A stretch of 64,000 nucleotides of DNA from Octopus sinensis (GCF_006345805.1 NC_043018.1:14198001-14262000); one strand, 5' to 3'. Positions 1 through 64,000 are shown, counted from the first letter of the stretch. Notes: a model not told the origin generated them from the sequence alone. Numbers and translations are program-made.

Positions 1-357
1 TTGAAATTTTTACCATTAAGACTATTCTGCAGAGACCTGAATAAGTGGAAATCCGAAGGAGCAATATCTGGTGAATATGGAGGGTGAGGTTACACATCCC
101 ACTCGAGCTGCAGCAATTTTTGTCTGGTTCCCAAAGCATCAAGTGCCGAAAATGAACTTTCTTATCTTCCATTTTAAAGGGTTACAGAATTAACACAGAT
201 TATAGGAACATAAACCTTCTTCCACGAAAAGATAGCTTAAACTGTGCTCGAAATGGAGGTGTAGTTAAATCCTATTTTGTGGACTCAACCATGTTCTAAC
301 ATAAGTCGAAAGATAAGCTACTATAAATCGGCACGAACTTTCCGGACAACCCAATAT
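1..357 (-). mobile_element. Internally deleted mariner derivative, 5' part
   Basis: TIR tattgggttgtccggaaagttcgtgccgattt near 325-356. MEDKKVHFRHLMLWE is fused directly to ...PHPPYSPDIAPSDFHLFRSLQNSLNG. Confidence 0.8.
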
Positions 358-804
358 TATACAACACTCACACGCACACACTTTGTTTTGGTTGAAGTAC
401 ATGGCCATCTACATATTGTTGATTTATTTCTTGAAGTATATAGAAATACAGCATCGATTTTCTGAAACCTTTGGCTCCAAAGCCTTTCTAGATGACTGAT
501 TTTCACCTCTAAATTAAACAAATATTAAATGAGGTTGCATGGTCTAGTAGTAAGGGAGTTGCACACGCACACACTAACACAGGATCTCAAGATCAAGGTT
601 ACGATTCTCGGACCGGGCTGTACATTGTATTCCTGTGTCATTTTACGTGGCTCTGCCCTCACTTTGACATCGGCACTATAGTAAAAGGCATTTGCCCAAG
701 GTGCCACTCAGTAAGACTGAACGAGAAGTCATGTATTTGGGAAAGTAAATTCTTACCAGACAGCGGCGCCTGCGCCTAAGTAGATATAAGAAAAACTTAA
801 CAGA

Positions 805-1051
805 TACTCTTTTACTTGTTTCAGTCATTTGACTGCGGCCATGCTGGAGCACTGCCTTTAGTCAAGCAAATCGACCTCAGGACTTATTCTTTGTAAGCCT
901 GGTACTTATTCTATCGGTCTCTTTTGCCGAACCGCTAAGTTACGGGGACGTAAACACACCAGCATCGGTTGTCAAGCGATGTTGGGGGGACAAACACAAA
1001 CACACAAATACACACACAAATACACACACACGCACACACGCACACACACAC

Positions 1052-1113
<62 letters not shown>

Positions 1114-1239
1114 ATTATACCACGGGCTCCTTTTAGTTTCTGTCTACCAAATCCACTCACAAGGTGCCACGCAGTGGGACTGAACCCAGAATGATGTGGT
1201 TGCTAAGCAAGCTACTTACCACAAAGCCAATCCTGCGCC
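805..1239 (-). mobile_element. tRNA-derived SINE, family 1
   Basis: Head ggcgcagga-tggct-tgtggtaag...ggttcagtccc, internal microsatellite, tail ending cagtcaaatgactgaaacaagtaaaag. Confidence 0.85.
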
Positions 1240-1599
1240 TATACTGATACATATATATACAAAAAACACACATATATTCATTAATAAATACATACGTACA
1301 TACATAGAATTGATAAGAAAACTCCAGCTCTTATATCATGAGTATACTCGGCCATACAACAACTAATCTGCATAAAAGAACAGCAAAACCGATTCGTATT
1401 CTCATAGAATTGATCAGGGGAACAGCGAAAATGTCGGGATTCTCCATTTCAGGCTCCTGGGTGAACATATGCACACGATTACATATACATATGGAATACA
1501 TACACTCACACATTCATAAACAGTAACAAAACATACACACTTGTGTTCTGTTGTGAAACGGACACGCATTTACACAACACACACACAAATATATGCATA

Positions 1600-1994
1600 G
1601 GCGCAGGAATGGCTGTGTGGTAAGTAGCTTGTTTACCAACCACATGGTTCCGGGTTCAGTCCCACTGCGTGGCATCTTGGGCAAGTGTCTTCTGCTATAG
1701 CCCCGGGCCGACCAATGCCTTGTGAGTGGATTTGGTAGACGGAAACTGAAAGAAGCCTGTCGTATATATGTATATATATATATATAAGTGTGTGTGTCTG
1801 TGTTTGTCCCCCTAGCATTTCTTGACAACCGATGCTGGTGTGTTTATGTCCCCGTTACTTAGCGGTTCGGCAAAAGAGACCGATAGAATAAGTACTGGGC
1901 TTACAAAAAGAATAAGTCCCGGGGTCGATTTGCTCGATTAAAGGCGGTGCTCCAGCATGGCCGCAGTCAAATGACTGAAACAAGTAAAAGAGTA
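1600..1994 (+). mobile_element. tRNA-derived SINE, family 1
   Basis: Same head and tail. Further copies or fragments at 2177-2330, 6440-6510, 14638-14800, 35885-36560 and 47290-47460. Confidence 0.85.
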
Positions 1995-2339
1995 TACATA
2001 ATCTCATTTGGGTAACCTGAAATCCCAAGAGCTGTTTTGATTTAAACAAAAGTTTTGCATCTTTCTTAATGACTGGCTTGGATTTTGCGAAGGGGAAAAA
2101 CTTATAATAAATCTCAAAGAAAATATAAATATTTATATGCATACCATTATCTTTTATTTTTTAAATGTGACGGTCGTTGGACCGAGGCTTTAAAGGGCTC
2201 AGTCGAACAAATAGATACCAGTATTTATTTTTAAGTCTGATACCTGCTGTAGTCTATCGGTCGCTTTTGCCGTACGAAAGTTATGGATACTTAAACAAAC
2301 CAGCAACGGTTGGCGGGGGGACAACCCGAAGTCACACAC

Positions 2340-2371
2340 AGACACATTCACATATATATATATATATATAT

Positions 2372-2466
<95 letters not shown>

Positions 2467-2568
2467 GATAGATAGATAGATAGAGACTTTTTCACTTCCC
2501 GAGCTTTAAGCTAATACATCTGTTCGTTGTCTACACTACCAGTCTTTGTCTTTTGTTTTTTTGTGAAT

Positions 2569-2644
<76 letters not shown>

Positions 2645-3235
2645 CAGAGAGAGAGAGAGAGAGAGAGAAACAGACAGACAGCCAGACAGAGATGCGTGTG
2701 TATACATGACGGGCTTCCACTCAGTTTCCGGGTACCAAATTCAATCACAAGGCATGTATATTAAAAAAACTTCCCTCCTACTTGAATACAGATGAGCAGG
2801 AAAATAGAGGAGAGATCTCCAATGTGCTACTGTAATCTATGAATGCTTAATAAGCAACTGATCAGTATTATAGTTTGAAGAAGAAGCCGGTTACATCTTC
2901 GAGGAGCGATCAACAAACCGTGAAGCGGTCGGTTAGGAGACTCTCGCCTTCTGTTTTTCTTTCTATAAATCCTGAATATAGAAAGAATATAGGTACATCT
3001 TATTTAAATTTACTCCAGTTCTTCTGTGTCACGCTGTGTTGTTGATAATCATATTGTTTACAGACACACACACACACACAGACATACACACACAGAGACA
3101 TACACGCACGCACATACCCTTGTATTTATGATAAAGCTTCATATAACATTATGTCTGTGCAAAAGAGCAAATGTTCACACCTTGCATAAGCTCTTTGATC
3201 ATAGCTTCGATGCATTACGACTGACATGTAGAACC

Positions 3236-3279
<44 letters not shown>

Positions 3280-3833
3280 CCAGGACAGCAACACTAACAA
3301 TTGCAACAGCAGCGGAGACAACTTCAAAAGCAGCGAAAACAACTTCAAAAGCAGCGAAAACAACAACAACAACAACAACCGCTGCAAAAGCGAGAAAAGT
3401 TACAAGACCAACACCAACAGCAACACCGACAACAAGAGTAATAATAATAATAAAAACAATAACAAGAAAAAGAACGTCAACGGCAACTGCAAATGCAACA
3501 GCAACAAGAACATGAACAATAGGAGCAACAACTTCAACAGCAACAACAACAACAAAATGACAACATAAACAACACAAGAAAAACAACAACAGCAATAAGT
3601 ATAATAATAATAATAATAATAATGATGATGATGATGATAATAATAATAATAATAATAACAACAACAATAATAATAATAATAATAATGATGATGATGATGA
3701 TAATAATAATAATAATAATAACAACAACAATATTAATAATAATAATAACAATAATAATAATAATAATACTAATAACAATAATAATAATAATAATAATAAC
3801 AATAATGATGATAATAATAATAATAACAATAAC

Positions 3834-3873
<40 letters not shown>

Positions 3874-5195
3874 GTGATGATGACGACGATGATGATGATG
3901 ATGATGATGATCGTCATCATCGTTATCGTCATCATCATCATCATGATAATCATCATGATGATAACAACAACTGCAAACAGTAACATCAACAACAACTTCA
4001 ACAACAACAACAGCAACAACAACGCCAACATCGTTCCCTAAACTACTGCATATCTCATTACTTTAACATCACAGTTCAAAAGACATTCATTGAGTGTTTT
4101 CAAGTCAATGTCCGCCATCTTGGAACCTATTCATCTCGTGATGAGGAAATGGAGGCCTTTTATTGCAATGAATTTTCAATTCACATCGTGTGATGATGTA
4201 TAATTTAACTTGTTTTCTTACCTACTGCGTAAAATACGTCAGTTTTCATTAAAGATGGCGCTGTCTTCAAATAGAAGTCGTATTCATATTGCATCGAAGT
4301 GTATGTAGGTATGTAGTGAGCGTAAGTGAGTGTGTGTGTGTGTATGTACATGTGTATGTATTTCTGGATAGACGTATATTGATATGTATGTATGTATGTA
4401 TGGTTGGTTGGATGGTGGATGGATGGATGGATGGATGGATGGATGGATGGATGGATGGATGGGTGGATGGGTGGATGGATGGATGGATGGGTGCATGGAT
4501 GGATGGGTGGATGGATGGGTGGATGGATGGATGGGTGGATGTATGGATGGATGGAAGTATGTATTTATGAGTTTTAGAACGGGATAGCTGAATGATTTAA
4601 AACTTCAATTCGCAAGCACGAGGTTCTAGGTTCGATCTTGCAGCCTGGCATCTTTGTGTCTTTCACTTAAGTCTCAGGTAAACATTCTTATGAATTAGAT
4701 AATAGATTCAGGCACCTGCGTGACTGTGGGGTAAGAAGACGGTGAGCTACCAGAAACGTTAGCACGCCGGGCGAAATGCTTAGCGGTATTTCGTCTGCCG
4801 TTACGTTCTGAGTTCAAGTTCCGCCGAGGTCGACTTTACCGTTCATCCTTTAGGGGTCGATAAATAAAGTACCAGTTTCGCACTGGGGTTGATATAATCA
4901 ACTTAATCCCTTTCTCTGTCCTTGTTTGTCCTCTCTGTGTTTAGCATTATTGTGGGTAGTAAAGAAATAGGTATTTCGACTGCCGCTACGTTCTTTGATT
5001 AAGGAATAAATCCGGGTGTGTCTTCTCTGAGGAGCAGTCAACAAACCGTGATATGGTCCTTTAGGAGACTCTCTCCTATTTTTCTTCCTCACATCAAGAG
5101 CATAGAAAGAATTCTGTGTTTTTAGAGGACAGAAACTGTGAAGCTTGAAAATTTATTTCAATTACTTCGATTTTTACTGTATTATACTTCACATT

Positions 5196-5251
<56 letters not shown>

Positions 5252-5343
5252 GATAGATAGATAGATAGATAGATATTTAATATATATGCATACATATGTA
5301 ATGTATGTATTAATATATATGGATATGTATTGCATACACACAT

Positions 5344-5398
<55 letters not shown>

Positions 5399-5752
5399 AT
5401 ATATATAGACACACACCTGTATGTATGTATGTATGTATATCTGTATGTATGTATGTATGTATCTATGTATGTATGTGTGTGTGCGTGTATGTATGTATGT
5501 ATGTATGTATGAATGTATGTAAGTATTATGTATGTATGAATGTATGTATGTATGTATGCATACATGTATGTATGTATGTATGTATGTATGTATGTACGTA
5601 TGTATGTATGCATGTATGCATGCGTGTATGTATGTATGTATGTATGTATGTATGTATGTATGTATGTATGTACGTATGTATGAATCTGTGTGTGTATGTA
5701 TGTATGTATGTATGTGTATGTATGTATGTATGTATGTATGTATGTATGTATG

Positions 5753-5783
<31 letters not shown>

Positions 5784-6323
5784 GTATGTATAGGAAGCTG
5801 AATCGCCATAAACCGCAACATTGAACATGAGATGGGTTTTAACAAAACGAAACACACACATAGAATTATTTCGAAGATAGGAGAATAAGATAAACCTTAT
5901 AAATGGGATAATAACAGTTGTGATCTTTGAAGTTCAGAGAAAATGAATAGATTGTTCCATAAGAATTTTATCGTAAACATCCGTTCGCAGCCATTATGAT
6001 TTTGTCGCCATAAATTTGAAATTTGTTGGAATTTGTTTTTGCTATTTACGTACTATTAGCTTCAACGTTCTCATTATCAGAAATCTGTTCTCTCTTCGTT
6101 TATTCGTTGTTTGCATTTCCTTCGTATGTGTGTGTGTGTTTGTGTGTGTGTGCGTGCGTGTGTGTGAGAGTGTGTGTATGTGAGAGAGAGATTGTGTGTC
6201 TGTGTGAGACAGTATGTGTGTGTGTGTGTGCGTGTGTGTGGGTATGTGTGTGAGAGAGTGTGTGTATGTGAGAGAGAGATTGTGTGTCTGTGTGAGACAG
6301 TATGTGTGTGCATGTGTGTGTGC

Positions 6324-6362
<39 letters not shown>

Positions 6363-6430
6363 TGTGTGTATGTGAGAGAGAGATTGTGTGTCTGTGTGAG
6401 ACATTGTGTGTGTGTGTGTGTGTGTGTGTG
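2340..6430. repeat. Cluster of microsatellites: (TA)n, (ATAG)n, (CAA/AAT/GAT)n 3230-4035, (TGGA)n, (ATGT)n, (GT/GA)n
   Basis: Direct inspection. Confidence 0.95.
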
Positions 6431-6699
6431 AAAACAACGCACTCTTACACTTTTACTCTTTTATTTGTTTCAGTCATTTGACTGTGGCCATGCTGGAGCA
6501 CCGCCTTTAAAAAGAACAAAAAGAAAAATTGTCAATTATGGCTCGCGAAATACTGTGTTATTATCACCATGACGGTGAATTGAGAATGTTTGCTCGAAAA
6601 TTCTTTTTGTAAATTTTAGTGGGCGTATCTCACCAGAAAAAGTGGAATTTTTTCTTTTTGCAAGGTGGACGTGAGTGTGTTGGTTCTGTCCAATACTGA

Positions 6700-7790
6700 A
6701 CTGAAAGAAAAAAGAACCACAGCAGCATAAGACCGTAGAGGTAGGTTGATTTGTTTTCGGTTGAGCTGGGTGTAATTTGTCAAATAGTAAGGTATTCCCC
6801 GGTTCTGCTGCTAGTTACGATAGACATCTGCCAAAAGGCCGCCAAACAAATCTGACATAAACTCATATAATTCATAGTGCAGATCATCCAAACAGAACCC
6901 GGGTCCAAGAAGATTGCCCGTACTTTGAGGCTTAAGGATTTTCGGAACAACACTGCTACACCAACGCTCATTTCCGACAGACAAGATGAAATTATATCAC
7001 AGTCTTCAAAAGTGAATGCTAGAACATGCTTCCCAGAAATTCTTATCTCGCTAATGGTGGCACCATCTAAACCAAGCAACCTGAGATCGGTGAGCAAGTG
7101 GCCCTGCTTCCAAACGGAACCCACGTCCCGATCACTTACACAGCCTATTTATCTTCGTTTTCGTAGATGGCTGTTGAAACAGTCTTCTTTTTCACTGAAG
7201 GAGGAATGGAGAAGGATTTTTCTAATAAGCATTGGGGAAGGGGTACTAATTAAACATTCCAATGTCCTGGGGGGAATTTCTGTTTTAAATCCAGGTACAT
7301 GTTCGTATCGGCTTGTATTAGCATTCTGTCGAATGGCGTTTTCGGGAGGAATTCAGTAAAACTTTCTCTACTTGTCAGAATGTTTATGATATTAATTATT
7401 TCCTCAATCAGCTCAATTTTGCTCTTCTGAACAACAGTGAGGTTGATGAAGGGAGCAGGTAAGTATGTGACTGCTAATCATTTTGTTGTTCAGGTGAGGG
7501 GATTTTTCGGAATTTTCCAGTCGTTTGTGTTTGCGAAAATGTTTGTAAAAGTTGGTTTTCTTGTAATGAAGGTGTTTTGGTGCTTGATTTTGCGATGGAT
7601 TGTCTATATCCCTGTCATGTCTTTAGGTCTTCAGCATCTATTTATTTGAGTTTGAGTCTTCCTCTTATCTCCGATTTTTGGCGCAATTTCGACGGACCTT
7701 CATCTCCTAACGAGGCCTTCACTTTTGTGAGACCCGAATCAGAGAGAAGAGGTAGATGTGCGCTAGTTTTAGTGTTCTCACCTAATGTTT
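6700..7790 (-). mobile_element. L1/Tx1-like LINE relic (endonuclease start)
   Basis: ...LGLDGATISE...GVAVLFRKSLSLKVRAIFLDP resembles an APE endonuclease N-terminus. Many stops. Confidence 0.5.
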
Positions 7791-7959
7791 GAGGAAGGAA
7801 TTTTTCCGATGAAGTTGGTAGTAATGGTGGAGAGTAACGTGTTCCACAAGAGCGCAAAAGAATTTAAGGTGGTTAGAATTCTCACACGTGAAACGTCTGC
7901 TCGCATTCCTCGAAGCAAAAACTCGGGAATGGGAATTCCAATCTCGTTGAGTTATGGGG

Positions 7960-8310
7960 TGAACTTCACCTCCCTCCACTATATCCCTATGCTCTTCCAG
8001 AATGGCTAAGATTCTTGCCAGATCTCCATCAACCGGGCGTCGGCTGCGGGGTCATTCCGAAAAGCTCTACCTGCGACGATTTCATCTCAATCGAAGGAGA
8101 GGAGCTTTCTCCGTCCGGGTTGCGGATCCGTGGAACAAGCTGCCAGACGAGATGGTGAAGATGCCGACGACCGCTTTGTTCAAAGCCTCCCTTGACCTCA
8201 AGTGGCCTGAACTCTTTACATGAACACCACCCTGTACTTAACTCCATGTCCCCCTACATGGCCTTGCTATTTGCTTTTGAGCCAAATTAACTAACTAACT
8301 AACTAACTAA
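7960..8310 (+). mobile_element. CR1-like LINE 3' end
   Basis: RLRGHSEKL...RRGAFSVRVADPWNKLP...FKASLD motif and a (TAAC)n tail. Confidence 0.75.
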
Positions 8311-8734
8311 CCGACACGTTCTCGAATTCGAGCCAAATTTTTATCCATGTAACGAGGAATCATTATAAAAATCTCGGATGTTCAAGTAATAGCTGTCATT
8401 CTTCTGACATTGCTCGCTGATTCATATAGCAGATACTCTCTCATATTGTTTTCCTTTATATATATGCGGCACTGAGGGTCACAGTTCATGGAGGCATTTC
8501 CTCTCCTTGCGAGAAACATAAATACACAATGGATTTTTTTCGTTCAGGGTTAGTTTGTTTTTTTCTACGTCACTACGTCACCTGATCTTACAATATCTTT
8601 TTTGTTCTGGAGCGCTTTACCTTTCAGATCTTGCGCCAAATGCTCTGTCCACTGGCGGCCAACTGTACTCGAAACAAATTAGGAGTTGCTGTCGTGGTCG
8701 TTCATGTTATTATTGTTGCAGTTGTTGTTGTGAT

Positions 8735-9330
<596 letters not shown>

Positions 9331-9642
9331 TCCTATATTTAAGAGATGAGGAATTATGTACATTATTTACATTGTTTACATTATTTACATTCGACAGCTA
9401 CTAAATAATATTAACTAAAATCTATAGATATATTCTATAGCAGTAATCATTAAACCAACCGCTGCAAACACACACGAATGAATTATTAATCGAACTAGCT
9501 CTTATATCGATTGATCGATAGATAAATAGATATAAAACACACAAACATATATATATATATATATATATAATATATATATATTATATATATATATATATAT
9601 AATATATATATATATATTCATATACATATATATATATATATA

Positions 9643-9682
<40 letters not shown>

Positions 9683-9687
<5 letters not shown>

Positions 9688-9974
9688 CATTATATAAAAG
9701 GGCTTAGTAAAATAAATTACTTTGCCGCATACTGAACTCATTAGAAATAGCAGCTAAAAAACTTTTTTAGCTATTTCTAATACTTAACGAAAATCTCTCT
9801 CATACATAGTGTTTGCTTAATTCAATTAATTGATTAAGCAAACACTATATATGAGAGAGATTTTCGTTTAAGTATTAGAAATAGCTTTAAAAAAGTTTTT
9901 TAGCTGCTATTTCTAATGAGTTCAGTTATGCGACAAAGTATTTATTTTACTAAGCCCTTTTATATAATGTAATA
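9683..9974. repeat. About 290-bp fold-back palindrome next to (TA)n
   Basis: Arms are reverse complements with a few mismatches. Centre tcaattaattga at 9822-9833. Confidence 0.9.
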
Positions 9975-10060
9975 ATTTGAATTCGCCTGAATGGTCCCTT
10001 TGCATACTGAATACTTGGTGAAATTGATTAATAATTAATTGATTTTGCCCTCAATTGTTG

Positions 10061-10101
<41 letters not shown>

Positions 10102-10166
10102 TATATTCATATACATATATATATATGTATATATGACCTACATACATACATACATACATACATACA

Positions 10167-10199
<33 letters not shown>

Positions 10200-10947
10200 G
10201 TGTATGTGTATATGCGTGCGTGCGTCCAAGTCGTTCAGTTCAATTTGCTGAACCCTTTTATAAGTAGTGTTTACGTGGACAACTTAAGAGAATACTTGGT
10301 CTCTGATGAAATTCCAATGCAGGATTGAAACCAGACCAGCTGATCCTTTTAATTTTTCTGTTTCCAGATACATAGTACATAAACGGAAAGGTGATTGCAT
10401 TTTCCTATTACATAGTGTAGGCTAAGATCTATAAATATGTTCTGAAGCACGCGGTATAGAGGTGAAAACTAAAAATCAAATTTTTACGCACCAATAATTT
10501 ATTAATCAAATTAGCTGCCAATAACGGGCGTAATGGATACATGCCAGTCAATCTGATCGATTCGAGCTCTTTGAAACAAAGAGTGTATAACAATAATAAT
10601 TAGAGGCCAATGTAATATTAGTTCGGGAATGGCGTCCTCTTAAAAAGGTTAACCACGAACAGAAAACCTGACATTTAAGTTCAGCTTTTAATATAGAAAG
10701 AAAATTAAAAAGGAACAGTGAGCACTACGTAGAAGTATTCGTGCTTAGTGCACAGCAATATTGTATTTGAAGTTTATAAACTATGGAGAAAAGAAATTAC
10801 GAGAAACTGAGATGAAACATAGAAAACGCACACACACGAATGCACGGAGATACATTGGGAAAAAAACAGAATTGGAAATGAGAGAAAGCATCCAACCACT
10901 ACGGAAAATTTTATGGCGACAAATACAAGATATTCAGGTAAAATAAG

Positions 10948-11428
10948 GCGGCGAGCTGGCAGAAACGTTAGCACGCCGGGCGAAATGCTTAGCAGTATTT
11001 CGTCTGCCGCTACGTTCTGAGCTCAAATTCCGCCGAGGTCGACATTGCCTTTCATCCTTTCGGGGTCGATTAAATAAGTACCTATTTCTTTATTACCCAT
11101 AAGGGGCTAAACATAGAGGGGACAAACAAGGACAGACATAGGTATTAAGTCGATTACATCGACCCCAGTGTGAAACTGGTACTTAACTTATCGACCCCGA
11201 AAGGATGAAAGGCAAAGTCGACCTCGGCGGAATTTGAACTCACAACGTAACGACAGACGAAATACTGCTAAGCATTTCATCCGGCGTGCTAACGCTTCTG
11301 CCAGCTCGCCGCCTGATTAAATAAGTACCGGTTACGCACTGGGGTCGATGTAATCGACTTAATCTGTTTGTCTGCCCTTGTTTGTCCACTCTGTGTTTGG
11401 CTCCTTGTGGGTAGTAAAGAAATAGATA
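10948..11428. mobile_element. Family 2 SINE (+) interrupted by a family 2 SINE (-, 11083-11314)
   Basis: 15-bp TSD gattaaataagtacc at 11068-11082 and 11315-11329. Another family copy at 4743-4985. Confidence 0.9.
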
Positions 11429-11544
11429 TTCAGGTAAAATCTGACAATTGGCATAACAGGAAAATAAAATAAAATATGCCATCCCAAAATAAAAGAATTT
11501 TTTAAATTCAAAATATATCAACTAAGTTATGGCTGGGCGGTAAT

Positions 11545-11725
11545 ATTTTAGCCGAAATAGCCGTTCGCAGCTTCGACCACGGCGTCAAGACAGCTCTGGA
11601 AAGTGCCGCATGCGTTCCTCACTGTGTCTGGGAAGATCTTCGAATGCGTCCTTAATCTTGGCCACCAGCTCGGTCTTGATGTTGCAGGCACAGCAGTTGG
11701 GGGGGGGTCTTTCTCAACCACCACC
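11545..11725 (-). mobile_element. Tc1/mariner transposase C-terminal relic
   Basis: ...DTVRNACGTFQSCLDAVVEAANGYF resembles the Tc1/mariner C-terminal helix. Confidence 0.55.
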
Positions 11726-11826
11726 ATCACCACCCCATATATATATATACATATATATCGTCTGTAAAAAAACATAAATCCGAAAGAAGAGGCACGCTCT
11801 AAGATGCAGACCAGTACATATCAAAA

Positions 11827-11995
11827 ATGGGGAAAGCCGGTTTATTGGATTACCTTAGGTTTCCTGTCCTTATGGAGCTCCATATTTTGAAGAAGTCTTG
11901 GGCCGACAGCTTTTTGAGATCTGACGATACGTTATAAAGCTAAACACTTTATGAACGGGAAACCTAAGGTAATCCCATAAACCGGCTTTCCCCAT
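11827..11995. repeat. Small inverted-repeat element (about 37-bp arms)
   Basis: atggggaaagccggtttattggattaccttaggtttcc and its reverse complement at 11958-11995. Confidence 0.7.
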
Positions 11996-12309
11996 TATAT
12001 ATATATATAAAATTATATGGCCGTAATCGAAACAGCGATTTTGCGATCGTTACTGCAACACCCTAACAGCTGAGCCACGAGACTTTACACAAATGAATAT
12101 GCAAATCAAACGAAACACACTGACCTCGTGCTTAAATCATTAACCATTAATTATATTTCTTCCGATTCTTTATGTTCTGATTTCGATTCCCAACAGAGTC
12201 AGTCAATTTTGCCTTTCATCCCTCAGGGCTCCGTAAAATAAATTACTCGTCAAGGAATAGACTGGAACGGCGTAAACGGAAGTGTTTTGCCCAAGAATAC
12301 AACGTGCCT

Positions 12310-12693
12310 GGAAGCACTCCGTCGGTTACAACGATGAGGGTTCCGGTTGATCCGAATCAACGGAACAGCCTGCTCGTGAAATTAACGTGTAAGTGGCTGA
12401 GCATTCCACAGACACGTGTACCCTTAACGTAGTTCTCGGGGATATTCAGCGTGACACAGAGAGTGACAAGGCCGGCCCTTTGAAATACAGGTACAACAGA
12501 AACAGGAAGTAAGAGTGAGAGAAAGTTGTGGTGAAAGAGTACAGCAGGGATCATCACCATCCCCTGCCGGAGCCTCGTGGAGCTTTAGGTGTTTTCGCTC
12601 AATAAACACTCACAACGCCCGGTCTGGGAATCGAAACCGCGATCCTATGACCGCGAGTCCGCTGCCCTAACCACTGGGCCATTTCGCCTCCAC
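12310..12693 (-). mobile_element. tRNA-derived SINE, family 3
   Basis: Near-identical reverse complement of 15309-15690. Confidence 0.85.
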
Positions 12694-12696
12694 CTA

Positions 12697-12796
12697 GTAC
12701 CACCTAGTTTGGGAACGTACCACCTAGTTTGGGAACGTACCACCTAGTTTGGGAATGTACCACCTAGTTTGGGAACGTACCACCTAGTTTGGGAAT
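12697..12796. repeat. 20-bp tandem repeat x5
   Basis: Unit gtaccacctagtttgggaac. Confidence 0.95.
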
Positions 12797-13569
12797 CGAA
12801 ACATCGATTAAGCAATCGTGAGTGCCACACCTTAGCCACACACCTTCACACACATAAAACAGGCAAATCAAAGAAAACTCGCTAGCCTTTTGCTTAAATC
12901 ATTAACCATTAACTGTATTTCTTCCGATTCTTTATGTTCTGTGTTCAATTCCCGTCGGAATCAACTTCCCCACCCAGTCCAGAAATAAAAACCACCATTT
13001 TGCGATCGTCAACGCAACGCTCTCACTACTGGGTCACGTGCCTTAACCTCAAAGAAACAAGCAAATCAAACAAGTTCGCTGGTCTCGTGCATTCACCATT
13101 AACCATTAACTGTATTTCTAGCGACGCTTTATGTTCTGAGTTCAATTCCCGCCGGAGTCAACTTTTGCCTTTCATCCCTCTAGGCCCCATAAAAATAAAT
13201 TGCTTGTCAAATACTGCTGTCCTTAGCATCGACCAATGGCCGCCCTTCAGAATTCCTGGCCTTGTACCTAAATCATGATTATTGTTGTTGCTCTTTTGTT
13301 GTCGCTGTTGTCATAGCTGCTGCTGCTGCTGCGCTACTGCTGTTGTTGTTGCTGTCGTTACTCTTGCAATAATGTCAAATTTATTGATGAACAGTTGAAT
13401 GTTTTATCACCGCAATTCTTCTTACTAACGACAAAATTTTGGTTTTTTTGGAGGCGTCTTTTTTTTCTTTTCTTTTCTTTTCTTTTTCATTGTACTTTAA
13501 AGAATTTTAAAATGTCAAAAATTAACGTTTGTTATTCATCTGTTCCATTTTGATTCTTCTTCCAATCAT

Positions 13570-13634
13570 AATTTTAACACGATTATTATCATTTAGTATT
13601 ATTATTATTATTATTATTAAATTATTCATTATCA

Positions 13635-13670
<36 letters not shown>

Positions 13671-13783
13671 CATTATTATTATTATTATTATTATTATATT
13701 ATTATTATTATATTATTATTATATTATTATTATTATTATTATTAGTATGATTATTATTATCATTATTAGTGTTATTATTATTA

Positions 13784-13817
<34 letters not shown>

Positions 13818-13841
13818 TTATTATGATATTATTATTATTAA

Positions 13842-13877
<36 letters not shown>

Positions 13878-14035
13878 GATTATTATTATTATTATTATTA
13901 TATTATTATCATTATTATTATGATCATTATTATTATTATTATTGTTGTTATTATTATTATTATTACTATTATTATTATTATTATTACTATTATTATTGTT
14001 GTTGTTGTTATTATTATTATTATTATCATTATTAC

Positions 14036-14095
<60 letters not shown>

Positions 14096-14103
14096 TGTTG
14101 TCG

Positions 14104-14135
<32 letters not shown>

Positions 14136-14160
14136 GGTGACGGCGGCGGTGGTGATGGGT
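13570..14160. repeat. (ATT)n/(GTT)n microsatellite
   Basis: Direct inspection. Confidence 0.95.
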
Positions 14161-14854
14161 TTTTTTTGTTCTTGTTATTGTTATCTCCTCGTTTCAAATG
14201 ATTAAAAAAAAAACAGGTTTTCTATATTTTCTCGTTTCATTTCTTTCTAAATAATTGTTTTTTTTTATTTATTCTTTTCTTTTTTAATTTTTTTTGTTTG
14301 TTTGTAATTCGCTGATTTATGCTCTTGCCTTTAATTATTCTTTGTAAGAATGTGCGTGTGTGTGTGTGTGCACGCATGTGCGTGTGTGTATGTGTATGCA
14401 TGCTATTCCTTGATTAGACTGATGTTCCTGTCATCCAACTTGACTGTAAAACATAGTTCTGGCAATCAATGAATATTATATTCATCTCCTCTTAGTTTTA
14501 TTTGGTTTTCGTTGTGTTTGGCGCACATGGGGGAGGATTTTTTGTTTTTAGTTTCTTATGGGGTGACGCGAGATTCTAACATGGTATACATACAATGGTG
14601 ATTATGTGGTGGAGTGGGTTTATGTTTTTTGTACATAGGCGTAGAAGTGGCTGTGTGGTAAGTAGCTTGTACAACACATGGTTCAGGGTTCACTCCCACT
14701 GCGTGGCACCTTGGCAAAGTTCTTCTACTACCAGCCTCGGCCGACCAAAGCTTTGTGAGTGGATTTGGTAGACGGAAACTGAAAGAAGCCTGTCGTATAT
14801 ATATATATATATATATCTATATATATTAGAATATATAATATATTATATATATAT

Positions 14855-15015
14855 ATATAAAGTTAAATCCAAACAAGAAAATACAAATAAAACAACAACG
14901 CGAGGATGTGGAACAAATATAGTATTATTGGACGCTCAGGAAAGAAGGGAAGAAGGAGGGTTTAACGTTTCGAGCGGAGCTCTTCGTTGGAAACATAGGA
15001 GAAGGAAAGATCCAT
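14855..15015 (-). mobile_element. Probable Penelope-like terminal-repeat relic with degenerate hammerhead
   Basis: Minus strand ccaacga-a-gagc(tcc)gctc-GAAA-cgt-TA. The CUGANGA core is mutated. Lies between (TA)n tracts. Confidence 0.4.
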
Positions 15016-15308
15016 ATATATATATGTATGTAAGACACAGCAACATTGAACTGGCGATTACTGCCGCAGATGATGAAAGAGAACAATTCCTGTCGTTCCA
15101 CACAACATATACTTGGTGGACCGCCTTCGCCTTTTCTCTTTTCGTTGCTGTGTGATTTCTGTTGTTTTTTTTCTTGCTTTCTTACATTTCCTGCCGCATT
15201 TTTCAGGGTCAAGATGATACTTATGTCTGCTCACGACTACAGAACTACCTAAAACTATTAGCATAGACATGATACACGCTTAGCTAGTTGTAATTCGCTT
15301 GCGAGTGA

Positions 15309-15690
15309 GGAGGCGCAATGGCCCAGTGGTTAGGGCAGCGGACTCGCGGTCGTAGGATCGCGGTTTCGATTCCCAGACCGGGCGTTGTGAGTGTTTATTG
15401 AGAGAAAACACCTGAAGCTCCACGAGGCTCCGGCAGGGGATGGTGGTGATCCCTGCTGTACTCTTCCACCACAACTTTCTCTCACTCTTACTTCCTGTTT
15501 CTGTTGTACCTGTATTTCAAAGGGCCGGCCTTGTCACTCTCTGTGTCACGCTGAATATCCCCGAGAACTACGTTAAGGGTACACGTGTCTGTGGAGTGCT
15601 CAGCCACTTACACGTTAATTTCACGAGCAGGCTGTTCCGTTGATCGGATCAACCGGAACCCTCGTCGTCGTAACCGACGGAGTGCTTCCC
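15309..15690 (+). mobile_element. tRNA-derived SINE, family 3, with TSD
   Basis: A-box tggcccagtggtta, B-box ggtttcgattccc. 16-bp TSD attcgcttgcgagtga at 15293-15308 and 15691-15706. Confidence 0.9.
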
Positions 15691-15784
15691 ATTCGCTTGC
15701 GAGTGACGGCTGTATTTCCTCCTTTCCGTTTTATGCTAGTTTTCCTTTTTATTCCATCCGAATATATTTTATTCGATTTTCATT

Positions 15785-15884
15785 NNNNNNNNNNNNNNNN
15801 NNNNNNNNNNNNNNNNNNNNNNNNNNNNNNNNNNNNNNNNNNNNNNNNNNNNNNNNNNNNNNNNNNNNNNNNNNNNNNNNNNNN
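15785..15884. other. Assembly gap (100 N)
   Basis: Run of N. Confidence 1.
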
Positions 15885-17325
15885 TGATAGCTAAGTCAAA
15901 GTCGTTACCATGCTTGTTCAAAACAGTTAATGAGCCTTTGAAGGGCTTCTTCTGGTGTGATACCAGAGCGGCATCATCAGCAAATAGCATCTCCTTGATC
16001 AGGACGTTTCTGATTTTGTCTTGGCACGCAGGCGCGAGAGATTGAACTGTTTCCCGTCACTTCTACAGTGCAGAAACACTCCATCATCTGATGTCTGAAA
16101 GGCATGGGAGAGCAAGAGCGAGAAGAAAATGCCAAATAAGTAGGAGCGAGGACACAAACCTGCTTTACCCCCCTTTTTTTTTATTTGGAAGGCGGCTGGT
16201 GTTGAACCATTGTGCTGTATAGTGCCTTGCATATCATCATGGAAAGACTTGATGATCTCAGCAGCTTTGGTGGACATCCGAATTTTGGAGTAGGATGAAG
16301 AGGCCTTTTCTACTTACCGAGTCAAAGCCTTTGTTAGATTAATGAAGGTCACATATAGTGGCATTTTCTGCTCTCTGGACTTCTCCTGAAGTTGGCGTAT
16401 GAGAATATCATATCAATAGTTCATCTGCTTCTTCTAAAGCCCACACTGCGATTCCGGATAGATTCGAGAAGCAAGTAGTTGTAGCCTGGCCAGGATAACG
16501 CGAGCAAAGGTCTTTCCAACAGTGCTAGAAGAGATATTCCACGGTAATTGTTACAATCACCACGGTCACCTTTGTTTTTGTAGAGCGTAATGATGTTAGC
16601 ATCCCGCATATCCTGAGGGACTGTATCCTCTTCCCAGCACAGACACAGTAGTAGATCATGAACGTGCCGAAGCAGGATGGTGTTTTGCCGGCTTTGATGA
16701 TCTCTGAGGGGATGCCATCTTTTCCCGAGCCTTGTTACTTGCTAGGGAGTCAATAGCCTTGGTGAGCTCTGCTATAGATGACGGACTGTCAAGTTCGCAC
16801 ATGACTGGCAAGATCTTGACACTCTCGATTGCAGCCTCAGCTACTGTAGTCTCCCGTGAGTAGAGATCCTGGTAGTGCTCCACCCATCTATCCATTTGAT
16901 TGCTTTGATCCCTGATGAGATCTCCAGTAGTTGATTTCAGAGGGGCCGACTTGGTTGCGGATGGACCGAGGGCATTCTTCAAACCGGCATACACCCACGG
17001 GTGTCGCCCCTGTCAGCAGCTGACTGGATACTCTGACAGATTTCCTGCCAATACCTTTTGCACAGCGTCTGGCTGTCAGTTGGTTTTATTTCTTGCCTTT
17101 CTGAGTTCTTCGAGTGACTTTGTAGAAGAATCACTCTTGTATTGCATCAGAGCTGCACGCTTTTCTTCGATAACTGGCTCCAGCTCTCAGAGCCCAGCAT
17201 TGAACCAATCTGGGTTTTGCCTTTCTCTCATGCCGAAAGTATCTATTGATGTGGTATACAAAGCTTCCCCGATATAATTCCACCTACCTTCAGCAGAGGA
17301 GGTTGGGCAGCTACTGAGGCAACCT
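15885..17325 (-). mobile_element. RTE LINE fragment (duplicate of about 48918-50355)
   Basis: ORFs with MRDANIITLYKNK...YRGISLL and MLFADDAALV. Confidence 0.9.
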
Positions 17326-20300
17326 TTTACATACTATGCAATGTGTGTTCTTCTGCCCTAATGCTGTGTTTGCATCCAATAAGCCCTCTTCCCCCCTCTT
17401 TCTTTTTCTTGATACATGCAGTCTGTCTGTGTCGCTCTTTGGGTGGAGTATACCATATCTAGTCATCAACTTCCTTATCTCTCTCTGTCTATGCTGTTTT
17501 AGTTCGTCTCTCCATGCGATTACCTCTGCTCCACATCTCAGGAATGAAACCGCCCCCCGTTGTTTGATAGATTCAATCTTTTCCGTCCGTTAATTTCGAC
17601 TTAAGGATCAGTCTCAGTCTGCACAAGTACTCCACCTTATGTTTTTCTGTCATTTCTTTCTCCATCAATTTATCCATTTCCAATGTCCCCAAGTACGTAT
17701 AGTCCGTCTTTTCTATCTGTTTCATAACGTCCCTCAACGGTATCGCTAGCACGTCCATACATTTGATTTTGCCTCTCTTCAAGACTAACACACCATACTT
17801 CTCAGACCAAACTCCATTCTGATATCAGCACTGAAACTATACATCGTATCAACGACGGAACTGACTTGGGATTCATTTTTACCATAAAGTTTGAGGTCAT
17901 CCATGAATAACAAGTGGTTGAGATTTTGTTGGCGGCTTTTGAATACATACCCAGCCTTCGCTTTCCTCAGAATCAGTATTAGTGGTATCATGCACAGTAC
18001 AAAGATCAGTGGGACAGGCAGTCCCCTTGGAAGATGCCTCTCCTGATTTCTATTGTCCTTAAACTTCTTCCATAGGCTGTCAGTGCCGTTGACGTAAGGC
18101 CCCGAACCCTTCAAAGGGATGTTTAGCATTTAAGTTAGCGAAAAAAAGCATAATTTGTGATTCTAAAAGGATTATATCTTCCTCAAGTTACGAGGGAAAA
18201 CATCGGATCTGTGAATTTTCCAAATTTCTCTTTTCCACCCTCACAAATTTCTTTATAATCGTAATCTATACCGTTTGAAAGGTATAAAATTCATTCAAAA
18301 ACCCCACTTTCTAAAACGTTATGAGGGAAAAACATCGGATTTTGGGGATTTTCCGGAGGCCTCTGCCACCAACGTTGCTTTTCCGGGCATTTGGGATTCA
18401 TATTCGTTTCCTAAGCCTTTTTTTTTACATAAGTTGCACGCACGATTTTGTTTCGATTTAATTTCCGGGTAAAAATGTCAACATTAACCAACCATTTTTT
18501 TCTCCCTCCATTTTTTTCACTTCCTTCCCAACATATTTTAAAAATATAAACTCAATATGACTGAAGTTTAAATAATGTGCATTTTTAGGATCTTCACCGA
18601 ATATCATCGGCTTGTGTACCACATTGAGACTTTTGCGAATATTTGAAAATTTGTTCGTTGAAACGTGTTTTTCCGAATTTTACTTTCTAACTTTAAACTC
18701 TACTAAACATTTTGTATATTTATTGGTACAATTGATGAGCAAAAATTGTGAAAACAGTTTGATATTTCGATAATCTAATACGAAATTTGAAAACGACCAC
18801 AAGTTTTCAGATGCATGTGCCTTTTCAAAACCCGAAATGAAATCTTCCTATATATTTTCCTGCGTGGAATTACATTTCTTTCTGTTATACCTATACATAC
18901 ATATGTATGGTGGAGGAAATATCTTCATTTACATAGAAGTTGAAAAATGAAATTACAGATAAAAAAAAAGAGAAATGAACAGGCAATACAGCGAGGAAAT
19001 TATTAGAAATAACCGTTAACATATATGGATGTATTAACGTCCTCGGACAGCTGCGTGGTGCGAGTACACTCGATCATACAAGCATCCGCGGAAATGTGAG
19101 CATACGTACACGTGAGGTTTGGTGCGCTCATGATTACAAAGCGAGTTAACTATCTACTTTGTGTTTGTAGAATGGAGATGTTAAAAGTAAACTTAAGTCA
19201 TCTATACCTTAAAATAATTCTGTTAGCAGTTACTCAAAGTTCATTCCCCCTGCATTCTGCGAAATACATCATATGCGTCTAGGCCCATCTCGAGAGAGTA
19301 TTTCAGAAAGTCTGTTAATTGTCTTGTCATAGTCCACAAATTAGACAGAGATTTGTAGGAGCAGAGACGGCATCTTCTGGAAATTATATTGTATGGTTTC
19401 GCGTACCTTACTATGGACCAGCATATGCTGTACTTCATTTTATCCTCCTTCAGTCGCCATACAAAATCAGCCAAATATATAGGATGTCTTATTGATTGTC
19501 TTAAAGATGGCAACAAGATTACGATAAATGAAGCAGCCGTCTGCTCAATGTAAACATGCGGCCATCTCCTTGTAAGCATGGTACATTTATATACAAGATT
19601 TTACTCATACAAAGTTTCATCAATGGACATTTTGATTTTTCTCTGCATGAGCATTTATCGCATTTTTAATTGTATATAAGGCAGTCCCGACTCCATTTAT
19701 CGACGTTGTTACCGTGTAGCTCTATCATAAGTGTTTCTACCATTGACTATAACTGGTGTGGTTTTCATTGCGGTTTAGATCTCCTTTGTTAGAATTCAGA
19801 TGCGTATGCTCGCTAGATCCAGTAGTTGGGTTATTGAACATTCGTCGCATTTTGCTGTTCATACGATGCATAATATACTCAAAATTAGCAGAGTTACCGT
19901 AGGAGACCTTCACGGTAAGCCTATTAAAAATAGCATGATACCGATTAGATTTAGGAAAACCTTTGTCCAAAGCAGCAAAAGTTTTCCAGCGATCTTGGTT
20001 GAAACATGCAAACAGAAGACATCTTGATTCCTATATCTGTTGTTTTGCTTTTATGATCGAGTGTGTTGTAAAGGATTGGAAGAAACAGTTGGATTTTAGT
20101 CGCGTGTGTCTATGAGTTTTCGTTGATAGTTCATTGTATATACATGTTGTGGCGGACACCTCCAAGTGAGAAGTGGGCTGTTCCACTACTGATAAATGGT
20201 GGACAGACACAGCAAGCAGTGTCAGTCGGCGAGGTACGCCGTACGGGCCAGTCACGCAGGCGGCGGAATACGTTGTCATAATGTAGGACATATCAGTGGC

Positions 20301-20698
20301 GACGAGAATATCTCCCGCTGTATAACGGTGTTGTAATAACAGTGGTAACAAGGTTACGAACGCTCGTAAGAATGTCGGAAAGGAACTGAACTACACACAG
20401 TGAAAAATATATAAATTCTATTGAAAATAGATTCTGAAGCAACACTGTTCGATAAAATGGGACTCTAACACAGAACTGAACATCACAGTGTGCAAAAATT
20501 AATATAAATCCTTTTGTAGGATTTTGTTCAGGTCGCTATGAGTTAGTAACGCTACCTGAAACAATGTAGGCTAGTACTACCTTCGACATTCTGAAGAGAA
20601 AAATGATTCTGTGTGGAAAAAATAATAACAATAACAATAATAATAATAATAATAATAATAATCCTAATAAAATAATAATAATAATAATAATAATAATG

Positions 20699-20740
<42 letters not shown>

Positions 20741-20774
20741 TAATAATAATAATAATAATAATATAAAACATTTA

Positions 20775-21932
20775 ATAGGTATTAACACTTTAGCCGTCCC
20801 AGTTATAATTTACAGCTACAATATCCTTAACTGACACTAATGAACTGACCAAAATGAATAGGAAAACAAGAAAAATAATGACAGGATCTCGGATGCATCA
20901 TCCAAAATAGACATAGAAAGGCTATATATACAATATATACAACGTATAGAAGGTGGTAGAGGCCTTATACAGCTGGAAAACTACTATAAAATAACCACCA
21001 TAGGACTGCAAAAATATCTACTTCAGAAAGAAGTAAAGCTGATACAAATAGCGGCAAAACACGAGCAAAACAAAAAACTGTTCTCAGTATTTCAGGTAGC
21101 TTACAAGTACAAAAAAAATTATACCACCTAACGAAGAAGAAGAAGAAGAAGAAGAAGAAGAAGAAGAAGAAACAACAAAACTATAAAACAAATGAAATCC
21201 AAACTAAAAATAGGACAGCAACGAACCATGACAAAACGATGGCAAGAAAAACCCCTTCATTGTAAATACTGGACTAAACTAAACGCAAAAGAAATAGACA
21301 AAGAAATATCCCAGCAATGGTTGAGAAGCTCAGAACTCAAAGCAGAGACAGGGATTTTTAATATCAGCACAAGACCAAAGCCTCCCCACCAGAAAAGACA
21401 TATAACAAGTAACTGCAGAATATGTGGAGATGGACAAGAAACAATAAATCATATTATATCTGGCTGCCCAGTCCTGGCTAAGAAGGAATATATTCACAGA
21501 CACGACAGAGTTGGGACCTACATACACTGGAAGCTATGCCAACATTATGGAATAACAACAGAAAAAAGATGGTATAGGCACACACCAGAAAGGTCAGAGA
21601 AAACGAGAAAGCAACCATACTCTGGGATATGCCAATACACACAGATAGAGAAATTAAGGCCAACAGACTAGATATAGTTGTCAGAGATCATGAAGAAAAA
21701 GAAAATGCTTTCTAATTGATGTATCAATACGAGGAGGCGACAACGTGTCTCTAAAAGAAATGGAAAAACTTTCAAAATACAAAGACCTGGAAATATAGGT
21801 AACCAGAATGTGGAATCTAAAAACAGAAACAATTCCTATCATAGTAGGTGCATTAGGCATGATAAAAAATATTCAGGCAAATGCATAACAAATACACCAG
21901 GACTTAGAAACACATATAATATACAGAAAATT
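20775..21932 (+). mobile_element. R4/Dong-like C-terminal fragment (mirror 41610-43010, -)
   Basis: WQEKPLHGKY...CRICG...HIISGC...RHDRV...RPDIVV. Starts in a (TAA)n tract. Confidence 0.85.
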
Positions 21933-22185
21933 CCTAACTACTCCCACATTTTGCGGTGCAGTTTAACCAAAAGCGGGTATCTTATAGTCGTGATTCATAT
22001 CGAGCCCTTCTGGGTATTAGCGCGCGTCTACGATGAGTCTACGATCTAAAAAGAAAATTTACCATAATTTTTTTCCCATTTTTAGTGCATTGTTTTGCTA
22101 TTATATAAGGGAAGTGACTCTCTAAACATGCTTATATAGTTATTTCCCTTACAAACCCGAGCAACGCCGGGGGATACTGATAGTC
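21931..22185 (+). mobile_element. Helitron-like non-autonomous fragment
   Basis: 3' hairpin cccgagcaacgccggg followed by a degenerate CTAG end. Confidence 0.5.
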
Positions 22186-22496
22186 TTAATTAAAATTTTC
22201 CATCAAAGTTTTATGCTAGTTCATGTTGCAGATATCAGTTGAGAGTTCATGATGGTCCTTGGTCACTGAAAACATTCCAAGACAGTTATTTCACTAAATT
22301 ATTAATCATTTTCAAAATTAAACGAAATAAAAACCATGTTTTTCTACAGAAATCTCGTGACAAAAGGGTTAACCTTTTCATGTCATATGTTCTCAATAAA
22401 TCAGTTTACAAGATGATATAAATTTTATGAAGTAAATCCTTCGAAATCATTCAGTGGTCCCTTATCATTTTTTTTCCTTTGCTTCTATGAATAAAA

Positions 22497-22781
22497 CAAG
22501 GGTTCTCATCACTTTTTATCTATGAACCCCTTTCATTCCTATTTTACTTGGGCGGGTGGGGGGTCTCCGTAGCCGTTCCACGTTTTAAAAATCTTACTGT
22601 AATTTTATAATTAAATATTATTAGGACTCGTGTAAAAATTATTAAAATATTTTTTGTATTCTGGACGTATAACCAATTCATTGCACAAAAGCCTTACTGG
22701 TCTCAAGCATTTTTTCATGGCCCATGAAAATTTACCGTAGACCCCCAAAAATCTTATTTGAACCCCGTTTGAGAAACCCTG
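22497..22781. mobile_element. hAT-like MITE
   Basis: Termini caagggttctc... and ...gagaaaccctg. 8-bp flanks gaataaaa/gaataaac resemble a TSD. Confidence 0.6.
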
Positions 22782-22926
22782 GAATAAACCTTAGATTTTG
22801 AACGGTTCGTATTGTACTTGTTTCTTTTGAAACAAGACTCCGGGATGCTGTGGCTTCGAAGTTCCAATCGACCAGATTTCAATATATATATATATATATA
22901 TATATCACCATCATCATCATCATCAC

Positions 22927-23207
22927 GTGACCGTCCAGTCCGTCAGATGTAGTTACACATCGCTGGTCACAATGCGTTCGCATTGTTTTAGCCTTCGAAT
23001 GACGCGACCCCGCTGGCTAAGCGAGCAGGCCAACAGAAGAAAGAGTGGTGAAAGAGTACAGCAGGGATCACCCCCCCTCCCGGAGCATCGTGCAGCTTTT
23101 AGGTGTTTTCGCTCAATAAGCACTCACAACGCCCGGTCTGGGAATCGAAACCGCGATCCTACGACCGCGAGTACGCTGCCCTAACCAGTAGGCCATTGCG
23201 CCTCCAC
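22927..23207 (-). mobile_element. Family 3 SINE head with a different tail
   Basis: Head matches family 3. The 3' half is unrelated to the other two copies. Confidence 0.75.
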
Positions 23208-23252
<45 letters not shown>

Positions 23253-23274
23253 CATATATATATGTATATATATA

Positions 23275-23316
<42 letters not shown>

Positions 23317-23349
23317 TATGTATATATATATATGTATAAAATATATATG

Positions 23350-23387
<38 letters not shown>

Positions 23388-23397
<10 letters not shown>

Positions 23398-23728
23398 TAT
23401 TAGAGACAAAACCACTATTTTGCAAAACAAACAAGGAAAGACTTAATCAATACATAAAATTTTAATAAATAGTCAAAAAAACCGCCACTACAATCGTTTC
23501 TTGTCTTGATCGACAATCTTCAGGTGGACTTCAATAAGTCAGTTTCAAATTATGAAGACTTCATAATTTGAAACTGACTTATTGGAGTCCACCTGAAGAT
23601 TGTCGATCAAGACAAGAAACGATTGTAGTGGCGGTTTTTTTGACTATTTATTAAAATTTTATGTATTGATTAAGTCTTTCCTTGTTTGTTTTGCAAAATA
23701 GTGGTTTTGTCTCTAATAATATTTTATA
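23388..23728. repeat. 341-bp fold-back palindrome (centre 23558) carrying a hammerhead in each arm
   Basis: 170-bp arms with a 1-nt loop (ttatgaag-a-cttcataa). One mismatch seen. Flanked by (TA)n. Confidence 0.95.
23589..23631 (+). ncRNA. Minimal type I hammerhead ribozyme (mirror 23485-23527, -)
   Basis: ccac-CTGAAGA-ttgtc(gatcaa)gacaa-GAAA-c gatt g-TA-gtgg. Intact core, stems I and II, GUA cleavage triplet. Confidence 0.75.
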
Positions 23729-24087
23729 ATATTTTACTATAAAATTGGATTTAATCCTAAATCTGATTTTTTCCCTGTAAATTTGGATTTATTCCCTAAT
23801 ATTATTATTATATATATATAATTATATATATATAATATATATATATATATATAATATATATATATATATGAGAATATGAAAGCTATGGGCAAAGAATTGT
23901 TGCAACAGTTCTCTTGATAACATCACCTATATGACCATCACCAACGTGTCTGAATTTTGCACAAGGGAATTTCACCGAACTCTTTATATAAATACCGTTC
24001 AAATCTAACACATTATTCATTGTGGCTGTATGTAAATTAGTAACAACAATATACAGAATATGTTATGGTAATGATGTTGTTTGTATA

Positions 24088-24263
24088 GGCGCAGGAGTGG
24101 CTGCGTGGTAAGTTGCTTGCTTACTAACCACATGGTTCCGGGTTCATCCCCACTGCATGGCACCTTAGCCTCGGGTCGACCAAGGCCTTGTGAGTAGATT
24201 TAGTAGACGCAAACTGAAAGAAGCCCGTCGAATATATGTATATATGTAGGTATATATATATGT

Positions 24264-24340
<77 letters not shown>

Positions 24341-24545
24341 GTGTCTGTGTGTCTGTGTGTGTTTGTGCCCCCGTCCCACAGCATCGCTTGGCAACCGATG
24401 GTGGTGTGTTTACGTCCCCGAAACTTAGTGGCCGATAGAATAAATAGTAGGCTTCCAATAATAAGCCCTGGGGTCGATTTGCTCGACTCAAGGCGGTACT
24501 CCAGCATGGCCGCAGTCAAATGACTGAAACAAGTAAATGAGCAAA
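24088..24545 (+). mobile_element. tRNA-derived SINE, family 1
   Basis: Same head, internal (TA)/(GT)n and tail. Confidence 0.85.
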
Positions 24546-25240
24546 TAAGTAGATGAGATGTCGAACGAGTCTGTATAAGCTTCATTTGTTTGTTGCCAGT
24601 GCGCATGCGTATAGCCGAAGAACCTCAAAAAGAGAGAATACCCTTAAGGATGTACAAATTCTCGTTTTACATCCCATCCATTTTATTTGCAGAATATGCA
24701 TTATTTTAGTCTTTACTCTTTGGATGCACTCCAGCTTTTCTAGTTTTGGTTTTTTGGCTAATGCATATCAGTTGCTAAGAAACAATTGAAAATATTACTG
24801 TTGGATATTACAGCGTTATATTTGTAGTAAGTTCTCCAAAAATGTTGTCCTTTTCCCACTTTATCAAGAAACAATAATGAAAATACTTCTGAAATTTTAT
24901 TCCTACCTCAATTATATATTTGCATTAGAACTTATAACTATTTTTGCAATTAGTTTTTAATGTCTTCGATAATGTGTCTGCTAGAGCAGGAATAACATGT
25001 ATTTAAGCAACAATTTGGAAGCAGCGATTTTCTGGGATCAGTATACGTCGGCGTGTAAAAAACAGCTTATAGACATTGTCGTTTTTTTATTCAAAAGATT
25101 CATGTCCCCACTGAAGAACATTGACGTAACGGAGGACATAAATTTGATATTGCTTAAACTTACAATTTTTTTATTAATATTTCTCACAGCTGTTCTAGGT
25201 ACATGAACTACACAAACTAACATCGCATAAATCGTGCTAT

Positions 25241-25335
<95 letters not shown>

Positions 25336-25894
25336 CATACATACATAAAATGGATAATTCCTATTTGCAAAACTATCAACAATAGATATTCCCTAAGAGT
25401 ACTCTAGAATGAAGGTTAATTGCCAACAAAACACAGCAGTCGAATGTTAATCTTATTCAGCTCCAGAAGACGATGTTTCCTGGGGCTAAACAATAGTAAC
25501 ATTCAGCTGTCACTTTATGTTGGCAAACAACCTTTACTATATGTATATTTATAATAGGTGTGGGTGGTATACGAGTGGGTATATATTTATAAAAAAGATG
25601 TTTGAAATCGCCACTATATAAGATAAATTTTAATTTTCTAAGAAATTTTTCATGTTTCGGTTTTTCTTGAAAAAACGAACCTTATCAAAAATATTTTTGA
25701 TATAACTTTTTATTTTGATATAACTTTTTAAAAGTTAAGTGTAATAAAAAAAGTTTATAATTGTTTTTTACGAGTCTCAACAGAGTCCACGTGATGGGTT
25801 TTTTGTGAGGTAGATCATAATAGCTGTCTTGTGTGTTGACTAGATTCGTTAGCTGCAGTTGGGGAAATGACTAGTGGCCGAAATAACAGAAATG

Positions 25895-25952
<58 letters not shown>

Positions 25953-26821
25953 TATATAACAGCTGCATCTTCGTTACACGAGTAAAGCCATGGGCAAGAA
26001 GACTTACTGAAATGATTCATTATTGTTGCCATGTGATGCCCTTATATGAGTTTTAAGCCTAGCCAAGCTTTTACACATTTAATTACTTACTGGACAACTG
26101 TGCTTACTGGCAGGAGAAACAGGTGCCACCATATGCACTCTCTTAGCATGTCTTTTTAGGCCTCCAACTGAGAGGCACACCCTTCCACATTTTACGCAGG
26201 TTCTGTTGTGAATTTTAATAGCCACACCAAGTTTTTCAAATTTTCCCTTGAGAATTCTTCGATTGTGTTTGGAGGATGTGCCTCATTGTAGTCTGTAAAT
26301 TTTGGATGAAATCCGGCATTTCTACTTTTTGCTGTTTGGTTAATACAAATCGGTTGTTAAGAAGCGAATAAAAACCTTTAGGCTAGAGATTAGTGCTATA
26401 TATTTCAATGACTGAAACAAGCAGAAAATCAGTTAAAAGAAATATAATATTATAGGGATAACAAAAGCAAGAATGAAATGAAAATCTTTGATTTGCGCTT
26501 ACAAATCGCCAAGTACATATTTTACACTCCTTTAAGTTACAATTATGTGCTACATCTTAAATATTTCAAACAAAACTTCCTGCAAAATCAAAATATTCAC
26601 TACCTTCAATATCGAATGAAGCTTCATAACCTTCGGATGAATTTTATGATCGCAATGAACATCTTAATGTTTGCTATCAATTGTTTGAAGCGTCTTTTAA
26701 TTTGTCACTCATGAGATTACAGTCATGCTAGACCATTGCTTCAAAGAATTTTAGTCAAACGAATCGACTCCAGCATTTATTATTATTAGTTTTACTATTA
26801 TTATTATTATTATTATTATTG

Positions 26822-29800
26822 CTATCTTTTTTTCTTCTTCTTTCAAATTTGCTTCCATTTCTTGCCGAGTGTCTTCCCGACTCCTAGGGCAAAGAAACAC
26901 ATAGTATACATTGGTAGGCCATTAACTAAACTCACTTGTCCGTTCATTTTTTTTAAAGTTTAATTAAAATACATGGGTAGTAATAGTTCTCACATCGACA
27001 ATGCTCTTCTCAATACGTGTGATGTACCAGTTAAGACAATCTTTTGCACTTCTTGCAGGGATGGTAAGCCAGGGATCATTCTCATATAATTTTCGGTTCC
27101 CTTCTTGATCATTCCTAGTGCTCCAACGATCACTGGTATTGTAACCGCCTTGAGATGCCACATTTTCTCAATTTCAATGAGCAGGTCTTTATATTTTCTG
27201 AGCTTCTCAAACTCTTTCGCCGAGATATTATGATCACAGGGGATGCTCATGTTGATCAATAAGCAAACTTAATTGTTTTGGTCTTTCACAATATCCGGTT
27301 TATTGGCTTTGATGGTTCGGTCTGTATGTACTGGAAAGTCCCACATAATCGTTACATTTTCTCCTTCAGTTACAGCTTCAAGGTGGTGATTATACCACTT
27401 GTCGGCAGTTTTGATATTGTAATGCCGACTTATTAGCTAGTGTAGATATTGGCCAACTCTGTCATGTCTTAATTTATACTCCACTGGTGCTAAGACCTTA
27501 CATCCAGAGAACCTTACATCCAGAGATTAGGTGGTCCACTGTTTCAATCATGTCTTTGCAGAATCGGCATTTTGGGTCTGCTCCATTTTTCATCACATTG
27601 GCCTGGTAGTTCCGGGTTAATAGGCTTTGATCTTGAGCAGCCAGGATGAAACCTTCACTCTCTGCTTTTAGCCCTGAGCTCCGTAGCCACTGATGGGTTT
27701 GCTTCTGGTCAACATCAGCTTGTTTGCTGCGGGTCACATATTTGCCGTGCAGAGGTTTCTCCTCCCACCTATCAGCCAATTGCTCGTGCGCTTTTTTCGT
27801 TGCCATTATTTTCACCTTCTTTGCAACAATAGTTGCCGTACTTCCCTCGGGTTGTTCAGTTTGGGTATCCTGCACGAAATCAATAGCAATTTTTTTGCTT
27901 TCCTTTATGATAGAATGAAGCTTCTTTCGTCTCTCGTGATTTTCCACGAGCTTTAGCATCCAGTCATTCGTTATTTCAAGATATTTGGCCAGTCCAATTG
28001 TGGTTGTTTTGTAAGCTAGTTCAAATTGGATCAGGCTTCGACCTCCTTGGGCTCTGGGGAGGTAAAGGCGATCTAGGTCTGCCTTTGGGTGGTGCATCCT
28101 ATTACAACTCAGCAGCTTGCGTATTTTCCTATCTATATTCTTTACTTCACTCATATTCCAGTTCAACACATTGTAGCTATAAGTAACAACTGGAACTGCT
28201 AAGGAATTTATAGCTCACACCTTGTTACGTGCATTTAGGTCATATTTCAGGACTGCACGAACTCTCCTATAACATTCCTTCCTGATCTTCTCTTTCATGC
28301 TTGCATGCTGAATACCAGAGCTTTCATTTATCCCTAAATATTTGTATGTTTGTTCTTGCTCAAGCTCTCTTATGACTGTGTCAACATCTAGCACGACTGA
28401 ATTTGTGGTCTTCACTTTCCCTTTCTGGAAAGTGGCCTTGGCACACTTCTCAAGTCCAAACTCCAAACCGATGTCATCGCTGAATGCTTTCACAGTGCGC
28501 AATATGCCTTCAAGTTCATTATTGTCTTTACCATAGAGTTTTAAGTCATCCATATAAAATAGATGGCTTATTTTATTATTGACAATTTTATACCCATACC
28601 CTGTTCTGTTTAATTCACTTGTAAGGGGTATTAGGGCTATGCAGAATATTAGAGGTGAAAGTGAGTCACCTTGAAAAATGCCACAGTTGATGTTTATATT
28701 ATGTGAGGCAAGTACTCCATTAGAGTGGTATAATTGGAGATTCGTATTCCACAACGACATATTGTGCTTCAGGAAGCTTGAAATCACAGGGGAAATTTTG
28801 AAGATGTCCAGCGATCTCAAGTTCCACGAATGCGGTATACTGTCGAAGGCCTTTTTTATAGTCATTCCATGCGGAGCTGAGATTTCTGCGCTTGTTGTGA
28901 CAGTTCTCAAGGATCATACGATTAATTAGCAGTTGATCTTTGCATCCGTATGAGCCTCGGCGGCACCCTTTTTGTTCAATGGGGAAAATATCGTTCTTCT
29001 CCATGAATGCATATGTTTTCTCCGCCAGGATAGATGTTAGGATTTTATACGTGGTGGATAAACAGGTTATAGGCCGATAGTTTTTTGGAAGTTTGCTTTC
29101 GTTATTCTTGGGAGTAGGTAAGTAATACCACTTGCTAACCATTCAGGTGTTTTCTTTGGGTCTCTCATAATTCCATTGAGCAGCTGAACTAGCTTACCGT
29201 GTGCGCATGGGAGCGATGCGAGCCAGAAATTCGGCACCTTATCTTTACCGGGGGATTTCTAATTATGGGCCTTCGTGAGTGCCTTTCTTAGGTCTGCTAT
29301 TGTGATGTCTTCCCATGCTTGTTGTAAATTTTGGTAGGACCCTTCTGTTTGTATAATCCAGTCTGCATTTATGTTGTACGTCTTCTCGTCACTCCAAATC
29401 CTTTTCCAAAAGTTTTGAACTTCTTCCATGGGAGGGGGGTCTTTAACGGTTACTTTCTCCTTCCCTATTTCTCTGTAGAATTTTTTGGCATTGGATGTGA
29501 ACAGCTTATTTTGCTTGTAAAACTTGTTTCTCTTCTCAAATCTTCGTATTCTTTGGGCTTTTGCTTGGACTTTTTGTTTCAGCGTTTCTTTTATTGATAT
29601 CAGTTCTTCTCTTGATGAGGATCCAAATTTTCTCTTCATCTTTCTTCCTGTTCTGGATCTTACATCATTTCCACATATTAGTTCGTTTAATATTGATATT
29701 TCCCCTCTCATAATTCAATCTCTTTTTCAATTTTACTTCTCCAGGTTTAATTTCTTCCCAGGTTTGGTTTTCTTTGTTTCTTCGGGGGCATACAGCTGGT

Positions 29801-29920
29801 TTCAATTGCCCTAGCAGAAGCGTGAATAATTTCATTTAACTCAGTAAAATCAGGTTTTAATTCTTGTATTATTTCATTTGTTACATAGTTGCCAATTTTG
29901 ATTTGTTTTTATTTTGGTTT
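26822..29920 (-). mobile_element. R4/Dong-like (RLE) non-LTR retrotransposon, 5'-truncated and disabled
   Basis: RT (YRPITCL, QKGCRRGSYGCKDQLLIN, GIFQGDSLSPL, YMDDLKLY), CCHC knuckle (CRFC...HLISGC) and RLE-type C-terminus (KYKDL). Bounded by (TAA)n arrays. Confidence 0.88.
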
Positions 29921-29984
29921 GTATTTTGAGAGTTTATGAAGTGGTTATTATTATTATTATTATCATTATTATTATTATCATTAA

Positions 29985-30022
<38 letters not shown>

Positions 30023-30074
30023 TATTATTATTATTATTATTGTTATTATTATTATTATTATTATTATTCAGTAG

Positions 30075-30645
30075 TTTTATTTTTATAGCGTGCTTTCACT
30101 TCACTACCGAGTGCAGCTCTGTGTGCCTTGGGTATGTGCTGTGATTTGTTGTGATGCTCTGATGGTTATTGTATGGAAAGTGTTCTGCGTAGGATGTGTG
30201 CAGTGCCTAGTAGTGCCATTTTCTGTATGTTATATGTGTTTGTAAGTCCTGGTGTTTTTGTTATGTATTTGTCTGAATATTTTTTTATCATGCCTAATGC
30301 ACCTACTATGATAGGAATTGTTTCTGTTTTCAGGTTCCACATTCTAGTTACCTCTATTTCCAGGTCTTTGTATTTTGAGAGTTTCTCCATTTCTTTTAGA
30401 GACACGTTGTCATCTGCCGGTATTGATACATCAATTAGAAAGCATTTTTTTTCTTCATGATCTCTGACAACTATATCTGGTCTGTTGGCCTTAATTTCTC
30501 TATCTGTGTGTATCGGCATATCCCAGAGTATGGTTGCTTTCTCGTTTTCTGTGACCTTTTCTGGTGTGTGCCTATACCATCTTTTTGCTGTTGTTATTCC
30601 ATAATGTTGGCATAGCTTCCAATGTATGTAGGTTCCAACTTTGGA
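30075..30645 (-). mobile_element. 3' end of a second R4/Dong-like family (mirror at about 61780-62355, +)
   Basis: RLE motifs NRPDIVV...IDVSIP...EKLSKYKDL. Embedded between (TAA)n arrays. Confidence 0.85.
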
Positions 30646-30649
30646 TTTT

Positions 30650-30664
30650 TTATTATTATTATTA

Positions 30665-30709
<45 letters not shown>

Positions 30710-30808
30710 CATTATTATTATTATTATTTTATTATTATTATGATTATTATTATTATGATTATTATTATTATTATCATATTATTATTATTATTATTATTAT
30801 TATAATTA

Positions 30809-30844
<36 letters not shown>

Positions 30845-30959
30845 TATTATTATTATCATCATTATTATTATTATCATTAATATTATTATTATTATTATTA
30901 TATTATTATTATTATTATTATTATTATCAATATTATCATTATTATTATTATTATTATTA

Positions 30960-31008
<49 letters not shown>

Positions 31009-31009
31009 G

Positions 31010-31060
<51 letters not shown>

Positions 31061-31173
31061 ATTATTATTATTATCATTATATTATTATTATTATTATTAT
31101 GATTATTATTATTATGATTATTATTATTATTATTATTATTATTTTATTATTATTATCATTATTATTATTATTA

Positions 31174-31225
<52 letters not shown>

Positions 31226-31289
31226 CATTATTATTATTATTATTTTATTATTATTATGATTATTATTATTATGATTATTATTATTATTA

Positions 31290-31322
<33 letters not shown>

Positions 31323-31335
31323 TATTATTATTACG
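30650..31335. repeat. Imperfect (ATT)n array (mirror about 61095-61778)
   Basis: Direct inspection. The interruption pattern is largely shared between arms. Confidence 0.95.
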
Positions 31336-31928
31336 TTTATATATATGTGGTGCAAGATTTTTATGTGATATCATGTGTTGAAACAGATATTGTTGCATTT
31401 CGAAATGGTCATTTTGCCCGATCGAATAATAAAAACACACGCACTATATATTTGGTGTTACTTTGCTTCAGTGTTATTTATTTTTTACCTTAAACTTAGT
31501 CTTATTTCGGCCAGAGTTCTTTCGTCACACTCCTGTGACCGCATCAGTGGTCCGTTGCTTTCTTCTTTCTTATTGTGTGTCTCTCCTTACTAACGGTCAG
31601 CCATTTTGTATTTCTATTGTCCGTGTCTTCATTTGCGCATGCGTATATCCCTATGTGCGTCTATGCTTAGTTAGTGTGTGTGTGGGGGCGATGCCTGTAA
31701 TATTTGTATCTTCTGTTTATATATTGGCGTGTAAAAATGCAACATATAAGCATTATCGTGTTTCAATTCAAAATTTTGACGTCTCCCAAGACGAACGTTG
31801 GCGTAACTTGGGACATAAATTTGATATAGCTTCTAATGATGTTTTCTATTCACTATTTCACACAGCTGTTGCGTAACAAGAGTTTGTAAATATTGAATCA
31901 AATCGTATAAATCATGCTGTTGCTATAT

Positions 31929-32096
<168 letters not shown>

Positions 32097-32130
32097 TTAT
32101 TTATATTGTTCTTAATTTTAATTTTAACTT

Positions 32131-32162
<32 letters not shown>

Positions 32163-32216
32163 CATACGTATATATATAATATTTGTATGTATGTATGGAT
32201 GGATGTATATGTATAT

Positions 32217-32267
<51 letters not shown>

Positions 32268-32542
32268 GTATACATATATATATATATATATACATGTACA
32301 TCCATCTATCCAATGATCCATCCATCCATCCATACATACATACATACATACATACATACATACATACATACATACATACAAACTTGTCTTCAGCTCTTGG
32401 TGGGCCAAATCGGATATGTAATCTATGTGAGTGTCTTTTCAAAACATTGTCTGGGTGAAAAAGCCACATCAGATGCTATGATGGTTTTAAGGTGCATAAA
32501 GAGTAGACACACACAGACACATACACAAACGTATATGTATAC

Positions 32543-32602
<60 letters not shown>

Positions 32603-32645
32603 GTGTATCTTTAAATGAATGCGCGAGCGCGGATATGTGTGTAAA

Positions 32646-32829
32646 TATAAAAAGAAAAAGGAAAGGAGTGCAAATTCAGAAAAACCAAAGGAAACGACAG
32701 CTGGAGCAAGCAAAGTTTGAAGCTGTTCACTGAATAACTAACACTACACAACCATCATCAACCAGTTTCAACTTTGCACCTGAGAAAGTCTACTGAGCTC
32801 TTTGTATAAATACCGTTGGAATCTAACAA
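32646..32829 (+). promoter_or_regulatory. Candidate TATA box, Inr and non-coding first exon of gene A (mirrored near 59755-59940 for B)
   Basis: TATAAAA at 32646, TCAG with the A at 32678 (32 nt spacing), donor-like aa|gtatgt at 32830. The acceptor just before the ATG exon implies an upstream UTR exon. Confidence 0.35.
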
Positions 32830-33701
32830 GTATGTAAACATTTAAATTATTCATTGTGGCTGTATGTGATTAAGTAATAGCAATAGACAGAGTATGTTAT
32901 GGCAATGATGATGGTGGTAGTGGTAGAGCTTAAGCCGTTTGTAATTGCCGTATGTGTACCAATGCATAACATTCCTCTGGTATAAGCTGTATACCTGGAG
33001 TACCTGTTCATCGATTTCTTTGCCTAGTTCTTCCTTGCCGAGATTAGTAGCTGAATAGATAAAAGAAATTAGAGAGGCCGTTAATTAAAACTCATACGTA
33101 ATATTATGCTCTTTCAGATAGTGTTGTATTTCAGAAAAGGTCGATTGCGTAAGTTTGTGTGTACGGATGGATCAAATGACACATGTGTTTAACAGCAAAC
33201 AATTATGTTTACTCAGGTATGGTGTTAGATACTGCAGGTGCAACACGTTAATCAAATATGCAGTGAAATGTGCAGCAAAGCCTGATTTTGGTTATAGAAA
33301 ATAGAGAAAAAATACTTTTGACTGTGTACATTTCACAAAGAACATTCTGTCAGATACAAAGTGACACCTTACATATTTGTTTGCAACAGAAATAATAATA
33401 ATATAGAAGTCAGAAAACCTTGAAGTAAGAACATTCATTCAGTGTTAACAGTATGGAGAATGTTTACGGACAAACGCTTCGAAGGCGTCATCTTCATCAA
33501 AATATATACTTAGATTCGTATTTTTGGTGCAATTAAATTAGCTATATTACTAATTGTTTAAATGGTAAATCTTGGATTTTCAGAACAGCTAAAAGATAAT
33601 TGTTACCTAAACTTCAGCTGTAGACTTCTGCTTCTTGTAAGAAAAAAATGCTTTTCTATTAATGACTCTCACTGCTATATTTGTCTATCATTAGGTGCGT
33701 G

Positions 33702-33765
33702 ATGAAAGGCATCAGTGTCCTATTGTTTTGTGTATTCATTTCATACACCTTCTCGGTTAAACAAA
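33702..33765 (+). CDS. Cys-rich secreted peptide gene A, coding exon 1 (signal peptide MKGISVLLFCVFISYTFSVKQ)
   Basis: Acceptor ttag|gtgcgtgATG at 33694/5. ATG at 33702, then 21 codons + 1 nt, then donor a|gtaagt at 33766 (phase 1). Basic N-terminus, hydrophobic core and small-residue cleavage region (TFS|VK). Confidence 0.85.
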
Positions 33766-34412
33766 GTAAGTATAATTGTAAATTTCTTTTATTTTATAAT
33801 AATGTGAAATGTAGTGGGGAAAAAAGGGGGAAAATAGAAAGGTGGAAAAGAGGAAAATGAATAACGCTACCTCAGCGGTCTTTCGGTTATACTCCATTTA
33901 TATGTTTTAACAGCTTTCAAATAAATAACTCACTTTTTATATACACTACTCTTAGACCGAGTATACGGATTTACGCTTCTTCTATATAATATATGACATT
34001 TAATTAACAATATAACTGACGAATCTTTTATATACAAATCGAGAAGAATTCTAGTGGTGTGCTCTCATCTGTTACTCCTGTATTTGATCAGAACGTAAGC
34101 ACGAACGCAATTCCTCTAAGCATATTTTGTCGAGCTAACGATTCTTTTCACACACGCCGCTGCTTTTAGAATTCTTCATTATTAAAATAATTAAGGGAAG
34201 AGAATCAGCAAATGATGTATATTATGTTTCATGTGTTGTTTTGTTTGTTTTCCTGCCATTCCTTTTTATTGCTCTTTATTGGTTTTTATCTCCTTTTATG
34301 TATTAAAAACATCCATCACTACAGAGATGAGCCATATTTAAGTGTATGAGTGAGGAAATTCGAGTTCCGGTCGTCATGATCCTCCATCTTGTTTCAGATG
34401 GTGTTACCATAA

Positions 34413-34619
34413 ATACATTCTCCTCTATTCAATGAATTATACATTATCCTCCATTTGATACATTCTCCTCTATTCAATGAATTATACATTATCCTCCATT
34501 TGATACATTCTCCTCTATTCAATGAATTATACATTATCCTCCATTTGATACATTCTCCTCTATTCAATGAATTATACATTATCCTCCATTTGATACATTC
34601 TCCTCTATTCAATGAATTA
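34413..34619. repeat. 45-bp minisatellite, about 4.6 perfect units (mirror 57964-58170)
   Basis: Unit atacattctcctctattcaatgaattatacattatcctccatttg. Confidence 0.95.
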
Positions 34620-34716
34620 CCTGTTGAGTGCTTCATGGGTATTTTGTGTATTTCCACACGAAATATCGGTAAATGGATATTTACTTCTTCCATATATATT
34701 TTAATATCTCTTTTAG

Positions 34717-34765
34717 ATGTCGCTCCCTTCCATCAAGAGATAGGTTTCAGGAGAGTAAATATGAG
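34717..34765 (+). CDS. Gene A coding exon 2 (pro-region (N)VAPFHQEIGFRRVNM(S))
   Basis: Pyrimidine tract ctcttttag|at at the start and ag|gtaaga at the end. The 49 nt exon runs phase 1 to phase 2, exactly bridging exons 1 and 3 in frame. Confidence 0.85.
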
Positions 34766-34809
34766 GTAAGAACAACATATGTACGTCTCATGCAAATGTA
34801 ATTAATTTA

Positions 34810-35176
34810 GTATTGGCAAGATAAGAAAATTCATTTTCGGCACTTGATGCTTTGGGAATCAGACAAAAATTGCTGCAGCTCGGCTGCGTATTCACTAGAT
34901 ATTGCTCCTTCGGATTTTCACTTATTTCTGTCCCTGCAGAATAGTCTTAATGGTAAAAATTTCAATTCCTTGGGTGACGTAAAAGGATACCTTGATGAAT
35001 TCTTTGCCATGAAACCACTTCAATTCTGGGAAGAGGGTATTTTCAAGTTAAATGATAGATGGAGATCATTGTGAAACAAAATGGTTCATATTTGGTTGAT
35101 TAAAAATGTAATGGGCAAGTATTTATTGACCTTTTTCTTTCCTTTAAAAGTCGGCACGAACATTCCGCACAACCCA
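34810..35176 (+). mobile_element. Same mariner derivative in intron 2 of gene A (mirror about 57408-57773)
   Basis: DIAPSDFHLFLSLQNSLNGK...EEGIFKL motif. 3' TIR gtcggcacgaacattccgcacaacccaa. Confidence 0.8.
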
Positions 35177-35399
35177 ACAGAAGCTGAAGCGTTGCAACAG
35201 TTGTCCAGTGTTACCATCCTCCTCTTTGGTTCCCAAAGAGATATTCATGCGAGCAAGACCGGAGATCTCTATGACAGTTTTTTCATTTTCTTGCCTGCTT
35301 CAAGTTATGTTATCCGACCGGTTATTTTTACATTGACAGATATTCTGATGTTAATATTCCACCAGCATTCGTTTCGTTGATGTCTATGTATGTATGTAA

Positions 35400-35850
35400 C
35401 AACAGGATTTCACTATATACATTCCAGGACAATCTTCCTACCGGAATGGCATTGTTTCTCTTGTGTTGGACACAACGTCGTGTCGCATAGGGCGGTAGTA
35501 CCTTGATATTTTTTGGTAGCTGTTGATCCTATGTGTGATGTCTTCAAAAGTAATAGGATATAATGGGGGAATAGAATGTCCACAATCAAGCGACACTGTT
35601 GCAAGTTTCCAACGGTTTTTCTTTCGTTCACTTCAAACAGTTGAGGTTTGTTTCTGAAAATCTGTTCCGGCCATCCCCACACTCGCTTCTTTTCACCTTC
35701 CTGTTCATCAGTCATCATGTCGTTGGACTCGAAATGGTAGTGAAGGAATGTGGCAGCATTCAGTTTGTGCATAATGTTTGCGCAAGAAATGAGTTAATAG
35801 CTTTCTGTAAACTCTGTGCTTTCATTCTGGGCTGCCGGCTTCGTTGTGTG
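35400..35850 (-). pseudogene. Highly degenerate R4/Dong-like relic (mirror about 56735-57185)
   Basis: EDITHRINSYQKISRYYRPMRHDVV resembles the knuckle-RHD region. Confidence 0.4.
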
Positions 35851-36559
35851 TCAATGTGACCTTCCACACACACACACACATACATAGGTGCAGGTGTGGC
35901 TGTGTGGTAACAAACTTGGTTCCAAAACACATGGTCCTCAGTTCAGTCCCACTGTGTGGTAACTTGGCATGTGTCTTCTGCTATAGCCTCAGACCAACCA
36001 AAGCCTTGTCAGTGGATTTTGTAGACAGAAACTGAAAGAAATGAATTGTATATATATATGTATATATAAATGTAAGTCTATGAGTGTGTCTTTGCGTTTC
36101 TCCCTCATCACTGATTCACAACTAGTGTTGGTTTATTTAAATCCCCATAACTTACTGGTGTCAGAAGAAACTGATAGAATAAGTACCAGGAATATCAAAA
36201 TAAAAAAACCGACTATGCAGTGTCTCATATTTTTGTTTGCCCAGTTGTATCTACCAATTTATCTTTGTGTGTGTGTGTGTGTATGTATGTATATATATGG
36301 ATTTCGTAGACAGGAACTGAAACAAATCAATCTTATATATATGTATGTATATATGTAAGTGTATGTGTCTGTCTTTGTCTCTGTGTTTCACCCTCATCAC
36401 TGCTTCACAACTGCTGTTCATTTATTTACATCCCTATAACTTATTGGTTTCACAAGAACAAACTAATAGGATAAGTACCAGGCTTATCAACATAAAAAAG
36501 CACTAGGCTGTGTCTCATATTTTTGTTTGCGCACTCAGTTGTATCTATCAATTTATCTT

Positions 36560-36608
<49 letters not shown>

Positions 36609-37879
36609 CACCCTAATGGCGGCCTTAACTCCCAAATTTTAGTCATGTCTTTTATGATCCAAAACTAGGTCAAAAGTACTGAATGGATATTTATGAAATT
36701 TGGATATTATATTCTATGCATAAGGGCCATAACCCCCATGATAATTCATATATTTTTGCTGTTGATAAAATTTTAACCGTAGATATTAGACACAACTGAA
36801 GTAATTTTTAAAAAATTTCATCTTCTTACAAGTTAGAAAGACCCCTCCATGGGGACTTTTGTCATTTTATCTAAGCAAAAACGAATACAGTTGTGCTCTT
36901 AGAAGCTGTATGGTTACCAGAGCATAAAAGATGAGCATTATTAGTAATTCAATGGTGCAAAAGTTTAACAGTTTGCTTTCACATACACTTACATCGTGAT
37001 TTCTGCAATGTGCTGCATAAATTGTCAAGTAAATGACAGGCATCTTTGCCTCCACTGATTCAGTTGCAAAGTGTTGAGTAAAGTTATTTGATTGCAGACC
37101 TCCTTTCAGTCATTTTATTACCACTGGGTCACACATAGTCCCCAGATGGTAACACTGATTTCAAGGCCATCCCAGATGAGTGACTTGTTATTCAGAGACA
37201 TTTATAGATTGCAAATTTATTCTGCCCAGTTACGTATCAGTGTAGTGGTCATTTGCAAACTCCAGAGGTGACATTTTCATTTCTCCTTAGCCCTCACGTC
37301 ACACTGTTGTTAATGTTTATTTCAGTTGGGTCACGCCCTTCCAATTGCTATAGATCCATAATGCATCTAACGGCTGTGCCTGTCACCTGGATGGTGAGAA
37401 AGCCTACTTTGGAAGTGGTAACGACTAGGGTAGGGTAGCTGATGCTTATTGTGATCATTCGTCTTTTCGTTTCCTGTAGCTTTACTGTCTTTTACAAACC
37501 CAGTGAACATATATTTCCTATTTCAAAGAAATTCAAACAATAGATATAAGACCCAAGTTAAAAAGATTCTCAACAATGCAACTTCTCTGCCTGACATTAA
37601 GACACCCACGCCCAACAGGGGCCTTAACTCTCACATTTTAGAGATCCATGATCTTCATTTTTCAGGAGCAAAATCCTTTTAACAGATTCGATAAGACTGG
37701 AATTTTGGAATATGCGCATAAAAATCAGTAGTATGGGAGACATGTAGCACGATTACAATTTTTTTAGGGTGTGTAAAGAGGGAAAGAACGCTCATCTGCA
37801 ATTTTGAAGAAATTCGAATCATAGGTATTCCAGTTCATTACAGAAAATATAACAGAAAAGTCTAATTCTTCAATTGCAT

Positions 37880-37912
37880 GTAACATGGGCAACGCCGGGT
37901 ATCTCTGCTAGT
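37880..37912 (+). mobile_element. Helitron-type 3' terminus in intron 2 (mirror about 54672-54703)
   Basis: gggcaacgccgggtatctctgCTAGt. Confidence 0.5.
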
Positions 37913-37954
37913 TTAATAATATTTTGTATTCTCTACTATATTTTGTATTTACAG

Positions 37955-38168
37955 TGAAATGTTGAAGAGAAGTTCATGTTCAAGAGGTCCATGTGCTGGT
38001 CACGGACCACATAAAAGATGTAGATGCTGCGCCGGTTACAACTGTATGAAACAAAGAGATTATTGCGCGTGTCGTAAAGATATGGCTGGTTCGGTTCACG
38101 TGACCAATAACATTATAGTCCAAACCGTAATCGCTTTTCTGGTTTTTTCTCGTAAATTTACCATCTAA
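37955..38168 (+). CDS. Gene A coding exon 3 (EMLKR|SSCSRGPCAGHGPHKRCRCCAGYNCMKQRDYCACRK plus 29-aa tail). Spliced product is 108 aa
   Basis: Acceptor ttttgtatttacag|t (phase 2). Corresponds to ORF 37959..38168. Dibasic KR followed by an 8-Cys domain, stop TAA. Confidence 0.85.
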
Positions 38169-38289
38169 TTGGCGTGCTGCTCTGGTGAAGTTTGAAGGTA
38201 AACTACAGACGTAAGATTGTTTTTATTGATGGCGGAAATCGATGAGAAGAAATGCAGACAAAACAGCAAAAATACACTCAACAAGATCA

Positions 38290-38925
38290 ACAACATGCTT
38301 CTACTACTTCTATCTTCCTCCACCCCCTCCTCATTCCCTCCACCCTACATCCTCCTCCTCCTCCTTCTCCTTCATCATCCTCATTCCCTCAATTCTTCCC
38401 CCTCCTCCTCTCCTTCCCATTCCTCCTCCCCCTCCTCCTCTTCCTATTTATCCTCCTCCTACACTTCCCCTTCATCCTCCTCATTCCTTCCGCACTTCCT
38501 CCTCCTACTCTCCATCCTCCTCCTCCCCTTCTCCTCTTCCCCTTCATCATCCTCATTCTCACCATTCTTCCCCCTATTCCTCTGCTTCCCCTTCATCCTC
38601 CGCATTCCCTCTACCCTTCATCCTCCTCCTTCTCTTCCTCTTCCTCCTCCTCCTACACTTCCCACTTCCTCCTCCTCCTCCTCCTCCCCACTTCCTCCTT
38701 TCCCCACTTCCTCCTTTCCCCACTTCCTCCTCCTCCCCTCTTCCTCCTCCTCTCCGCTTCCCTCCCCACTTCCTCCTACTCCTCCCCTCTTCCCCTTCAT
38801 CCTCCTCATTCCCTCCACCCTTCATCCTCCTCTTCCTCACAACCTCCTCCTCCCCACTTCCTCCTTTCCCCACTTCCTCCTTTTCCCCCTCTTCATCTCC
38901 TCCCCACTTCTTCCTCCTCTTATCT
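38290..38925. repeat. CT-rich low-complexity tract, arm A only
   Basis: (CCT/CTT) repeats with higher-order units. Confidence 0.95.
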
Positions 38926-39391
38926 AACCAATCGTGAGATCCTATGACAGTAGAAAACAACGAATAAATTTCATGGAACAGTGAAATATAAAACATTAAC
39001 GAGCAGAAGTTTGATTCTGTAATTTATCCTGGAGAGGAATTCACGTGCGTTGCACCAAGAACTGAAAATGGTTGAAAGAGAGAAAATCTGCAAACCATAA
39101 CTTACAACTGTGACTTTTCTTACAAACCCAACTTAATACGACGAATGTATTTAATATCTAATATATTTATGCTATTAATCCGTCAAATTTTAATGAAATT
39201 CCAATGAAATAAAAATATTAAAGCATCGCAAGTACTTGGTGTTTCGTTATTCGCTGTGCTATTTGTTTTTAAGCTATTGAAACGGTAAGAAAATATCAGT
39301 GCTTCGTTCTTCGCTGTGGTGTTGGCCTTTAAGTTATGGATATGGATGTTAAGATTTTACATTGCAAGTCACACAATATTATTGTAAAGAA

Positions 39392-39465
<74 letters not shown>

Positions 39466-39749
39466 GATGGAGTGGGAGGGAGCGATGGGCCACATACCCC
39501 AGAAATAATCATGTGCTCAGTCGCATCCCGCGGTGATGGGTGAGATGACGTAGCTGCAGAGAATGGCCAACGACCTTTGTTGCAGCTGCCACGCCACATC
39601 CCGTGTTGCACTTGGTTTGATGAGGATTTTTCTGTAATTCCTTGAAAGTCTCGTAAATTTTCTTGACAGAGGTTGCAATATTGTAGAAAAAATGTCAAAT
39701 AATGACACCCGCACATACATACACTTACACATGTATATATATATATAAA

Positions 39750-41600
39750 TGAAAGAATGGAGTCGAACGACGATTTTAACAGAATTTCTTTACTCTCGAC
39801 ACATGTTTCGAAGGCTGCATATTCCTAATTCCGAAGGAATAAAGGGTGCATTATGCCGCCATCTCATCAGGAAAGACAAGGAACTAATTCCAGCATCATG
39901 AAGAGCAAAAACTTTTAGATGACTGCCCACATGATGTCCACAGTAATAATGAGTGTTTCTTTAAAATCTCCCGTTATAAGCAATGACGTCAGAATTGGTT
40001 GGATGGAGAATGTTCTAAGGAGTTAAAGAGTTCAAATTTGGTTGGGAGGAGAAAGTTATAGGAAGGGGATAGAGTGCAAGCTGTATTGTATGGGGATGCG
40101 TGGGTGCATGCTATTGTTATGAGTTTCAGTGCTTGTGCGTGTGTATGTATATAACTGGATTTCTGCCTCTGGTGTGTGTGTGTGCGTGACTGTGTGTGTA
40201 GGGTGACAAATGTCAGAAACATTAGTAGTGAGGTGACAGATTTGTGTCGATTGTGGGTATGATAGAGAGAGAGAGATAGAGAGCGAGAGAGGAGGGGAGA
40301 TGCAGAGAGAAAGAGGAAAAAACATATCCCAACAAATTTAGTAGTAATTCTTCGTGTAACGCAGTAGAAAAAAGGAATTGTATATGGTGGTGTTGTAGAA
40401 GTGAAACTAAATTATTAAAATCAAAGAGGTTATCTATATTAACCATCATTCATATGAGTGAAAAGTATGTCTCTGCCAATGTTTACACTTATAGGATTTT
40501 TCTACAATTGTGTTTACCAAGGGGAATTTGGAGAAAAGGATAAAGAAGAGTTCGGAATTACAGATGCCACAGAATTTCCTGCCCTTATCAAAAGGAAAGG
40601 ATACAGATAATATGGATCAGTCCAGTTTGAAAGTTATATTGCTGTCCTTAAGACGCCAAACTAATTTACTTAGTCCTGTAGTATGCTGTTTTCTCTTATC
40701 TCGGAAAGTTGAATAATGATTGGAAATTCTCTGGAACAATCGAGAAGTTGTCGCGCCAATATAGAAGAAGACACCGGTAATGGAAGAAATCTTACACTGG
40801 TAAATGGAGTTTTTAATTTTGGAATTACTGGATAAGAACTTTAATCTATTAGGGTTTTCCTCCGAGATTAAAACGGAGTTTCTATTGTTCTGATTGCTGT
40901 TACCATTACTGCTAGCATTGATCACTACACTATTTCTATTATTGTTATTATTATTAGTTGTACTATCACCGGCAATATCTCTGACAATAGAAATGCTGTC
41001 GTTGTTACCATCAACACTACCCCTGTTATTAATCTGACTAATACTATTACTAATATTACCATTGTTAATACTAACGCTGTTACGAATGTTGCTATTATCA
41101 ATACTACCTCTATCATTACTATTGTATGTTTGGTTGAAATTGGTGAGAATAGTGTTGTAACTCCCGGGTGAAGAATCTTTGTTTAGCAGCTTATTATTAT
41201 GGGAGGCGATAATTTGTGAAAGATTTCTAGTGTTAGAGAATGCAATCCTTACCCTATGCGAATTGATAATCGAGTAATACCTAGAATCCCTGGCAAAGTT
41301 CTTAGCTACGGCTTTACGGAACTGTAAAGGAAGGTTTGATTTGATTTGCTTCCCGAAAGGTATAACAAACCAGATATAGTTTTTTGTGGATTTAGAAATG
41401 GTCATATTGCTACTATTGACAGTAAGGGGAAAATTTCTGTGTTGGAAATTTGGGGTTGTTTGTCTATTTCCTCCCCTGGTCCGTAAATTACTTTTCTTAT
41501 GTACAGGGGTGCCGAAATTGTTAGAGCTGGAATCATTATTCTCACTATACATAATCATTATTCACCTTCATCTTCACACGGAATCATCATCATCATCACC
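39750..41600 (-). mobile_element. Penelope-like element 3' part: GIY-YIG endonuclease ORF plus terminal repeat
   Basis: ORF 40617..41558 contains IWFVIPF...IYQCKI...FYIGAT...RISNH...LSKLVWRLK. After a TGA the frame continues SIL...CGIC, typical of PLE GIY-YIG domains. Hammerhead motif downstream. Confidence 0.75.
39793..39875 (-). ncRNA. Hammerhead ribozyme motif
   Basis: On the minus strand: ctttc-CTGATGA-[long stem II]-GAAA-c atgt g-TC-gagag. Stem I ctttc/gagag. Confidence 0.6.
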
Positions 41601-43016
41601 ACCACCACCAATTTTCTGTATATTATATGTGTTTTAAGTCCTGGTGTATTTGTTATGCATTTGCCTGAATATTTTTTTATCATGCCTAATGCACCTACTA
41701 TGATAGGAATTGTTTCTGTTTTTAGATTCCACATTCTGGTTACCTCCGTTTCCAGGTCTTTGTATTTTGAAAGTTTCTCCATTTCTTTTAGAGACACGTT
41801 GTCGCCTCCTCGTATTGATACATCAATTAGAAAGCATTTTCTTTTTCTTCATGATCTCTGACAACTATATCTGGTCTGTTGGCCTTAATTTCTCTATCTG
41901 TGTGTATTGGCATATCCCAGAGTATGGTTGCTTTCTCGTTTTCTGTGACCTTGTCTGGTGTGTGCCTATACCATCTTTTTTCTGTTGTTATTCCATAATG
42001 TTGGCATAACTTCCAGTGTATGTAGGTCCCAACTCTGTCGTGTCTGTGAATATATTCCTTCTTAGCCAGGACTGGGCAGCCAGATATAATATGATTTATT
42101 GTTTCTTGTCCATCTCCACATATTCTGCAGTTACTTGTTATATTTCTTTTCTGGTGGGAATTTCTGGTGGGGAGGCTTTGGTCTTGTGCTGCAATTAAAA
42201 ATCCCTCTGTCTCTGCTTTGAGTCCTGAGCTTCTCAACCATTGCTGGGATTTTTCTTTGTCTATTTCTTTTGCATTTAGTTTAGTCCAGTATTTGCCATG
42301 AAGGGGCTTTTCTTGCCATCGTTTTATCATGGTTCGTTGCTGTTCTAGTTTTAGTTTGGATTTTATTTGTTTTATAGCTTTTATTGTTTCTTCTTCTTCT
42401 TCTTCATCATCTTCTTCTTCTTCTTCTTCTCTTCTTCTTCTTCTTCTCTTCTTCTTCTTTCTTCTTCTTCTTCTTCTTCATCATCTTCTTCTTTTCTTCT
42501 TCTTCTTCCTCATTATCTTCTTCTTCTTTCTTCTTCTTCTTCTTCCTCATTATCTCCTTCTTCTTCTTCTTCTTCTTCTTCTACGTCTTCTTTTTCTTCT
42601 CTTCTTCTTCTTCTTTTTCTTCTTCTTCTTCTTCATATTGTTAGGTGGTATGATTTCTTTTTTTATTTGTCAGCTTCCTAAAATACTGAGAACAGTTTTT
42701 TGTTTTGCTCGTGTTTTGCCGCTATTTGTATCAGTTTTCCTTCTTTCTGAAGTAGATATTTTTGCAGTCCTATGGTGGTTATTTTATAGTAGTTTTCCAG
42801 CTGTATAAGGCCTCTACCACCTTCTATACGTTGTATATATTGTATATATAGCCTTTCTATGTCAGATTTTGAATGATGCATCCTAGATCCTGTCATTATA
42901 TTTCTTGTTTTCCTATCCATTTTGGTCAGTTCATTTAGTGTCCAGTTAAGGATATTGTAGCTGTAACTTATAACTGGGACAGCTAAAGTGTTAATACCTA
43001 TTATCTTGTTTTATTA

Positions 43017-43083
<67 letters not shown>

Positions 43084-43099
43084 GTTATTATTTCTTCCA

Positions 43100-44500
43100 C
43101 ACAGAATTATTTTTCTTTTTAGAATGCCGAAGGTAGTACTAGCCTACATTGTTTACAGGTAGCGTTACTAACTCATAGAGACCTGACAGAAATCCTACAA
43201 AAGGATTTATATTATTTTTCACACTGTGATGTTCAGTTCTGTGTTAGAGTCCCAGTTTTATCGAACAGTGTTGCTTCAGAAACTATTTTCAATAGAATTT
43301 ATATATTTTTCACTGTGTGTAGTTCAGTTCCTTTCCGACATTCTTACGAGCGTTCGTAACCTCGTTACCACTGTTATTACAACACCGTTATACAGCGGGA
43401 GATATTCTCGTCGCCACTGATATGTCCTACATTATGACAACGTATTCCGCCGCCTGCGTGACTGGCCCGTACGGCGTACCTCGCCGACTGACACTGCTTG
43501 CTGTGTCTGTCCACCATTTATCAGTAGTGGAACAGCCCACTTCTCACTTGGAGGTGTCCGCCACAACATGTATATACAATGAACTATCAACGAAAACTCA
43601 TAGACACACGCGACATAATAATCCAACTGTTTCTTCCAATCCTTTACAACACACTCGATCAAATAAGCAAAACAACAGATATAGGAATCAAGATGTTCTC
43701 TGGTTCAACTCGATTTTCGGTTCGCATGTTTCAACCAAGATCGCTGGAAAACTTTTGGACAAAGGTTTTCCTAAACCTAATCGGTATCATGCTATTTTTA
43801 ATAGGCTTACCGTGAAGGTCTCCTACGCTAACTCTGCTAATTTTGAGTAGCTTATGCATCGTATGAATAGCAAAATGCGACGAAGGTTCAATAACCCAAC
43901 CACTGGATCTAGCGAGCATACGCATCTGAATGCTAATAAAGGAGATCTAAACCGCAATGAAAAACACACCAGTTATGGCCAATAGTAGAAATACTATTGA
44001 TAGAGCTAACACGGTAACAACGTCGATAAATGGAGTCGGGACTGTCTTATATACAATTAAAAATGCGATAAATGCTCATGCAGAGAAAAATCAAAATGTC
44101 CATTGATGAATCTTTGTATGAGTACAAATCTTGTATATAAATGTACCGTGCTTACAAGGAGATGGCCGCGTGTTTACATTGAGCAGACGGCTGCTTCATT
44201 TATCGTAATCTTGTTGCCATCTTTAAGACAATCAATAAGACATCCTATATATTTGGCTGATTTTGTATGGTGACTGAAGGAGGATAAAATGAAGTACAGC
44301 ATATGCTGGTCCATAGTAAGGTACGCGAAACCATACAATATAATTTCCAGAAGATGCCGTCTCTGCTCCTACAAATCTCTGTCTAATTTGTGGACTAATG
44401 ACAAGACAATTAACAGACTTTCTGAAATACTCTCGAGATGCCTAGACGCATATGAATGTATTTTCGCAGAATGCAGGGGGAATGAACTTTGAGTAACTGC
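43100..44500 (+). mobile_element. Degenerate Penelope-like GIY-YIG relic (mirror about 19240-20630, -)
   Basis: VLWFNSIF...RYHAIFNRLTVKVSY and LADFVW.LKEDK..YSICWSI...Y...CRLC motifs, broken by stops. Confidence 0.65.
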
Positions 44501-45078
44501 TAACAGAATTTATTTTAAGGTATAGATGACTTAAGTTTACTTTTAACATCTCCATTCTTACAAACACAAAGTAGATAGTTAACTCGCTTTGTAATCATGA
44601 GCGCACCAAACCTCACGTGTACGTATGCTCACATTTCCGCGGATGCTTGTATGATCGAGTGTACTCGCACCATGCAGCTTGTCCGAGGACGTTAATACAT
44701 CCATATATGTTAACGGTTATTTCTAATAATTTCCTCGCTGTATTGCCTGTTCATTTCTCTTTTTTTTTTATCTGTGATTTCATTTTTCAACTTCTATGTA
44801 AATGAAGATATTTCCACCACCTGGCTACTTTTCCTTCTACAAAACGAGACGTTATATTGCGGAATTGTTCTTTAACGATTTGTGACTATTTATCACCCGA
44901 TGAGACACATCTGCACCACCGGATGCTTCTGAACCAGTTTTTGAGTGTCCCACCCTCAGGGTTCGATGGTAGATGTATGGAAACAATTGTCGTGATTAAT
45001 AAATTCTCGTATATTCTATTTTTCCGTCTTTCAGTTACCATATGTGTGTGTGTTGGCGTATACATATATATATATGTA

Positions 45079-45161
<83 letters not shown>

Positions 45162-45213
45162 GCATACATATATATATATGCATATATGTATTTATGTATG
45201 TATGTATGTATGT

Positions 45214-45251
<38 letters not shown>

Positions 45252-46129
45252 GTATGTGTGTGTGTATATATATATATATATGTGTGTGCGTATGTGTATG
45301 TATGTATGTATCTATGTATGTATAGGTATAACAGAAAGAAATGTAATTCCACGCAGGAAAATATATAGGAAGATTTCATTTCGGTTTGAAAAGGCACATG
45401 CATCTGAAAACTTGTGGTCGTTTTCAAATTTCGTATTAGATTTATCGAAATATCAAACTGTTTTCCACAATTTTTTGCTCATCAATTGTACCAATAAATA
45501 TACAAAATGTTTAGTAGAGTTTAAAGTTAGAAAGTAAAATTCGGAAAAACACGTTTCAACGAACAAATTTTCAAATATTCGCAAAAGTCTCAATGTGGTA
45601 CACAAGCGATGATATTCGGTGAAGATCCTAAAAATGCACATTATTTAAACTTCAGTCATATTGAGTTTATATTTTTAAAATATGTTGGGAAGGAAGTGAA
45701 AAAAATGGAGGGAGCGAAAAATGGTTGGTTAATGTTGACATTTTTACCCGGAAATTAAATCGAAACAAAAATAGTGCAACTTATGTAAAAAAAAAAGGCT
45801 TAGGAAACGAATATGAATCCCAAAATGCCCGGAAAGCAACGTTGGTGGGCAGAGGCCTCCGGAAAATCCCCAAAATCCGATGTTTTTCCCTCATAACGTT
45901 TTGGAAAGTGGGGTTTTTGAATGAAATTTTATACCTTTCAAACGGTATAGATTACGATTATAAAGAAATTTGTGAGGGTGGAAAGAGAAATTTGGAAAAT
46001 TCACAAGATCCGATGTTTTTCCCTCGTAACTTTGAGGAAGATATAATCCTTTTGGAATCACAAATTATGCTTTTTTTCGCTAACTTAAATGCTAAACATC
46101 CCTTTGAAGGGTTCGGGGCCTTACGTCAA

Positions 46130-46890
46130 CGGCACTGACAGCCTATGGAAGAAGTTTAAGGACAATAGAAATCAGGAGAGGCATCTTCCAAGGGGACTGC
46201 CTGTCCCCACTGATCTTTGTACTGTGCATGATACCACTAATACTGATTCTGAGGAAAGCAAAGGCTGGGTATGTATTCAAAAGCCGCCAACAAAATCTCA
46301 ACCACTTGTTATTCATGGATGACCTCAAACTTTATGGTAAAGATGAATCCCAAGTCAGTTCCGTCGTTGATACGATGTATAGTTTCAGTGCTGATATCAG
46401 AATGGAGCTGGTCTGAGAAAGTATGGTGTGTTAGTCTTGAAGAGAGGCAAAATCAAATGTATGGACGGGCTAGCGATACCGTTGAGGGACGTTATGAAAC
46501 AGATAGAAAAGACGGACTATACGTACTTGGGGACATTGGAAATGGATAAATTGATGGAGAAAGAAATGACAGAAAAACATAAGGTGGAGTACTTGTGCAG
46601 ACTGAGACTGATCCTTAAGTCGAAATTAAACGGACGGAATAAGATTGAATCTATCAACAACTGGGCGGTTTCATTCCTGAGATGTGGAGCAGAGGTAATC
46701 GCATGGAGAGTAGACGAACTAAACAGCATAGACAGAGAGAGATAAGGAAGTTGACGACTAGATATGGGATACTCCACCCAAAGAGCGACACAGACAGACT
46801 GCATGTATCAAGAAAAAGAAAGAGGGGGGAAGAGGACTTATTGGATGCAAACACAGCATTAGGGCAGAAGAAAACAACATTGCATAGTAT
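46130..46890 (+). mobile_element. R4/Dong-like RT fragment (mirror about 17330-18110, -)
   Basis: NHLLFMDDLKLYGK and YTYLG motifs, frameshifted. Confidence 0.75.
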
Positions 46891-47456
46891 GTAAAAAATG
46901 CCACAGAACCGCTTTTATTGGAAGAAGATCATGTTTATTTCATTCATTGTTGGCAATGTTCTCTGTCTGTCTGACCCTCTCTCTCTCTCACAGACACACA
47001 CGCGCGCGTACGACAATGCTTACAGAAGGGCTGCTAGACTGAAATCTCCATGTTGCTTTGAGGGAAAGGTAAAATTTTACAAACTACTTCTCCCTTTGCT
47101 GTTGGACTCGCGTGATGTTTGCTTAAAAAAAGAGATTATGACTGTGATAAAATAACGAAAGCAATACTTACTAAGCAAGTGAGCAGTATTATACAAAGAA
47201 AAAAATAGACGTAAAATTGTTAGACTTAGGAGCCAATGTGAGAATATTATCAAGGGGCTAATATCTGCTAATATATATCTATATACATACATACTACAGG
47301 AATCATTCAGTTCCTGTATACCAAATCCACTGACAAGGCTTTGGTCGGTCCGAGGATATAGTAGAAGAAACCTCCCCAAGGTACCACGCAGTGGCACTGA
47401 ACACGGACGCACGTTGCTGGGAATCAAGCTTTTTACCACACTGCCACTCATGCGCC

Positions 47457-47520
<64 letters not shown>

Positions 47521-47522
<2 letters not shown>

Positions 47523-50500
47523 GTAGTGGGTAGCGAACTTCTTCACTACTTCAGGGAGTGACGACCCTGCCTGACAAGAGTCCCGGGCTCTGCTGGCTCC
47601 GGCTGACAGTACCCAGTATGGGCCCCTATCCAGGGTTACGGAAAGGAGACAACCTTCGAAGAAATCCAGAGTGGAGCCCCGAAGGCGGTTTAGTGTTCAA
47701 CTCGACACTCTTCCGGCAGCTCCTGCAACCAAGCTGGTGCCAAACGTAATGCTCTGCACTCCTTTGGAATACATCAGCAAGGTCGAGAGAGGAAACCTGA
47801 CGATTGGGTTACCCAGGACTTTCTTATATCTAGCCCAGGCCTGCGCAAAACTGGAAAGGACACTTCAGTGCTGCTGTAGAAAGCTGCAGAAACAACACGG
47901 GAGGTAACAGTCACGTGTGATAAGTCCATTCAGATTGGCCTGCTTCATTGGGTGCTTGGAGCTAAGAGTATGGCTTGAAAAGCGGCCTGCAACCTCTGCA
48001 CCAGGCAAACAACTAAAAAACACAAGAAACCACCAGTCCTGCGGTTGGCTAGCTGGAATGTCAGAACCATGTGCTCTGGAATATCTGATGATCTACCCAG
48101 GGTTGAAGACACAAGGAAAACAGCCATCATTGACCGTGAACTAAAGAGGCTTAACATAGACATTGATGGGCTACAGGAGACAAGACTTCCCTCAAACGGC
48201 AAACTCAAAGAACAGGATTTCACCTTCTTTTGGCAGGGAAGCGATCCAGAAGAACCTCGTCATTATGGCGTTGGCTTTGCAGTGAGAAACTCATTACTCT
48301 CCTCAATAGAACCACCATCAGGAGGCACTGAGCGTATTCTCTCACTGCGCCTCTCGACTTCTTCTGGCTCAGTACATCTACTCAGCATCTATGCTCCCAC
48401 TCTCTACAGCTCAGAGGAGACCAAGGACCAGTTCTACAAAGATCTCAACTGTGTCATAAAAACTATACCAACAACTGAAAATATCTACCTTCTAGGGGAA
48501 TTTAACGCTCGCGTGGGATCTGACCATGATTCGTGGCCCATTTGTGTTGGACACTTTGGTATTGGCATTATGAATGACAATGGTCAGAGACTACTCTAAT
48601 TCTGCACATACCATAACCTGTGCCTCACAAACACATTCTTTACCAACAAGCCATCCCCCAAGGCATCTTGGAAACATCCAAGATCCCACCACTGGCATCA
48701 GCTGGATCTCATCATTACACGGAAATCCTTTCTGAATTCTGTTCTACAGACCCGCAGTTACCACAGCGCGGATTGTGACACAGACCACTCACTTATTAGA
48801 AGTAGGGTGAGGATTCTGCCTAAAAAAGTCCATCGCTCCAAAAAAGTGGGCCGACCACGCATTAATACTGCCAGAACCTCGGACCCTACACTGCGAAAAT
48901 GTTTTGCTGCTTCTATCAAGGTTGCCCTCAGTAGCTGCCCAACCTCCTCTGCTGAAGGTAGGTGGAATTATATCGGGGAAGCTTGTATACCACATCAATA
49001 GATACTTTCGGCATAAGAGAAAGGCAAAACCCAGATTGGTTCAATGCTGGGCTCTGAGAGCTGGAGCCAGTTATCGAAGCAAAGCGTGTAGCTCTGATGC
49101 AATACAAGAGTGATTCTTCTACAAAGTCACTCGAAGAACTCAGAAAGGCAAGAAATAAAACCCAACTGACAGCCAGACGCTGTGCAAATAGGTATTGGCA
49201 GGAAATCTGTCAGAGTATCCAGTCAGCAGCTGACAGGGGCGACACCCGTGGGATGTATGCCGGTTTGAAGAATGCCCTCGGTCCATCCGCAACCAAGTCG
49301 GCCCCTCTGAAAGCAACTACTGGAGATCTCATCAGGGATCAAAGCAATCAAATGGATAGATGGGTGGAGCACTACCAGGATCTCTACTCACGGGAGACTA
49401 CAGTAGCTGAGGCTGCAATCGAGAGTGTCAAGATCTTGCCAGTCATGTGCGAACTTGACAGTCCGTCATCTATAGCAGAGCTCACCAAGGCTATTGACTC
49501 CCTAGCAAGTAACAAGGCTCCGGGAAAAGACGGCATTCCCTCAGAGATCATCAAAGCCTGCAAAAACACCATCCTGCTTCGGCACGTTCATGAGCTTCTG
49601 TGTCTGTGCTGGGAAGAGGGTACAGTCCCTCAGGATATGCGGGATGCTAACATCATTACGCTCTACAAAAACAAATGTGACCGTGGTGATTGTAACAATT
49701 ACCGTGGAATATCTCTTCTAAGCACTGTTGGAAAGACCTTTGCTCGCGTTATCCTGGCCAGGCTACAACTACTTGCTTCTCGAATCTATCCAGAATCGCA
49801 GTGTGGCTTTAGAAGAAGCAGATCAACTATTGATATGATATTCTCCATACGCCAACTTCAGGAGAAGTCCAGAGAGCAGAAAATACCACTATATATGACC
49901 TTCATTGATCTAACAAAGGCCTTTGACTCGGTAAGTAGAAATGGCCTCTTCATCCTACTCCAAAAAATCTCCAAAGCTGCTGAGGATCATCAAGTCTTTC
50001 CATGATGATATGCAAGGCACCATACAGCACAATGGTTCAACACCAGCCGCCTTCCAAATAAAAAACGGGGTAAAGCAAGGTTGTGTCCTCGCTCCTACGT
50101 TATTTGGCATTTTCTTCTCGCTCTTGCTCTCCCATGCCTTTCAGACATGAGATGATGGAGTGTTTCTGCACTGTAGAAGTGACGGGAAATAGTTCAATCT
50201 CTCGCGCCTGCGTGCCAAGACAAAAATCAGAAACGTCCTGATCAAGGAGATGCTATTTGCTGATGATGCCGCTCTGGTATCACACACAGAAGAAGCCCTT
50301 CAAAGGCTCATTAACTGTTTTGAGCAAGCATGTAACGACTTTGGCTTAGCTATCAGCCTTAAGAGGACCAACATCATGGGTCAGGCTACATCGGACATCC
50401 CAAACATACATATTGGAGACCACAGATTACAGGAGGTGGAGAAGTTTACCTATCTTGGCTCTACCGTCACCTACAACCTATCTCTTGACGCTGAGCTCAA

Positions 50501-51281
50501 TATACGCATTGGCAAGGCAGCTGCTGCGATGGCCCAACTATACAAACAGGCATGGGACAACAATAAGCTGACCAAGACCACGAAAATGAAGACCTACAAG
50601 GCACGTGTACTTAGCACTCTACTGTATGGAAGTGAGACTTGGACGCTATACACACGCCAAGAGCGTCGCCTAAACATCTTTCACCTGCGCTGCCTCCGGA
50701 AAAACCTCCGCATCAAATGGCAGAATCCTATCCCCAACAAAGATGTCCTCAGGCAAGCAGGAATACCAAGCATGTTTGCACTCCTCACACAAAGACGTAT
50801 GAGATGGCTTGGGCATGTTAGCTGTAGAATCCCCAAGGACATGGCAGAATCCCCAAGGACATACTCTACGGAGAGCTTGCAAGGGGCACTAGTTCTGTGG
50901 GTAGACCGTTCTTACGTTACAAGGATGTTTGCAAAAGGGACATGAAGGCCTGCAACATCAATATTAACAGTTGGGAAGCAATTGCCAGCAACCTTGCAGA
51001 TTGGCGACGTACCGTAAAAGAGGGAATACAAAGGAGTGACAGAGAGAGAGAGAGGAGAAATGGAAAGACAAGAAAAGACGTCAACAAGAAACTATGACAC
51101 TACAACAAGCCAGGAACAGTCTTCGCTACATTTGCGGCACCTGCCAGAGGGAGTGTTTGTCCAGGATAGGACTACACAGCCACGGCAGGAAATGTATCAG
51201 GACACAAAATGTAAAAGCCGGACTGGACTACTTTATGCGCAACTCCATTGTCTCCCGAGACAAAAAGGATGCCAACCAACC
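47521..51281 (+). mobile_element. Near full-length RTE-clade LINE, disabled
   Basis: APE endonuclease motifs (SWNVRT, GLQETR, IYAPT, FNARVG). RT motifs (YRGISLLS, FIDLTKAFDSV, GVKQGCVLAPTLF, LFADD). C-terminal CxxC...H motif and (CCAA)n tail. (TA)n on both sides. In-frame stops (48597, 50148) and frameshifts. Confidence 0.93.
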
Positions 51282-51291
51282 ATATATATAT

Positions 51292-51385
<94 letters not shown>

Positions 51386-52894
51386 AGAAGTATAGATTAG
51401 TAGATTAATTATTTAGATTTAACTTAATATTTACCTCTATTTTCTATTGTAGTATGATTATAGACATTTATATATGTATTTATTATATGATATATGTGGT
51501 TGTGTGTGTATGTATATATGTGTATATGATGATGTGTGTGTATATATATGTATATGTATATACATTTATTTATTTGTATGTGTGTGGGTGTGTATATATA
51601 GGTGTAAGTGTATATATTGAGTATTGTATGTATGTACATGTATGTATGAGTGTGAAGATGTGTATGCGTGTATGTGTGTGTATATATGTGTGTATATATG
51701 TATATGTATGTATGTGTGTATGTATGTGTATATGTGTATGTATATGTATATGTATGTATATATATATGTATACATATTTTTTTTATATATTTATGTATAC
51801 GTATGTATAGTTATACTACAAATTTTGATAAGTATTTATAGTTTTGGTTATGATCACTAATTTTAGCTTATAATTATAAAGGCATCGGAAAGACTTATAG
51901 TATGTTGAGGGGTTACTATATAAATAAATTTTTATATATTTATTAATCTCATAAGATTTTTAGAATATATTTAATAATTAGTGGTTTTTAATCATTTAAA
52001 TCATTTAATTTATTTTGTATTAAGTTCATTTATCATAGTTATTTTATTAAATAATATTATAGTATAGAGAGATTTTATTCTTTATTTGTGACTTCATTCT
52101 ATTTACAATGATAAACAAATAATTTTCCCATTCACAATCATTAATAAAACGTAGGTTCCTCACCCGTATTGAATTCTTCAACAATTTATTCTTTTTTTTG
52201 CTAATAACGTAATTACGAGAGTATTCTAATAAACGCTGTAAAGACGTTTTCCGATTCAAAATTTTAGTTCATTGCTAAACCTCGCTAAGATAAGTATGTA
52301 TTTATTTAAGATCTTCAAATTGTAAATTTTAATATTGTATAAGTCTTTGGAGTAATAATATTCCCCTTATGTAAATATCGTTGTTTTAACTTAGTTATTT
52401 CTTTAAATAGATATTCGCTAGTTATTCCCATTGATAATTATATTTATAGTATTTATAGTATTTATTCGATACTATATTACTACGAATGAATTATTTCTAA
52501 AAGTATTTTACATAAGATTTCCGAAAATTCGTTTAAGTTTGTTTATTTATATTTTGAAATTAGCTATTTCATCTTTAAATATGAAAAATTAAATTTATTA
52601 GGTTTTTATTATATGTGCATATACATTTATTTATAGAGATTATTTTAGATCTTAATTATAATATTTATATACATTTATATATTTTCATTGATAATTTATA
52701 TATATTAGTCATTTTTAAATATTTATGTAATTAGATATAGACTAATACCGAAATTAGATTATGGGTGGGTTTCCTACCTTATAAATTAAAATTAATATTT
52801 AACATTATAGTCGATTTTGATATAATCATAATTGTTAAGTTCTATGTTTCTAGTTTGATAATAGAGTTTATTATAAGTAAAATTATTATATTAT

Positions 52895-53484
52895 TACAAT
52901 AATAAATCTCTGAGCGAGATATAAACAGTAACTGCTCTATAACGTAAGGGGGATCAGCCATCTGAATGTGGCTAGGGACAGGGCGGGGTGGTGGGAGTGT
53001 TACTGATGCATTTAGCCCCAGGCGATCATCGACGTCACCAGAAGGACCGACACCATCACGGTGTCCTTGCTAGCCTGTAAAGCGAGATCAGCCTCCCCGA
53101 AGATACGGATACTACAGCAGTTATAGAGCAATTACTGTTTATATCTCGCTCAGAGATTTATTATTGTTTTCGAACGGTTTTTCTACATCAGTGACTGTGG
53201 TTACTGTGAAAATCCTTATATATGCAGCCTGTGGAGAGAGTCCCTCATCGAAGAACGGTGCTTACCATGCATTGATAAGAGGCAATTACCTCGAAACCGG
53301 TCCGTATGTAGTATCCGTATCTTCGGGGAGGCTGATCTCCCTTTACAGGCTAGCAAGGACACCGTCATGGTGTCGGTCCTTCTGGTGACGTCGATGATCG
53401 CCTGGGGCTAAATGCATCAGTAACACCCCCACCACCCCGCCCTGTCCCTAGCCACATTCAGATGGCTGATCCCCCTTACGTTAT
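52895..53484. repeat. Overlapping inverted repeats a-b-a'-c-b'
   Basis: a (about 52895-52943) inverts at 53120-53166. b (about 52944-53115) inverts at 53309-53484. Confidence 0.9.
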
Positions 53485-53547
53485 TATATTATTTATATCT
53501 TAAAAATATTGTTTAAATATTTTTGATTATATTTTAGATATTTCAAT

Positions 53548-53616
53548 CACCTGAAGATTGACTGTAACCATAACTCGAATTATTACGAATTGGACAGACA
53601 TGAAACGATCGTAGTG
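53548..53616 (+). ncRNA. Hammerhead ribozyme motif in a Penelope-like terminal repeat
   Basis: cac-CTGAAGA-[tgactgt...acagaca]-GAAA-cgatcg-TA-gtg. Palindromic stem III (acgatcgt) as in dimerising minimal hammerheads. Confidence 0.7.
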
Positions 53617-53751
53617 TTTTAATCATTATCTTTTATTAATCTTTTAATACTTTTGATATATATTTAAAATAATTTAAATTAATTAATTTTCTGTATTGGC
53701 TTAAGTTTTTCATTGTTTGATTTGCCTAAAAGTGGTTTTATCTCTAATTTA

Positions 53752-53806
<55 letters not shown>

Positions 53807-54075
53807 GTGTGAGTGTATGTATGTGTGGGTTTCAATATTTGACATTTTTTCTACAATATTTCAAGAAAATGTACGAGATTTCGTGGTCGTCCAACTTTCA
53901 AGGAATTACAGAAAAATCCTCATCAAACCAAGTGCAACACGGGATGTGGCGTGGCAGCTGCAACAAAGGTCGTTGGCCATCCTCTGCAGCTACGTCATCT
54001 CACCAATCACCGCGGGATGCGACTGAGCACATGATTATTTCTGGGGTATGTGGCCCATCGCTCCCTCCCTCTCCA

Positions 54076-54137
<62 letters not shown>

Positions 54138-54493
54138 ACAATAATATTGTGTGACATTGCAATGTAAAATCTTAACATCCATATACATAATTTAAAGGCC
54201 AACATCACAGCGAAGAACGAAGCACTGAGATTTTCTTACCGTTTCAATAGATTAAAAACAAATAGCACAGCGAATAACGAAACACCAAGGACTTGCGATG
54301 CTTTAATATTTTTATTTCATTGGAATTTCATTAAAATTTGACGGATTAATAGCATAAATATATTAGATATTAAATACATTCGTCGTATTAAGTTGGGTTT
54401 GTAAGAAAAGTCACAGTTGTAAGTTAGGGTTTGCAGATTTTCTCTTCTTTTACCATTTTCAGTTCTTCGTATTAATACATTCGTCGTATTAAT

Positions 54494-54629
54494 TTAGGCC
54501 TTATATTTAACACACGAGCAATAATCTCTGGTTCGTATACACTCGTAACCGGGGCAGCATACACACCTTTTATTTGCTCCTTGACCCGCACATCCTCTTT
54601 TTAAACATGCACTTCTCTTAATCCTTGCA
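54494..54629 (-). CDS. Gene B coding exon 3 (ARIKR|SACLKRGCAGQGANKRCVCCPGYECIRTRDYCSCVKYKA*). Spliced product is 82 aa
   Basis: Same acceptor ttttgtatttacag|t. Hand translation of 136 nt gives an open frame with the same ungapped 8-Cys spacing as A and TAA at 54496-54494. Absent from the ORF track (no Met, under 60 aa). Confidence 0.85.
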
Positions 54630-55975
54630 CTGTAAATACAAAATATAGTAGAGAATACAAAATATTATTAAACTAGCAGAGATACCCGGCGTTGCTCGTG
54701 TTACATGCAATTGAAGAATTAGACTTTTCTGTTATATTTTCTGTAATGAACTGGAATACCTATGATTCGAATTTCTTCAAAATTGCAGATGAGCGTTCTT
54801 TCCCTCTTTACACACCCTAAAAAAATTGTAATCGTGCTACATGTCTCCCATACTACTGAATTTTATGCGCATATTCCAAAATTCCAGTCTTATCGAACCT
54901 GTTAAAAGGATTTTGCTCCTGAAAAATGAAGATCATGGAGCTCTAAAATGTGAAAGTTAAGGCCCCTGTTGGGCGTGGGTGTCTTAATGTCAAGCAGAGA
55001 AGTTGCATTGTTGAGAATCTTTTTAACTTGGGTCTTATATCTATTGTTTGAATTTCTTTGAAATAGGAAATATATGTTCACTGGGTTTGTAAAAGACAGT
55101 AAAGCTACAGGAAACGAAAAGACGAATGATCACAATAAGCGGTCAGCTACCCTACCCTAGTCGTTACCACTTCCAAAGTAGGCTTTCTCACGATCCAGGT
55201 GACAGGCACAGCCGTTAGATGCATTATGGATCTATAGCAATTGGAAGGGCGTGACCCAACTGAAATAAACATTAACAACTGTGTGACGTGAGGGCTAAGG
55301 AGAAATGAAAATGTCACCTCTGGAGTTTGCAAATGACCACTACACTGATACGTAACTGGGCAGAATAAATTTGCAATCTAAAACGTCTTTGAATAACAAG
55401 TCACTCATCTGGGAAGGCCTTGAAATCAGTGTTACCATCTGGGGACTATGTGTGACCCAGTGATAATAAAATGACTGAAAGTAGGTCTGCAATCAAATAA
55501 CTTTACTCAACACTTTGCAACTGAAGCAGTGGAGGCAAAGATGCCTCTCATTTAATTGACAATTTATGCAGCACATTACAGAAATAACAATGTAAGTGTA
55601 TGTGAAAGCAAACTGTTACACTTTTGCACCATTGAATTACTAATAATGCTCATCTTTTATGCTCTGGTAACCATACAGCTTCTAAGAGCACAACTGTATT
55701 CGTTTTTGCTTAGATAAAATGACAAAAGTCCCCATGGAGGGGTCTTTCTAACTTGTAAGAAGATGAAATTTTTTAAAAATTACTTCAGTTGTGTCTAATA
55801 TCTACGGTTAAAATTTTATCAACAGCAAAAATATATGAATTATCATGGGGGTTATGGCCCTTATGCATAGAATATAATATCCAAATTTCATAAATATCCA
55901 TTCAGTACTTTTGACCTAGTTTTGGATCATAAAAGACATGACTAAAATTTGGGAGTTAAGGCCGCCATTAGGGTG

Positions 55976-56024
<49 letters not shown>

Positions 56025-57817
56025 AAGATAAATTGATAGATACAACTGAGTGCGCAAACAAAAATATGAGACACAGCCTAGTGCTTTTTTATGTTGATAA
56101 GCCTGGTACTTATCCTATTAGTTTGTTCTTGTGAAACCAATAAGTTATAGGGATGTAAATAAATGAACAGCAGTTGTGAAGCAGTGATGAGGGTGAAACA
56201 CAGAGACAAAGACAGACACATACACTTACATATATACATACATATATATAAGATTGATTTGTTTCAGTTCCTGTCTACGAAATCCATATATATACATACA
56301 TACACACACACACACACAAAGATAAATTGGTAGATACAACTGGGCAAACAAAAATATGAGACACTGCATAGTCGGTTTTTTTATTTTGATATTCCTGGTA
56401 CTTATTCTATCAGTTTCTTCTGACACCAGTAAGTTATGGGGATTTAAATAAACCAACACTAGTTGTGAATCAGTGATGAGGGAGAAACGCAAAGACACAC
56501 TCATAGACTTACATTTATATATACATATATATATACAATTCATTTCTTTCAGTTTCTGTCTACAAAATCCACTGACAAGGCTTTGGTTGGTCTGAGGCTA
56601 TAGCAGAAGACACATGCCAAGTTACCACACAGTGGGACTGAACTGAGGACCATGTGTTTTGGAACCAAGTTTGTTACCACACAGCCACACCTGCACCTAT
56701 GTATGTGTGTGTGTGTGTGGAAGGTCACATTGACACACAACGAAGCCGGCAGCCCAGAATGAAAGCACAGAGTTTACAGAAAGCTATTGGCTCATTTCTT
56801 GCCCAAACATTATGCACAAACTGAATGCTGCCACATTCCTTCACTACCATTTCGAGTCCAACGACATGATGACTGATGAACAGGAAGGTGAAAAGAAGCG
56901 AGTGTGGGGATGGCCGGAACAGATTTTCAGAAACAAACCTCCACTGTTTGAAGTGAACGAAAGAAAAACCGTTGGAAACTTGCAACAGTATCGCTTGATT
57001 GTGGACATTCTATTCCCCCATTATATCCTATTACTTTTGAAGACATCACACATAGGATCAACAGCTACCAAAAAATATCAAGGTACTACCGCCCTATGCG
57101 ACACGACGTTGTGTCCAACACAAGAGAAACAATGCCATTCCGGTAGGAAGATTGTCCTGGAATGTATATAGTGAAATCCTGTTGTTACATACATACATAG
57201 ACATCAACGAAACGAATGCTGGTGGAATATTAACATCAGAATATCTGTCAATGTAAAAATAACCGGTCGGATAACATAACTTGAAGCAGGCAAGAAAATG
57301 AAAAAACTGTCATAGAGATCTCCGGTCTTGCTCGCATGAATATCTCTTTGGAAACCAAAGAGGAGGATGGTAACACTGGACAACTGTTGCAACGCTTCAG
57401 CTTCTGTTGGGTTGTGCGGAATGTTCGTGCCGACTTTTAAAGGAAGAAAAAGGTCAATAAATACTTGCCCATTACATTTTTAATCAACCAAATATGAACC
57501 ATTTTGTTTCACAATGATCTCCATCTATCATTTAACTTGAAAATACCCTCTTCCCAGAATTGAAGTGGTTTCATGGCAAAGAATTCATCAAGGTATCCTT
57601 TTACGTCACCCAAGGAATTGAAATTTTTACCATTAAGACTATTCTGCAGGGACAGAAATAAGTGAAAATCCGAAGGAGCAATATCTAGTGAATACGCAGC
57701 CGAGCTGCAGCAATTTTTGTCTGATTCCCAAAGCATCAAGTGCCGAAAATGAATTTTCTTATCTTGCCAATACTAAATTAATTACATTTGCATGAGACGT
57801 ACATATGTTGTTCTTAC

Positions 57818-57866
57818 CTCATATTTACTCTCCTGAAACCTATCTCTTGATGGAAGGGAGCGACAT
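57818..57866 (-). CDS. Gene B coding exon 2 (pro-region identical to A)
   Basis: Exact reverse complement of 34717-34765. Confidence 0.85.
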
Positions 57867-58817
57867 CTAAAAGAGATATTAAAATATATATGGAAGAAGT
57901 AAATATCCATTTACCGATATTTCGTGTGGAAATACACAAAATACCCATGAAGCACTCAACAGGTAATTCATTGAATAGAGGAGAATGTATCAAATGGAGG
58001 ATAATGTATAATTCATTGAATAGAGGAGAATGTATCAAATGGAGGATAATGTATAATTCATTGAATAGAGGAGAATGTATCAAATGGAGGATAATGTATA
58101 ATTCATTGAATAGAGGAGAATGTATCAAATGGAGGATAATGTATAATTCATTGAATAGAGGAGAATGTATTTATGGTAACACCATCTGAAACAAGATGGA
58201 GGATCATGACGACCGGAACTCGAATTTCCTCACTCATACACTTAAATATGGCTCATCTCTGTAGTGATGGATGTTTTTAATACATAAAAGGAGATAAAAA
58301 CCAATAAAGAGCAATAAAAAGGAATGGCAGGAAAACAAACAAAACAACACATGAAACATAATATACATCATTTGCTGATTCTCTTCCCTTAATTATTTTA
58401 ATAATGAAGAATTCTAAAAGCAGCGGCGTGTGTGAAAAGAATCGTTAGCTCGACAAAATATGCTTAGAGGAATTGCGTTCGTGCTTACGTTCTGATCAAA
58501 TACAGGAGTAACAGATGAGAGCACACCACTAGAATTCTTCTCGATTTGTATATAAAAGATTCGTCAGTTATATTGTTAATTAAATGTCATATATTATATA
58601 GAAGAAGCGTAAATCCGTATACTCGGTCTAAGAGTAGTGTATATAAAAAGTGAGTTATTTATTTGAAAGCTGTTAAAACATATAAATGGAGTATAACCGA
58701 AAGACCGCTGAGGTAGCGTTATTCATTTTCCTCTTTTCCACCTTTCTATTTTCCCCCTTTTTTCCCCACTACATTTCACATTATTATAAAATAAAAGAAA
58801 TTTACAATTATACTTAC

Positions 58818-58881
58818 TTTGTTTAACCGAGAAGGTGTATGAAATGAATACACAAAACAATAGGACACTGATGCCTTTCAT
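58818..58881 (-). CDS. Cys-rich secreted peptide gene B, coding exon 1 (signal peptide identical to A)
   Basis: Exact reverse complement of 33702-33765 with the same splice sites. Confidence 0.85.
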
Positions 58882-59981
58882 CACGCACCTAATGATAGAC
58901 AAATATAGCAGTGAGAGTCATTAATAGAAAAGCATTTTTTTCTTACAAGAAGCAGAAGTCTACAGCTGAAGTTTAGGTAACAATTATCTTTTAGCTGTTC
59001 TGAAAATCCAAGATTTACCATTTAAACAATTAGTAATATAGCTAATTTAATTGCACCAAAAATACGAATCTAAGTATATATTTTGATGAAGATGACGCCT
59101 TCGAAGCGTTTGTCCGTAAACATTCTCCATACTGTTAACACTGAATGAATGTTCTTACTTCAAGGTTTTCTGACTTCTATATTATTATTATTTCTGTTGC
59201 AAACAAATATGTAAGGTGTCACTTTGTATCTGACAGAATGTTCTTTGTGAAATGTACACAGTCAAAAGTATTTTTTCTCTATTTTCTATAACCAAAATCA
59301 GGCTTTGCTGCACATTTCACTGCATATTTGATTAACGTGTTGCACCTGCAGTATCTAACACCATACCTGAGTAAACATAATTGTTTGCTGTTAAACACAT
59401 GTGTCATTTGATCCATCCGTACACACAAACTTACGCAATCGACCTTTTCTGAAATACAACACTATCTGAAAGAGCATAATATTACGTATGAGTTTTAATT
59501 AACGGCCTCTCTAATTTCTTTTATCTATTCAGCTACTAATCTCGGCAAGGAAGAACTAGGCAAAGAAATCGATGAACAGGTACTCCAGGTATACAGCTTA
59601 TACCAGAGGAATGTTATGCATTGGTACACATACGGCAATTACAAACGGCTTAAGCTCTACCACTACCACCATCATCATTGCCATAACATACTCTGTCTAT
59701 TGCTATTACTTAATCACATACAGCCACAATGAATAATTTAAATGTTTACATACTTGTTAGATTCCAACGGTATTTATACAAAGAGCTCAGTAGACTTTCT
59801 CAGGTGCAAAGTTGAAACTGGTTGATGATGGTTGTGTAGTGTTAGTTATTCAGTGAACAGCTTCAAACTTTGCTTGCTCCAGCTGTCGTTTCCTTTGGTT
59901 TTTCTGAATTTGCACTCCTTTCCTTTTTCTTTTTATATTTACACACATATCCGCGCTCGCGCATTCATTTAAAGATACACA

Positions 59982-60038
<57 letters not shown>

Positions 60039-60277
60039 GTATACATATACTTTTGTGTATGTGTCTGTGTGTGTCTACTCTTTATGCACCTTAAAACCAT
60101 CATAGCATCTGATGTGGCTTTTTCACCCAGACAATGTTTTGAAAAGACACTCACATAGATTACACATCCGATTTGGCCCACCAAGAGCTGAAGATAAGTT
60201 TGTATGTATGTATGTATGGCTGGATGGATGAATGGATGGATGGATGTACTTGTATATATATATGTATACGTATATAT

Positions 60278-60323
<46 letters not shown>

Positions 60324-60387
60324 CATACATACAAATATATATATATGTATATATACATATATACGTGTATATATATATATACGTATG

Positions 60388-60463
<76 letters not shown>

Positions 60464-61202
60464 TAAAATTAAAATTAAGAACAATATAAATAAATATATA
60501 TATATATAACAGCATGATTTATACGATTTGATTCAATATTACAAACTCTTGTTACGCAACAGCTGTGTGAAATAGTGAATAGAATACGTCATGTGAAGCT
60601 ATATCAAATTTATGTCCCAAGTTACGCCAACGTTCACCTTGGGAGACGTCAAAATTTCGGATTGAAACACGATGAAGCTTATATGTTGCATTTTTACACG
60701 CCAATATATAAACAGAAGATACAAATATTACAGGCATCGCCCCCCCACACACACTAACTAAACATAGACGCACATAGGGATATACGCATGCGCAAATGAA
60801 GACACAGACAATGGAAATACAAAATGGCTGACCGTTAGTAAGGAGAGACACACAATAAGAAAGAAGAAAGCAACGGACCACTGATGCGGTCACAGGAGTG
60901 TGACGAAAGAACTCTGGCCGAAATAAGACTAAGTTTAAGGTAAAAAATAAATAACACTGAAGCAAAGTAACACCAAATATATAGTGCGTGTGTTTTTATT
61001 ATTCGATCGGGCAAAATGACCATTTCGAAATGCAACAATATCTGTTTCAACACATGATATCACATAAAAATCTTGCACCACATATATATAAACGTAATAA
61101 TAATATATAATAATAAATAATAATAATAATAATAATGATAATAATAATAATAATCATAATAATAATAATCATAATAATAATAAAATAATAATAATAATAA
61201 TG

Positions 61203-61254
<52 letters not shown>

Positions 61255-61366
61255 TAATAATAATAATAATGATAATAATAATAAATAATAATAATAATAA
61301 TAATAATAATCATAATAATAATAATCATAATAATAATAATAATAATATAATGATAATAATAATAAT

Positions 61367-61402
<36 letters not shown>

Positions 61403-61421
61403 TAATATAATAATAATAATC

Positions 61422-61470
<49 letters not shown>

Positions 61471-61585
61471 TAATAATAATAATAATAATAATGATAATAT
61501 TGATAATAATAATAATAATAATAATAATATAATAATAATAATAATAATATTAATGATAATAATAATAATGATGATAATAATAATA

Positions 61586-61621
<36 letters not shown>

Positions 61622-61718
61622 TAATATAATAATATAATAATAATAATAATATGATAATAATAATAATAATCATAATAATAATAATCATAATAATAATAAA
61701 ATAATAATAATAATAATG

Positions 61719-61765
<47 letters not shown>

Positions 61766-62404
61766 TAATAATAATAAAAAATCCAAAGTTGGAACCTACA
61801 TACATTGGAAGCTATGCCAACATTATGGAATAACAACAGCAAAAAGATGGTATAGGCACACACCAGAAAAGGTCACAGAAAACGAGAAAGCAACCATACT
61901 CTGGGATATGCCGATACACACAGATAGAGAAATTAAGGCCAACAGACCAGATATAGTTGTCAGAGATCATGAAGAAAAAAAATGCTTTCTAATTGATGTA
62001 TCAATACCGGCAGATGACAACGTGTCTCTAAAAGAAATGGAGAAACTCTCAAAATACAAAGACCTGGAAATAGAGGTAACTAGAATGTGGAACCTGAAAA
62101 CAGAAACAATTCCTATCATAGTAGGTGCATTAGGCATGATAAAAAAATATTCAGACAAATACATAACAAAAACACCAGGACTTACAAACACATATAACAT
62201 ACAGAAAATGGCACTACTAGGCACTGCACACATCCTACGCAGAACACTTTCCATACAATAACCATCAGAGCATCACAACAAATCACAGCACATACCCAAG
62301 GCACACAGAGCTGCACTCGGTAGTGAAGTGAAAGCACGCTATAAAAATAAAACTACTGAATAATAATAATAATAATAATAATAACAATAATAATAATAAT
62401 AATA

Positions 62405-62442
<38 letters not shown>

Positions 62443-62484
62443 TTAATGATAATAATAATAATGATAATAATAATAATAATAACC

Positions 62485-64000
62485 ACTTCATAAACTCTCA
62501 AAATACAAACCAAAATAAAAAACAAATCAAAATTGGCAACTATGTAACAAATGAAATAATACAAGAATTAAAACCTGATTTTACTGAGTTAAATGAAATT
62601 ATTCACGCTTCTGCTAGGGCAATTGAAACCAGCTGTATGCCCCCGAAGAAACAAAGAAAACCAAACCTGGGAAGAAATTAAACCTGGAGAAGTAAAATTG
62701 AAAAAGAGATTGAATTATGAGAGGGGAAATATCAATATTAAACGAACTAATATGTGGAAATGATGTAAGATCCAGAACAGGAAGAAAGATGAAGAGAAAA
62801 TTTGGATCCTCATCAAGAGAAGAACTGATATCAATAAAAGAAACGCTGAAACAAAAAGTCCAAGCAAAAGCCCAAAGAATACGAAGATTTGAGAAGAGAA
62901 ACAAGTTTTACAAGCAAAATAAGCTGTTCACATCCAATGCCAAAAAATTCTACAGAGAAATAGGGAAGGAGAAAGTAACCGTTAAAGACCCCCCTCCCAT
63001 GGAAGAAGTTCAAAACTTTGGAAAAGGATTTGGAGTGACGAGAAGACGTACAACATAAATGCAGACTGGATTATACAAACAGAAGGGTCCTACCAAAATT
63101 TACAACAAGCATGGGAAGACATCACAATAGCAGACCTAAGAAAGGCACTCACGAAGGCCCATAATTAGAAATCCCCCGGTAAAGATAAGGTGCCGAATTT
63201 CTGGCTCGCATCGCTCCCATGCGCACACGGTAAGCTAGTTCAGCTGCTCAATGGAATTATGAGAGACCCAAAGAAAACACCTGAATGGTTAGCAAGTGGT
63301 ATTACTTACCTACTCCCAAAGAATAACGAAAGCAAACTTCCAAAAAACTATCGGCCTATAACCTGTTTATCCACCACGTATAAAATCCTAACATCTATCC
63401 TGGCGGAGAAAACATATGCATTCATGGAGAAGAACGATATTTTCCCCATTGAACAAAAAGGGTGCCGCCGAGGCTCATACGGATGCAAAGATCAACTGCT
63501 AATTAATCGTATGATCCTTGAGAACTGTCACAACAAGCGCAGAAATCTCAGCTCCGCATGGAATGACTATAAAAAAGGCCTTCGACAGTATACCGCATTC
63601 GTGGAACTTGAGATCGCTGGACATCTTCAAAATTTCCCCTGTGATTTCAAGCTTCCTGAAGCACAATATGTCGTTGTGGAATACGAATCTCCAATTATAC
63701 CACTCTAATGGAGTACTTGCCTCACATAATATAAACATCAACTGTGGCATTTTTCAAGGTGACTCACTTTCACCTCTAATATTCTGCATAGCCCTAATAC
63801 CCCTTACAAGTGAATTAAACAGAACAGGGTATGGGTATAAAATTGTCAATAATAAAATAAGCCATCTATTTTATATGGATGACTTAAAACTCTATGGTAA
63901 AGACAATAATGAACTTGAAGGCATATTGCGCACTGTGAAAGCATTCAGCGATGACATCGGTTTGGAGTTTGGACTTGAGAAGTGTGCCAAGGCCACTTTC
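62485..64000 (+). mobile_element. Mirror copy of the R4/Dong-like element, cut by the window end
   Basis: Reverse complement of 28428-29920. Confidence 0.88.

Follow-up and report, generated by a model that had tools for sequence, protein, structure and literature searches.

Gene models at the locus

The window, a 64,000-nucleotide stretch of the Octopus sinensis genome (GCF_006345805.1 NC_043018.1:14198001-14262000), contains two predicted three-exon genes for small, cysteine-rich secretory precursors, A and B, which lie tail-to-tail (convergently) inside an inverted repeat of more than 10 kb. Their parts, in window coordinates, are as follows:

33702-38168, plus strand: gene A; three exons, GT-AG introns in phases 1 then 2, spliced frame open
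33702-33765, plus strand: gene A exon 1; ATG and signal peptide MKGISVLLFCVFISYTFSVKQ, with the phase-1 donor gtaagt next
34717-34765, plus strand: gene A exon 2; propeptide NVAPFHQEIGFRRVNM(S), acceptor ttttag, phase-2 donor gtaaga
37955-38168, plus strand: gene A exon 3, stop included; family HMM E=5e-29 and family-tail alignment
to 37970, plus strand: MLKR convertase site of gene A exon 3
37977-38072, plus strand: 8-Cys domain of gene A
38088-38165, plus strand: tail of gene A, with its hydrophobic core at 38112-38147 and the stop at 38166-38168
58881-54494, minus strand: gene B; three exons, GT-AG introns in phases 1 then 2, spliced frame open
58818-58881, minus strand: gene B exon 1; 64/64 identical to A exon 1
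57818-57866, minus strand: gene B exon 2; 49/49 identical to A exon 2
54494-54629, minus strand: gene B exon 3, stop included; family HMM E=6e-11, profile positions 1-46 only
54607-54512, minus strand: 8-Cys domain of gene B, between the furin-type site RIKR and the ending ...VKYKA; stop at 54496-54494, no tail

The original prediction of this pair was reproduced exactly in its exons, GT-AG sites, phases and both translations, including the A junctions (33765/34717 and 34765/37955), and its layout of signal peptide, propeptide, dibasic site and a Cys-rich domain on a separate exon was also correct. Spliced translation of B yields a product of 82 aa, and a count of residues agrees with the predicted mature peptide of 39 aa and about +6 (4 K + 4 R - 1 D - 1 E, net charge +6); the mature domains of A and B are both strongly cationic, at about +6. 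The E-values listed for the two third exons come from a six-frame scan with the family HMM, and place the predicted gene models far above chance expectation.

An octopus gene family

Relatives of A and B were found only among Octopus proteins, both by word-index searches and when all 1.84 billion representatives were searched with a HMMER profile. O. bimaculoides has at least seven such products, named "uncharacterized protein", in two clusters on one chromosome; the family loci and the members from O. vulgaris are:

CM046622.1, 29.19-29.27 Mb: O. bimaculoides LOC128250513, LOC128250514, LOC128250516 and LOC128250517
CM046622.1, 36.38-36.41 Mb: O. bimaculoides LOC128250536 and LOC128250541
CAI9721905 and CAI9738754: O. 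vulgaris members (hypothetical proteins)

No Pfam family matched A or B at E-values up to 10, the literature yielded no description of the family, and every relative bears the name "uncharacterized" or hypothetical, which bears out the earlier view of a cephalopod family that was not recognised; the "hidden pair", on the other hand, is not unique, since a multigene family is already predicted at NCBI for O. bimaculoides and O. vulgaris. A and B are uncalled by any annotation in a collection of 15 billion proteins, although their paralogues are called, and they are absent from this collection with its transcriptome-derived assemblies; this absence is uninformative, since transcriptome-derived copies of the annotated paralogues are likewise missing from it.

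The family follows a common plan, with the signal peptide on exon 1, a short propeptide on exon 2, and an exon 3 that encodes a hypervariable 8-Cys domain, preceded in most members by a [K/R]-x-K-R convertase site and, again in most members, followed by a hydrophobic C-terminal tail; the three-exon plan and the phase-2 acceptor tt[ag]cag/T are common to 11 cassettes. The exon 1 peptide of LOC128250514 is identical in 20 of 21 residues to that of A and B, whose 64-nt exon 1 ends in phase 1 as in the family; in DNA, four paralogue loci match A/B at about 81-82% of positions over the promoter, exon 1 and the early intron. Members from O. bimaculoides and O. vulgaris share with A and B the VAPFHQ propeptide motif, the phase-1 and phase-2 introns and the acceptor ttacag/T; the LOC128250536 locus also holds a convergent gene pair. 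The family-invariant C-x4-C...CC-x-G-x2-C is kept in A and B; yet their exon 3 is only 26-43% identical to the members in the other two species, and their exon 2 is four codons shorter. One Cys is relocated in A and B (CxCC-x4-C-x6-CxC, in contrast to CC-x4-CxC-x5-6-CxC in other members): they lack the family's sixth Cys and have gained one two residues before CC. Charge is not conserved in the family; by direct count, the Cys domain of LOC128250516 X1 is net acidic.

Inverted repeat and divergence of its arms

The arms and the segments in which they differ are:

28428-38086, plus strand: inverted-repeat arm with gene A; arm-to-arm alignment, partner 64000-54498
54498-64000, minus strand: inverted-repeat arm with gene B; cut by the window end
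38087-39053, plus strand: segment in arm A that is missing from arm B; tail coding, 3' flank and TCC-rich low-complexity expansion
38143-38148, plus strand: T-run with one extra T relative to 7/7 O. bimaculoides paralogues compared; DNA alignment and three-frame translation
39054-39750, plus strand: shared 3' flank, where homology resumes; partner 54470-53787, about 97% identical
54471-54497, minus strand: B-specific 27 nt at the deletion junction; supplies the stop, near-copy of sequence about 85 nt downstream (alignment)

The arms are 100% identical across most of 28.4-35.2 kb, with mismatches climbing from about 36.9 kb, and they differ in microsatellite lengths; the 3' flank carries the landmark GAAAATCTGCAAACC at 39082 and 54442, and AATAAA signals at 39208 and 54316. 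A 100-N scaffold gap occupies 15785-15884; the stretch 15885-64000 is free of gaps, so that both arms and the 14-kb spacer between them lie on a single contig. The window also holds a LINE open reading frame whose identity is 87% with a copy from O. bimaculoides, versus 64% for O. sinensis; like the restriction of all homologues to Octopus, this agrees with an octopus origin.

A and B agree at 2064 of 2064 bases over the upstream 1 kb, exon 1, intron 1 and exon 2, and intron 2 is 99.1% identical, its last mismatch (37888) being followed by 66 identical nucleotides; the identical 5' halves, from promoter to exon 2, reflect gene conversion between the arms or else a recent duplication. Divergence leaps to 21% with the very first base of exon 3, whose opening 40 nt hold 11 mismatches; the Cys domain is 79% identical vs. 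97% downstream (Fisher p about 1e-11), and it has diverged 8-fold more than its flanks, mostly by non-synonymous changes. The dN/dS estimate covers only 44 exon-3 codons, between the convertase site and the end of homology, for which dN is 0.33, dS 0.20 and omega 1.7. None of the 33 substitutions in these 132 nt touches the 24 positions of the Cys codons (p=4e-4), which leaves all eight of these codons intact, and the Cys domain contains neither a stop nor a frameshift. The jump in divergence at exon 3, the dN/dS of about 1.7 and the unchanged Cys codons together point to diversifying selection on the Cys domain. The same pattern of localised divergence recurs independently in the closest cassette pair of O. 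bimaculoides (Cys domain dN 0.42, dS 0.15; tail dN 0.045, dS 0). As a caveat, the dS of the Cys domain (0.20) also exceeds the divergence of the flanks; part of the contrast may thus stem from homogenisation of the flanks rather than from acceleration of the exon.

The C-terminal tail

No segment of exon 3 is as well conserved in the family as the tail (mean nucleotide identity 72%, compared with 59% for the Cys domain), which is present in nine of 11 full cassettes, A among them. The tail consensus is ...IHVxNNGIxQTVIAFLIFxVNLPSY; in the paralogues, the last Cys is followed by about 12 polar residues and a 13-residue hydrophobic core (mean Kyte-Doolittle value 2.4-2.9), with 0-5 residues left before the C-terminus, and AF2 models the tail as a helix. 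Judged by eye, it looks like a GPI-attachment signal or a transmembrane anchor; the paralogue tails fit GPI-signal geometry, but the residue at omega+2 is non-canonical, and the SRKFTI ending of A includes two basic residues. Given this conserved, anchor-like segment, the family product in its default form is probably membrane-associated and not a free venom peptide.

Neither A nor B has the tail in its canonical form. The tail of A, which the original prediction had left uninterpreted, measures 27 aa in translation and matches the family as far as ...QTVIAFLVF; a +1 frameshift at the extra T then replaces the family ending LVNLPSY* with ...SRKFTI*, and the ancestral stop is mutated. The extra T could be a genuine mutation, or else an error of assembly in the homopolymer run. 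B has lost its tail through a deletion of about 970 bp (a 967-bp indel between A and B), which also removed about 230 nt or more of 3' flank; the TCC-rich expansion in the 3' flank of A covers 38350-38919 (about 600 nt). Since the 27 nt at the B junction nearly copy sequence about 85 nt downstream, they bear the signature of a templated insertion that would have created the stop codon, and B is read as the derived, tail-deleted form. The tail is also absent from an O. vulgaris gene, colinear with the window unit, whose 8-Cys exon 3 is intact and whose junction is unlike that of B; being missing in B and in this O. vulgaris member, the tail is typical of the family but not universal.

Comparison with knottins, conotoxins and Ly6/uPAR proteins

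The likeness to knottins that had been noted in the original prediction is upheld only weakly: a PDB profile search returned inhibitor cystine knot (ICK) toxins in 16 of 16 matches, none of them significant (E 0.03-4, the best being purotoxin-1 at E=0.03), and the top Foldseek matches were ICK toxins with TM-scores of 0.55-0.64, the best of them (0.62-0.64) at E=1.2 for a model of pLDDT 71. The AF2 models, of medium or low confidence, contain a beta-hairpin at pLDDT 71; six core cysteines, read from the alignment, follow the order C-C-CC-C-C with ICK-compatible loop lengths. The resemblance is weakly consistent with a knottin and statistically non-significant. Purotoxin-1, the delta-palutoxins, mu-agatoxin-I, psalmotoxin-1 and J-atracotoxin-Hv1c have the Cys order C-C-CC-CxC-CxC of the O. 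bimaculoides members, and 8-Cys ICK toxins resemble the octopus family in their CC-x-G-[LY]-x-C motif, as in the beta-hairpin predicted at the C-terminal end; they differ in loop lengths and in having no hydrophobic C-terminal tail. Since the ICK toxins compared come from arthropods, any relation is more likely one of scaffold convergence.

The Cys order of A and B matches that of conotoxin framework XIII, as originally proposed; the match is one of order alone and applies within the family only to A and B, the other members being C-C-CC-CxC-CxC. No Pfam conotoxin family was recovered for A or B, and conotoxin GS was the only conotoxin to surface in the PDB profile search (E=0.11); with no Pfam family at E-values up to 10 and with all relatives being octopus proteins, A and B were rejected as conotoxins. 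The three-exon conotoxin superfamilies I1, I2, M, O2, O3, P, S and T (PMC3862624) have conserved introns and substitutions concentrated in the mature-peptide exon; these likewise molluscan genes resemble the octopus family in their signal, pro and mature exon plan, their conserved introns and their fast-changing mature exon. They differ in coming from Conus rather than a cephalopod, and in precursors that have no conserved hydrophobic tail. Ly6/uPAR prototoxins (e.g., lynx1) offer an analogy of workings only: they combine a small disulphide-rich domain with a signal peptide and a C-terminal anchor region, and they gave rise to soluble snake three-finger toxins by losing this membrane-anchoring region (PMC10421932). 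Their fold and Cys pattern are unrelated to those of the octopus family, where anchoring is putative; a Ly6/uPAR three-finger domain was rejected, as there is no Pfam UPAR_LY6 match and the octopus domain is only half as large, with another Cys pattern.

Alternative explanations

Sequence evidence supports, at a probability of about 0.7, the reading that A and B are unannotated paralogues in an octopus-restricted multigene family of small Cys-rich secretory precursors, with localised diversification and tail loss. Since both tails are non-canonical, A and B could instead be decaying or silent copies, that is, young pseudogenes whose frames are open only through recency. The conserved tail is broken in both, in B by deletion and in A by the frameshift and the mutated stop; annotations that call the paralogues pass over A and B, and the 3' flank of A has expanded by about 600 nt of TCC-rich sequence. 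Decay is nevertheless unlikely: 33 substitutions left the Cys domain with zero stops or frameshifts and with 8/8 Cys codons unchanged (p=4e-4), the convertase sites and every splice site are intact, omega exceeds 1 instead of lying near 1 with random damage, and O. vulgaris has a tail-less yet otherwise intact member. It is very improbable that the pair is an assembly artefact, in which a single locus, or a pair of haplotypes, appears twice, once inverted. Several kilobases of the arms are 100% identical, the window contains a scaffold gap, and arm B extends past its end; yet the arms and spacer share one gap-free contig, and the differences between the arms are structured (a gradient of mismatches, 21% divergence in exon 3 and nowhere else, the 967-bp indel and its templated junction, and microsatellites of unequal length). 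A palindromic read error would show neither a spacer nor such differences, and allelic divergence of 21% in a single exon is implausible.

The idea that A and B are classical soluble venom or antimicrobial peptide genes, expressed in salivary gland or skin, draws on their prepropeptide layout with a convertase site, their strongly cationic mature domains, a gene plan like that of the conotoxins (PMC3862624), and the diversifying selection on an ICK-like scaffold. This idea is doubtful, since the hydrophobic tail conserved in nine of the 11 full cassettes is foreign to soluble venom peptides and charge varies within the family to the point of a net acidic Cys domain; furthermore, the supplements of a study on O. 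vulgaris salivary-gland peptides yielded no family sequence, and a literature search turned up no paper connecting octopus venom with ICK peptides. For A and B, a function in venom or as antimicrobials is pure conjecture.

Possible function and evolutionary meaning

For members of the octopus family, the precursor would enter the ER, the Cys domain would fold into a disulphide knot, and a furin-like convertase would cut off the pro-region. In typical members the tail, as a GPI-attachment signal or short transmembrane anchor, would tether the knot at the membrane, where its hypervariable surface could bind an extracellular target that itself changes fast, for example a channel, receptor or foreign surface. 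B, having lost the anchor-like tail, may instead be a free toxin-like peptide, released as 39 aa with a charge of +6. This reading of a tethered ligand with a soluble derivative is tentative, its odds falling somewhat short of even, and a venom or host-defence role specifically for B is considerably less likely. A bolder and improbable extension would have octopuses evolve membrane-tethered knottin "prototoxins" under diversifying selection, whose repeated loss of the tail gives rise to free cationic toxin-like peptides, in B and independently in the O. vulgaris gene. If true, the family would be an invertebrate, knottin-based parallel to the transition from Ly6 proteins to three-finger toxins, here caught midway in a gene-converting palindrome that keeps leader and regulatory sequence identical while the binding domain diversifies.

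Gene Models and the Inverted Repeat

Genes A and B, two three-exon genes for eight-cysteine precursors, lie tail-to-tail in opposite arms of an inverted repeat. Sequence reading and translation of the joined exons yielded the gene models listed below and gave both proteins exactly as the original prediction had written them. All four introns are bounded by GT-AG sites (phases 1 and 2), and the signal, propeptide, convertase-site and cysteine-domain reading frames of both genes are intact.

Gene A, forward strand (+): exons at 33702-33765, 34717-34765 and 37955-38168
Gene B, reverse strand (-): exons at 58881-58818, 57866-57818 and 54629-54494

Self-comparison of the window delimits the arms at 28428-38086 and 64000-54498; arm-to-arm homology picks up again at 39054-39750 and 54470-53787. 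Exactly two exon-3 cassettes (units of convertase site and cysteine domain, with or without a hydrophobic C-terminal tail) occur in the window, those of A and B; no others were found in it, the stretch between the two genes included. Within intron 1 of both genes, a 45-bp unit is repeated perfectly in tandem (4.6 copies, 100% matches; 34413-34619 and its mirror in arm B). With good homology support from the relatives described below, the predicted genes A and B are regarded as correctly called.

An Octopus-Restricted Family

A word-index search with B recovered two "uncharacterized proteins" of O. bimaculoides with the same leader, and a profile search recovered seven "uncharacterized protein" products of this species; beyond these, a full HMMER scan of 1.84 billion cluster representatives brought up just two hypothetical proteins from O. 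vulgaris and a single repeat protein, the latter spurious. None of these word-index, profile and HMMER searches (1.84 billion cluster representatives) found relatives outside Octopus. The protein P0010 (647 aa, E=9e-5) was dropped as a relative, its match being a low-complexity repeat on CC-x-G-L. No Pfam family matched A or B at E up to 10, and literature searches by sequence fragments, LOC numbers and the topics octopus, cysteine-rich, knottin and ICK found no description of the Octopus family. The two genes had been introduced as a hidden pair from an unrecognised family; hidden they are, since a 15-billion-sequence collection contains neither protein in its exact form and both genes therefore count as unannotated, but they are not orphans, as leader-sharing Octopus relatives exist. 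The family is real, octopus-restricted and, as far as searched, unpublished, and its conserved tail is unusual.

In O. bimaculoides, the genes are clustered at two sites of one chromosome (record CM046622.1; 29.19-29.27 Mb and 36.38-36.41 Mb), and their loci hold nine full and one partial exon-3 cassettes, every one opening in the same phase at a junction that reads tt[ag]cag and then T. Compared with five of these loci (~104 kb, two clusters), the window shows only 74-89% identity and no overlap; the A/B leader peptide is closer to the O. bimaculoides form than to the O. vulgaris form. At this identity the window represents a further locus or a sister species; the leader, together with the LINE similarity given below, assigns it to O. 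bimaculoides or a very close relative. In one stretch of the first cluster (L002, ~29.19-29.21 Mb; local positions 10001-27101), three exon-3 cassettes, at 21.9, 22.8 and 26.9 kb, lie behind a single exon 1/exon 2 unit and on its strand. The NCBI isoforms of LOC128250516 and LOC128250541 differ in leaders and cassettes, which could reflect alternative terminal-exon usage or lumped gene models; the O. vulgaris entry CAI9738754 is a 121-kb fused model over several family units.

Precursor Anatomy and the Conserved Tail

Exon 1 of the family encodes the signal peptide MKGISVLLFCVFISYT.S and exon 2 a short propeptide that contains VAPFHQ; in most members exon 3 starts with a [K/R]-x-K-R site, which reads RIKR in B, a perfect furin-type motif, and MLKR in A. 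The cysteine domain follows the pattern C-x4-C-x8-10-CC-x4-CxC-x5-6-CxC in O. bimaculoides, and behind it stands the family tail, ...SSQNxIHVxNNGIxQTVIAFLIFxVNLPSY. Within exon 3, mean nucleotide identity over all cassette pairs is highest in the tail (72%); the cysteine domain, at 59%, is no better conserved than the non-coding flanks (60-62%). In the tail, ~12 polar residues lead into a hydrophobic core of 13 residues (Kyte-Doolittle mean 2.4-2.9), behind which 0-5 residues remain; the AF2 model shows the tail as a helix. A polar stretch followed by a terminal hydrophobic core has a geometry suited to a GPI-attachment signal or a short membrane anchor; a conserved tail of this kind, unusual for such peptides, suggests membrane tethering of the family. 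The tail of A was also considered as an insertion artefact, which is ruled out by paralogues carrying the same tail.

Distinctive Features of A and B

In A and B, and in no other known family member, the first CxC lacks its second cysteine and a new cysteine stands two residues ahead of CC (CxCC-x4-C-x6-CxC); the framework XIII cysteine order pointed out in the original prediction arises from this relocation. The T-run of A at 38143-38148 has one T more than in seven of seven paralogues compared, so that the tail ends in SRKFTI and a stop, not in LVNLPSY and a stop; the family ending is readable in the other frame, with its stop codon mutated. Either a genuine mutation or a homopolymer error could account for the extra T. 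A ~570-bp TCC-rich low-complexity expansion (38350-38919), found in the 3' flank of A only, yields long spurious Ser/Pro/Leu open reading frames in three frames.

Gene B has no counterpart to 38087-39053 of A, the segment that comprises the tail, 3' flank and TCC-rich expansion. The landmark GAAAATCTGCAAACC lies 914 nt past the stop of A and 52 nt past that of B, compared to ~280 nt in a tailed O. bimaculoides cassette. At the B junction, 27 nt that supply the stop codon are a near-duplicate of sequence ~85 nt downstream, a hallmark of templated-insertion repair. Residues past the stop of B were rejected as a decayed tail, because B from 54470 onward corresponds to A from 39054 onward at 97%. 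A and B are new, unannotated family members with a variant cysteine framework, B with tail loss.

A tail-less relative exists in O. vulgaris (OX597817.1, 141.44 Mb), at a locus that lines up with the window unit all the way from the upstream region across the introns into the 3' flank. The true exon 3 there shows the usual eight-cysteine pattern and no tail, and its stop adjoins the landmark GAAAATCTGCAAACC. Since the junctions of B and the O. vulgaris relative differ, the tail was probably lost twice. The O. vulgaris model CAI9721905 (14850-14989 and 16523-16573 of L006, the retrieved OX597817.1 stretch) departs from the true exon 3 after ...CCNGYN and runs into a repeated element, LDSLPYQEEKVFRLCSQ, present in 4-5 copies in this locus; the full eight-cysteine exon is therefore mis-annotated.

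Divergence between the Arms

Identity between A and B along the genes and their flanks
1 kb upstream, exon 1, intron 1 and exon 2: 2064/2064 identical
Intron 2: 99.1%; mismatches climb only past ~36.9 kb; last 66 nt identical
Exon 3, first 40 nt: 11 mismatches
Exon 3, cysteine domain: 79% identity
3' flank: 97% identity

The A/B divergence of exon 3 is eightfold that of either flank (Fisher p=5e-12 and 6e-11). For the 44 codons of exon 3 that run from the convertase site up to where homology stops, the Nei-Gojobori method counts 28.5 non-synonymous and 4.5 synonymous differences (dN 0.33, dS 0.20, omega 1.7), and none of the 33 differences hits a cysteine codon (p=4e-4). The closest O. bimaculoides cassette pair repeats this pattern and combines, within one exon, dN 0.42 and dS 0.15 in the cysteine domain with dN 0.045 and dS 0 in the tail. 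The pattern is read as a cysteine domain under diversifying selection in surroundings homogenised by recent duplication or gene conversion; since exon-3 dS also exceeds flank divergence, flank homogenisation adds to the contrast between exon and flanks. Targeted exchange with an unseen third cassette could also have been a source of the exon-3 divergence, but no other cassette compared is as close to A or B as the two are to each other.

Transposons and Other Repeats

The second inverted pair, at 15885-21932 and 50355-41610, does not belong to the gene duplication and consists of LINE-like retrotransposon copies (93-97% identical) whose broken reading frames match Pfam Exo_endo_phos (endonuclease) and RVT_1 (reverse transcriptase). 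Between the 3' ends of A and B, much of the spacer is occupied by one copy; the other begins right behind a 100-N scaffold gap (15785-15884), the sole N gap in the window; no N occurs across 15885-64000. The best protein match of the LINE reading frame is an O. bimaculoides "uncharacterized protein" (87%, vs. 64% for O. sinensis). A second element (RVT_1, zf-RVT) lies at 27498-29711 (-) and 61716-63708 (+), in the outer portion of each arm, so that transposon sequence forms part of the arms, which probably continue past the window end. Very AT-rich repeat blocks (3594-3872, 13582-14094, 30645-31333 and 61095-61777) share 84-93% identity; two of them lie in the arms, with GC at ~21-23% in their 2-kb windows, and most small arm-to-arm length differences fall there. 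The A-B spacer also holds a 313-aa Asn/Ser-rich reading frame without a Pfam match (40617-41558, -).

Fold

The cysteine-domain profile matched 16 PDB sequences, all of them ICK toxins and none significant, including purotoxin-1 (E=0.03), conotoxin GS (E=0.11), a pi-hexatoxin, psalmotoxin-1, delta-palutoxins and mu-agatoxin-I; the single-sequence PDB search gave one match, an ICK lectin at E=2.9. The AF2 model of the B domain contains a beta-hairpin (pLDDT 71), and its top Foldseek matches were J-atracotoxin-Hv1c and psalmotoxin-1 (TM-scores 0.55-0.64, E>1); the AF2 model of the whole exon 3 of A (pLDDT 64.5) stood outside this fold search. The knottin resemblance suspected at the outset finds an echo in these matches, although the best E-value is 0.03 and that of Foldseek exceeds 1. 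On the weak, all-ICK profile matches and the modelled likeness, the scaffold is termed knottin-like and a possible member of the fold class; the matches do not support homology with toxins of arthropods or cone snails.

Function and Evolution

A and B belong to the disulphide-rich secretory peptides whose mature exon is hypervariable. The precursor would enter the ER, the cysteine domain would fold into a disulphide knot, and a convertase would cut off the pro-region; the C-terminal segment would tether tailed members to the membrane, the hypervariable loops would bind a variable extracellular partner, and B would be set free as a 39-aa, +6 peptide. In its gene plan the family is like the three-exon conotoxin superfamilies, for which one account describes introns that are conserved and a mature exon that evolves fast (PMC3862624). 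Tailed members and a tail-less, presumably soluble derivative recall, by analogy only, Ly6 prototoxins and the soluble three-finger toxins derived from them, where loss of the membrane-anchoring region is described as enabling new functions (PMC10421932).

It is doubtful that A and B are classical soluble venom or antimicrobial peptide genes, since most members carry the conserved hydrophobic tail, which counts against this reading for the family as a whole. Charge varies across paralogues and is not conserved; no family members were found in the O. vulgaris salivary-gland data searched (supplements of an AMP paper), and the literature searched ties no knottin-type peptide family to octopus. 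For B, a venom or antimicrobial role is no more than a possibility. Young pseudogenes might be suspected from the abnormal tails of both A and B and their lack of annotation, yet cysteine codons, splice sites and convertase sites are preserved in both, which makes decay an unlikely explanation. An assembly artefact is highly improbable, given that the arm differences are structured and that both arms lie on one contig with a 14-kb spacer between them.

The venom and secretory peptide repertoires of cephalopods are poorly known. The locus presents genes overlooked by present annotation, from a lineage-restricted, clustered and fast-diversifying, cysteine-knot-like family with a conotoxin-like exon plan, and shows that natural tail-less derivatives of a tailed family exist. 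If expressed, B could go straight into channel or antimicrobial screens as a candidate ligand of 39 residues; the family would provide a test case for the evolution of soluble toxins or signals from tethered precursors, and would also show how palindromes can pair leader homogenisation with diversification of a binding exon.
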